Positions 1 through 64,000 of a stretch of 64,000 nt of DNA are shown one piece after another (the stretch's first letter is position 1; the number at the start of each line of letters is the position of its first letter). The stretch is from Moniliella sp. 'wahieum'. Its lineage: Eukaryota. The stretch lies in NCBI GenBank assembly GCA_003971905.1, contig RSEE01000011.1:248001-312000 (forward strand), given 5' to 3'. The notes under the pieces were generated by a model. The model had not been told where the DNA came from, did no database searches, and worked only from the letters and a program-made list of their open reading frames with translations. Made by a program: the position numbers and the translations under genes.

Positions 1-493
1 AAGCGGGTTTCCTCCTCCGACTTGTCCCCATAAGCATCGACGACTAGCATGGCAGCGCGCCATGCCTCGAGGCTGTTTACCTCGATGGCTGCCAGGCGAG
101 CTTGCCAGGCTGAGGACGGATCGATCCAGGGCTGGAGCAAGGATGGGCCTCGTCCTTGATCACGCTTCCTTGCAATGGCAAAGAGCTCAAGGTCGTTAAC
201 GACATCGTCGGATCGAGGCAATTCACGAGGGGGGCGTCGCCGACAAGCATGGGGTGAGAGGGGCTCATGAGGTCAGATGGAAGGGAGGACAACTTGGGGC
301 GAACACAGATTGAACACTGGCAGCCATCTCGTCATGATCATGCAATGAGGCATCGCTTTGCCCCGGTCGATGGGCCACGTCGCTCGGCCAATGCCAGCCC
401 AATTTCAACTGTTCATTTCACACGCGTGTCAATTAGCAACTACAGATGCAGCTGATGCCGATGGCAATCAATCACTGTCCATGTTCCTGCCGT

Positions 494-562
494 CATCTCC
501 ATTCTGCATCCATATCATTGACAGAGCTTAAGGCTGGGGCAAGGGGAACGCTACGTCTAAAC
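494..562 (+). repeat. Dispersed ~70-bp repeat (inverted copy at ~40935-41006, partial copy at ~10637-10658)
   Basis: CATCTCCATTCTGCATCCATATCATTGACAGAGCTTAAGGCTGGGGCAAGGGGAACGCTACGTCTAAAC aligns by eye with the reverse complement of ~40935-41006. Confidence 0.85.
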
Positions 563-670
563 CGATCCGTTCATCTTGCGGGGGTGCTTGGAAGCGCCTC
601 CAAGATTAAGGAACCAGGGGGATCGCCAGGATATCAGGACCCTCTGGTTCTCGCCATCCGGTCCCGTACC

Positions 671-1400
671 CTATAGCAAGCGCGTGTGGATACGGATGAA
701 CGTGGTAGACATCCGAGCGAGGAACCATTTCCATTGAGACTCAGTAGCCAAATCCTTCCAATGCGCAAATAGTATCTTCCCCGCTGTCTTGGTGCCGTAG
801 TATCCTCGCGTCGTCAAAACCAGGGGAAAAACGGCTCTTGAGTGCGTCCTTGGTACTTGGCGTTCTGTCGCATTCTGCTTGTTCCAGCAGCCGAAGCACT
901 GGCTCCTTCTCCCGGCGTTCCAAATGCGTCGCAGTGCTCTCATGTACCACTCTCCGGTACGCGCTCTACGCCTCCAGAGATCCCGTGTCGCGCAGCGCGT
1001 GGTTTACCTCCATTCCGGATCCTCCGATTGCTCCAGGCCCCATTACGCGGTAATCAGGGCGCTGTCCCCTCCGTCCGCGCCTCGTCCCGTCCTCATCCTC
1101 CACAGTAGGTTCGTTTATGGATGCGGGTGTCAGGGATGGAGCGCACGAGCTGGAGATGGGCTCCCGCCCTGCCTCGTGCAAACGCACTAAACTTGGCCTG
1201 GGAGCGGATGCAAAGCCACGATGTGCTCCAACGAGGACATAACGCCGCCCCTGCATATGCTGCGCGTGGAACGGCACAGCGTGCAAGCTGGAGACCAACC
1301 TGAACCTGCTGTCATAGCTTGGGGCACGGGGAGGACGAATGGCGTAGAGCCAATTGTGGCTCAGCGGGTTGCTGTGCTCAACCACAGGCGACCATCGGCA
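671..1400 (-). mobile_element. Degenerate 3' fragment of an RLE-type (CRE/Cnl1/MoTeR-like) non-LTR retrotransposon, copy A
   Basis: Minus-strand frames give WLYAI..., C..MSSLEHIVA (zinc-knuckle remnant), RLHE, EPTVE...RPDYRV...EV (PD-(D/E)xK-like), FPLVLTTRG and W..L...WKWFLARMSTTFIRIHTRLL* (stop at 671). Multiple frameshifts; no RT domain visible. Confidence 0.7.
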
Positions 1401-1420
1401 CGTCCCTGGAGCACTCTGTC

Positions 1421-1498
1421 GACTGGGAGCGGTGTGGCTACGGTGGCGACGCAGCACCAAGTGGGGCGAAGCCCAGACGGCCCGGTGGTCTCCTCGTT
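1421..1498. repeat. Short dispersed repeat shared with 25447-25552
   Basis: GACTGGG..GGCTA.GGTGGCGACG block plus an identical 20-mer GGCCCGGTGGTCTCCTCGTT at both loci. Confidence 0.75.
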
Positions 1499-2164
1499 AA
1501 CTATTACATATTGGTCACCTGACCGGCCACACAACCTACTGCCACATCTCGTCCAAATGCCTCAGTCCCGGAGTAATCGAAGAAGAGAGGCTTGGATGTG
1601 GATATCCACTGCCACTACCGCACCCAGCACATGCTGTCTTAGGAAGCAACGCCCTTCCCGTTTACACAAAGAAGTGACAGCGACGGAGAGTAATTTGGAC
1701 ACATTATTTGACCACACTTCTCATTTGCGGCAAAAGCGTATAATACCACAGTGTTATACGTGTGCACATGTGTTGGATATCTCGCATTATCGAGATCGAT
1801 AGCGCGATTGTTGTTGAAAGAGGCACAATGAGCTTTTGTGGGTGAAGGAGATAGAGAGAAGAGATATACAGAGACAGACTGGAATAGCTATGACACTTCA
1901 TTATGGGCCCAGAAGTAAGAGTCCCTCCTACGTCGGGAGCGAGCCCGTCCAGCGGGAGCATGGCACTGCATATCACGGCCCACACTGCTGCACTCAACGG
2001 TAACGGATACACGTACTGTATAACACCGTACTACGATTATATAGGGCAACAACACCCCATAAGTATAAGACACACGAACATATATGGAAGACACACACCC
2101 CTCTTCTCAGCATCCTCCCCACAGCTCAACCGCCTTGATCCACTTCTCTTCTTCCCAACACCTC

Positions 2165-2320
2165 ATGAAATTCTTCACTGCGTTTTCGGTCGCCGTCGTT
2201 CTAGCCTCCATGGCGAACGCTGCACCCGCACCTGGCCCTAGCCCGGCCCCGTTCCCTGCCCCAGCTCCTGCTGCGAACTTGCCTTTCACTTCCTGCGAAA
2301 TTCCTCGGTGCGGACTGTAA
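2165..2320 (+). CDS. Small secreted protein / prepropeptide (51 aa as read)
   Basis: MKFFTAFSVAVVLASMANA signal peptide, then AP-AP-GP-SP-AP-FP-AP-AP-AA, then NLPFTSCEIPRCGL*. TATA-like TATAAG at ~2064 and a CT-rich leader. The C-terminus could be longer if indels or an intron are present. Confidence 0.7.
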   Translation: MKFFTAFSVAVVLASMANAAPAPGPSPAPFPAPAPAANLPFTSCEIPRCGL

Positions 2321-2932
2321 ATGTTTTCTGTTTTCATCAAGGAGACGTTCCTCTGCAACTATCGTCACAAGTCCGGCAGGGCGAACGTTTCGGATGCCCT
2401 CAAGCTCCACTGTACCCCATGACCTTCTCCTGATCCCTGCGTTGGTTCCACAAGCTTGACCGACTTGCAGGCGTGGTCGTGAGATGTATCCCCTTCGGTT
2501 CTGGCCGTTTATTGCGTGTCAATATGCTATCTCCTTATAAGTGGCAGTGGGATGCGGCCGACTAGTTCGATTGATGAACACAAGTGCTTTTGCTCCTTCA
2601 ATTCTGTCTCTCTCTCTTCGCTATCCCCATTTCCCTTCTTCTCCCCTTTGTCTTTCAAGCCACTAGGCTTCTTAAACTCTTTCCCACTGCAAACGACTTT
2701 TCATTATTCATATCGTCATACACTATAGCGAAAGACGTCCCATTTCCGATAGAACACCTATACGCTTATACTTGGCTCGTTCGCCAAAAATCAGTCGCCT
2801 GCCGACTTGTGCTGCTATTTGCGCTGGAACCAAAACCTCATCAAGAGTCCAATTCAGTCACCAGGAGGTCAGGCCTCACCACCCTCTTTTTCTCCTGTCA
2901 TTCGCTTCCAGACAGGATACAGCGGGAGGGGA

Positions 2933-3195
2933 TAGAATGGGCGCGATGGACATAATATGTGTGAGGCATGAACTATGTCCAATGAGATGAACACCCAGCG
3001 AGATTGTTCCAGTACTCAAACATATGCCTTCTTCGTCGTCTTGGTGGCACAGTACCGGCGTGTCTCGTCATGACCACGGGGAGGAACGACTGTTGAATGC
3101 GTTGTTATCTGGTGTTAGCGTTTTTTGGTCTGGTTCCGCTTGCTCCGATGCAGTTATGGTCCCTTTGGGATTCCATTATAGATGTTGTTGCCTTC
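2933..3195 (-). mobile_element. Degenerate RLE retrotransposon 3' fragment, copy B
   Basis: 2933-3100 aligns by eye with 672-850 (e.g. TCCAATGAGA/TCCATTGAGA, GTCTTGGTG, TTGAATGCGT/TTGAGTGCGT). The upper boundary is approximate. Confidence 0.55.
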
Positions 3196-3198
3196 AAC

Positions 3199-3760
3199 TC
3201 AACCGTTAATTGTTTCCAATACCCATTTACTCTCCATCCTGGGGGCATAGAATCCTTGCGTCGTCACAACGTAAGGGAAGAAAGGTTCTTGAGTGCGTCC
3301 CTTGTACTGGGCGATCAATTCTTGACGCATTTCAACAGTCGAAGCAGCTTCTTCTCCCAGCGCTCTTAAGGGTGTGGGTGCTCTCGTGTACCGCCCCACG
3401 GTACGCAGACATCACCTCCCGTATCCCCGAGCACCGTAACGTGTCACCCACTTTCATTCCTGCTCCTCCGAATCCTCCAGGTCCCATCACTCAGTATAGT
3501 CAGTACACACATCGTCTCTTTCCCCCACGCCTCGTCCCTCTCTTCCTGTACCGTCGGCTCATAGAAACGGGTGTTGGGGGTGGAGCGCACGAGCTGAAGA
3601 ATGGGATCCCACGTCGCCTCATGCAATACCCCAAACTTGGGACTGGGTGCAGGTGTGGGTACAGGCCACAATGTGCTCAAGCGAGGACATGTCACCAACA
3701 AACAGCGAGGTCTTTGTAAGTTCTGCCTTAGATGAGCAACGCCGCCAGCGCTGCCAGGAC
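3199..3760 (-). mobile_element. Degenerate RLE retrotransposon fragment, copy C
   Basis: 3287-3700 is collinear with 836-1245 at the DNA level. It encodes MSSLEHIVAC, LHEA, EPTVQEE and YKGRTQEPFFPYVVTTQG in broken frames. Confidence 0.7.
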
Positions 3761-3792
3761 GCTACGCTACATGCATGATAAATCAGGACAGT

Positions 3793-3852
3793 GGAACGGT
3801 GGAAGAGGGAACGGTGGACGAAGGAACGGTGGGCGGGGGGACGGTGGAACGG
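3793..3852 (+). repeat. 15-bp-period tandem repeat, 4 units (GGAACGGTGG + 5 variable nt)
   Basis: GGAACGGTGGAAGAG / GGAACGGTGGACGAA / GGAACGGTGGGCGGG / GGGACGGTGGAACGG. Confidence 0.85.
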
Positions 3853-4724
3853 AGGCCACCCAAGCTGGGCCATAGACCAGGTGGCCCTCGAAGTCAAGAA
3901 TGCATTAAGCTTCACGCGCACGCAACTTTCAAGATTACGTTGACACATAGCACGTGACGCGTGACGTTCGCTCGGTCGCTTGAGGTTTTTTTCAACTGAA
4001 CGTTCAACCGTTGAAGGTTCCGGTCACAAGTTTCAAGCTCTTCAAGTTCCGTGGGTCGTCGGAACGGATGCGCTGAAGGCGGAAACGTATGAGTAAGACA
4101 CCGGACCGGAATACGTTTTCCGTGGATGCTTGGGCTCTCAACAAAAGACGGGCCCACCTCTGCTATCTCCGCCAGCGCGCGGACCACAGGCCTTCCCACG
4201 ACGAATATCGCGGATCGGTACAGAAAATGTGACAAAGGTGGCTTTGAAAAGAACCAGTGGGCGGCAAAAGGCCACTCACATCGCCATGAATATTGCAATC
4301 ACATCCTCTTCAGCAACCCACGCCACAGTAGCTATGGTTTGAAACGTTGAATCAACAGTATTAGTTACTAGTCACTAGTCTAGTCAGCAGGATTAAATTT
4401 TAAACAGTCTGGCTACACGGACGTTAGCTTATACCCGGATGTCTCGCGAACGGCCGCCGCCGCGCCGGTTTGCCAGCCCGTCCAAGACGTTGAACTGTAA
4501 AGTTGGTGTCGATAGTGTGAGTGCGTGGAGTGCGTGGCGTCCGTGGTGGCCCGCGCGGGCTCAAGTGCGGATGCAGCTCCGTGGAGGCTTCGGGCCAGGT
4601 CGTGGCCGTATAAAAAGCCACTTCCTCACCACGCAGTCTCCCTTACTATCCAGCACCACCAGCTACCGTCGCAGCAGCAACACCACCGCTTTCGTCTGTC
4701 CTCGCTGCACGCTTCTCTCTCGCC

Positions 4725-5402
4725 ATGTCGACTTCCAGCTTCATCCAGGCCATCACTGCCCGCCGTAGCATCTACGCTCTCGGCAACAAGTCGCCCCTCT
4801 CGAACGAGGCCCTTGTCAAGTACGCTATTTCTTTTTGGTCTTCTAACTGCGTAGCACCATCGCTTACTTTTCCCCTACTCCCACCCTCAGGCTCATCCAG
4901 GAGTCCATCCGCCAGAGCCCGAGCTCGTTCAACAGCCAGTCGTCGCGCGCCATCATCCTCCTTGACGATGCCCACAAGAAGTTTTGGCTTGAGCAGATCA
5001 AGGAGTACGGCAACAAAGACGTGGTCACCTACATGTCTGCACGCCTGCCCCTCTTTGCTGCCGGCAAGGGTACCGTCCTCTTCTTTGAGGATGAGGCCAC
5101 GATCAAGGGCATGCAGGAGCGCAATGCCGCTTTTGCCCCGGCCTTCCCATCCTTCTCGACCCAATCGTCGGGCATGGCCCAGATCAACACATGGACCGCT
5201 CTCGCGACCGAGAAGCTCGGCGGAAACCTGCAGCACATTGGCGCTATTTCCGGGGACCGTATGTCGAGGGCCGAGCAAGGGCATTGAACTTCCCGCTACG
5301 TGGAAGCCCCTGGCTGAGTTGGTCTTTGGCTCGATTGAGAGCCCCGCTGGGGAGAAGACGTTCATCGAGGACGCTGAACGCTTCCGCGTCATCGGCGCCT
5401 AA
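4725..5402 (+). CDS. Nitroreductase family protein (Frm2/Hbn1-like)
   Basis: RRSIYAL, SPSSFNSQSSRA, GTVLFFED, GNLQH, LPATWK..AELVFG. Intron 4820-4890 (GTACGC...CAG); one frameshift near 5270; TATAAAAAG at ~4609. Confidence 0.9.
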   Translation: MSTSSFIQAITARRSIYALGNKSPLSNEALVKYAISFWSSNCVAPSLTFPLLPPSGSSRSPSARARARSTASRRAPSSSLTMPTRSFGLSRSRSTATKTWSPTCLHACPSLLPARVPSSSLRMRPRSRACRSAMPLLPRPSHPSRPNRRAWPRSTHGPLSRPRSSAETCSTLALFPGTVCRGPSKGIELPATWKPLAELVFGSIESPAGEKTFIEDAERFRVIGA

Positions 5403-7366
5403 CGACATCTCATGCAAAATACACCTGGTCGTCAATAATAACAGTATACCTTTGTGGTTGTCTCTTTGCGGAGTGAGTTGGTGATGCATTTGGAGTATCC
5501 AAGTCACTAGTTACTGGATAGAGGGTGGGCTAGGGGTTTATGACCAATGCAGCCTCTTGTATCACTCCGGTTAGTCCGCTCGTTCTTGCACTAGTATTCG
5601 AGCACGTGTGTTTGTCAGGGTAGGTTGTTACATAGAACGATGTTCGTGGCATACTACTACCTCAGATGGCCCAAATGTGTAGGAGCGGACCTTGACCAAG
5701 ACGATCATACCAGCTGCACCAGCCTTCTGCGGGGTAAGACAAAAAGGGGGATATGGTGAATCTAATATGGCCCTGTATGGGCAACTGGCAAACACTTCTC
5801 TGATACCGGCTCTTTCGTCTGGGAACGTTTGAGTAGAGAAGACACAAGAGCAGTATGGTAAGGAGTTAATGACACGTGCACCTGCTGGGACGTGGGGGTG
5901 ATAGCTTGCCTAGGCTGGTGGCATGGCGAAGGTGCACTAGGCCAGTTCATGCCATATGCCGCGCTGCGCACGGCGCGCTCGCCTTTCCTGTCCTCCTTCT
6001 CTGCAGTTGGTGCCCTTCTGTCTCTTCACACCACCGCTCCACTCTTCGCTTCACCTCACTCGTAACCTGTAACTTCGTTCCCGCTCCCCGTGACCGACCG
6101 ACTGACCCCCTCTCCTGTAGACTGCTCTTCGGAACGGCACAACTCAGGCTTCGCCACGTGCCCTAGTAACTAGTAACAAGTAGCTGTTCGGCGAAGGGAA
6201 GAAAGGCTCTACCTCTTCCTTTGAAGCATATGAAGTTTGTAGGAAAATGAACGCTCGTATGCAAAACACCCGGGACTTGGTACCGAGAGAGGGTATGTAG
6301 AGCCCGCTACTGGGGAGAAGTATACTATTTGTGTGGGGCAGGAAAGCTTCAATATGCCGCCTCGATTAATTCGCACCCCCTGTACCCAGAATTCGCAACG
6401 GCGGGCATCGACGCTAGCGCATGCTTGGCATTGCCAAAAACAACCGAGTTTGGGAGGGCATCGGGCGCCGGGTATATTGGTGGTAGCATGCAGCATGGCA
6501 ACAGGTGTAACATAGAGTGTAGCGCGTATAGCATAGACGCGTGGATCTGCACAAGCTCTGTTGAATGAGTCGGAGCCACAGTCAGACTAGTCCTAGTCAC
6601 AACCTGTCACAGCCGTGAGAAGCCAACCCTAAAACATGTGCCGGGACTGTGGGGAGTCAGAATTAGGAAGCCGTGCTTCACTCACCTGCCGGACAGTGAC
6701 CCCGTGCTTGGCGAGGCTACGCAACTACGCATCGTCAGCGGAGTCTACGCCTTGCCCACGCCAAGCACAGGGGCAGCGACCGAAAACGCTCTGCGCGGTT
6801 TCTTCAAGCGCCAAGCGCCAAGCGTCAAGCTTCGCCCTGCTTGCTGCCTAGGGACGCTTGGGAAGCCACGCCACAGTGGACGCACTGGAGAGCCTGTCCC
6901 CACGTCTGCCCCCGTGCACGGTGCATCATCGAGAAGATGCCGATGAGTCCGCACACGTCCCTGAGCGCCTTCTGAACCCTGCTGAACGTTGAACCCCCCT
7001 CTGCCCTGTTGGGCAGAGGGCACGTAGGAACTGCGCCGCGAGGGTGTATTGTATGAAAGGAGCCACCCGCATGAGTACTGTGACGACGTTTGGCTGATGC
7101 CGCGGGGGGGAGGGGTGAGGCCACTGAAGGGAAACTCTTTGACAGCGGCGCGTCCACAGAGGGCCGAGGGCGAGACTAGTGTGGTAGGCGGGGCGCACTG
7201 GCCGCAGTCTGTGCCTGAAGCACCTGACGCAACACCCGAATATGCACCAAACATTAGAGCTCCCCCGTCTTTCTTCCTATACGTCCACAGATCAAGAGGG
7301 AGGGGCAAGGGTGCCAAGGAAGGGCACGCCCAAAATGCCAGTTATATATAAACTGCTTCTCATCCG

Positions 7367-8023
7367 ATGGCCGTACCAATACCCACACCATACCTGCCAC
7401 AAAGTTCCAGCACTCCCATCAGCCTCTTCTTCCTCATCCTCTTCCTCTCTGCACCATGCTCAGTACTCAACAGTGCCCCTGCCACCTCGACCACTTCGTG
7501 CTCCAGTAGCCGTTTTACCAAAGCCCTTCGCTCTGCCTTTGCGCCGTCGAGCCTCGCGCCATCTTGCCACTCCCACTCGGACCTGGACCTAACTCGGACT
7601 CAAACCGACACAACATTGGTCGGCTACGTTTCCAAAGAAAAGGACGAAGATGAGGAGACGTTGTCAAACTCGGTCCCCATCCTCCCTTCTCAAGCAGTCT
7701 GGCGATTCGGCGCGGAATTTGATCCTTACCTTCCCCGGGCCCAATCTCCCAGGGTCCCCTCGGCTGCTTCTTCGTTCCCCGTCTCTCCTACTCGAACCGG
7801 GGCATGGCGGTTCGGGGGACAGTGGGATCCCTTGCGTCCAGATGAGCGGGAAAACGCAGCGAGTCGGGCTCGCCGCACGCTGTCGCCTGCGCCACGGCAA
7901 GCCAAGACGAACCCCAACAAGCCCACCTCATCCCGTCTCGACTCTACTGCATTCGGTCGAACTCTGGACCCCCACCGGCCCTCGCTCAAGGAACACGCTC
8001 GGCTGGATGCAATGCGGTCGTGA
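7367..8023 (+). CDS. Hypothetical protein with duplicated WRFG-xxx-DP motif
   Basis: 218-aa ORF just downstream of TATATATAAA (~7343). Contains AVWRFGAEFDPYL and AWRFGGQWDPL. Start codon uncertain. Confidence 0.4.
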   Translation: MAVPIPTPYLPQSSSTPISLFFLILFLSAPCSVLNSAPATSTTSCSSSRFTKALRSAFAPSSLAPSCHSHSDLDLTRTQTDTTLVGYVSKEKDEDEETLSNSVPILPSQAVWRFGAEFDPYLPRAQSPRVPSAASSFPVSPTRTGAWRFGGQWDPLRPDERENAASRARRTLSPAPRQAKTNPNKPTSSRLDSTAFGRTLDPHRPSLKEHARLDAMRS

Positions 8024-8187
8024 ATACCAACGTGATGATGACGTGAAATTGTGAATCGAGTTCGATAATGCTATGCTATATCTTCTGGTCCGCTTTTGCT
8101 GTTGTCGTGGATTGGCAGGAAAGGTATATATGTTGACCTCCCACAGTAACAGGAGGATGAAAACGAGAGACAAAAGACTGTTCGACG

Positions 8188-9576
8188 CTAGAGCGGTTGG
8201 ACAGAGCCGCTGCTGCCAGAGCGGGGGCGTGGCTCGGGTTCGAGCCTAGATCGTGGTGGGTAGAAGGAGGTACGGAGTCCGGTGGTATGGGAGGGGGAGG
8301 CAGTGCGAGACAAAGAAGGGTGGTGCTTCACCGACTGATGGGAGGGGGGAGGGAGGAAGTGCTGTCTTGACCAATTGCGCCTCTTCGTCCAGCTCAACGA
8401 TCCCGCGCTGGACTCAGGCCATACCCGCGGTCTCGGTGCTGAGGGGGCCCCAGCCAAACAGACGGTCCACCCCGCGCGTCGTGGCCTCCTCAAACATGAG
8501 CCCGGTCCAGGGGGCGAAGCCAAGAGTGGGCAAAGATAGAGAAAAAGAGGATCGCCATCCCGGCGCCGGCAACAGGTCGACAGCAAAATGGTGATGGAAG
8601 TACATGGTGGACCAGCACATGAATGCAAAAAGACGACCATGAACGCAGTCCCCATCGGCCCGCCATACCGGGCCACAAGAGGGCAAACAAGCCGCTGTCG
8701 CCGGTGGAGGGAAGGGATCGCTCCAAACACAACAGGGCCACGGCGAAAGCCATCCGAGTAGAGGTGGGTGCCCAGCACCTCGTCCACCCGAACCAGGCCG
8801 GCTGCGTTACCGGGAAAAGAGTAGTTGGGCACAGTGCCCGCTGGGTAACGTCATGGAACCAGGGTGCAGCATGCGGGTTGAGGATATGAAGAAGCAGTCC
8901 GGACAGGTTCTGGAGGCCAAGGCACCAGCCAAACGCGTTGGCTGCCCCAGGCGAGCCAAAGAACGCAGATCACCACACCTGCCAGAAAGGGCGAGGCAAG
9001 TGGAGCACGCCGTAGAAGATCCATGCGACCACGTCTTGCACGGGCGAAGGGTCGAGGCCAATGGCCAAATCGTTGAGGATGCGCAGAACGGGGGGGAACA
9101 TGATGAGCGCAGTGGGGTAGAATACGGCCTCATGGGGCTTGCGGAGGTGGTAGCGCAGCCAAACGAGCAGTGCCAGCGGTGCCATTAGGACCATGGAGAG
9201 AACACTCCGAGTGGGGAGAGGAGAAAGGTCTCGAGAATAGGCAGAACAGTGGTGTGGATATCGGGGCGGATCTCATCTGGGATGCGGCGAGCTTGCTTGA
9301 AGGCGGTCGTCCAGACTAGGGGGGGAGCCATTCCAAAGAGCAGCCACCAAGCCAGCGGAGGGGGTGCTTGCCATTGAGGAGCACGCTGGTGCAATGCCGC
9401 ACGAGCCGGCGCAAGGGCGGGACGCATGTGCTGAGCAGGAGGATGGTGGCAAGGACAGATACGATGGGCAAGACAATCCTGCTCCAGATGGGCAGGTTGA
9501 CGGCGGCAATGCGCTCGAGCACCGCGCTGCGGTGAGTGGCGCGCACATGGGCGAGGATCTCATGGGGAGAAGACAT
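8188..9576 (-). CDS. Aur1/Ipt1-family inositol phosphorylceramide synthase / inositolphosphotransferase
   Basis: Multi-TM protein with PGNAAGLVRVDEVLGTHLYSDGF..GPVVFGAIPSLH and WSTMYFHHHFAVDLL (PAP2-type catalytic motifs). Several frameshifts; 3' end approximate. Confidence 0.85.
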
Positions 9577-11227
9577 GCCCACAGCGAGGACACAAGCAGG
9601 AGCGAGCTGAGCGGTGAGCCGGGGCCGATGGTGGGAGGGAGGAAGGACACCGGGGTGCGGATGGAGGTGGTGGCGGGGGGCGGAAAGGCGAGCAGAAGGG
9701 CGGGTGGAGCATGTGTGGCGTGGGGCTGCTGGCTGCTGGATCGGCATGCCGGTGTTGGCATGGCATATTCGGATGCGGCGTCGGTGACTAGCAGGCTGGG
9801 TGCTGGGGGCTACTGAGCAAGTACTAGGTACTGAGACCGAGCACGCGCTGGCAGCAGCAGAGCGTGGGCGCCGGAACTTGGAGCTTGACACATGACATGT
9901 GACGTGTGGCACAGCAGCGCAGCTGGGCTGGAGAGTCGGCGCACGGGGGCAGTGCGGCCGCTGGAGCGCCGCGCCGAAACGTGTCGATCAGCTACCATAT
10001 GCCATCGATCATCGATCAGTGCAACCCTTTGTAACTGGCGTTCTGGCCCCAGGAGAGTGCGGCGCAGTGCGGCGCTGCGCTGCCCCCCACCCAACGGCAT
10101 GGGCCATGGCTGCCATGCTGCATGCCCTGGCAGCGCACGCCGCACGCAACGCAGCAGCAGCACTCACTAACGTGCAACCCCCGCGCCGCAGAGCGATTTG
10201 AAATTGATCGATGGCCGATGATCATCGATCAGCGCCCAGGCTGAGCTCGTCGCCGTCTTATGCACGGGGGGCCACTGATCGTACTGATCGATGATCCGCC
10301 ATTTGCAAGTGCTGCAGCCAGCGGCTGGCCTAGCAACGCAAGCAAGCCTGCGCGCGAGGGCGAAGCCAGTGGCTAGCAAACTGGAAAGGCCATCGGTACC
10401 ACCGCCCATCCCGTGACCATACATCAGGCCAGCCTCCAGAAGGCCTAAGGGACAGCGGGACAATCGACCATCGATTGAATATTGACCATCCAATCACGGA
10501 TTGTATGGACTACACTGGGGTATGCAGCCATGTACTTGTTGTCGATGTTATCGCTCTTGGAAGATGCCAAAGAGCATCGATCAAATCTGCTCCTGTAGGA
10601 CACGAGTAAGATCCCACAATGTGTGCCCCCCACTATACTGCATCCATACCATTGACAGTAACCACAATCCCATACGCGCCATTGCGGTCCCCACTGAAAC
10701 CGGGAGGCAATGTTGCCTGCTTCATGCTACCCCATCCGCCACCCGCGGCGCAAGCAGCAAGTAGCCACTGGGGGCCCGCCATGCATCTCCCGCCTATGAC
10801 TTCTTGGGCTCATACTACGAACTGTGTGTGGATTCTCAGCATCAGCAGCGTTGTTGCGCTTCCTCTTCTTCCTGCCGTTTTGTTTATGACCATCGATCGA
10901 GATTGTCGGATGAGAGCCCACAGCTAGTTCATTCTGCATCTTTTGCGCGATCCCAGCCGGGCCGTTGTCTCCCACGTATCCCAATGTCGATGCTCCCCAA
11001 CCCATGGCGCATACCGCCCCGATAACCAGCATAACCCTGCTGATGAATCCACTGGTTGCGGAGGTGGGGAAGTACAACACAAGCAGCAACTGAGATCTAC
11101 AATGACGGGCGATACCGGATAATAGTCTTCTCTGCTTACCATACTTTCACTGCCAACTTCCCTACAACCATTTAGCGCCGTTTTTAGAAACACATCATTA
11201 GGTAGGAGTCATAGATCCACGATCCCA

Positions 11228-13027
11228 TCAACGCAAGCCATGAACGAGATAGAAAGAAACGGCGCAGATATTGTGCGCGGAAGGCACACCGAGAGACAGG
11301 GGCAGGATGGTGCGGAAGTCAATACTGGGCGGAGGAATAGAAGCACAATAGCGTTGTATGAAAACAAGTGGTGGTTGCTCTTGGAAACAGGATGGTGCAC
11401 GGCAACGAAAACAACGACACATCGAAACATAAGTGGGTTTCCTACGCGAAAACATGGACCGAGTGGGACTGAGAAGGATAGGCGATCGTCTGTGAGTAGG
11501 ACGGCGGCGCGTGTCATCCTTGGACAGGCAAAGCAACGCTCCTGCCGCCGAGTGATCCATTCCCGGCTCGCCTCCCACCTCGACCAAAGTCGTTTGAGAG
11601 GACCAGCGGCTCGGATGGGAAAAACGGCGTCCAGATTCGGACGCGTCAGATCCCGAGCCTGATCCCGAGCCGGACGCTGATTCCAAGCCCGGAACCGAGC
11701 GGCACCAGCCGAGACCAGTCCTGACGATCTCGAACTTGCGCTCCAGCTGGTCTGCATTGCGTCCCCGGTCATCAACGGGTACGAGGCGAGCACGCTTGCT
11801 CCGCTCTTGCTGGTCGTGCCACTCGGGCATGTCAGGGGAAAGCAGGCTGGGCTCAGAAGCGCGCTTGCGGTCCGTCGGAAGCTCAAAGTGCACCTCGGGA
11901 TCCGGGTATTCAGCCGTGTCGACGTGGATGGGCCATCCGGCGCTGTAGCTGGGCGAGAAACGAGGGTCGTCGTCCACTCGCCGCAAGAGACGGTCCCGCA
12001 AGTCGCGCTTGTGGTAGTAGGAGATGATGTGCAATTTGCGACCCGAGGTGGTGGTCATCGTAAACGACTGCTTAATTAGGCCGTCCACCTTGTATTTGTT
12101 CTGAGTCGGGCAACCCGGTGCTCCCGTGCGACTGGTAGTAACATGAGGTCAGACGGTTCTCAAAAGGGAAAATAAAATGAGGTAGACTTACTGCTTTCGC
12201 ACCACAAGCTCGCGATAGGTAAGGAAGCATCCGTTTACCCGGCTCGCAGACCACATCCGTCCATCCGTCCAGCGGCGGATGCCAGCCTCAGTCTCGTCCC
12301 ACACAAATACATTGCCAGAGCGAACCAGGGCAGCACGCTCCGAATCGAGAAGACGACGGGGAAGGCGGCGAGGGGGGTTGTTGGGCGTGTCGCCAGGCAA
12401 ATCACAAGCAGCAAGGAGCTTCAGCGCTTCCTGGGTAGTACGGATAAGACCGACATAGGTGGGCTGTTGGCGTGCTTGCGCAATTTGCAGCTGCATCTGT
12501 GCCTGAGCCGGTGTAAATGTCTGGGCGGGCGTGGAATAAGAAGGCACAGACTGGGCAGGCGCGTCGGTACGGACGCGGTAGCTGTTGCTTACAGGATCGG
12601 GCAGGTATACGCGCTCACGCTCCGGACGTTGGTGTGCGTAGTACGCTGAGTTGAAGTAGTCATCCGAATGGCTGTGAGAGTGGACGTGCCCATGAGTGTG
12701 AGAATGAGGGTAAGAGGTGGAATCGTCGTATGCGCGAGCGTCATGCGGGAAGGCATACTGCGATTGGTAACTGGAGGGCATCGCAGGAGTCGGTACGACC
12801 GTGCCAACATAGCCTGCCTGGGTTGGCGCTGGGGCCGACATAGGCGAAAGAGACGAAGGACCGTAGCGGGGATAGTGCGGCTCAGGGTTGTCGAGTAGAG
12901 CGTGCTGCTGCGGCTGGGAATCGTATGGCAGAGGCATCATGTGGGAAGGGAAGCGTGGAGAATAGGTGGCCTGTTGCCGGGGATCGCCAAGAGGACGGAA
13001 GCCCATGGAACTCATCGGATGCGCCAT
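11228..13027 (-). CDS. Gti1/Pac2 (WOPR) family transcription factor
   Basis: WOPRa: PTYVGLIRTTQEA...RRLLDSER..VRSGNVFVWDE.EAGIRRWTDGRMWSASRV.GCFLTYRE. WOPRb: DGLIKQSF...LHIISYY. A 60-nt intron at 12132-12191 joins them in frame. C-terminal end approximate. Confidence 0.92.
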
Positions 13028-15298
13028 TGTCGGGAAGGGAGTAGTAAACGTCTAGGAACGGGGCGAGGGTGTGTGTGGGGAGGTGGGGAGGGGGGAGCGG
13101 TGTTGCGATTCGGACGCCGGGGGGGGGGGGGGGGGGGGCTAGAAGTACGCCCTCGTTGGGCGCTGGAGAGATGGTGACTGCAACTGCGGGAGGGGAGGGG
13201 GCAACAGTAGTAGCGGGAGCGAGCCGAAACACTTGCAGCCGAAGTGGGTGGCAGTGAAGGAGGAAGTGGCGGTGGGTGGCGGTGGCGATGGGGATGCCAG
13301 TGGTGGTAGACGGGAAAGAAAGAGGCAGGAGGGGTCGAGATAAGTAGGCCAAGCGTCAAAATAGGGCGTTGCCGCCCAAGCTGCGTCGAGCAGCCCAGCT
13401 GCCCGAGGCTCGAGTGCCTGACGGTGCAGTGCTAGGACCACGGCTGCGCACGGCGCCTGTGTGTGGATACCGACTGTCTGCCGTACGTACCCCATCGATC
13501 GATCGGGTGACGGGGTGACCAATCGGGGCTTGTCCCCGACATCACACGGGCATCACACCCGTGCCATCAATCGGGCTCTCGTGCCCCCCGCGTGCCCCAC
13601 AGATCGCGGCGCCCCCCCGATGTGCCCCAGCTGCTTGGCCAGTGCGCTCGCTTCCAGGCGCTGGCGGCCCTTGCCAAGCTCACACATGCCTCACGCCTAC
13701 TAGGGAAGCTAGGCACTAGGGAGGAGCTGGCGCTTGACAAGTACAGGCTTCTGATAGACGGAGTACTGAGGGTGGTCGGTGTGAAATGTTGTGCCTCTCG
13801 AGGCCCGAGGACTATACAGAGGGGAAACCCACACAGTAAAACACGCTGCGTACCGCGTAACGTGTTACGCTCTTGGGAGCGAGCGGTGGCAGTGACAGCT
13901 GCTGCCCCCGTGAAACTTGGGCAAAAGGCCATCTTGGCCCCGCAGGGTCCAGCGCACTGGTACTGAACTCGGGACTCGACTCAGTATGCTCTCCAGCATA
14001 CCCACACTCGATGCCCGTTATCACATGTGCACGCATCAGCCTAACGCCACCCGGAGGCGACTATAGTGGCTAGTGACTATAACGTGACCAGTAGTCACAG
14101 TTACTAGTAACTCAATAGCCAAGTGACTAGTAACTGGTGGCATACTAGTGACACTATCACCTCATCAATCACGTCGATACATCACCTTGCACCTTCCTTC
14201 GCTTCATTTGAAGTGTCGGTTCAGCGTGTTCAACGCCAGCACGTACTCTCAGGCAGCAGTGGCGCAGCGCCATCCAATGGAACTTCATGGCCGTCAGCCG
14301 GGCAATAAGGAGGCACATAGATGTTGATGGACGCGCGTTCCATGCAGCTTGAAGCTTGAAGCTTGAAGTAAACGGACTAGGTACTGACCAGCGCTCAGGC
14401 TGAGCGCTGACTATAGGCGTAGCTCTCCAAACAGCGTGTGCGCGGCAGGCCCCTATGGAGACACATCTGGGCCATGCATTACGCATCACATGTATGTCAC
14501 ACGGCATCCTCCGACCTTTCAACAGCATTTGACCGGCATCTCCCGTGTGCGCGCCGTCTAGGATGCTTTGTGCTACACACCTTCCGTGAGCGCGAGCGTA
14601 GTTACCTCGGATTCTGAAGTCTTCAGTACCAGTGCTTCGTACTGATTAGTGTACTACTTTTACTCATAACCCCGTCCAAACCGATACAGCTTTTACCAGA
14701 GAATGTGGCCGGTAGCTGGGCAAAAACGACGGAGCTGCGCGCCCTCAACCGAACAAAAGTCATCGAAACCATCGAGCATAGACCATCGATCATCCCGCAG
14801 TCGTCCTCGCAGGGCCCCATCGCCGATGATCTCGATGATCGATTTGGTCGATCTCCACGAGACCAGCCCGCAGAGCGCCTGTCAAAAGCTGCGTCCTATG
14901 ATCGCGTATGCTTTTTGGCCAGCGCTAACTTTGTTCAAGCTACTGAGTGACGACCCGGCTCCGGAGGGAATGACCAGCAGCGTCACCTGTATCGTCTCAT
15001 GATGCGTCGTGCGGGCCATCATGTACATCAGGAAACAAGCGACAGGCAGCGCACCTGCGCCGCTGGCTATCCCAGGCTACCGGTTGTGGGCGATGGAATA
15101 TTGTGTGCTCGATCGCGATCGATCGATTCCAAGTCACTCGCATTATCAAACGAAGCGGGGAGTAAGACCAAGCAGCAGCGGGCAAGCGGGATGCAATTTG
15201 CAAGGTGCCTGCAGGAGAAATTTCATATTTCACTGGTTAGGTTTAGTCCAGTCATTTAATTCGGCGCAATATTTGCCGCAGTATATTGCCGAACCCAC

Positions 15299-15309
15299 AA
15301 ACCCTAGGG
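15299..15309 (+). promoter_or_regulatory. AAACCCTAGGG telo-box-like motif upstream of RPL33
   Basis: About 80 nt upstream of the ATG; the same core also lies in the RPL6/MRT4 promoter. Confidence 0.4.
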
Positions 15310-15389
15310 CCGCGGTCGCTCCCTAGCGTCGATGGCTGGACGGCCGTCGTGCCCTCGGGACAGCTGTTCACTAACCACCAAACTCCTAA

Positions 15390-15759
15390 ATGTCGCGCCT
15401 GTACGCCAAGGGCCGCATCCAGGGTCACCAGCGCTCCAAGCACGTGAGCCACCCTCACACGTCGCTAATCCAGATCGACGGCGTGGCCAACCAGGCGGAC
15501 GCCAAGTTCTACCTCGGCAAGCGTGTGGCCTACGTCTACAAGGGCACCAAGGAGATTCGTGGCACTAAGGTCCGTGTTATCTGGGGCCGCGTGACTCGCC
15601 CGCACGGTAACTCGGGTGTGGTGCGCGCCAAGTTCGCCACCAACATCCCCCCTGCGGCTTTCGGCAAGAGCGTTCGCATCATGCTTTACCCCTCGAACAG
15701 TGCGTCGTTCTTCCAATGCTGGTCATGCCGGACAAGGACTAACCCCTCTGGCAGTCTAA
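15390..15759 (+). CDS. RPL33: 60S ribosomal protein eL33 (L35a)
   Basis: RLYAKG...[11 protein letters not shown]...[38 protein letters not shown]. Intron 15700-15754 gives the terminal I*. Confidence 0.97.
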
Positions 15760-16036
15760 ACATGAAATGTACACTCTGTGGCTGGGTACTAAGCCACGCC
15801 CAAAATCCAAGTCCATGCGCGAGTCCAGCCTCGCATTGCCGAAACCCCGGGCTCTTGTCGGGGGTGCATGGCTCGCGCTTCTGCACCTTGCTATGGCATG
15901 CTTTTGGCCCTGGTTTACAACTGGGCCGCCAACGAGCTTTAACTTGGTTACCAGAACAGTAGGCCAGGAGAGGGACCGTAGTGCAAGGGAAGGCAAACCA
16001 GCTGGACGAGCGAGGCAACACATGACAACCATTATG

Positions 16037-16887
16037 TCACTTGCGCAGGGAGCGTCCGTGTTTGCCACCAAGACATGATCTGACTTCGCAATTGCCCCAC
16101 CTGCGAGGATATCGAGCCCGACTGCCCCCCTGCTCGCCAGAGGTCTCGTCGGTATTCCTCCGGTCCGTAGAACGCCGGGTCCAACTCAGTCTGGGGATGC
16201 GAAAGACAGCAATAGGACGGGTGAGGGAACTGGCAACCCCTTCTGCCTCGTCGGGCGAGACGTCAATCGTGGCATCTGCTCCAGGTGTGACGGAGCGAAC
16301 CATGCCGTCGGTCAGGGTGACGAGAAGTAATTGTAGTGTGGCGATGATCAGATCAATGAAGATGAGGTGGAGCTTGCCGAAACGGTGGTCTGGAGAACGG
16401 GTCAGTATTTGGGCGTTCCCTCGCTGAACGGGGGCATACCTTTCCCCAGAAAGTCGACCCATAGGGCCTCACGGTCAACACGACCCAAGTCCCGCCATGC
16501 ATGACACAGGATGCACAGAAGGGCGGTCCAGTAGACCGTCAAATGCGTTGGGCGGAAACGGGACTTGGTGCGCGAAGGGCTTGGAGTGGCTGATAAGGCC
16601 GGGAAGGTTAGCGTACGCAATTACGTGTGGGGAACCAAAATCATACTCATTTGCTGAATGGACAGGGTCAGCGTCAAAAAGGGAGGGACGAAGGCGGACT
16701 TACAAATTGAGCTCCAAATCTGAGAAGAAGCAACCAGGTATTGCTGTCCACGAGCCACTCGTAAACGAAGACGATGCAGATCACATAATCGAGCTGACAG
16801 AGGCGTAAGTGGTGTGCATTGCTGCCAAAACATACGGGAGGCACATACCGTCTGGACGGCCTCAGACCGCTCACGCTCCATACCCAT
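16037..16887 (-). CDS. DUF1746 / Dsc4-like subunit of the DSC E3 ligase complex
   Basis: LDYVI...YEWLVDSNTWLLLLRFGAQF, CILCHAW...LWVDFLG, KLHLIFIDLIIATLQLLLV. Three probable introns with GTATGT/GTAAGT/GTATGC donors; ends approximate. Confidence 0.7.
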
Positions 16888-17188
16888 GACAGAAGGTAAT
16901 GATGGTGATGGGGGTGGTAGGTGGATATTGGTGCGGTGGCGGCGGTTGTCGGGAAACTACTGCTGCGCCGACGATGCGAAGTGGGGCTGATTGGCGATGC
17001 GGTGGTGACGGCAATCGAAATAATGCTCCTGGGACTGCCAGATTCGGTTCAATTAGGATCCGCGGGAGTTCGGAACGCGACGCGCGAGCGAGGAAGTGAA
17101 ATTTCAGGGCCCACGCCTTGTCCGCCTGTGCGACGCGCCAGGACATCGGCTGGTTGGCACGCAGCCAGATCGCAGCAGCCAACCACCA

Positions 17189-18723
17189 ATGCCGCCGTCT
17201 GCAGCTGCGCCCAAGCCTACACCCTTCTTCCCCCCGCCATTACGCCTACCATGCGCGTCCGATTCGTCGCTGGTGCAGCAGCCACGTAAGCGGCCCCGCT
17301 TCTGCTTCACTTCCGACCTTACCTATGGGCGGGATTATGTCTTTCCTCGTTACAACCCGGACGGGAGCGAGAATGTGGACTGGATGCGTATGCAGAGCAT
17401 GCTTGCTCTCAAGGCCAAATGGGACGGCATTTGTGACAAATTCAAAGATGCACACTTGCTCCCTCAAGACGAGCTTTATCTTGGGAAGGGACCAAACGGC
17501 GTGCAGCTGCTCAAGGACCGCGGACACCTACGTGCCATCCGCCAGGCTGTCCCTTTTGGCTATTTTATTTCCCTGAATGAGCAGCAAGAGGCGCAGAAAG
17601 CGCGCGATGAAGACGATCTCGATGCTTGGGCCGGTGAGATTCCCATGCCACTTCCCTCTTCAATGGACCAGGGACCCGACCTGGAGGAATTTCTTGCTGC
17701 TGAGCGCCGTCGTAAGGCCATCCTTGGGCTTGAAAGCGACGAAGAGGAGAATGAGGATGAGGGCGAGGACGTCGTTGATTTTTCCAATCCAAGATGGGGG
17801 GAGCAGTTGGAGGAGCACGAAGAGCATGACCTTTTTGATGGACACGACAGATCATCCTCACCCACCAAACGACCTCGACTCCCCTGAACCTTGGAGCAAT
17901 GCTTCTCATGTCGGGGATGAAGGAGAGGAAGAGGACGATGACCCGCTTCGTCTCTCTACCCCCACAGGGGAATTCGATTCGGAGACTGAAGCGGACGAGC
18001 TGGATGTCCTTCCAGACACGACGCCCATTCCCGATCTGAGTTCAATTGGCTTGACGATGCTCGAATCGCTAATCCGCAAAGAAAACGCGCGCCTTGCTCC
18101 GCGTGGATACATGCTGGCTGAGGATGAAGACGTGCACGACCTGGCAGTCGCCTTAGCTTCGGGCTCCCACCGAAGCACATCAGTCGTATCAGATCTGTCG
18201 ATCCATGAGCCTGCGTCGGACGCAACTCTCGTCGAGGCGTCCCCTGGTCGGCTCGCTCTGAGAGTACACGTATCGATTCCTCTCCTGCCCGCAGCCTGCT
18301 ATCCCCACCACCTCCTTCCTCTCCACCTCCATGCGGACGGCCGAGAAGCATATGCTGCCGCCTCTGGTGGGAACTCCTTCAGCTGGTCGGCGCGGAAATA
18401 AGTCATCACGACGCCCTTGCCCAACGCAGGAACCACCTACCGGCTCTACTCCAACCCCAACTCGAACTCCGACTCCTGCGCTCCGGCCCACCCCTCGGCG
18501 CTCTTCAATGGCGCATTCTACACCAATCCACCCCGCGCCCACTACTTCCGCACCATCGAAATCATTGCCCACCAAAGTCTCACGGAGGAGCTCGACCACT
18601 CCCTCCAAGCGCGGTCGCGCGTCGCTGGGGAGTGCACCTGCTGAGCCGCTCGTCGCCCCTGCAGCATGTGGTGGTCCAGGCGTGTGCAAGAAAACGTTTT
18701 GCTTTTCCTGTGGCAATCACTAG
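17189..18723 (+). CDS. SCM3: Centromere CENP-A chaperone Scm3-like protein
   Basis: RMQSMLALKAKWDGICDKF...DELYL....LLKDRGHL (Scm3 domain), an acidic middle region and a C-terminal CGGPGVCKKTFCFSC motif. At least two frameshifts. Confidence 0.8.
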
Positions 18724-19117
18724 GTCAATGATACTTATATACATGCCTGCTCCGATGCCAGCCATTCATAAGGACCAGTCGGTGATAGCTTCGTGCAACG
18801 CAACGACCTCTCGGACAGAGGTAGGTAAATAGCCATCTGTGCCCATCAAAGCCAAATATGAAATCCAGCCAGATAGCCCAGGCCAGATCTCTGATGCTAA
18901 CACGATGCACCAATGGCCATGGGCGGAATGGCGGAAAGAAATGAGAGCTAGTAAATGGAATGGGTGTTCACGGGGAGCTGTCCAGGTGAGCATGTTGGAC
19001 CTCGACCATGCCCGACCCTCCGCCTCAGACGTCCGGGATTGCGTCAACGGCGCCACTCAACCCCCTTCCGGCTGGGTCGTCTGAAGGACTTTCCTATGTC
19101 GGAGTGGTGGGGCAAGC

Positions 19118-19862
19118 ATGGATGCTGCGCCCGGGACAGAACGGCAACTGGCCGCTGGAGATCCACGACTAGCAAGACGTGCCATGGGGTCGTCCAGCAG
19201 CTCCCCCCCCGGTACCGCCCCCCCCAGCAACGGATGTAACCCGACCCTTGTTCTGTGTCGTGTGCGCCTCGAATCAGAACCGCTCCATGGAGGCGCACAA
19301 TGTTTTTCCCATGCAGGGATGCACGTTATTAGTGGGGGCACGGGCACCATGGTCCGTCTCCCTGGTCCATCGCCGACCAACCCAACAGTTACGCGTTCGG
19401 CACACCCTACGAAACCATCTACCAGGACTTGCTGCACAAGGACCCGCAACTATATACCGCCAATGGTCTTCTCGCTATGCTTGACCGCAATCGGCGCGTA
19501 AAGCGCGCCCCGCAGCAGTGGCGGGACCTCAAACAGACGGCCGACGTGGTTATTACTTGCGAGGAGCATTGTTTCGACTCAGTTTGCGAAGGTATGTGGT
19601 TCCCGAAGCGGACATCTACACGTTACTAACTGTTTTTCTAGACCTTTTGGCGCGCGATGGTGAGCTCAACCGCGCAGTTCATGTTATCAATGTCGAAATT
19701 CGGGATAGCCATCAAGACGCGCTCACGGGCGGACGAGTTATCCTCGAGCTCGCCCAGGCAATTGAAGCATCTCCTGATTTGGACCAGGACATTGATCGCA
19801 TCCTGACTGAAGTGTCTTCCAACCATCCGCATGTTTTACTTCACAACGTACTGTGGTACTAG
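19118..19862 (+). CDS. SSU72: RNA polymerase II CTD phosphatase Ssu72
   Basis: [62 protein letters not shown]. Intron 19592-19641; frameshifts; start uncertain. Confidence 0.95.
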
Positions 19863-20180
19863 GCGCTCTACATACCAAACTCGGTCGTACATACTGTCGC
19901 AATAAAAGGCTAGGCGCAAGCGTGAGCATGTGCAGGGCATAGCATGGAACATAGGTTTTAGGTTTTAACCCTTCATGCCAGCTACTGCTGAGTAGGAGTC
20001 TAGGCCGCAGGAGGGGCACAGGGTAATGTGGAGGCTAAGGTGGCAGAACAAGGAGATAGATTGTCAACTAAGGTGTTCGCCTGCCTCTTTTGCCCCCGGC
20101 TCGTCCAAATAACCCTCGACTCAGGAGTTCAGACAGGTCAGGGCTGCTGTTGCACAAGAACAAACGACGCACTCAGCCGC

Positions 20181-20769
20181 TTAGAACTTCATCGCGTGAG
20201 GCTTGTCCGAGTTGCTGAGCGAGAAGGTGGTAGCCAGGTACTTGACGTGGGTGGGGCCAGCCTTCTTAACAGCAGCAATCACAGCCTGGTCAATGGCCTT
20301 CTGGTCGGTAACCTTGGCAGCGGGGAGGGAGCCTTGTTGGCCGGGTCAGGAGAAGGCCTGCTCGGGCTTGGGGCCACGGGTCTTCTCCTGGGCGAAGTAA
20401 GCGTCCGTCACATTCTCGGCACCTTAACGTCGCTCACATCGATCTTAGTCGAGGTAGCGATAACGTAGGCCTGGTTGACGCGGCGGAGGGGAACACCGTT
20501 CACCTTGAAGGGGCCCGTGACCAGCAAAAGACCAACTCGAGCTGCTTGAGGAAGACCACACGCTTGCCGGCGAAGCGGCAGCAGAGGATGAGCACTGTGC
20601 CGGGCGTGATGCTGGCGCGCAGCTTCGAGGGCTTGTTGATCTTGCGCGTCTGCTTGGGCTTGGGGGCGTCCACAGCCGGGTAGTACTTGTGGGCCCGCTG
20701 GGCTGGCAGCGTACGGGTGGCCTTGCCGAACGGCTTGCTCTTAGTAGCACCAGCGTTGACAGCAGCCAT
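20181..20769 (-). CDS. RPL6: 60S ribosomal protein eL6
   Basis: [60 protein letters not shown]...DKPHAMKF*. Frameshifts. Confidence 0.96.
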
Positions 20770-21292
20770 TTTTGTCTGTGGGGTGTGGAAGTTAGTTCGG
20801 AAGCGTGAATGGGTACCAGCGCGTTCGAAGAGAGGCAACGGCGGGGAAACGTACGAGTTGAGCCTTGGTGGTCTTGCGGGTGGGGAGGACGGCGAAGAGA
20901 TGGCCAGGGATGCTGACCGTAGAACCCAGCCTACAGGCGTGAAGCTAGGGTTATCGAGTCGATAATGTAGCCGGATGAATGGGTGGGACACTGGTATTTG
21001 CGTTGGACTCGACGAATTGCGCCGCAGCATTGCCCCTAGGGTTACCGACACGTGACCAGCCATTATCGATTCACCGCTCATCTCAGCGTCCCATGGCTGA
21101 GCGGCCGAGTTGAGCGCGCCATTGGTTGTGATTGGTGTGATCAATGATCATCATCGACCGCTGGCTGGCGAGCGAATTCCGCGCGCGCATTCCGCCGCAT
21201 ATTTTTCTTTTGCCCAAGGCCAGCAGCTAGACCTTACCTTGGTGCTTGGCGGCTTCGGCTGCTCCCCCCCCACCACCTTTAATCTCTTCGCC

Positions 21293-22228
21293 ATGCCGCG
21301 CGCACGCCGGAACAAAGTTGTCTCGCTGACGCAAATCAACAAGAAGACTAAAGCCGACAAGGAGTCCTTCGCCGATACAGTTCGCGAGACTGCTAACAAG
21401 TTCACCTATGCCTGGCTCTTCTCGATTGGCAACATGCGCAACGCCTACATCAAGGACGTGCGCCAACTCTGGGAGGGGAGCCGCATTTTCTTTGGAAAGA
21501 GCGGTGTCATTCGCTTTGCTCTTGGTACTGAGGAGCAAAATGAGCTCCGACCAGGTATCTCTGCTCTGTCCAACGTACGTATCTGCTCCCCTGCGATTAC
21601 GGACATCCTAACCTAAACCTGTCCCACAGCGTCTATCCGGTCAAGTAGGCATTCTCTTTACCGACTCTCCCCCTGAAGAAGTGCAAGATTGGTTCGAGAC
21701 CTACTCTCGTCGCGACTTTGCGCGCGCGGGCAACATTGCGACTGAACTGTCATCCTTCCCAAGGGGCCCGTGCAAATGCGCACCTCACCGCCTGAAAACC
21801 TGCCGCACCCCATCGAGCCCCAACTGAGGCAGTTGGGTATGCCCACTGAACTGCAGAGGGGTGTCCCTACTCTCCTTCGGGACTTCACCGTCTGCAAAAA
21901 GGGTGAGAAGCTGACCAAGGAGGCGGCCCAGATCCTGAAGCTTCTCCTCATCCAACAAGCGGTTCCGTGTTGTGCCGCTTGCCTACTGGAGCGCCGTTGC
22001 TCGCGATGACAAGCCAGAGGGTGCATTCACTGAGCTCGAGCTCACCCTGATCAAAAGCCGTGATTGAACAAAGCGGAGCGGATCTTACTGTAGTTGGTCA
22101 AATCGCAACAAAACCGATGGTTCTAAGGCTGCCCGGGCCAAAGATGAGAGCGACGACGATGAGGACATCGACATTGATGATGGCGACCAGGTTACGGACG
22201 GGATGATGCTCCCTGCTCACCTTGCTAA
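21293..22228 (+). CDS. MRT4: Ribosome assembly factor Mrt4
   Basis: MPRARRNKVVSLTQ..KK, NMRN..IKDVR..W.GSRIFFGK, DFARAGN.AT, EPQLRQLGMPTEL.RG, VCKKGEKLT. Intron 21575-21629; 3' end approximate because of frameshifts. Confidence 0.93.
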
Positions 22229-22498
22229 TATGTTCTTCGTCCATGCTCTATTTGCTTGCATTTCGCCACCACCACCCATTTCCTCGAATGTACTACTACC
22301 TACTGGCATCTGACTCGAGTTGATGGGCTGGGCTATCCCTCAAATATGGAGACCACGGTTGAGTAGGCACCAAAAGCGGTAACGCGGAAAAAAGTGACAG
22401 TCGAGATGTGTACAGCGAGTGAATGCAGGCGCAATTAGGTACGAAGGTTTAGAGAGTCAAGATACGAGAAAGAGGGGAGAGAGGAGAGTGACTTGGAG

Positions 22499-24944
22499 TT
22501 ATGCCGTGGGTTTGAGCGTCACGTCGGACAGAATCTTGAACGCTTCTTTGTACACATCGAGCAGAGACTGGACGCGCTTACGCTCCAATTTGATGGTCTC
22601 GTCTTCCTCCAGCAGTCAGAGAAGAGATTGTCACGGTAGAGACCCTTGACCAAACGGTTCTGTACCGTATCGCGCGTGAAGTTGACCAAGAGGTGCATGA
22701 TGGCCTTGGGAACAAGATCCTCGATCATTTGACGTACCACGCCAAAGTAAGATGTGATCAGTGCACGGATGAGCGTTGTTTCAATCTCTTCCCGCTCAGA
22801 GAGAGCATACTCATTGGGACTTATAGTGGTGGCCTCCAAGTGTTTGTCGAGCGATTTCATGTCGTACGCCGCGCTGGACCCCTCCAGGCCCAAACGGCCA
22901 GCGAACAAGCTGGTGTTGGACCTCAGTGCGCCCGATGGACGAGTTGACGGGGCTGACCCGGTGCCCATTGCAGCCCCTGGCCCAGTAGTGGCACCGAAAA
23001 AGTAGTTGAGAAAACCATCGCCTGTTTGTTTTCTCCGGCTTGCGCCGAAGCCCGGTGGACTGGGACGAGGTGGAAAGGCGCGCTTCACTCGGCCCCGGGC
23101 TTGGTCCGCACCCGTGTCACACCTGGAGACACCAAATTGTCCTCGTCATCATCTCCCTCACCACTGAGGTCAGGTGAGTCGAGTGCATCCGAGTCAAAGC
23201 CTAGTCCGCGCTTGGAGCCATTTGCGAGGGAGCGACGCTGGTGCAGCTGGCGTGTCTGCTCCGCGATCGAAGCCGAGTCTTGCACAAACAGAGGGTGGTT
23301 CGTGTTGATGTACGCGGCCTGGATAGAGATCAGACTCTGAACATACTCGCTCGTCGGTCCCAGCCGCTCCCGCAAATCCGATACCACCTCAATCAGCTGC
23401 GCATGCAGCCGGGGGAAGCGCTGCAGTTCCGTGTTGGTAATGTTGTGGACAGATTTTCATCAGTTCTTCATATACCAGCTCGACGCACCGCAGCGAAGGG
23501 GGCTCCAGCAACTTAATTTGGGGCTTAATTAGCAATTCAAACGCCTGCTCTGGAACGAAGAGGCTAGGACGAGGTCCTGTGCTGTTGCGAATTGCAGTGC
23601 GAATGTCCTGCATTGCCAAGTTGCTTGTCGGGTTCAGCCCCTCGAGAGCATGGCCAAAGACGTCATTAAAGATATAGATATGCGTGCACCACCGCAAAGT
23701 TCCTTGGTCGAAATCTCAAAGGAGGTACCATCAATCGAAGCGACAAAGTCTCTGGCAAACTTGGGTCATGAGCTTGAGCACCATGGCGGCTTGCTCATTC
23801 TCGTCCACATAACCGGCATCGCCAAACGTGGCAAGTTCCTGCTGAGCCTGGCCCATGAGCGTGTTGAGACGCGCCTTCATATCGGCAGTTTCTCGCGGAT
23901 GTGGTTCATCAGGACAGAGTTCAATGTGCGAGCCAGGTATTTCGTGCCAGTGCGGTGAGAAATGTTGCGGTAGGCAGGATGGTTGCGGAAAAAGTCCTGC
24001 TCAGCTTGACGAGCTTGGAGCATGGATACATTGCCATTAATATCCTTTTGCGAACGGTTGACTACGCCGATGAACCCAAGCTTGAGCGGATAGACCGTCC
24101 CGTGAGAATATCCATCGCATGTGTGCCGCTGTCCATCAGGTCTAGCTTGGTTAGCACACCGATTGTGCGCCTACCTTGCGGGTCGACGCTGCGCGCCAGT
24201 TTGAGACTGTCGCTGTTGGCCAAGTCGACATTAGCCGGGCTGATAGCGAGGATAATGCAATTGGGCTTCGAGATGTAGTCGCGCACCAAGTCTCGGATCT
24301 GACGTTCAATGTCGGATGGTTGATCTCCTACCGGAATCTGAAAAAAGTCAGCAAAGGCGGACCATAAAGACAGAGGCGTACCTTTGTTAGACCGGGAAGG
24401 TCAACCAGAGTCAGATTGAGCACATTAGGAGAGTGGATCTTGAGGTGGATTGGCAGCTTGGATACGCCCTTGTTCTGTCCAGCGACACGGTAGGTCTCGT
24501 TCTCAATCTCGCGTCGGATCTCGCTAAAGTCTGTGAAGCGGCGGTCGAGATGAAGGAACTCGCCCCATTCGTTTAGCTGCGACGAATTTAAGCTTGGGGC
24601 AGCCTGTCATCACCCTCAGATGCGCCAGTCGCGGACCCTTTCGGCAGGGGAGTGTGGATGAGCTGCAGAACCAAGGGACGACGTGTGACAATTCCACTCC
24701 CACGTGGAAGAAAATCCTTGCCAACGATGCTGGGCAGCGAGAAGGTTAGCAATGCGCGCTCCTGGAGGGAATGAACGTTCAGTTGAACGTCGGCTGAACG
24801 CTGCACTCACGTCTCCAGCACCGACGACTTGCCGGAGCTCTGGGCGCCCACAACGACGCATTGCGGCAAATCAACCGAGTCGCCGCCGATGGAAGCGAAG
24901 GTCTCCTGGAGTTTGTTAACAACGTTGATAAGGTCGACGTCCAT
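22499..24944 (-). CDS. DNM1: Dynamin-related mitochondrial fission GTPase Dnm1/Drp1
   Basis: [80 protein letters not shown]. Introns 24730-24810 and 24338-24381; frameshifts. Confidence 0.95.
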
Positions 24945-25446
24945 GGCAGCAGTGGCAGAAGAAACACGGTCAAGCTGGGCTGCTGGATGGGTGGCGGGGT
25001 TGAAAGGAGCGGGGCGGGTAGCTGAGATGAGATCGATGAGCCCTGGCAGGCCAGCCATGGAAACACAGCCGCAACAGGAACACCCAGAAAAGGCACACTG
25101 CCCCCCTACCCCAGCGATCCGCTCGCCAGCCTTCTGTGAGGCCGTGAAATTGGAGTTGGGGCACGGGCAGTGCCCCATCTCCGACGCGTTGTTACGTCAC
25201 ATGTCACATGATCAATTGCCCCCCCACTGGTCCCGACGATGCTGCGGACGCGTCAGACGTCATCGCGTCATCACCGGCATCACTCTCTGCCGCCACCGGG
25301 AACATTCTCGGGACGCGTAACGCGTAACGCGCAATCGACAAGATCTTTTGCTTTAAGTTTTGCACGTGCCAATTCAGCATCGAATCCTACCGATCTGCGT
25401 TCAAGTTGAACGTTCAATGTACACTGAACGTTCAACGTACGTAGGC

Positions 25447-25552
25447 GACTGGGGAGAACGGTGGCTAAGGTGGCGACGGAAACGGTGGCTAAGGCCTAAG
25501 GTGGCGACGGGGGAACCCGCTGACCGGCCGTAGGCCCGGTGGTCTCCTCGTT
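25447..25552. repeat. Second copy of the 1421-1498 repeat, with internal duplication
   Basis: ACGGTGGCTAAGG x2 and TAAGGTGGCGACGG x2, followed by GGCCCGGTGGTCTCCTCGTT. Confidence 0.75.
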
Positions 25553-26839
25553 TTTTACGGAGTGAGATTTTAAAATTCAAATCTCCAAAGCTTAAAGGCC
25601 TAATGTCCACGACCTATACGATCCGCTGCAGTGCATTTTTCCTCGTGTGCGTTAGCCTGAGGCATGTGAAGCTGAGGCAGACGGATGGGTACCAAAGCTT
25701 AACAATCAGCTCTACGATATACTCAGTATTGAGACTCAGTTGAGTACTCAGTCTGAGTACCAATCGCACTGTAGTCTGGTACGCGAGACTGCTCTAAGGC
25801 TTATCGATTATCTCGGTACGCGGCAGTACGATATATGACCGTGACCGGCGTGACCGCGTGACCGGTGACCCCAGTTTTTTTTTTCATTGCCACCGTCAGC
25901 ATCTCCAGCGTGTTCGCCCACGATTGCGCAACCAAGTACCCTCCAATATCCAATCCTCTTCAAGCTTCAAGTTAAGCTTTACGGTTACCGGGGTACGCGT
26001 TACGTGGCACCTGCAGTAAAACGCTATCATACGTACACTTTCATCCGCGGGTGTGGAAAACTTTTATCCGGGTGGCCTTAGGACATATATATGGGACACA
26101 GCAGGGCAGGGCCAGCGACACGTACGCAGGGCTTCGCATATAGGCTCAGAACTGAGTCAGGCTCAGCGGGACTGTGCTCAGCGCTGACTTTAACTCACAG
26201 CTCTTCCGTACTTACTCTAACATTGCCATCGGCTGGTGGCAAAAGCAGCTCCAGAGCAGATAGGCGCCGATGGGGGTGCGTTGAATGCATGAGAATACTG
26301 AGCTTGAAGCTTAACCGCGTAACGCGTAACGTACGTAACCGGGTAAGCGGTGGCCACAGTCGCCTCCCTCGCAGATCTCAGCCATCATGCATCACCATGT
26401 AACACAGTGCACTGAAACGTTGCAATTTGAAGAGGCTTACGCTGCAAGGGACTTGCGGCAAAAAGCGGCAACTCCAACGACGCTGGACCAACAAGCTTCA
26501 AGCTCCAAGCAGCTTGAATTGAAGCTTCAAGCTTCACGTCAATCGATCATCGATAACCGCTAAGCGCTAAGCGCTAAAAGGAAGCTTGAAGCGATAATCG
26601 ATGATCGATGAAGGAACAGCCTGTTGCAGCAGCTGGCACATCCCATCCGCCCTCCCATGCTCCTGTGTCCTAATGGCCCGTCCAGCACCACCACACTGCC
26701 CCATTTCCCCATTCCCCATTTCCTCAGCACCAGCAGCTTGGGCTCTGTGGGAAGCCATTCTTCATCTCCCCCACAGCGCCCCTGCCACCACCTCTTCTTC
26801 TCTTCCCTCCGATCATCTCCTTGGCCTGCCCCAGCCCCC

Positions 26840-29800
26840 ATGGACTACACCCCATCCGCACCCCGCATGGGCCTCCAGCCCGCTCCATCTTCCTCTGTAC
26901 CCCCAGATCCTCACCACTCCCACTCGCCATCCCTAGCCCCCTCTTTCATCCGACCAGAAGAGGCCAGTCCAGCCGCAGGGACTGGTACCCCGTCCCAGGT
27001 CAACCTACGTGGGCGTCCCCGCGCTTTGACAGCTCGCATTCGGCCTCGACCCTCATTTGACCGTGGCATGGTGTGTCCACCCGTCCTGTCTCACTACTCC
27101 CATTCGTATGGTTTCTTTACTTACTCTTCCCATGTAACTGTCATTGCCTCATTGGCCTCATCCCCACTACAGATCAAGCAAGAGACACAACCCCAGCATA
27201 TGGCACCTATGACTTCCTCAAAGATGCTCCCGAAGTGAAGAAAAAATCTTTCTTTACCAACCGTCGCCCAAGCCAACTCGCCTTGCGCCTCAAGGATACC
27301 AGCCCCGAACCTACTTCGTCATCTTCTCAGCTCCACAGCTCAGCGAGCTCAAGCTTGTTGGTCTCCTCAGAACCACCACCCGCTTCGCCAGGGTCAGACA
27401 GGGGGGCTGAGTCTGCTTTCCCGTGCATTCCTCCTTCAGGCCCTGCTACATCGCCCTCCCCTCCTTTCGTCGAAGCGTCACAGGAAGATCTGTGCCCGGC
27501 GGTCGCCTTTTCTGCTCCAGCCCGATCCCTCTCATCTTTTTCTTACCTGCAACCATCGTCTCCTTCTGACGCTCTTCACTCGCCAACCCACCAACAGGGT
27601 TTTATGCCACCCATGGCTGCCTCTGTGCAAGGTAAGGATAAGCCCGGTATGACTCCTCTCCCGCCCTCTGAAAATGAGGTTGTTTCGCCGTTAGCCATGC
27701 CGGGCGATGGGGGGAGTGCGCATGGGGCAGGTCAGATGACCGGGATAGGAAGAGGGAGCAGCACCTCTCCTCAGTTGGTGTCACAACCATCGACAGAAGC
27801 GCCCCCGACGTGGCCCACACTACACCACCCTTGGACTTTGATGACTATCTCAAGCACGCCGAGTGGACTAAAGTCATTTATTCTACCGGCGAGTCGTACA
27901 TTTCCTCAGCTCCGGCACAAGTCAGTTCGTCTTCCCCGTCGTTTGCCTTTGGTATGCAGGCCAAGGACGCAAGCATCGACAATTTGTTGCTCTCCCCCCT
28001 ATTGGGGTTGCGTTCGCCCAGCCGGGCACGTTCACGGCGCCGCAAAGGTCATCTTCCCCTCGTTTTCCGATTCAATGCATGACACAGATCCTGTTTCAAG
28101 CTCACCGCCACCCGCAACGATACCTATGGCAACAGGCATGTCAAGCTTGGGATCGTTGGCCCAGTTGGCCAATGCCTTCCGTGACGCGCGCAACAAGGAC
28201 AAAAAATGGACAGGCACACCTCGTTTAAGCCTCCGGACTTGCCACAATCCGCGTTGGATGCGACGGGGAACGGGGTCGACTTATCTTTGCCGGGGGGTTG
28301 CCAGAGCTGACTGACCTGGTCCCCTCAGGACCATCAGATGACCTGCTTTTCTCCCTCGATATGTCTCGTCCTGTAAGTCAAGCGGGTAGCTCCGTGGGCG
28401 GGCTGTGCAGGAGCCGGTCATTCATTTTCCAGCCTTCATGATGGGTTGCGTGCCTACGCACCCTCTGAAACGGCTGGAGGCGTGACCACCGACCTGGCCT
28501 ACACATCTCATTCGTTTCAGCCCGCTCCGAGGGGACGGGCGGAGTGTACGGCGGTGCATCAATGCCTGACTTGGGCATTAGCCCTCCGACTGAGCTGATG
28601 GAAGGAATCCCCACGGGACGACGCCCGTCGGTTCAATCGCAGAAACGTATCTCTTTCAAAGGACGTACGCTCCTGCGCCATTTACGCACCAAAAGCAGCG
28701 AAGGTTTGTGGGCCACCAAAATCCGACAGACAACACCGTCGCCCAATCCACGCCCGCCTACTTTCTTTCACGATTCAGCTCCCGCACCTCCGTACGGGGC
28801 TGGCGCATCCTCTCGACCTTCTGCGTTGGCTGCCACAATGCTCCCACATACAACCTCCGAGGGCAAATCGGGTCCGACGTCGACTTTAACAGTCGTGACA
28901 AACGCAACGGGCAGTTCGTTCTCCTCACTAAACGATCAAGCACCGTGCCACTTACCTTCAACGTCCACCGGCGATGGTGTCCCTATGGGCCCGCGCCGCC
29001 AGTCGGACGAGCACGAGTTGCTGGCGATGGACTCGAAATACCCCCCCACGACGCCGACCTTACCCATTTCACCTTTGACAGTTCCATGCCACAGGAATGC
29101 GAGCAAGGGAGGCGAGTGCAACGGCGCTCAGGCGGTGCTCTCCAAGACATCCATCCTTTCCCCGCTTGCGCCACGTTCAGATTTGTTGGATTCTCTTGTC
29201 TCGGCTCCGGACAATTACCTGCGCCTCACTCCGACCGATTCACCTGAAGACCTGTGGGCGGCACTGCAGGCCACTCGTGCTGCCGCCATCTTTCTTCAGC
29301 TCCATGCACCGGGCAGCGCAAACCAGGGTAGAAAACTGGGGGCCTTATCCGAAGCTTCTCGCCCGATCTGATATCAACCCATCGGCAGTTGATGCACCGC
29401 CCCATCATTAAGCTTGAACTCTGTAGCCAATTTGTCTTCGGATCTGTACCCTGATTCAGTCCCCAATCTCTGAAGCACATGTTGGATACGTTGGCTTTAT
29501 CTGTTGTTCCATCGTCTCCTGCTTTGGCCAACAGCAGTGCCACGGAGAAAGAGAAGAGGCCGTCTCTTTGTCGACCACTCGCCCGCAAAGGGGGCCAAAT
29601 CGTTCGGCTGAACCTGGTGGTTCATCTACGATGTCCACCCCGTTCCCTGGTTGGTCTGCAGCCTATGCACGTCACGCGACTGATCCCAACACCTTGTCCT
29701 CCTTTCTTTCTGCCAGAAAAAATGAGAGAGGGTTTCGGCATCGCGCTTACTCGGCGGGAGCCAAACCGGGAATGGCCGTGCAGCCCAAACCATCCCACGC

Positions 29801-30504
29801 CAACCCGGTTTCCCAAACCGACGAATCGTCCTGTCGCATCGCGTCGGAAGATCCCACGCCGTACTCACTTAGGTCGCCTCCCACGCCCAGCACCACCGCC
29901 ATTACCCCGTGCACACCTGCCGCCTGGTCGGCCTCTCTCCTCAGCCCCACGCTCACTACTCCTATCTCACCTCTCACCCCCAACTCACGGCGCAGCTTCT
30001 CCGTGGTTGGCGAAGGATCTTCCGTGCCCATGGCAGGGTACGAGGGCGCAGCGGACCTTCCCTCTCCGCCTGGCCCCGTCCCTCCTCTGACGTATCCATC
30101 GTTACCGGATTTATCCTCTCCGACACCCCGGTTCTCTCATAGCCCCCAGCCCGAGCTGCGGCCAGGGACGAGAACGGGTGGTGCGGCTGATCAGCTGACG
30201 CCCCACCCGCCCGTACAAGGCGACGGAAACGGTGTAGAGCTGGCGCCTCCATTTGCTTTCCGTCCGCCTCCCTCCCAAGAAAACTTCGATCGCCCCGCCC
30301 AACTGCCCTGATGATGAGTGGCGACTCTGTGGGGCGGGATGGGGGATCGGGACCCCTGCCGACGCGGCCGCCTACCTTGCCCTGGCCCGGTCCCGGATCA
30401 ACGAGCAAGATGCCGAACTGTATGCCCGCTTCTTGCGTGGGACAGAGGCCCGCCTGAGCCAGCAACAGCAAGGCGGCGGCCGGAATGGGACTGCGGTAGT
30501 TTAA
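26840..30504 (+). CDS. Large Pro/Ser-rich hypothetical protein
   Basis: Chain of overlapping + strand ORFs (27073-28314, 28544-29371, 29568-30311, 30253-30504), with probable introns near 27071-27172 and 29435-29460. Ordered-looking segments LDFDDYLKHAEWTKVIY and EWRLCGAGWG...YARFLRG. No family recognised. Confidence 0.55.
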
Positions 30505-30635
30505 GCACCTCCTCCTTGTACTTTTGCTCTTTTCCTCTCATCGCTTTTGCGCACATACTCTCACTTTACGTTGTCGTTCGTGCCGTTCTCTCTCACCAGT
30601 GAGAAGAAGTCTGTGTGGCATATATTTCGTAAGGC

Positions 30636-30688
30636 TCTTCGTCTTCGTCTTCGTCTTCGTCTTCGTCTTCGTCTTCGTCTTCGTCTTC
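30636..30688. repeat. (GTCTTC)n microsatellite
   Basis: 8 perfect GTCTTC units plus a partial unit. Confidence 0.97.
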
Positions 30689-31446
30689 CATCAGCGTATG
30701 CAGCGTTCAACGTTCATCATCAGTTCTAATTCAAGTTAAAGTCATAATGTTTTCTACCGTTATGTACTACCTCCACCCCCGCACGCCACAAGTCCCATAA
30801 TGACTGCGGAGAAGGCAACAGTGCGATGGGTGCTGTGGATGTGTCTATCTATATAGTAGCAGCTAGGTTTTCAAGCGAGCCATCGTTCTCGTGTGCGGGG
30901 TAGAGTTGGAGCCTGGGCTGTGTTCGAAGCATACGACCAGTCTGGCTCTCGCAAACATCCTTCTCGCCGCCAGCATCTGTGGTGCAGATCGATGCATGGT
31001 ACACCCGCACAACGGATAATGGCCGAGGGCCTTGGAGCTTGAAGCTTGACTGGCTTTGCCTGTCATGCACACGTTTAAGTCCAAGCCGCCCCGCGTAAGC
31101 AATACATCACAGGATCACCTCAGACCTGCATGTCACAGCGGGGTGGCCGCGGCGGAATGCAGGATGCGACGCGTCGGAGCAGCACAGGGCGAGTGCGTGC
31201 GGTGCGCCTCAACGCTGAGCGCTGATGCATGATGCATGATGGGGGGATGCGCGGACGCGGGATGGGCGATGCAGGATGCAGGATGGGACGCGGGACGGGA
31301 CAGGACGCGAGGCGAGGCGAGGCGCGTCGCGTGCAGCGGAACGCCCAGCGGACACCCGCTCTGCACAGACAGCAGACGCAGCAGACGCAGCAGACACCGC
31401 CGCACCGCAGACGCACCCCCACCACCCACCCCTGGCGCCTGCCGCA

Positions 31447-34400
31447 ATGCGCCGTATCCGTCGTCGCTGGCGCTTCCGTCGGGCGCAAGGAGGCGCGGCA
31501 GCATGCTGCCGACGAGCGTGTGCGCCGCCGCGCAGATGCGCAGTGTCCTCTCTGCTGCCCGCGTCCAGGGCTTCGGCCCTCCCGACCGCCCTGCCCGCCC
31601 CCGCCCGCGCATGCACCCGCGCCTCGCGCCCACCTCGGCCGCCGCCCCGCCCGCTGCGCCCACCGCCACGCCCATCGTGCCTGGCGCAGCCCATGCCCAC
31701 GCACACACCAGTCCCCCCCACCCCCAAACGCATTCCCCCTCCCACCCCCCGCCCCCCGCGTCCCTCATGCTCGCCCGCCCCGCCGTCTCCGGTGGCTTCT
31801 ACGGCCCCGCTGCCACTCCCTCTTCCCGCGCCAAGCGCCCCATTAGCGCTACCCCGTCCACTGTCTCCGCCCCCCGCCGTCCAAGCGCCTCCGCCCGGCC
31901 GACGGCCACCGCAGCAGTGGCAGTGGCACCGACTCCGACTCCGACTCCGACGAGGACGAGGACGAGGGCCTGGGCCTTGGCACCCTTCTCCGCTCCGCTC
32001 AAACACGTTCGACACCATTGAATGCGCGTCACCCCCCAACTCCTTTGCCGCAAGCACGAATGCCCGACTCGGACGCTACCCTTCGCCCCTCCTCCTCTCC
32101 TGCCTCCCGCCCTCCCCGAGTAGCATTGAGTGAATCGGATAGTGACGATGGGGTCGGTCTTGGTGTCCTGGCTGCCACCTCTGCCTGTGTCTCGGCATCC
32201 GCTCCTGCTCCCCGCCCTGCACGCAAGACACTTGCCACTGGAGGCCGCACTCGTCGCACGCCCGCCCCTACTAGTCCCGCATCTGGGTTACCATCACCCC
32301 TACCCCGCGGCACTTTCTGCTGTGCACTCTGGACCAAAGAGCGACCGTGACCCCATCTCAACCACAACCACCCGCACCAACACTGATACAGAAAATCCCA
32401 AACTGGCACAGCCGCCGCCGCGTCGGCGCATAAGCTCAGAGTTACGAACTCCTGCGCCTGCGCGCCTCAACGCGTGGCCGCATCTGATTCCGAGTCGGAG
32501 CTGTCGGATTCTTATTTGGATCTTGATGCGTATGAGGAGGAAGGGGAGGATGTGGAAGACGATCAGATCATGCTGCTTGGACCAAGCGCCGCGGGGAACC
32601 TCGAACATCTAGGGTGACACGAGTACTCAACCCAGCTTCAACATTACCTGCCAAGCGATTGCAAAAGGTACTCGAGGATCTGTTTGAGGACGACGATTCC
32701 GTTCCCGTTCCCACCGAGTTGGCCCAATTGGCTGCTGCGCATAGACCCTGGACGAGTACTTGGCTCCACCACATTTCTGGCACCCGTGCCCGTGTTGTGC
32801 TCCGCCCTCACGCCGTCGTCCAACTAACTAAGCTTGTCAAGGCCGCAACATTGCCCTTTGCCGTGCGAGCCGCCTCGGACGTGCGTGACCTTGCCACCCT
32901 CGAGTCGCTGTTTCCTCTTCCAAGGCAGCTGTCGGACCTCGACCCTAGCTTGCTCGCGCGCCTTGCCCGTATTCTTACCCGCACTGCCGCTGCGGAGGAG
33001 GACGATCCCGATCCCCGCCCACCTGCTATCCTCTCTTCTGGAGCCAAGGCGACTGGTGATGACGGAACCGAGACTCTAGATCTTGAGGCTGAGCGCAAAG
33101 AGGTGAGCAGATTTGCTACCCTCAGCGCCACTGCCTGCACCGCAGCCGAGTGTCTTGCCACCCTCCTTCTGCCCCGCTCGTTCCTGCAAGCCTGTTGCGG
33201 GAGGATGCATTCACTTCCTCCCTCGATGCGGTCAAGATGTCCGTCTCAGAGTTACTTTTGCCCCTCACCGACTCGGCCACCCTCGCGACTCCTCCCACGA
33301 TGCTGTCTTCTCGTTTCTTTGCATCGATAGCTCAGGATCTTTCTCGTTCTGCCGAAGCGGACTGGGAATCGCCCGGCTCCGAGGCAGCACACCTCTCGGC
33401 GGTGCAATGTGCCGCATCCTTGCAGCACCTCCTCTCCTCCACCCGCTCGGCCATGCGAGCCTTGGCAACTTTGCTCGAAACGGCGCCTTCCTCCTAGTGA
33501 GCAGGTGGCCATTTCTGCTTCCGATCTGGCCCTTACAGCATTTTTCCTCCCTGCGGCAGACGACGAGCGGATCAACAATGAGGTCGCACCCAAACCCAAG
33601 TCTACCACGAAAGCCAAGGGGAAGGGGAAGGGGAAACCCACGAAACGGCGGGGAGCCAACACCGCTGATTTCCCTCACACTTCCTCGGCCGACTTGTGGA
33701 ATGCGGTAGCCGATCCCAATGCACTCTCCCGCCGCCGGAGCACCGGCAGCTCTGGGGGGGGTGAAGGCATGGGGGGACCCCTCGCACCTGTGGCCCAGGC
33801 CGTGCTACGGACCCTCTTTGCCCGCACCCCTCTCAGCGGGGTTGGATTGTTGATGAGTTGGTCAGCTCCTTGATTCGGTTCCCCCTCCCACCCCCGTCAC
33901 CGTCTAGGGATGAGAAATGAGTGTTTGCGAACCGCGAGCTCCCCATGCTCTCCTCCTACACCTCATTCAGGCTGCCGTTAAGATGCCGACGCTCCCTGAC
34001 AAGGACGAGGAGGAAGATGGCGAGGGTAGGAATCATGCCGAGGGGTGGGCTGTCCCAGCAAGATCCTCCTCAGTTGGATGAGGGCAGGGATGGAACCGAT
34101 CCTGAATCCTGCATTGGCGAAGTGCGCTTGACTGACCCCCTCGCAGGTCCCAAAGCTGTGGTGGGGGTAGTGGCGCGTGTGTTGGTGGGAAGGCTGTCCA
34201 GTCTGTCCACCGCTGTGGACGCCCGGGGTGGAGAAGTACTGGCCTCGCTCGTTGCCGATGTAGGTGGATGCCTGGGTCAGACTGCCTGGCCGGGGGCTGC
34301 AATGTTGGTTGAGCGTCTTTCCTCGGCCCTTCTTGCTTTACTCCAGCTACCCTCGCGCGCTGCATCGCCCCCTGAAGGCAAACTTCACCCCTCTGTTCGC

Positions 34401-37400
34401 GGGGCGGCGATCGATGTTTTAGCTCGCTTGTTGGGCAGTGTCTGCTGTGGTGGAGTCTCGCTTAGCTCCGCTGTCCCCTCCCAAAGCAGCCGAGCCAGCG
34501 ATCAAGGTGGAGTCTGGCGCATCCCCTGCAGTCCCCTTGCCATCGGATGAGATGGAGGTGGACCAAGAATCGGATCAACCGAGAAAGAGGTACCCCATTT
34601 GGAGCTGATGGACCATGGTGTCGACCAGCCTCTGAGCTTCCTCTCATCCGTCGATGCAGTCGAAGGCACGGTGCAGGCTTACGCTCTATTGATTTCTTGT
34701 GGGGTCGATGCTCCACCCGTGTCTGCTCGCGAGGAAGCGCATCGGTTTTGGTTTGCCCAGGCCTGGGCAGAGGTGCAGCAACTGCGTCGAAGTGCAGAAG
34801 AGGTACTGAGCCCCCCGACTGCTGTGGACAATATTGAGGCTCAGATGGAACCAGCTCGTACATGCCTTCGCCCGCGGACCTGGAGCATGCACGGAGCTGA
34901 TGACGACAACCGAGAATGCCCAGTCTGTCTTGGCTGCCGCCTGGCGGTCATCCATTGGGTCAAGTGCATCAAAGCGGGCTCAATCGGACTGTGCCATGGC
35001 CATGGCACGCGCATCGTGGGCGCTCGCCCTGGCTACGTGCGTCGGACCCCCTTGGCGACGATCCAAACGATCCTTGTGGAAAGTTTGAACGATCATGTCG
35101 TGGGCAACCGCACGCGTGCGCCGGGCACTAGCCACCATGACAGAGCGGCTCTGGTCCGATGCTCAGCTTACAGAGACGGTCCTATCCCGTTTAGCCGATA
35201 CATCGCCCAGCGTACGAGATGCCGCTCTACAGCTGGTGGGGAACCATGTTCTCTCCCAGTTACGTCTGCCTAACGCGGATCCCCTCGTTGCGTTGCGGGC
35301 GTATGCACCCATTTTACTCGGTCGTGCTCACGACGCATCCCTTTCGGTACGAAAACGTGCCTTGCGCTTATGTGCTGCGGCCTACGCGCACTTGGTCCAC
35401 CCAGCGATGAGGTATGTTTATCCCTGCTCACTGGTGCAATGGCCAAACCTAGGCACTGACTGAATCCATTTATTATCTAGCCTACCGAGAAATGGACGAG
35501 ATGCGTGTCCAGCTTGCCCTCGTTCTCGTTCGAGCTGTCGGAGATGACGATACTGCTGTGCAGCAGTTGGCACTGGACGAGATGCAAGAAGTTTGGTTTG
35601 GTCTTGGATCTTCCTCGCCCGCTCCAGTCATGAGCAAGAACGGCAAGTCGGAGCACAAGTTGATCAAACAAGAGTCGCAGTACCCACGGAATCGCTCGTT
35701 GCTCATGCGCGCATCATTACCTCCGTCTGTGGACAAGTGCAGGAGCGGCCGTCCCCACTCGAGGACATTTTCCGTCGGGTCGGGCGTCCGTCTACGCCGG
35801 CCGGAGCTGGCTTGGGTGCCCGTGACCCCCTCACGGCCGAGGGTTTGGAACGGGCTTGCCGTGCGTTGGTCGATCATCTCCTTGCAGCCCTCGTTGGGCT
35901 CGAGCCAGCCGGAGGAAAATTTACCGACTGGATGGCCACCGTTCACACCATCGTCGTTGCTCACCCGACTGCTTTGAGCGTGGCACGGACCAAAGCGTTA
36001 CTCCCGTATCTTCGTGCAGCCCAGGGATCCGCCGAACTTCGTATTGCCGAACTCATCATTCGCATCCTTCGAGCACGTCTTCCATCCCTTCCTCGTACAG
36101 CTCGTCTCTTTGCCGAAAAGCTTCAAACCACCTTGGCGGCAGCAATCAACCGTGTGCCTGCCGGCGTAGCCCCACTGGCTCCGTTCCTGCAAGTCCTCGT
36201 TGCTACCTTCTCGACGGCGGCCAACACATTGACCCTCAGCTTTGGCTTGCTGGTCGCATGGCAGCTGCCGCTTGGAAACGCTGGAAGGAATCGGTTGTCT
36301 ACTCAGAAGATGGCGTCCCCCTTCCCCCACACGGCCATTGCGCTGGCCACCTCTCTCACTGCACTTTTGGTTGAACATACCGATTTCGATGCTCTGAGGG
36401 TGAGCGAGCCCGAGACCATGGTCCCGCTTGACGCGGTGGTACCTCCGGGACAAGAGGTCCGCGCAAGCCTGGTGACCGACCTTCTTTCATTTTTGCCCGT
36501 CCCATCCTGGCGTCCTCTGGCGCTTCGGGCACTCGGATTTCTCCTTCGCCGCCACGCGCAGTTGTGGACCAGACCTGATGTCGCACAAGCCATATCCCAG
36601 TCCCTTCCACCCCCTTACGCTACCCAACCTACCCAGCCCGACGCAGAGGAGCTGCATCAGCGCTCACGTCATCTCATTTTGACTACCATGACAGAGTTCC
36701 TCGCTTTGGACGACGAACGCCTAGAGGAGGCAACAACCAAGCGCGAGCGTGAGGCTGTCCAGCTGGCCCGTACTGCTGGACGTTCAGCCCGTGCTGAGCT
36801 TTTGGTGGGTGAGACGGACACCCTGGCTGATTCGAGGTACGTTTCCCTTTCCCTCTATTTTTGTCTCTGTTCCATGGGTGCCAGAACTAACCTACTCTTG
36901 TTGGTAGTGTGAGCACACAAGTTATTCAACAGTACCTCGAGCCCGTCTTGGCGTGCCTAGGAAATCCTGCGGCCCCTGCCATACAGACGCTAGCACTCGA
37001 GGTGGTCCGTCATACGGTCTTGCGTGGTCTAGCTCATCCGCTCCAATGCCTCCCCGCTCTGATCGGGCTGGAAACTTCGTCGGATGCACGTTTGGCCACG
37101 CGTGCTGCCACGCTCCACTTGCACCTTTCCAATCGGCACGCTTCGCTTCTCCATGTCCGTTGGCCTGACCATATCAAGGCAGCTTTTGACTACCACCTGG
37201 CTGAGCACGAGGCTCTCCGCACTAAGGAATTGGCCATTTCCTCCAGCGAAGGTCGGGACCCGGTGCCCGAACCCATGCTCCGTGGCTTCCAGATGGGGGA
37301 GGGGATGCCACGCGCCCTGTTGGGGTCTTGGTATGCATTGGTGGTGCCAAAACGGGCGGCACGGGTCGAGTTTCTCAAAGCATTGGTTCGAATGGTGGAC

Positions 37401-38691
37401 GTCGATGTTTCTCTTCCTGTGACGGACGAGCGATTGGCCCTAGCCCGTTTTGCCGCGGATAACTTAGCCACGCTCCCATACAAGGGGCAAGACGAGGTGA
37501 TCCAAGTGGTGCACGAGTTGATCGTTATGCTCACCTTGAGTGGCATGCAGACCTTGGCCGTTGCGGCAGCGTATGGTCAGAGGATCGAAGCTGAGACGGT
37601 ACCTGTCTTGCCCAGGGCTCAGGGGCTGGCACCGACAGCCCGTTGCACGGCTGGCCCCTTTTCCGACGCAGCCTCCTCCCCACCCCCCTTGTCCAGCCCG
37701 ATTCGGTCCCCGTCCCGCCTGGCCTCGAGCCCCTTGCGGCAGGCCACCCGCTCTCCTTCTCGCGCAACGGCTTCCTCGCCCTCTGGCCCAACGCGACGCA
37801 GCCTACGTGACCGCAAGGACGTCTTTTACGGCTCTTCAGTACGTTACCTTTTCACTCTGGTTCTGTTCTGGGGTTACTAACTGTCTCTTGTTCCAGTCGG
37901 AGGACGAGTCGGAGAAGGAAACAGCAAGTGAAGACGATGGAACGGCAAGCCCATCTAAATCCACCTCCACCGCGCACGAAGATGAAGGCTTAGAATCGTC
38001 CGATTCGAGCAGCAGCAGTGACGATGGTGGTGCCAGTGATTGGAGCGACGCGACGAACGAAAGCTGCAAGCGTCCAAGGGGGCCAGAGCAAGCCCAAACT
38101 CAAGCGACTGGCGCATGGCTTGACGGCCCAGCCACGCCCCGCGTCGCCGCCCGTACCCTCGGCATGCACACTGTGCCCGGCGCCGAGATTCTGGCGTTGG
38201 ATATGAACCTAGATGGGGACGGGAATGGGGACGCGGAGCTTCCTTCTTCACAGGGTGGCGCCAAACCTACCATGGCGGACCATGCGCGTGCGGCACTCGC
38301 CATGTCCATCGCTTTGGGGTTGCGGGTGCATCTTCGTTGGTTGTACCGGGTGACCGATGCCCAGCTCACGCGCCACGCACAGCTGGTGAGCGCTGGAACG
38401 CGTCGGCGCGGCCGGGTGCAGGAGGCGTCCAATCGTCAAGCCAACCTGCGTGCGTTGGAGGATCCGGATCATATGGCATTGGATCTGGAAACGCCGCTCA
38501 AGGCAGTACAGCAAGCCGTGCTGGATGCGATTCCCGCCGCCGACTTGGAAGGAATCGGGCAAGAGGGCGTTGCAGCGGACAAGATGCGTGTGTCAACGGA
38601 CTTGCATGTGCTGCGTCTGTTCCAGGAGCTCGTCGCTTCCGATGCCCCGGTGGAGATGGAGGATGATTTGTCGGATTCGGACGAGGACTAA
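31447..38691 (+). CDS. SCC2: Cohesin loader Scc2/Mis4 (Nipped-B)
   Basis: HEAT block RLADTSPSVRDAALQLVG...DASLSVRKRALRL, and Nipped-B C-terminal VIQQYL...RGLAHPLQCLPALIGLETS and ARFAADNLATLPY..QDEV. Introns near 35412-35480, 36837-36907 and 37839-37897; many frameshifts; start uncertain. Confidence 0.88.
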
Positions 38692-40934
38692 ACCGCAAAC
38701 CACTGAGCGGTTCGACTAGCCACCGAACATCTCGGAATGCTCAATGAACATGAACGTGAACGTGAACATGTAGGTGTCTAGCTCCCGCTGTCCATGTTTT
38801 GCTGCGATCACATCGTTCAAGCAAATGACACTAGCTTGTGGTTCCCCCCACCAGCATGTCAAAACACCCTACCCTGCACATACCTATACTGTTTTCTCAC
38901 CGCAATTCCATGTGTTTCGACGTCGGTCGGATGGTGTCAAGGTTTTCTTCCTATAGGATCACGCCGACCACAGTGGGGTATGTGTACGGAGGAGACTATA
39001 TGTGTATTATGGAGATCGAGAGAGGGCGATATAAAGGCTCGGACGAAAGCAAATCGAACTTCAACCGAAATGGTTGCCCATAGACGGTCGATAAGAAACT
39101 GGGTGACCAACAACACAAGAGTGAAAAAGCTACTGTGACCTGTGTTCTGTTGGGACAGCCAGAGAGAGCTTGGAAATCGAGACGAAGGTTGTCTGTGCTG
39201 GGTTAATTGCGTTAACTGGGGAGCATGCATAATGGCAAAGCATGTTTACACAACACATAGTGAAGACAAAGTGAATATAATAGACAAAATGGCCTGCTAT
39301 AGGGAGGAAAGCGTGTAGGCCAAGGCTAGACGTCACACTGAGGCTATAGTAAAGCAAAAACAAACGAAAAGGAAGCTGGAAAACCAAGCCCACACAGCCT
39401 TCAGTCAGGAACACGGACCAGCAAGAGGGATTATCGATTATCGATTAATGTTCTATGAACAGGCTCTCAGCACCCACAGTCAGGAACGGGAAAAGCATGA
39501 GCCGGTGAATCTCGGACCGAGAATGGAACGCATAAATCCGCGGACGGTCAACTTAGAGCCCACGCACGCTTATATGAATACGCGCGAAAAGGTTCAGTAT
39601 AAAAAGGATCGTTAGGAGACATGTGAAGAGATCGAGATACATATATTGAAGCAATACTAGTAGGAAGGACCAATAAAAGGCAATTCGCGGGCCATCTCGG
39701 TCTTAAAAAAACAGACTCGATCCAAGTGATACAGATCGAAGGGAGAGACTTGCTCCGTTTATTAAACACAAAACAGAACTATTTACATCTGATTGTAGAA
39801 GGTTTCGTGCCACGCGGGGGAAACGATCGGGAGAAGAATGGGAAACGAAGTAGCCCTTGCTCTTCTTTAGGGCTCTGTCTGTTCCCGCCTGTTAAGCTGT
39901 GTGGTAACGCTGCGAGGAACAGAGTAACTTCGGAGCTCCTGGACCCCTCCAACTGGTCTAACGACCTACGTACTCGGCTCTTCCTACCTCGGAGGGTCTG
40001 AGCTGCGGCCTCTGCACGCAGGCAGCCACCCAAACTAGAGGGTCTCTCCCTCGCCTCTACGCCCGCGCGGTTCAACCAGGATCTGAAGCAGGACGTAACG
40101 TACGAGACACCAATTGGCCTGTCTAAGGGTTATATATATATACCTGTAAACTACAGGAGGGGTCCATGACACTTGACGTGGACAGAGAGGTCAGTATAAG
40201 TACGATATACTTGGCACAAATACTTGGTATTCAGTGCGGGTGAACTCAATATTTAGCACGCCCTCACAGTCCTCCAGGCCTCACGGGCCTGTGCATGGAC
40301 ACCAGGACTCTCCTTCTTCCATTATATCTACGACCTTGTGTGCTTCAAGCCCATTGCACTCTTCAGCTCTAGCCTCACACGTTTCATCATAAACTCTGCG
40401 TCTCGCCCGCACTGGGGCAGGCATTACAAACTGGCACGTACTATAGACACACGTGCTGCCCATCACACAGGTACAAAAAACTGTATAGTACAGACGTTTT
40501 ATGATCACGAAACCCTACTCCGTTAGTTCTACTATACGACTATAGCGCTGCGCAGAACCTCTTCCTAGCATTGTTGTCGGAGTACCGCGAGAGTGTATAC
40601 TCAAAAGAGTCCTGATCGCACTGTATTACTGATCGCCTAACTGCCACCCATACGTAAACCGTAACGTTGACCATTTCCTATAGTCTCTTCAATAGAGCTA
40701 CTATGTAGTGGCTCCTAGCTCTCCTAGGAGGCCCTAAGGCCTGTGATGGTCCCGCAGTGCCGGTGTATAGAGTGCGCAGCCTGTGTATAGTAAAAGGCAC
40801 ACACAGGCCTCTCTCACCGGGAGACTGAGTACTATAACCTGTAGACTGAGTATACTGATGTACTCACAGTGAAGCGCCTCCAATTATAAGAGTAAGAAAA
40901 AGGGGGGGTCTCGATTATAGAATAGTAGAATAGA

Positions 40935-41006
40935 GTTTAGACGCAGAGCGTTTCCCTGTCCCAGCCTTAAGCTCCTCCGTCAATGATATGGATGCAGTAT
41001 GGAGGT
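40935..41006 (-). repeat. Inverted copy of the 494-562 repeat
   Basis: Reverse complement reads CACCTCCATACTGCATCCATATCATTGACGGAGGAGCTTAAGGCTGGGACAGGGAAACGCTCTGCGTCTAAAC. Confidence 0.85.
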
Positions 41007-41668
41007 GTATCGTGAGCGAGAGGGCTCTCCGCCACTTGTGATTCTCTCCGCCCCTTGTGATTCTCGCTCGGACAAATGTCGGACTCCTATGTTGCAGCAC
41101 TTTTCCATAAGGGCAGCGACCTGTATCTAGGCGCCTGATGTCCGAGACGTCCGACCGAGTGTAGAGTTTGTGTATATATTGTTTTGAGTACTGCCACAGA
41201 GTATATTCCTGCTTTGTGCCGATGACATCATGCATCGTGGTCGGTCATTCGATGACTACACTGTACGTGTGTCCATGCGATAATCTTTTGGGCATACGCG
41301 TTTTATATATGCGTTTCCAGCCGATCTACCGGGCCGATCGACCCCTTCACCATCGCGACAATCACATCGATTCTGCTTGCAGATGATCACTAGCTTCACT
41401 AGTCACTAGTCACCTGTCATTATCGTCCGTAGTCCCTAGCTCCTAGTTCCTAGAGTCATTACTGGTCAGTGGGTGGAGCTGCCCGTTAAAACGTGTGCGA
41501 CCTCAAGGTTTCCACTATCGTGGCGAGGAAAAGACTTCCCTCCCAGTTGTCTGTCACATCACACAGCCACTCGGCCACCTTGCCCATTTCAATTGGCTTG
41601 CTTCAACTTCCCTTCCTCTCTCTTTCTTCTCTTCGTCGCACCTCCCTCGGCCTACTGCAACTTCCATC

Positions 41669-42664
41669 ATGGGTGCGTATTCAGATGTGGACGACTGCCA
41701 TCACATCGATCCCACACCCGGGGCCACCTGTCAGCTGGACAATGCACCATACGAGTACATTCCCACTCTCGGCTGAGCATCCTCTTCACCGTCCTCTTTG
41801 GCATCCAGTTCATCCTTCACTGTCTCTTGGCACTTTGGCCCGGCCGATTCCGCCGTGGGGGCTTTATGCTGCTTGCCGCCATCTGTGCTGCCGGCGAACT
41901 CGCTGGCTGGATCGCCCGTCTTTACAGTCACTTTAACTTCTTTCAGGTTGACCCCTACATTGCCCAGCTTGTGTGCCTCATCTTGAGTCCTGTCTTCATC
42001 AGCGCGGCCAACTACGTGACACTCCAACGTATCATCTTTAGTGTTGGGACGGAGCTGACCCGGATTAGCACCAAGGTTTACATTAGCGTCTTTGTCACGG
42101 GTGATATCATTTCCCTCGTTATCCAAGCCGTTGGAGGTGGTATGAGCGCTTCAGCTGATACTGACTCGGATGTACACACCGGTTCGCATATTGCTTTGGC
42201 TGGTGTCATTATCCAGACACTGATTACGGGCCCCTTCCTTATCCTCTTGACGGATTTCCTTGTGCGCCACTACTTTGCTTGGAAGGCCGGTCAATATCGC
42301 GAGCGCTGGAAGGGAACTATTCTCGTCGCATGTGCTTCACTCTTGTCTTCGATTTTCGTCCTATTCGGTGTGTGTATCGTTGCGTTGAGATGAGGCAAGG
42401 ATGGACGGGCTATCTTGCGGTGCACGAGGTCTGGTTCCCCATCTTTGATGCCACCATGATCTTTTCTCTTCTTCGTCTTCCTTGTGGTTCATCCCGGCTT
42501 TTCTTACCAACGCCTTGGGCGGAACGAGGGGGGATAAGTTCTTCGTTATGGAGAAGCCAGATGACGCCAACGACTTTTCGGAAGGGGAGTACGGAGGGTA
42601 CCCGGAGAATCGTGCAAAGCTCGCCGCAACACTCCCATCTTCCACCTACCAACAGCATGGTTAA
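41669..42664 (+). CDS. RTA1-like (lipid-translocating exporter family) 7-TM protein
   Basis: PYEYIP, GELAGWIARL, Q.VCLILSPVFISAANY..L.RII, VFVTGDIISLVIQAVGGG, IRCVYRCVE..QGWTGYL..HE.WF.IFD. Frameshifts near 41770, 42355 and 42470. Confidence 0.92.
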
Positions 42665-43189
42665 GGATGGGGATTTGTCTACCGCATAAACGGAACTTGC
42701 TTCTCATTCGTTGGCCGCTCCCCCTGTTGGCCCTGGTCCTATGAAAATCGAATAACCTCGGGGCAAGTACTACTAAGTGCCAGTCGCAATTCCATGTATA
42801 TATGATTCTCCAGCCCGACTGTAGGGCCACCTTTACTGTCACGCCTGTGCCTTGTTGATGCGCGGCAACAACCCACCTCTATCCTGAGCCATGCTAAACC
42901 ATGAACCATGAGCAGCCACTTTGCGTTCGACTCGGATGCAGGAGGACATTTGTTCATCTAGCCGTTTGTGGCTGCGTTCCTCTTTCCAATACATTACTTT
43001 TTACTCCATGATTCCAGTCTTGTCACAGGGTCTAAACGCACTCTCTTCACTGGTAATACAAGGCCACACATTTGCACAATCTACTACGGGGTAAACATCC
43101 GAGGTGGTACGAGAGACATGTGGGTAGCTAGCAGCATGCGAGAGTAGTGGGAAGGTTCTGAAGAGGCCAGGTTCGAATCAAAAGTGGGG

Positions 43190-44568
43190 CTAGTGGTCAC
43201 CAGAGTCACCCGACTGGACCGCGACGGTCTTCGCTGGGGCGGCAGGTATGCCAATGTGTTCTTGTTGGCCGGGAGAAGGGCCAATGTAGGTATAACCGCT
43301 CTCATGAAGAGGATTAAGACCGGCCTCGGTAGCGAGCTCAGCGTAAACTGGGTCGTCCTCGGTAGCTTCGAAGAACACATTTGCATGGGCCACTCCTTCA
43401 GCTGCCCGGTCCTTGCGCAACTTGCGTTGCTCCTCTTCGATTCGTGTTTTGTCCTTGGACGCAGCGACATAATCCTGAGATCGAATCCCCTTGGCTGTCT
43501 CACTCCAAACTGTACGTGATTCGCGAACATCCTCGAGCGCAGTAGAGGGACAGTGACCAAGCGGCGCGTTTGCGCGTGGGCATCTGCATCCAAAAGACCG
43601 TGTCCTTCTCCATCGCACCGGAAGTACGTTGGTCTTGAGATACCTTGCTGACTCCATCCCACGATCCAGCAATAAGAACAAGTGGGGCGGTTCCGGCAGC
43701 TTGAGAGGGAGATGCGTCTGCAGAGAGGGGTGCATACACTTCCGCATTGAAGCCGTGTGATGTACCGAAAAAAGTAGCCCTTGCCCGTGTAGTGGATTTT
43801 AGTGGTGACCCGGAACTCGAAACGATCGTGCTCTCATTGACCAACTCGAGGTAGGGGCTCATGTACCACAGCCCCTCAATGGCCACCTCGGGTAAGGTCA
43901 GAAGGTACCTCTCCTCCTCCTCAGTCCCGGGCACTCGGACTCGAAGTACCGCATGGCCGACCTGCCGCACCCGAATTGATCCCTTGGAGAAGGTAGTCTG
44001 TTGACCCGAATATCCCGTGACTGAGATGCCGCCTGGGCATTGATAATATGATAGGCCGAGATGGGCGGGTGGTGCGAAACTTGCTCGGCCACAAGCTGGG
44101 TCGGTCCAGCCGTTGAAGCATCAGGATGGTCGGGTGCCTCGCAATCGGGCGCATTAGGGTCGGGACTGGCAGGCCACTCACCCCGAAAGAGTTCGCCCAG
44201 AACGGGGTTGAGCGGTTTCTTCTCCATTCCGGCCGAGCGGTTGCGCGCTGTGTAGGCACCACGCAGAGTCGAGATAAACCAACGCAGGACGCACAGCATT
44301 CGTTCCGCTGGATCTTCCGCCTTGGCGATTGCAACTAGCTCCGATGGATGCTCTCCCCAATAGGCAGAAAATTCGAGAAGCGAAACAGGAGAGAGGATGA
44401 AGGAAGGTGCAGTTAGGGCGCTTAGGTCCCCCCGGAATGATGCGAGCGTGCCCAAAAAAGCTTCCATGTCGGCGCTTGCCCCGCAGTTTCCCCAGGCGCC
44501 TGAGGCGCAGAAGTTGGGGGAATGTCGGGGCTATCAGGTGTGCTGGACGCCGGATCTGGAACGGACAT
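43190..44568 (-). CDS. Oxysterol-binding protein, Kes1/Osh4 subfamily
   Basis: FRGDLSALTAPSFILSP.SLLEF..YW, EKKPLNPVLGELF.G.W, EQVSHHPPISAY, LPEVAIEGLWY.SPY.EL, KTRIEEEQRKLRK. Frameshifts. Confidence 0.93.
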
Positions 44569-45462
44569 GGCAGGGCAAGAAGGAAAGTGGGAAATGGTGG
44601 TGTACAACAGCCTTTATCAGTCAAATGCCGCGTTGGCCGTCAAGACACGTTGAACCGATGCGGTGCAACAATCGTGGTGGATGCAGATGAGTGAAGAAGT
44701 GAAATTGAAGGGGCGCCTTGGTGGACCGACCTCGTTTGGGTAAACTTGGTTGAGCGCGTTAAGCAATGAGCAATGCGGGATGGGACTTTGAGGGGTCGGT
44801 TTGGTTGTTGGGGGAGCGCAGCGATGGTGCTGGTGGTGGAAAGGAGGAGGGCGGGGAAGCCGCTTGCTCTTGGACTATATCCTAGCCCGTCCCAAATGAT
44901 CATGCCCTTGCCAACCCTAGGCCCACAAAGGACATCAAGCCAACTCTAGCACGTGCGCAGCGTCGATTTTTGGGACAGTCACCTAGTTACTCGAGCTATG
45001 TCGACAAGCCAGTACCAGTACTCCTAGTACTCAATGGGCACGCTGGGCTGTTGGCCTTTCATCGTGTTTCGTCCAGTAGTGGCCCACTCTCAGGTTCTCA
45101 GCCACCTCATCCCTTGAGGCCTCATGGACTCATGGCCGCAAGGGCCCATGGGCTCATGGCCTGACGGTGTTACGCCTTATGTATCGTATCACCTGTGCCA
45201 GCACCATCTACCACTTCTCCGGCCAGACAGGGGAACTACGTGCATCGAACCTGTGTAGTGGAAATGGGCGCTGAAACGCCACACCACTTGCCATTGAAAA
45301 GATCAGTCAAAGCTTGGGGGCAACTGGCTGCATTCGGTTTCACCGGCTTCACCGGCTTCACCGGCTCCATAGCATTCGCACGGGGAGTACAAGCAGACGA
45401 AGGACGGCCAAAGAGTGCGACCAGATTAATGGCTGGTGGTCCATCCAACTAACTTCGACCAA

Positions 45463-46467
45463 TCACGATGGAGGTTGTGCTGGTGCCTGTTGAGTAGTAT
45501 CATGTGGAGGGGAAGGGTCCTGCATGGACAGATCAGCTGGTGGAGAGGATTGATTTTGGTCCAGGATGGAGCGCATAGACTCGATGCTAGCGCGAATGGC
45601 AGAGCATGTGCTGTTCGTGTGTGAAGAAAAGTCAAATCAGTGTCAATCACCTGGTCTGGTCAGAGAAAGAGAGGAACGAACTTTCGCATCTTTGCGGTTT
45701 TTTCCCTACGCCGCTGCAGCTGCGCAGACAGATATGCCTCGGCGTCCATATGGGCCTGGGGTGCACGCATCTCGTTGATCAAATGTTGCATGTTGACCGC
45801 CACATTGCGAACGAAGGAGGCCAAATCCATGGCTTCGTTACGCCATGTCATTCGGGACGGGGGCGGTGGTACTCCAGGAGGCACAGGCACTGGCTCATAT
45901 GCGACATACTCGCGCGGAGGCGCGGTCAACACACCCACCAGCTGGTAGTGGGCGACCAACAAACTGCGTAGCAGGCTCACCATCGCGTCCCGTTTATCTA
46001 GCGGCCGGAGTTGCCCATCTGGCCCAGGAGGCAGAGCAGGAGGGTAGAGCTGAGAAATCCCGCTTCCAGGGGCGGCAGCAACGACAGAAAGTGGGGGCAG
46101 TGTTTCTTGGATCGGCCAAACAGCGCCAAAGCACGAGTAATGACCTTCCTCCACAATCCAATCGGCCCGAGGCGGAGACAGATCAACAATATGTCGATCT
46201 GGTCTGGATTGGATTCAAGCGATTCTGCTGGTTTGGAATCTTCCGCAGATGTGCCCGGGGCAGGAGCAAGAGCGTAGCCATCCACCCGGGCGCCTTGTAG
46301 CAGCGCCTCCTGCCTGCGCAAGCGCTCGGTGGGTTGAAGTGCCTGCCACTCCTCGGCCGGCGTCTCAGACAGTCGCTCCTTTAGCTCAAGGTTGTTAGCG
46401 GTAAGAGACCCCACTCCCCCGGCGGAGGTGGGAAGATGGAAGCAGTGAAGGCCACGTCGTCTGCCAT
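45463..46467 (-). CDS. MED7: Mediator subunit Med7
   Basis: SIFPPPP, YSCFG..W, ISQLYP, SLL..HYQLVGVL, NMQHLINEMR.PQA, QLQRRREKT. Probable terminal intron ~45611-45683; frameshifts. Confidence 0.85.
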
Positions 46468-47050
46468 GCCGTCGATGGGTTGCTGCCCCGCGGGAATGAT
46501 GGTGCTGTGGCTGCGTCGAAGGTCGATGGCTGTGGTCACGCGTTTCGGTTAGAGAGGCGGGAGAGGGCCGTGGTTTCAATGTTCAAAGTACAGGCCTGCG
46601 ATCCGAGTCTATTGGTTCTACGCCTATGGGCGGAAGCATGTTTGGCACGCTTTGAGCTTTGGTTCTCAATAGGCTTCAAGAAGCAGGGGGAACAGGGGGG
46701 AACTACTTCTCCGTCACCTTGTACGCGCTCCGTATCAGTTCAGGTTCAGCCCCCCTCCATACGACTAAACTGCAGGCGTGGTACTTGCCTTTCAGTACGT
46801 TCAGTACTGGTGTTGAGTTGTGCACAAAATCTATGCCGATGCCTGTGGGGATATAATGAAAGAACGAATCTGTATACACTACACCAAACAAACTGCGGCA
46901 GGGGGTCTGAACAGTGCTGAGTGTCCAATAGAGGGATGCCAATTTCATGATGTGGATGAGGGCAGAGACATAGAAGTACATGTGGGGTGAGCACTATTGA
47001 GCAGGAGCTCGCAGTCTTGGCCAGGTCGACCTTTTGGAAGATAGGGTCCT

Positions 47051-48199
47051 TTAAAGGGTCTCGGTAAGGGTCGAGACTGGGCGGCCATTGTAGGCCACTT
47101 CGTATACCTCGGTGAAAAGAGGGTAGTCCTGTGTCCGCCCACGGGCGGCGAGGAAAAGATGAATCTCCTTGGCAGTCACAGTGCCTTGCAACTTTTGGCC
47201 GTTGAGGAGCTCAGCCTCGAGCTCATCGAACGACTTACCCGTCTTGACGAAGGCTTCCGCAACACGGCGGTTGCGCCCGCCGTAGCAGGTGGTAATCAGG
47301 TCGGCAACACCAGCGGAGGTCTCCGTAAATGTCTCGGACTTGACAGGGAAGAATTCTTGAGCAAAGTTCTTCATCTCGATCAGGCCAATGCGCATGATGG
47401 CAGCCTTGGCGTTCTCGCCCCAGCCGAGGCCATCAACGAGGCCAGCGGCAATAGCAACCACGTTCTTCAGCGCACCGCCCAGCGACACGCCGTATACATC
47501 TCCACAAAACCAACACGGAATTGGGGTGTCTCAAACATCTTGTGGAAGAGCTCGGCCCAAGCGCGCTGACCTTCGCGGTAACCGATCGTCGTCTCGGAAA
47601 ACTTGCCACGCGCAACCTCGTTAGCAATGTTGGCACCGGAGAGCGCCGAGCACTTGCATCCGAGGTACTCCTCGATAACATCGGCAAACACACGGATGTG
47701 GGTCGTCTCAACCTCGACACCCTTGATCATGGAGATGCGTGGGCGTGGGGTGCAATGTGGCCCTTAAGCTTCTTGCAAATCCCATCAATAAACTGATGGG
47801 GGGTAACAAAGACAAGAAGGTTGGCATCCTTTGCCGTCTCGACAGGGTCGGGGCAAGCATAGACATTGTCGGGCAGGGCCACGCCAGGCAAGTATTTGAC
47901 GTTCTCGTGGTCTTCGTTGATGATCTCAGTCAGGTTGCGGCCGTCAATCTTTTCCTCGTAGACATACATCCACACGCGTTCCTGGAACAAGTCCGGGAAC
48001 TTGCGGACGTTCTCGCCAATGATCTTAGCAATGGCGCTACCCCTACAGATCAGAATGTGTTAGTAAGAGCCCCAGAACCTCTGACCCAATGAGCTGGCAG
48101 AGGGAATGCCAGAAGGGACACGGGCTGGGGGGGGCATACGCACCAGTTGCCAGAGCCAATGATGGCGACCTTGAACTGCTTGTTGGTGGGAACGGACAT
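47051..48199 (-). CDS. GPD1: NAD-dependent glycerol-3-phosphate dehydrogenase
   Basis: [16 protein letters not shown] (intron 48043-48143), [61 protein letters not shown]. Confidence 0.97.
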
Positions 48200-49271
48200 G
48201 ATGAAAAAGCGGGGTGAGAAGAGGGTGGGAGAAGAGAGGTGTGGTGGATCGATAGACAAAAAGGTGAGAGGAAAGGAGGGCTGGCTTTTATACCCAGGCT
48301 GCTTGCTGTTGCTCGCTGGGGGACGATTCGGCTTGTGTCTCGTGTCTTCCTACCACGACGTCAGCGCGTCAGCGCAGCAGCCTCGATAAGATGGGCAGCG
48401 TGGCATAAGCCAGGGTCGCCGAATATCTGCCTCCCCGAGCGAATAAGGACAGGCTGCTGCGCTGATGCGCTGATGGATGACGCGTGATGACGAATGAGGC
48501 TGGGCGCTGGCTGGCAGCATGCGACGCCACCACGTGTGACGCATGATGCATGGTGCATGATGATCGATGACGATGACTGGATGGCTCTGGCCATCTGTAG
48601 GATCTCAGATCCAAACGTCTAAACTCTGAGATTCGCTCAGCGGCTCACGCGCGCGCTCAACGCCGCTTTCAGCTGGCCTCCGTCGACGTCGCTGACGGTA
48701 CGGTGCTGTGTGACGCGTGACGCATGATGCATGATGCATGATGCATGGTGCCATGCACCATGCGTCACGTGTCACGTGCTGCATGTCACCAGTCTGGCCT
48801 ACTGCCCTGCTGCGGGGGGCGGAGCTTGGCTGCAGCGGGCGAGGAGCACGGCGGGTGGGTTCGCCCGGGTGTGCCCAGGCTGTCGCTGTCCCCCTCGCCG
48901 CAGGCCACCCTAAGGCCGAATGTGGACATGTTTTGAAATAGAAACTTACACCTCCAACTTCAAACCCAGCCCGCGGCCGGCACCGCGGCTGTGTTCCCCC
49001 GTGCACCGACGCGGCTGATTTTTTTCACCGCCGGTTTCGCTACATTCGGCCCGCCCGCGGCACTTGCTGACCCTCCCTCTTCTGTGGTCGACATCGCGTT
49101 GCCGCTTGCGCCAGGCTGAGCCCCAGGGCCTCAGCGCGGCCGAGCGCTGACTCTGAAATTTGGCGCCGCCAGCGCGATGGCCAGCGTATGGGATGCGGGC
49201 ACTTTGAAACCAATCTGCTCCGGCGTAATGAAACCAAGGTGCATGAGTGTCTCAGCGGAATGGCATGGGTG

Positions 49272-49301
49272 ACGTGTCACGCTTAGCTAAGCGTGACACG
49301 T
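49272..49301. repeat. Perfect 30-bp palindrome
   Basis: ACGTGTCACGCTTAG|CTAAGCGTGACACGT. Confidence 0.97.
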
Positions 49302-51240
49302 AGCTGGTAGATTTAGATCTTAGATCTTAGAGCTCTCTGAGATCTGACAGCAATTTAAATATTTAAATGCAGATTCACCGGTCGCCATCACCCATCACCG
49401 ATTGTCGATCATCGATCACGCATTGCCCGCCACTTGCATGTCACATGTCACAGCGCCCGGGATATTGACGTCATTGTTAATCACGGACGGTATCGCGAGG
49501 CGTCTGTAGTTGGGCAGACAACGGTGGGTGGGATGGATACCTTGGCCATTGTCCGGTTGGGTCTTTTCGTCGCGCTTGGTATATGGGGAGTGGGGCTAGA
49601 ATGTGCTAGATGGAGGACCGCGAGGGGAGTGTATGCAGTACTGCCTCATCAGTATGCAGTACCATCGCATCTCTTCATGATCGTCCACCAGCCCTCTGTG
49701 GGGTTTGGGCGCCAACACAGTCAGCACACTACTTCGTTTGCCGATCGTCGATCCATCGATCATCAGTGCCAAGTGACAGGTTACTAGCTTTACTAGTTAC
49801 TAGTTACTGGCCTCTGTGGCATCCGGTCCACAACCTCTCACCAAACGTGTGTCTTCACAATAACAACTGCTATATGTATATGCCACACGTCACGTCAAAC
49901 TACCCCTGCACCATGGGAGCTCCACGTTTTTTGTGAGGCTCAACAGCAGAGTGGATGGCTGCTTCATCTGTGGAAGACGAGTCGATGAGGTTGATGTCGA
50001 TGGACGTGTCGATGAGACCTTATTCAACGTTGAAACAGGTAAAATCGCGTGTTCCCAAGACGATACCAAACGCAGACCCATAGAAATAGTTGTTGCCACC
50101 GCAACTCCAGTGTGCTTCCACCTAGTAGGGCGTCATCTCGCTCTCAGTTTCACACTCACGCCTCAATAGCTCGATCTCTAGTTATATCAAGGCTTGCACT
50201 GAGAAAGAGGGGAGAAAAGGAGGATGGAGAGGTGGAAGGCTGACGTAGTGGACACCGGACATATCTGTGAAGTACACTGTCTCGCGGCGTGTGTCCACAT
50301 GGTGTAGGTTTCGACTCAAAAGAAGAAACAAAAGTGCAATGCTCACTTTTTGATGCCTACGGGGTGTGAGTGAGAAGGGACAGTGACATCGACTGTTATT
50401 GGAGCAAGCAGAATGCGAAACGAACGCTAACTCAAGGCCAATTCGTCCTCTCTGATCCGCCGGCCATGAGGACGCGTATAGGTACTTGATGTCACCACGA
50501 TGGCCAACAAGATCTTTGAGCATTGAAAAGCCTTACTGAACAATCTCATTGGTGATGGCTCATTTTGCCGTGCATGTAGACCACACTCATAATATTCGTA
50601 TCCACTTGCACTACTTGTACCCCGCGCTTTTTGGGGGCGACTGGCAGGAGCCAGAGAAGAGCCCCGAGACCTGCGCTGTGACAACACCGACCTCTTCAGT
50701 TGGATGGAATGAGAAGCAAGCAGAATATACACACTTGAGTATAAGTGCAGCGTTGCTTTGTCCCAGCCTCAAGCGCTGTACAAATGATATGAGAGTACAA
50801 CTAAGTGGGCGGGCACACTGATGGGGGCCTCACTCATGGAGGCGCTAATAGGAAAAGGAAGGACTATACGTCCCCGCCTTCCATACCTTCTAGAAAATGG
50901 ATTCTGTTCCCGAAGAATGCGGTTTGGAGAAGGTGTCTGCGTCTGATTATATGTAGAGAGTAAGATCAAGTGTAAGTGTGGAGCTAACAAGACCCTCATC
51001 GACCAGTCGATCCCCCTGTCCCCATCTGCAGTTGATGATGTGGATATATATATTCCACCCTGAGGAGTACATATACTAGGTTGCTATCTTCTGGGGGTTT
51101 TCAGATGCCTCTCGTTCTCATCGCCCTTTAGATATACCAAGTAGTTGTGTTTGTAGGAGGATCATTTCTTTGGATCTAGGAACATGCTCCCACAACGAAG
51201 CAGTGACGTATTTATCAACGCAGAGAAGAGCATCAGCGCT

Positions 51241-51339
51241 GTCGGGTTAGCTCAGATGGGAGAGCGTGAGATTGAAGCTTCTTCAATAGCAGATCCTCTG
51301 GATTCCTCAAGGTCCCCGGTTCGATCCCGGGACACGACA
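51241..51339 (+). tRNA. tRNA-Phe(GAA), intron-containing
   Basis: Acceptor stem GTCGGGT/ACACGAC-A (one mismatch), D arm TAGCTCAGATGGGAGAGC, anticodon arm TGAGA-TTGAAG, ~25-nt intron with CTTCAAT complementary to the anticodon loop, T arm CCCGG-TTCGATC-CCGGG, and a downstream T6 Pol III terminator. Confidence 0.88.
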
Positions 51340-51563
51340 TCTTTTTTGAGAGAGAGATTGATTACGCTCAACCCTAAGACCTGAATCTTAATTCCTTTCG
51401 CCCCTATAAGTGCCCAACTCCCGATTCACATCTCCTACCGCACCAACGCCACACCGTCCTATTCCACCTCATCTCGACTTTCTCACCCCTTTCGCCACCC
51501 TTTATCTGGCAGCGCTCTAGGCCATGTAGGGCCAGCCTCATTTCTTCTATTCCAGTATCCGCC

Positions 51564-53070
51564 ATGACTCTCCCCACCTCTGACAAGGAAGCCCTCAAAG
51601 GCGCAGGCGCCAGCGCTCGCATTTCTCATGCTGAGCCGTGCAACGAGCTCCCATCGCCCCGTGTGTCCCATTCAAGACAGTTGCTTTCATGGGTGCGTAT
51701 GGCGATGCTCCTTGGCACCGCTATTATCATCCTCTACACCGCGCCGGCGTTGCACGCTTGAGTGCTGCGTTGGAGACAGGTTCGCTTCCCTTTCTCGGTG
51801 ATCTTTTCCGCTTCCCTAGTGACCTGCTTTTACACCGCCCAGCAAGGATCAATTCTATCTTCCCCCGGCCAACATTTCCCTTTATCCCCCCGGCGGATTG
51901 ATCGACTGGAGGAAAGTCCACAGTATCCTCCCTGAGCTCCAGTTCTCCCGAACTAAGCGGATGGTTCAGTTGGCCTTTGCCACAACCGACACTAGAGGCA
52001 ACCCCACCACTCAGTCGCGACGTTCTATGAGCCTTTCTCCTCCCTATGGGACGTATGGAAATCGGACGTACCCAGCCGCATGATCGTAATTTCCGTATGG
52101 GAAGACGCGGTTAGTCTTGACTGCAGCCCCAGCTGGGCTTTACGAGTTGGGGGAGCGAATGCTCAGTCGGTCCTCTCCGACACCGCCTTTGTGATCAACT
52201 GGGCTTTGAATCGGGGTTGGTACGTGTTGGTGCCTGACCACGAAGGCCCACAAAGCGCATTTGCTGCTGCTGGCTGGCACGAGAGCGCTGCAACGTTGGA
52301 TGCGATCCGATCGGCGCTAAGATGGGCTCGCCTTGATACCACACAGACTTCGATCGCCTTGTGGGGGTACTCTGGAGGAGGGCACGCCTCCGCTTGGACC
52401 GCCCAACGACACGCTTCCTACGCTTCTGAGGTTCCCATTGTGGGCGCAGCGATGGTGGTGTGCCTGCCGATTTAGAGGCGCTTGTCTCGTTGATCGACCG
52501 AGGCCCTTTCGCTGGATTTGTAGCGGCTGGCCTAGCTGGATTGGGTGCTGCATACCCTGAGTTGGAGCAATGGATCGAGAGCCATGCCCTTCCTGACCTG
52601 CAGGACACTGTGCACTGGCTTCGGAACGGCACATGCCTTCTCCCCGAGCTCTCTGCCCTTGCTGGACGGGACATCAAGGGCGAATTTTCGATTCCCAACC
52701 CGTTGCTTCACCCTATCCCTGCTCGGATCCTTCAGCACGAATCACTGGTATCTCCATTGGGTGGGGGCGGACTGAAACCGCCTTCATTCCCCGTTACATT
52801 TGGCATGCACTGCACGACGAAGTGGTGCCCTTTGACCCTGTCAATGAATGGGTCTCAGCCCAGTGCTCCCTGATCCTCGGGATGACATACGGATCAAGTT
52901 CTACAACTGGTCGGCGGGGCAACATTGCCTTTGCTGTACATCCTTTTGGTGGACATGCTGCTGTTCAGGGCTCTGGTCTTGCCCCCTCTCTAGCCTTTGT
53001 TGCTCGAACTCTTGAGGGCACGCTGCAGTCGGACTGGGCATGTGGATCCGACCCTTTTGGCTTACTTTGA
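51564..53070 (+). CDS. Secretory lipase (LIP family)
   Basis: WEDAVSLDCSPSWAL, ALNRGWYVLVPDHEGP.SAF, LDAIR, WGYSGG nucleophile motif, LGAAYPEL, HALHDEVVP. N-terminal hydrophobic segment after ~40 aa; frameshifts; 3' end may extend toward 53276. Confidence 0.9.
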
Positions 53071-53709
53071 ACAAGGGCAAAGATGATGAAGCTGATTTGG
53101 AGATGACCGTCCTTGCTGTTAGGCCAATCGAGCTGCTTTTCAAGGTGCCCTTAGGAGGTGGTCTGAGGAAAGACACTTCCCATCCCTGCGCGGAGTCCCG
53201 TGGCGCAAAATTTCCCTCCCCATATGACTTGTCCATCACGAGCAGCAGCAGCCTTCTGCAGCAGTTTTGTTTTTGAACACAACACTTACGACTTGCGGAG
53301 TCTCGACTCAGTACTGATCCAGAGTGCATTGTTGGGCCACTGAGCGTAGCTTAGCATGGGCGTCTCGATAACGGAGATAGGGCCTATGAGTCATGCTATA
53401 CTCACCAGTATGGGAAGGGTTCCAGAAAATAGTCTCACTCAAGGGCGCAGAGGCCTCAAAGAGGGAGTAGCTGGCGTGGGGCTTCGGTGCAGCCGCCCAG
53501 TGCAGCCCATTCAACCAACCATGAAACTTTTCATTCCCAACCCTTTCCCAGCTTCTTATCAATATCACCGGCACCCCCGATCCAACGTCGATCATAGCGC
53601 GGGCGAAGATGGGCTGGGCCTCCCAGCCTCAGCTTTCCGTCAACACGCTTGCGGCTCCCATTGTTATCGTGTCCCAACACCACCTCCACCTCCCTCCACC
53701 TCAGGTGCT

Positions 53710-54676
53710 ATGCTCCCGCGTCATAGTTTATCCTGTCTAGCCCGCGAGGCTACCCATGGATGTTGGTACGCTGCTCAACACTAGCGCCCATCTCAGCCGG
53801 CCCCAGGTTGATTATACCAAGTCGTCCACTCGGGCGATCGACTACAAGGATCAGCGCCCTCATCGTCAGCTGCCTCCGCTGCCCACGATCGAGCCCCCTC
53901 GTATGCGACCAAGTGAAGCGGTGGGGAACATTCTCTACAATACTCCCGAGCCAGGCAATGTACCCTTGATGCGGCACACACTTACGGCACTGGTGCAAGA
54001 CGAACCTGGGGTGTTGGCACGAGTATCGGGTGCCCTGGCAGCCAGAGGCTTCAACATTGATTCTCTGGTTGTTTGCTCGACCGAGGTTCCTGATCTCTCG
54101 CGTATGTGTATTGTGCTCAACGGACAAGCTTCTGTGATTGAGCAAGTCCGACGTCAACTCGAGGATCTGGTTCCCATCTGGGCCGTTCTTGACCACACCC
54201 ATACCCGGACAATTGAGCGGGAGATGCTGCTAGTGCGAGTGAGTTTGTTGGGGCCAGAGTATTTCCAAGACCAGGTTGAGTATGGAGCTGCACCAACGGC
54301 ACCTCCCGCGCCTTACTTTTCGGAATCGGAAGTGGAGCGCGTTTTTGTTCCGGCTCGTCCCCTGGCCCTCCCGCGGGCCAGAGACTGAGTCCGACAGATG
54401 CACTTCGCATCAAGGGCGAACACCTTCGCCATGTCATTACCCTGATTCAACAGTTCCAAGGCGCATGGTCGATGTCAGCCGGACTCGGCCATTGTAGAAA
54501 TGACGGGCAAGACTGAACGGTGTGATGCACTCTTGAAACTGCTTCGTCCTTTTGGTATCATCGAATGTGCCCGCTCTGGCACCATGGTTCTGCCGCGGGC
54601 AGCCCAGGGTGACGAGGACGATTTACCAGTCCCGGACAAGGTCCACGTTGACGCCAGCCTGTTGCCCCCGGGCTAA
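53710..54676 (+). CDS. ILV6: Acetolactate synthase regulatory small subunit
   Basis: AVGNILYNTP, LVQDEPGVLARVSG.LAARGFNIDSLVVC.TEV.DLSRM.IVL.G, QLEDLVP.WAVLD, LGPEYF, PFGIIECARSG.MVLPR, VDASLLPPG*. Confidence 0.96.
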
Positions 54677-55348
54677 TGGCAGAACGGTGGTGCAGCGTGT
54701 CCCTGCCTCCTCAATCCTTCATTTTTTTCTCAGCCAGGGGTCAGCCGCCTGTCTGCGGGTCGGCCAAGCTCATTGAATCATGGTTGAGAATACGTTGAAT
54801 GGTGATCATCGCTTTATCATTAACGCCGGCTCATTCCAGGCTGTGGGGATGGGTACATGGGTGAGGCAGGATACATGGAATGGCCGATGTGAGCTGCATA
54901 AAAGCGATGGACAGCGCTTGCAACGATAGAATGGTATATCTAGGCCCAGTGTGGAGAAGAGTACCGAATGTTTTAGGCGCCAGCAGCCACGGATCCATGT
55001 GAAAATGTGCCAGCACACACTGCCCTCATGCTCGCGAGATGACTTGGTCCGTGCCCCAGCCAGTGAGCTCGACAATGCCGTGGCGCGTGACGACGCGTGA
55101 TTCATAAATGGAGGGCGCAACAAGGGGCTTCCTTCAAGCTTCAAGCTTTCTTCGGGGCTCAGCGCACCACAGGCCTAATGGCCTCCAAGTCACTAATCAG
55201 CGTTCGGCACAGCCGCCAGCGCGCCAGCCCGCAACCCCTGGCCGCGCATGCACAGGTTTCAATCTCAATTCCCGCTGCAGCACCGCTTCTTTCTCCCCAC
55301 CACCACCACCTTCCCTCCACACTAGGTGTTGTGCCGACTGTACCCGCC

Positions 55349-55944
55349 ATGTCGCTCCCTTACACGATGCGTCTCATGTCTGCCGTGCCATGTCCCCCCC
55401 TAGCTCTTGTTGGGCATACCATTCCCCATTCTCTGTCCTAACCCTACCCAGTTTGCTTTCTGCTGCTGGCCTTTGAGATGGCATTCTTCTTTGTCCTCAT
55501 TTGCCCCATCCCTTTTGCAGCCCGCAAGAACTCATCCACTTCCTTGCTTTCACCCGGTTGTGAGTCAAATTCAGTACGGCTTCAAGATATCTTTCATCTT
55601 TGTCGCCATTCTTTTCATCGATGCCGTCAGCCGCCTGTTGAAAGCCCAGGAGGAGCACCGCCTTCGCAAGGCCGGCAAGTTGACACCCGACCTTGGATTC
55701 AACGCTCAACCCGGTGGCGAGCTCATCAAGCTCTTCTACACCCAGCGCAACTTGTATATCACCGGCTTCTGCCTCTTCCTTTCCATTGTGCTTGCTCGTA
55801 CCTTCTCGATCGTACAAGAGAATGTGGCACTCGAGGGGGAGAACCGCGAATTCAAGGCCAAGCATGGACCTCTTGCTCCAAGCACCGGCACCCCGCCCCC
55901 CCTCCCCCTCCCCTTCCAAGCCCGAAGAGAAGAAGAAGTTGTAA
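55349..55944 (+). CDS. BAP31/BAP29 (Yet-like) ER membrane protein
   Basis: MSLPYTM, EMAFFFVLICPIPF, KISFIFVAILFIDAV.RL, KLFYTQRNLYITGFCLFLS and a C-terminal EEKKKL* dilysine signal. First intron ends at ~55451; frameshifts. Confidence 0.88.
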
Positions 55945-58944
55945 GCCCCTCTCCCCTCCCCCTGTTGTGTGCAGCAACAGCGCCCTTCCTTGTTTTGCTA
56001 GGACAGTGCATCTGTTTCCCGCCTGCCAAGGATCTTTACTTGTAGAGCATCATAATTTTTGGTATTGCGCCAATTGTGGCATGAACCTACATTCAACCCT
56101 GGGTATTCATGCACCGGAGACACCCATGTGTAGGTAGGACAGGGTCTACACCGTCGACCAACCTTGTGTGTATGCGGACGAACAGCCCTGTGGGAGCCCC
56201 GATCTGAGAGTGGGCTGCATCATTCTCATCGTCTCCATCTTTTCATATCCAGCCATTTCCACAAACAATAAGGCGTACTCATTGCCAGGCTTGCCGCTTC
56301 CGACTTTCCCTCTCTCCGTCTTCGAGCCGGGACATGGATGTCACCGCGTGCCTCCTGTGTCCTGCTTCACACTCATATACGTATCCTCGGTTGGGGCGAT
56401 GCGGCATCGCTATAGAGACAGCAATCAATTCCCGCCGCTTTTTCAATCGCCGAACCCGTTATGGACGTTATCCATTGAAAACGTCGATGGCGCTCTCTTT
56501 TACCCCGCTGATGAGGGGGGTCAGTTTAGCAGAAGGTACAATCCCGGGAGCGGCATCGCATCCCGAGGTATTCCACCCCAATGGTGCCGAACTGTCTCGC
56601 CTGATTCATCGCTACATCTTCTCTGTGGCGAAACGGGCTACCCACTGTGACGGGGATATTAAGTTGTTGCACCACCCCAGGCTCGGCTAGTGGTCCTCGC
56701 CTCTGAGAAGCACATGATGGATTTTTGACATCGGTAGGCTCAGGCACATCGGTTCCTATGGCTTCTACCCTCGAGCTCCGATCCTGAAACTTCGTGCTTC
56801 CCTCTCGTACGGAGAAGGCTAACGCCTTCCTTCCTCGGCGTCCCGCTTGTCTGTCTCCTCCCAAGGCCAGCTACGGCGAGCTTCTACTAGTGGGTGCAGG
56901 CATGCATACGCGTGCCGACTGGTGCCACATCGGTTCCGTAGGTGGTTCTCCCAAGCAGCATACCCTCGCATGGTGGAGGTGGACCCAATGACCGCCTTCA
57001 TGCTTGTGATGCGGAAACTTCTCAAACTGGCAGGGAGCAGTGGCTCCGGTGCATAACCATTCCTTCTGCGCCTTCTTCCGCCCGAAGTTGACACCACTGA
57101 CAATGGCCTCGGAACTCATCATGGTGGCCTCCCATTACCTGGAATTGCAGGGCCTCGGACAATCACATTGCCCCGGCCCGCACAACCCCCAAGGCAACGA
57201 CCCAGCTGGGGAAATGGTGAAGTATAGATTAAGCCCCCTTCCTACTAATCGAGTGGTGCTCCCCGTCGGCTACGCTCGTCTTGCGCTACCGCCACGTATG
57301 GACCGCTGTACTGGATGCTGTCCTCCACGTTCACAATGTATCCTTCTTCCTTGCCGACGGAAACTAAGTACGCGCGCCTACCTTCTTTGATCGTTTCGTG
57401 CGCCACCCGTCTGACGCTCTGCTCAACAAAGTCATCCGCATATAAGAGAACCCCGGCCCCAGGCATTGCCACTGACCCGTCCGAATCCCTGACTGTCTAT
57501 CTCTATCGTGCGCTATTGAATACATGACAGAGCCGTCGCGATTAGCTCACTTCGACTCCTCCGTCCAAGGAGTGTAGTAACATGTAATTTCCCACCGGGA
57601 TATGAGCCCACTGGCAGCGCCTCCTTTGTCATGCGGCAAATCCAATCGGTACTTCTCTGCTCGTTGGACCGCCTCCTTGTAGATTGAACGGCACCCTGGT
57701 ACATCTCCATCAATAACCCTTCCATCGATAACGCTTGCTCGATGCTTGGGGCAACATCGTAGACGAGGTCGCCCACACATGAAAGCTGGCTGCGCCCTTT
57801 ACCCGAGTACCTTGATCCTCCGGCTCAAGAGGAATACTAGCTTTCCGGGAGGAGGTACTGCTTCTGCCAAGCTCAATATTTGCTACAAGTGGTCGCCACC
57901 CGCGCGGTGGGCGCACTCGTCTTCGTCAGCCTCTTGTACTCTCGTTCGCCCTTCCGCCCTCTCTTTTCCCACTCACCACCCACCTCTCGCATGGCTCCTT
58001 TGATGAGACCTGGAGTCCTGATGGTCCTCGAGGGTGATGCAATCGCACTGGTGGTGGTGGTGGTCTAAGCCAACCAGCAACGCCTAGTACAGAGGAACAT
58101 CAAGCAACGAGTCGCCACCAGGGGCTAAAAGCTGCGGAACAAGGAAAAACAGGAGAGAAAAACAACGGAATTCCCAGGCCTGAGGAGGAACTGAAGAGAC
58201 ATTGGCCAAAGCACGAGCCACCCGATGGCTCAACGCTCAACCAACCTCAACATCGTTCGCTCATACGATCGTCCGACGTCTGCTTTGCTCCGTACGTCTT
58301 TGTGATGAACAACGTTGATGCATTGCTGCGATGCCCCGAAAGCTAATCAATCGCTAATCAACTAATCGCCGGGCTGAACATACTGAGCAAGACGATTGCA
58401 ACATTGAACACCGGTGTCGAACGCGCGGGCGCCCCGGTGCCCAGGCCGGCTCAAGCGCTCAGGCGTTCGGGGCCTGGCCGCCACAGGCACAGGGTCACTA
58501 TAGGCCGCAGGCCCACACTCAGTACTCACTGGATGAGGCCGATGAGGCGCATGCAGATTGCAGAGCATCAGCGGTGCCCTCAGCAGGACCAGCAGCCGGG
58601 CAGTCTCCTTCCGCCCTGAAGGCTAAGCGCTGACGCGCTGACAGCGCTGATGCGCTGAGCCGACGCGTGACGGCAGAAGTACGAAGAACAGCGCATCACT
58701 GGCGCCATGCCCACCTCGAGCTGTCGCACTGGCTGCGGTTGCTGCAGGGTTCCGTCGGCGGTGCACGCCGGGGCGGAGTGGGGCGGGGCGCATGCAGGGT
58801 GGGACACTGGCGCCACGCGGGCTGCAGCTGCTCCACCCCCTTGCATGCAGGCCCCGTTGCTCAGTCCAACTGCCACGCCTTCGGCTGGCCACGAGCACCA
58901 CCACTCTTCCTCCCTCCACATCCGAGTTGGTGCCGTCGACGAGC

Positions 58945-61322
58945 ATGAGTGCTGCTGCCAGCTCCCGCACTCTGGGTGACCGCCGCACGCCCTCGTCGCC
59001 CGCGTCGGCGTCGGCGTCTGCGTCCGCATCTGCGTCTGCGTCTGTGCCTCCGGCAGCGGTGCCGGCGACGCCAAACCGCTGGTCGGCTGTCGCGGCCGCT
59101 GCCGCTGCGGCTTCCTCCCCCCGCGGTGCCAGCCATGCGCCGCGCCAGGTGCATCCGCTCCCGCGCCCCCCTATCGCCTCGGCCTTCTCGCCCCCTCGTC
59201 CACGGCGCCCACCTGCCTTCACGTCCGCCACCTTCTCGCCTACGCCCACACCGGCGGCCACAGCGCCGGCCTGCCCTCCACCTCTCCGCACGCCCCTCCG
59301 GCTTTGATGGACAAGGGCGACGCCAATTTGCGGGTCTCTCATACTGAGGGTATCAACCTCAGCCCACAGAAAGACTGGTCGGCTTGCGGCGACTGGGCCG
59401 AAGAAGACGATGAATTGGCCGGACGCGCTGCTGTCTCAGGATGGGACCATTTGGCTAAGAAGGATGCCAAGGAGGTTCAAAAGATGGCCGCTCCAACTGC
59501 ACCTGTTGAGCGTCTGGCACAGAAATTTGACCAGCCTGCCACACCGGACAAGAATCTCGTCACGGAGACTGCTCAACCTTCTCCCGACAATTCTCATAGC
59601 AACGAACAAGAGGGGGCGGAAGTGACCCAGATTGGCAAGCAAGAGGAAAAGCACCTCGCCGATCCGCAGGACGCGGCCAAGCCACCTGTATCTCCTCCCG
59701 CAACTCCGCCTCTTATTCCCGCTTCCACTTCCAACCTCGACCAGGGGACTACGAGTTCTGATGCAGCCCCACCCTCACCCGCGCGACCCTAACGCGTGCG
59801 CCATCGGAAAAGGCCCAAAAGCTCCTGACGGTCACACAAGCGAGCCGAGCCCGGGCGCACGCTGACATGGGAGAAGCTCCTAGTCCCGCAGCCCCCAAAG
59901 CTAAAGCGACACCGACCGGCCAACGCCAAACTAACGTGGGCGCTGCGCCTTTAGCTAACTATCAGATGACGTTCGACAAGTTTGTTGTCCGCGAACAAAC
60001 ATGGATCAATCATGTTGGTCGCGAAAAGCATCGCATCGACAAGGACAAGAACATTGCCGCTCTTCGCGAGTTTGCCGCCAAGTTCCACCTCAAGACACCC
60101 GTTCCCGATGACATATCGATTTGGTCATCCAAGAAAGATATCCATGCTGCCGAGACGCAAGGAGACAGAGGTCTGTCAATCCCAATGGCACCTCTCCATC
60201 CCAATACAAGCAAAGGGGATCCGAGTGCGACGACCACATTACCGCATCTGACGCCTTCTGCGCCTCCCCCAGCGCCGTCTGTGGGCCAACCGAACGTTGG
60301 CAAGCACGAGGGCGGGTCGGACGTGTTGAAGATGTCTTCGAGTGCTACTCCATCCGACCCTTTGGCCAGAGTCCAGGAACGGCCTGGGGCAGGAGGGGCC
60401 GCCTCTTCGATCAACCAACTGTCAGCCAAAGCGTCCCAATTACGGCTTGGCGCTTCCGATGCCACCGAGCAGGGGAAAGGAAAGACGCGCAATGTCAATC
60501 CGTTCTTTGGCCACAAGGTTCCCAACATCAAGGACTCGGCTGACGTTGCGATGCACTTCACGTGCTTGCGTCAGCGTGACCGCCCGAGCCCCGCATCCGT
60601 TTCGCACTTGTGGCCCTACCACGGCCGCTCCTTCCGCACTTTCTTTGCTCCTCCTAGCAGTCCTCTGGGCCAGGCGTCAAGTCTCTCATCTAATGCTGGG
60701 GGGGGTTTCCCCTCTGGAGCGCAGCCCCTTGCACCGGGCAAGCAAGCCTCATGTTATGTTCGCCAACGGATCGGTTTCGCCACATCTGGTGCAAGGCATG
60801 AAGAAGTCGTCACCTTCGGAAACTCCCGGGCTTTAGGGGGAACGCCGCACAACCCGGGATTGACACCCGTCCCGATGCAGATGCAGTATGTGATGGGGCC
60901 AAATATGTTTCCTGGCGGTGTGATACCCAACCCGTCGCCTGTACCTGGAGCAGGGCAACCAATGATGCCTGCTCAGGGACCATTGATGTACGTTGCTCCG
61001 GGTGGTTTCGCATGGCAGCCAGCCGGCCAAGTGCAGCAAATGTACGCGTTCCCCCCCGGGTCCGCCAATGGGGCCTGGTGCAATGGGCCTGCCCTCTGGC
61101 TTTGTTCCTGGGATGCCTCCTCCCGGCTATCCAGGCCCCTTCGCCTCCCCGTATGGATTCCCGGTCGTTCCGGGACCACTACCAGGGATGCCAGTACAAG
61201 GTGTCGTTCCCCATGGCCAAGCTCCTCATCACCCGCACGGCCACAAACACTACCACAAGCCCCCACGTCGAGGGCGCCATCATCGCCCTTCCTCGCCTAT
61301 CCCGCAGCGACACAAAGATTGA
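58945..61322 (+). CDS. Pbp1/ataxin-2-related low-complexity protein (C-terminal-type motifs only)
   Basis: FDKFVVREQ...KDKNIAALREFAAKFHLKTPVPDDI and NPFFG.K...V..LWPYHGRSF resemble conserved fungal Pbp1 blocks, followed by a Pro/Gly/Met/Gln-rich tail. Frameshifts; ends approximate. Confidence 0.6.
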
Positions 61323-64000
61323 GGGTGTGAGGCAAGAAGTGGCTTTCTTCTCCGTACCCCCTCCTCATGATACCGTATTTTGAATGTCGGGGGTACCCCC
61401 CCTTCCCCTCTATGGTTTGTGGGTACCGTCGTTCACGTGGGACACGTCTTCCTGCATTGCATTTTTTGGTATGACGATACTTTTCTGATTCAATATAGAT
61501 ACTTACGTTGTAGCCCCTCTCCCCTCCCACAAAACGCATGCCCGACAAAAAGCGACTCGTACCCGTCAAAAAATAACTAGCTGACGGGAACATGAACGTC
61601 TTCGGAAAGGACGGGGGAGCTGTACTGTGACTACCCCCGTGGGGGGTCATATCATATAGATAGCGGGATGATCGATGAAAAGACGGATGACGCGGGTCGA
61701 AGGCAAGCTAGACCACACACTTCACAAGCTTCACATTCACACACCTCACATATTTAAGGGCAAACTCTTCAGCGACAAGCATTTTTGCTCCCGAACAGAC
61801 TGAGGCCGGGGGCTCAGTACTCCGTCTCCGTGACCCCCACAGGAGATCCTAACCCCCCACTAGAACCCCGCGGCCTTGGCCCTCTTTATCACTGTTGGTA
61901 AGGGGTAGACGGAACTTTGCCTTGATGTGAACGGTTATGCCGCGTATTCGTCGTATCCATGTCAGATGTGGCCAGTAACTGAAGCCGCATAGCTTCCTCT
62001 TCTCTCTTGAACCTTTTTACTGAGGCAGGTCCGTACGTGTTATGGAAGCGGTCCCTAATGCCTCTTCTCGGCATTGGTGTTTTTTGCCCTAGGACACACA
62101 CTACTTCAATAGTGCAAAACACGCATGTAGCGCGTTGGGACCTGACTTGTTGTATTAAGAGCCTCGTAGCATAACAAGTCCGGGCGCTGGGTGCAGCTGG
62201 CACCTGTGCTTTTTTCCACGACTGCACAGTGCGTTTGCCAACGTGCGTGTCCAATAAAGAGGAGAGAACAACTGGAGGATCGGTTCTTTTACTGCAGCAT
62301 ATCATCATCATGGGGGAAGCACCCTCCTCTCAGTGTGCATATATAAACGTACGACTTTTAACCAAAAGTAGAAACAATAATACTAGGTTGGGCTTGCCTA
62401 TACTATGCGCATCACACACCTTCTCACATACTCGCCCTTCATTACAAACTAGTTCCCCATCATGTTTTTGACACCCTCTTTTGGCTCTGTTGCGGAGACG
62501 AAAGAGAGTATGTAGTAAACATCTATAGAATCCATCTCTTATGCGGTATATACAGTGAGAGCCCCAAGTTGTGACCACACTGTACTGATGGAAGACGTAT
62601 AGGTGCATTCACATGACAATGCATCTTTTCCATCATGTGTCCTATATCTCTTCGTCCCGGAGGTGGACCTTGCCCCCCTTTTGGCAGAGTCTGTCACAGG
62701 CCTAGCTAGCGATGCTGGCGATGATGGATGGAGATGGCATTCGAGAGCTAAGGAGAGCTAGAGCTATGGGCCTTATTGATAGGCTCCTGGCCTGGAGGCC
62801 AATGGAAACCCGTGGAAGGTCCGGAACTCACTGCCCCGGTGCACTGTGTGCATCGGGCCACGTGTCACTGAAGGCCGATGGGCTCTAGACCACTGGTGGT
62901 CAACAGAGTCGGAGCTGCACTAAGGCAAAAGACCTTCGGCTTCACATCCTGTGGCGGGTCATCGGGGATATAAAACACAGACGTAACGGCGGTGAGGGAG
63001 AAGCGGTCCTTATACTTTTACGGTGTTTTTGTGCCCCAAATCGCAGCTGCATGTGATTCCCTTGGAAAAAGGAATCGGACTCACAGAAACAAGGGTAATC
63101 CTCTCGAAGACCGCGGCAGAACAAAAAAGGCGTCCATACGCAACTGTGGCCTCCCCACGCAACTGATCTCCACGCAGCTGCTCTCTCTGAGGGAATAACC
63201 TTCTGATCGCTCGCGGCTCGCTCGCCTAGCTGCTCCCCTAAAAAGTGATACCTGTGTTGCCGCGACAGAGACACTTCATTTTTGCGCATCCGTGTGAAGG
63301 AGAAAAAGACAAGTGTGCGAGACGGAGATTCAGCGTCTGGAGCGGCCCCACATACAGGAAAAAGTGAGAGGGACTCTCGTCGACATGGATACTGCTAAAT
63401 TCGCCGTGTCGAAAAGAGACTGTGATATGCTCCTCTCCACCTACGGACCTTCTCTCCCAATATGGCTATTACTGTATAGCAAGCGGCAACCAGGAACTAT
63501 CCTTCCGCCGCCGTGTCATTCTCATGATTGAGTATCGTTTTTATCTGCCTCCCCTATATCTCCATCATGACCGGTGACCGATGACCGTTGTCACCACGGC
63601 GGAGTTACATATATCAGGGTTGGGCACGTCAACACTGCCTCAACGGCTGAGCGCTGAGCCTCAGCGGGGAGAGTTTTTATATGGTTTCCACTCTCTATTC
63701 CCTCTGTGTATATGTTGATCCATGATCGGATACTTGGTACCCGGTACGACTGTGTGGGAGTCGACAACCCTCTGTACAGTAGTAACAATAACGTGAGACA
63801 CGTATAGCTCTCTCTCCGCTCGATGATGTTATTACGCGCGTGATATGATGAAGTGGTCGCGCATGCGTCAGATTCATCCGTAGTAATTAATAATTGAAGA
63901 CGTTGCTACCGTTGATCTCTATCAATTGTGATGCCAGTGATTAGTGATTTGGCAGTTATCCAAGAGTAGATAAGATTGTGTGCACATCATAGGTGCATGA

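Follow-up and report, generated by a model that had tools for sequence, protein, structure and literature searches.

Seven-base repeats centred on TNA in promoter-side DNA of Moniliella sp. 'wahieum' as probable excision scars of a DNA transposon

Intergenic DNA in the 64-kb stretch of the smut-related fungus Moniliella sp. 'wahieum' analysed here (the window) carries many tracts in which the triplet TNA alternates with a four-base palindrome, and the question is what kind of process would write this arrangement with interchangeable palindromes. A sequence-only reading had drawn attention to the tracts, and all 13 of the examples it quoted were found at or within 1-2 bases of where it had placed them. 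TNA-N4-TNA was counted in the window and in 100 shuffles, with cores split into palindromic and non-palindromic. TNA flanking a palindromic 4-mer occurs 56 times (2.6 in shuffles) when the two triplets share the same N, 14 times (2.2) when N is complementary and 10 times (3.7) for other N. Non-palindromic cores are not enriched (same N, 42 vs 39.5; complementary N, 26 vs 39.4; other N, 40 vs 57.3). The enrichment is restricted to core length 4: the shuffles gave 8.7 for the 10 cases of length 2 and 0.55 for the 3 cases of length 6, and TNATNA, with no core at all, is not enriched (52 vs 41.3 ± 6). The cores of the 80 10-mers cover all 16 possible four-base palindromes, where at least 12 had been claimed, and loci with a perfect 12-mer use 15 of the 16.

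The palindrome follows its neighbours. The minimal unit is the 12-mer xyTNA-y'x'-xyTNA (65 vs 0.4 in shuffles); its junction palindrome is even, 4 bp long and centred exactly at the flank end, and in 31 of 38 single same-N 10-mers the palindrome half mirrors the neighbouring two flank bases. Spacers with other numbers of inverted bases are few (none, 8 vs 5.7; one, 6 vs 1.75; three, 3 vs 0.1; four, 1 vs 0), and no untemplated bases were seen at the junctions. When the positions of the 12-mer were relaxed one by one, the rule base was kept in 65 of 67-85 cases at each; at the fixed T and A the commonest exception is a transition (C for T, G for A), and such exceptions look, as expected, like neutral mutational decay. 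Most events are single 12-mers of 1.7 copies (33 are exclusive single events). Lone 12-mers stand at 6165..6176 (core CTAG) and 10474..10485 (core ATAT), and two CTAG-core scars at 14099..14133 have unequal central N, complementary at 14101 and unrelated at 14124 (coordinates are those of the window, with strand not assigned).

The sequence-only reading had offered one other explanation, namely that the tracts are arrays bound by a dimeric protein that reads TNA-N4-TNA. The tracts do lie on the promoter side and a 10-bp palindrome with an ACGT core recurs 4 times, but a single binding protein fits poorly with the use of 16 of 16 palindromic cores, with a core that in 31 of 38 cases is set by the flank next to it, with variants of net +8 and +9 that break the spacing yet keep the flank mirroring, and with exceptions at the fixed T and A that resemble neutral decay, transitions being commonest. 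With one half of every palindrome copied in inverted form from the flank beside it, neither binding-site arrays nor plain slippage can be the source of the rule, and we consider selection for such arrays extremely improbable.

The period also stands out. Among perfect tandem repeats of at least 2 copies, counted in the window and in 30 dinucleotide shuffles, period 7 is represented 40 times (3.5 ± 1.6 in shuffles), period 8 by 8 (0.9) and period 6 by 63 (13.4). The 25.9 kb of intergenic DNA contain 120 direct repeats of 5 nt or more at lag 7, whereas lag 6 has 51 and lag 8 has 40, and the lag-7 peak is absent from genic DNA (49 such repeats). Microsatellites would be expected to use any unit, with no sequence rule; here, 25 of the 40 period-7 units are rotations of odd palindromes, 24 of these 25 have TNA at the centre, and the 15 non-palindromic perfect repeats have a phase-weighted TNA-centred share of 3.5, where about 0.9 is expected.

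Arrays might nonetheless be imagined to grow from chance 7-mers by slippage during replication or by template switching at short quasi-palindromes, and arrays of 2-4 copies are present. Upstream of the nitroreductase gene (3953..4006), a two-copy 7-mer array (3953-3966) is followed by a 10-bp TNA-core-TN'A palindrome (3997-4006); between the WOPR and RPL35A genes (14348..14410), an AGCT array of 3.3 copies (14346-14368) is followed by a lone GCGC scar (14399-14410); and the stretch 25316..25501 holds a CGCG array (25316-25329), 10-bp palindromes at 25407 and 25425 and a GGCC scar at 25490. Further arrays have TCGA cores (39429..39447, 2.7 copies), CTAG cores (41396..41412, 2.6 copies, upstream of RTA1; 49790..49808, 2.7 copies) and AGCT cores (55132..55145, at the 5' edge of BAP31). 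The GPD1 promoter (48532..48778), which also has a TCGA scar, a CGCG scar and a TGCA array of 3.7 copies, contains two related stretches (48532-48562 and 48713-48743) that differ by whole 7-bp units, and slippage may well add copies once two are present. It does not, however, create the two inverted bases, need a fixed T and A or favour period 7; nor does it account for the prevalence of single 12-mers or for non-palindromic cores at chance level. Chains of mixed palindromes are a further difficulty, since they carry unlike cores on either side of one TNA: in the chain at 31214-31241, a single TGA is preceded by a GCGC core and followed by a TGCA array, each palindrome mirroring its own flank (the surrounding region, 30705..31241, also has an ACGT scar at 30705 and an AGCT scar at 31038). 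Scars with CTAG and AATT cores are likewise chained at 4365..4404. Such mixed chains fit repeated hits and not slippage. Slippage as the origin is already contradicted and we think it very unlikely; it may act as a secondary amplifier. The proposal that a mutational process acting again and again wrote the pattern, as opposed to slippage or selection, is supported.

The constant unit of TNA plus a 4-bp palindrome first described is the commonest product but not the whole rule: variants of period 8 and 9 follow the same logic. A 7-mer abTNAcd, with TNA exactly central, is duplicated in full at 4 sites with no extra base, at 4 with one and at 6 with two, where the shuffle means for these classes are 0.00-0.30; this duplication of the whole 7-mer is newly recognised here. 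Plain 7+7 duplications lie at 58228..58241, at 49386-49399 (in 49313..49452, with a GATC array, a GATC scar, a TCGA scar and a CATG array) and at 63936-63949 (in 63568..63949, with a CCGG scar, a GCGC array and a TTAA scar); the one at 29965 is in DNA scored as exon and so may be chance. A 7-mer pair with one base between its copies (25258-25272) shares the stretch 25197..25272 with a CATG-core 12-mer scar. One further AT-rich palindrome was noted besides the 4 one-extra-base duplications. Where two bases separate the copies, they repeat, in 6 of 6 cases, the first or the last 2 bases of the 7-mer in inverted form, as at 14825..14840 (net +9); at 10274-10289, one of four scars in 10007..10296 (the others are TCGA-core 12-mers at 10007, 10220 and 10285); at 58532-58547, next to a GTAC scar at 58517 (58517..58658); and at 61720-61735, near a TCGA scar at 61667 (61667..61735). 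Arrays repeat these forms: a period-9 array of 3.6 copies at 45335..45366 consists of a TNA-centred 7-mer plus two bases of its own end inverted; a period-8/9 array at 25840-25870 adds 1-2 inverted bases to such a 7-mer (within 25741..25971, which also has a complementary-N palindrome at 25741, a TCGA scar at 25801 and an AGCT array at 25958-25971); and a period-8 array at 58627-58658, in 58517..58658, fits a 7-mer minus 1 plus 2 inverted bases.

Arranged as a matrix of left against right end states, the products fall predominantly on the anti-diagonal, at net +7, and the main product retains 5 of 7 target bases on one side and 7 of 7 on the other; the +8 and +9 counts are small, no +10 product was found, and neither was a product keeping both P-dinucleotides (+11). 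The target is two-fold symmetric, with T at -1 and A at +1 of the 7-bp duplication, as expected of a dimeric transposase and in line with the symmetric dimeric enzyme suggested earlier. From these forms we read the target-site duplication as 7 bp centred on TNA and not 5 bp. A scar of the same kind from an element with a 5-bp duplication, xyTNA, and exactly 2 P-nucleotides at one flank would describe the commonest product directly (5 duplicated plus 2 inverted bases, 65 vs 0.4), and the asymmetry of oriented events (G at -3, C at +2) would suit an asymmetric target. Yet the plain 5-bp tandem duplication xyTNAxyTNA is not enriched (8 vs 5.7 in shuffles), TNA-side P-nucleotides are absent beyond cases that coincide with the rule, the 14 sites with all 7 bases duplicated and 0-2 extra bases cannot be explained, and TNA at the end of a duplication lacks the two-fold symmetry usual for transposases; we therefore find a 5-bp target quite unlikely.

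Where the scars lie is also informative. On a gene map built from Pfam hits and a home-made codon-usage score, and for that reason approximate in its 5'/3' split, 37 of 39 perfect-rule loci lie outside gene spans. Exons (30.9 kb) contain one, and introns or weak-coding DNA (7.2 kb) another; intergenic loci comprise 21 in 11.2 kb of divergent (the densest), 12 in 10.6 kb of tandem and 1 in 3.5 kb of convergent DNA, with 3 more in 0.6 kb at the window edge. The densest stretch, 26305..26611, just upstream of a long plus-strand gene, holds AGCT, CGCG, TGCA, AGCT, TCGA, GCGC and TCGA scars and arrays in a 7-bp register. At this approximate level, the scars are almost only intergenic and mainly on the 5' side of genes, as had been described, a bias that fits a transposon aiming at open promoter DNA. 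Nothing was found to speak for a sequencing, amplification or assembly artefact, which would have to be limited to non-coding DNA and to show mutational decay, and its likelihood seems close to negligible.

Taken together, the scars are probably excision footprints of a cut-and-paste DNA transposon that is lacking from this window. Two features of footprints are present: two target copies flank the junction, and the junction bases are inverted adjacent flank (P nucleotides). The duplicated target and the inverted flank bases also bear the marks of both staggered cut with fill-in and hairpin repair, the two routes suggested earlier. The hAT, Transib, RAG and MULE transposases are described in PMC5499845 as forming flank hairpins that are opened by the host and sealed by end joining, leaving footprints. 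We infer a transposon, hairpins and joining by overlap, as follows. The element would insert mostly in promoter-side intergenic DNA, prefer T at -1 and A at +1 of the central base and make a 7-bp target-site duplication, abTNAcd. On excision, each flank would be sealed into an even hairpin, covalently closed like those made by RAG/Transib and MULE transposases, and each hairpin would be cut open 2 nt off its tip, leaving 4-nt self-complementary overhangs (cd d'c' on the left, b'a' ab on the right) that are joined as if cohesive. An overlap of 4 nt would give net +7 with the strands abTNA-b'a'-abTNAcd and abTNAcd-d'c'-TNAcd, mirror forms of the main rule that would segregate at the next replication; a 3-nt overlap would give +8, and a 2-nt overlap +9, that is, the 7-mer, 2 inverted bases and the 7-mer again. 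A hairpin opened at its tip would yield the plain 7+7 duplication, and one opened 4-5 nt from the tip the complementary-central-base form. As each scar restores TNA targets, further hits, perhaps with some help from slippage, could build the 2-4-copy arrays and the mixed-palindrome chains.

Known systems share parts of this scheme. As in RAG V(D)J coding joints and Transib, an inverted copy of the flank's last bases stands at the junction, and an even flank hairpin gives an even palindrome centred at the flank end; Artemis typically opens hairpins with an offset of 2 nt. The Transib/RAG duplication is 5 bp, however, whereas here the whole 7-mer is duplicated and xyTNAxyTNA stands at 8 vs 5.7, and the junctions vary far less than V(D)J joints do. 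Footprints of hAT elements (Ac/Ds, Tam3, Hermes) likewise combine a retained target duplication with small inverted central changes, and these elements favour promoter or open DNA and a two-fold symmetric target, nTnnnnAn; their duplications are 8 bp, and their odd hairpin complements the base adjoining the element. The scars instead show a 7-bp duplication whose third base is T and whose fifth is A, and junction complementing of the hAT type is not enriched among non-palindromic TNA-centred 7+7 pairs sharing 5 inner bases (both bases in 1, one base in 3, unchanged in 4). For hAT7, too, the footprint type expected of a hAT is absent here. Kyakuja (KDZ) matches in duplication length, while its termini are not visible, as the window has no element, and we know of no cleavage chemistry for it. 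MULE duplications are longer, at 8-10 bp. According to the excerpted text of PMC12730594, transposons with 7-bp duplications in Basidiomycota include hAT7 (Puccinia, Melampsora) and Kyakuja of the KDZ group (Laccaria), a duplication length shared with the scars; Kyakuja has 5'-CA..TG-3' termini without inverted repeats, and neither group is reported from Ustilaginomycotina in that text. The MULE transposase Muta1 forms flanking-DNA hairpins that host enzymes open, as proposed here, but in yeast more than 90% of its excisions were precise (PMC5499845). PIF/Harbinger, named in the sequence-only reading, shares a TNA or TWA target and is set aside: its 3-bp duplication is missing (TNATNA, 52 vs 41.3), the enriched duplications are 7 bp, and mPing excision is given as mostly precise in the abstract of PMC4561436. 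Meiotic breaks, also named there, do not by themselves yield a 7-bp duplication.

Several observations sit less easily with transposon scars. No element with inverted ends and a TNA-centred 7-, 5- or 3-bp duplication was found in the 64-kb window, and no transposase domain among its 262 ORFs of at least 100 aa searched with Pfam. Intergenic DNA, which has 1295 TNA sites, holds perfect loci at about 1.4 per kb, a density much higher than footprints are usually credited with, and end joining would not ordinarily give so narrow a range of products. A simple symmetric model predicts equal composition on the mirrored and non-mirrored sides, which is not seen: among 26 isolated events, C stands at +2 of the non-mirrored side in 14 (background 0.26, p = 0.003) and the base equivalent to it occurs on the mirrored side in 5 (Fisher p = 0.02); in 14 of the 26, position -3 of the mirrored side is G (p = 0.007). 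One alternative does without a mobile element: a hairpin-forming nuclease or transposase encoded by the host, perhaps a domesticated one, would cut promoter TNA with a 7-nt stagger and leave repair scars. The lack of an element in the window and the extremely uniform, promoter-bound products would suit it. A cut without insertion, though, gives no reason for two full target copies at the hairpin stage, insertion and then excision readily account for both the plain duplication and the P-nucleotide forms, and one window cannot establish that the element is absent from the genome; we judge a host nuclease unlikely. It is similarly doubtful that the scars, in place of being remains of a selfish element, come from a domesticated hairpin-forming transposase or nuclease that the host keeps and that repeatedly opens promoter TNA, or else from a resident element that, through hit-and-run cycles, ranks among the main suppliers of new promoter sequence in this lineage; in both cases one enzyme system would have written a large part of the short intergenic repeats of periods 7, 8 and 9.

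If the transposon-scar reading is true, the genome holds a dense natural record of how hairpin-capped breaks are opened and joined in a basidiomycete, with dozens of events spread over 26 kb of intergenic sequence and a spectrum sharp enough to read the opening offset (2 nt) and the joining overlap (4, 3 or 2 nt). On the same premise, Ustilaginomycotina should harbour an element, active now or until recently, whose 7-bp target is centred on TNA; our literature search found no paper on such scars or such a target. Transposon traffic, and not slippage, would then generate short tandem repeats and palindromes in promoters. At 48359..48475, two scars of the form 7-mer, 1 base, 7-mer (48359 and 48461) together form a 23-nt inverted repeat.

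The 7-bp pattern proposed in the sequence-only reading, a T-N-A trinucleotide alternating with a four-base palindromic core, is confirmed: all 13 examples cited there are present in the window. Perfect tandem repeats of period 7 (at least two copies) number 40, against 3.5 +/- 1.6 expected from 30 dinucleotide-preserving shuffles; in 25 of the 40 the unit is a rotated odd palindrome, centred on T-N-A in 24 of these. The claim that the cores are palindromic also held: TNA followed by a palindromic 4-mer and the same TNA occurs 56 times versus 2.6 in 100 shuffles. With the same kind of core, the count is 14 versus 2.2 when the second TNA has the complementary central base and 10 versus 3.7 when it has another. 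Non-palindromic cores show no excess over the 100 shuffles in any of these classes (same central base, 42 versus 39.5; complementary, 26 versus 39.4; other, 40 versus 57.3). Core length 4 alone is enriched: length 2 gives 10 versus 8.7 in shuffles, length 6 gives 3 versus 0.55, and length 0 (TNATNA) is not enriched at 52 versus 41.3. The cores are interchangeable as described, with all 16 four-base palindromes occurring. At lag 7, the 25.9 kb of intergenic DNA (by our own classing) contain 120 direct repeats of 5 nt or longer, compared with 51 for lag 6 and 40 for lag 8, and no lag-7 peak was found in the genic DNA of the window.

The palindrome also follows its flanks. Among the single 10-mers with the same central base in both TNAs, one palindrome half mirrors the adjacent flank in 31 of 38 (14 on the left only, 10 on the right only, 7 on both sides and 7 on neither); mirroring here means that the core ends in the same two bases that precede the first TNA, or begins with the same two that follow the second, for which chance is 1/16 per side. 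The minimal unit is thus the 12-mer xyTNA-y'x'-xyTNA (primes denote complements) or its reverse complement: five direct bases, with the first two inverted between the copies. It occurs 65 times on both strands versus 0.4 in shuffles, while variants with 0, 1, 3 or 4 inverted bases in place of two give 8 versus 5.7, 6 versus 1.75, 3 versus 0.1 and 1 versus 0. When each position of the 12-mer was freed in turn, the rule base was kept in 65 of 67–85 cases, and the commonest exception at the fixed T and A is a transition, as expected of later point mutation. Arrays of binding sites, one of the origins suggested from the sequence alone, and plain slippage are both ruled out as the origin because neither inverts and copies adjoining bases. 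Two period-7 arrays (6805-6830 and 31268-31285) have rule-like units with one letter altered in every copy, so that TTG or GGA replaces TNA: either these arrays expanded after a mutation, or T and A are not strictly required.

A longer unit is the 7-mer abTNAcd, the proposed target-site duplication, with TNA central. It lies head to tail with TNA exactly central at four sites (29965, 49386, 58228 and 63936), although the copy at 29965, scored exonic, may be due to chance. It occurs twice with one extra base at four sites (25258, 25849, 48359 and 48461) and in one AT-rich palindrome, and twice with two extra bases at six (10274, 14825, 61720, 25840, 45347 and 58532). In all six of the last group the insert consists of the inverted first or last two bases of the 7-mer (chance about 1/8 each). 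Shuffles lead one to expect 0.00 to 0.30 for the duplication classes with 0–2 extra bases, and among non-palindromic perfect period-7 repeats (n = 15) the phase-weighted share centred on TNA is 3.5 versus about 0.9 expected. Arrays of period 8 or 9 at 25840-25870, 45335-45366, 48453-48475 and 58627-58658 are built from the 7-mer and the extra-base rule, so one logic spans periods 7, 8 and 9. A duplication of 7 bp, not 5, is favoured. A further period-8 array adjoins a scar (a putative footprint of this type) at 45121-45159, with the consensus unit CTCATGGG, 4.9 copies and 77% matches; it departs from the rule of 7-mer plus inverted bases.

These products were arranged in an end-state matrix, in which the left and right copies are treated as ends that have either lost bases (negative values) or gained inverted ones (positive values), with all combinations counted. 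The net +7 anti-diagonal dominates (-2/+2, 35; +2/-2, 30; plus strand, arrays included), +8 and +9 combinations occur in small numbers, and neither +10 products nor the +11 product, in which both inverted dinucleotides are kept, are found in the window. Such counts are expected under a four-step excision model that we infer. First, an element would insert with a 7-bp duplication centred on TNA. Second, its excision would turn both flanks into even hairpins. Third, each hairpin would be opened 2 nt from its tip, leaving a pair of self-complementary 4-nt overhangs that share the same polarity (opening at 2 nt or 3 nt leaves an identical sequence because T and A pair). Fourth, the overhangs would be laid one over the other and ligated without fill-in. 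Full overlap would give a heteroduplex in which each strand carries one of the main rule's two mirror forms, both net +7. An overlap of 3 would yield +8 (the 7-mer minus one base, two inverted bases, the 7-mer; for example 58629), and an overlap of 2 would yield +9 (the 7-mer, two inverted bases, the 7-mer). Opening 4–5 nt from the tip with full overlap could produce the form with complementary central bases (about eight sites), and opening at the tip the plain 7+7 duplication. One 10-bp palindrome (TGA, an ACGT core, TCA) occurs four times, at 3997, 24772, 25407 and 25425, with a near copy at 6983; it fits the product with complementary central bases, but its recurrence could also mark a real binding site.

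Among the origins suggested in the sequence-only reading, repeated cutting and repair by a symmetric transposase is supported; the family it named, PIF/Harbinger, is not, since the 3-bp duplication of that family is not found (TNATNA, 52 versus 41.3). The scars work like the P-nucleotide junctions of flank-hairpin reactions. According to PMC5499845, it is established that hAT, Transib, RAG and MULE form hairpins on the flanks, which are opened by host enzymes and sealed by end joining. A hAT footprint was rejected, as the duplication is 7 bp here and 8 in hAT, and there is no excess of the complemented junction base typical of hAT. Transib also differs from the scars in duplication length. The basidiomycete transposon groups with 7-bp duplications named in PMC12730594 are hAT7 and Kyakuja, and the likeness of Kyakuja to the scars lies in duplication length only; DNA transposons of Cryptococcus have duplications of 2, 3, 4–8 and 8 bp, none being listed as 7 bp. 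Spo11, topoisomerase II, tyrosine recombinases, retroviral-type integration and template switching by a polymerase only were also rejected: none yields a 7-bp duplication with inverted flank bases at a TNA centre. In the open papers of PubMed Central and in bioRxiv, no fungal repeats or footprints of this kind and no TNA-centred target were found.

Several points count against reading the loci as scars. The putative element is absent from the window. Within it, inverted-end pairs with a 7-, 5- or 3-bp TNA duplication, or with a candidate end motif, were array-derived matches only, and Pfam detected no transposase domain in 262 open reading frames of at least 100 aa. Intergenic DNA holds about 1.4 perfect loci per kb and many decayed ones besides, a density far higher than footprints are usually credited with, and the product spectrum is narrow for end joining. 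There is also an asymmetry of composition between the mirrored flank, whose two end bases reappear inverted in the core, and the non-mirrored one. When 26 isolated events are set in a common orientation, the base following TNA on the non-mirrored side proves to be C in 14 (against a background of 0.26; p = 0.003), compared with 5 of 26 for the equivalent base on the mirrored side (Fisher p = 0.02); on the mirrored side the outer base is G in 14 of 26 (p = 0.007) and GA directly precedes TNA in 8 of 26. Under the symmetric model the two sides should be alike, which this asymmetry contradicts, and the model does not explain it. Which overhang survives may depend on sequence, or the two ends of the element may be handled differently.

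All scar results come from this 64-kb window alone, and location was judged on our own rough gene map (Pfam matches and a codon-usage score trained on them). Of the 39 perfect-rule loci, that map places 21 in divergent intergenic DNA (11.2 kb), 12 in tandem intergenic DNA (10.6 kb), one in convergent intergenic DNA (3.5 kb), one in intron or weakly coding DNA (7.2 kb), one in exon (30.9 kb) and three in the last 0.6 kb of the window. The distribution agrees with the earlier placement of the tracts on the promoter side and outside exons (one locus is exonic), and with a transposon that prefers open DNA. Density is very uneven: 11 loci are packed into the 1.55 kb that separate the dynamin gene from the gene after it, and none lies in the 1.8 kb between the first two genes of the window. 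A search for metagenome relatives through the GPD1 exon gave a single, uninformative 1.8-kb locus, mostly coding and without a scar.

Each scar would recreate TNA targets and thereby invite repeated hits. There are 1295 intergenic TNA sites and about 60–70 marked sites, and 10 of 70 chains have two units; by rough estimate this number looks compatible with repeated independent hits. Slippage may add copies to existing arrays. In the mixed chain at 31214-31241, a single TGA is bordered on the left by a GCGC core and on the right by a TGCA array, and each of the two mirrors the flank on its side; repeated hits account for this and slippage does not. In the GPD1 promoter, 48532-48562 and 48713-48743 are 94% alike in register and differ by whole 7-bp units. 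The same promoter contains two inverted repeats of 23–24 nt made of scar units (48361-48383 / 48451-48473, 96% complementary and 67 nt apart; 48710-48733 / 48752-48775, 92% complementary and 18 nt apart); these may represent larger inverted duplications derived from hairpins.

The DNA of the window is fungal, rich in introns and 56.5% G+C. Pfam matches in stop-to-stop reading frames comprise nitroreductase, Gti1/Pac2 (WOPR), RPL35Ae, Ssu72, RPL6, RPLP0, dynamin, Nipped-B/SCC2, RTA1, oxysterol-binding protein, MED7, GPD1, secretory lipase, the AHAS small subunit and BAP31. Most gene names assigned from the sequence alone were borne out, the exceptions being Aur1/Ipt1 and a Pbp1-like gene, which Pfam did not confirm. 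Among named relatives, the RTA1 protein is closest to one from Tilletiaria anomala (54% identity), so the source organism is related to the smuts (Ustilaginomycotina). Two stretches of ORF-rich DNA about 2.45 kb apart (824-1156 and 3275-3600) are 83% alike and are probably two paralogous genes lying in tandem, neither with a Pfam match; their alignment showed coding similarity only, with no informative 7-bp indel. A run of 20 G (13119-13138) falls within the upstream-most ORF stretch assigned to the WOPR gene, and a perfect hexanucleotide array of TCTTCG (30636-30688, 8.8 copies) lies directly 3' of a long plus-strand gene. At the start of the SCC2 region, 31200-32130 has a very high G+C content (about 70–79% at all codon positions), several frames open on both strands and several short repeats inside.
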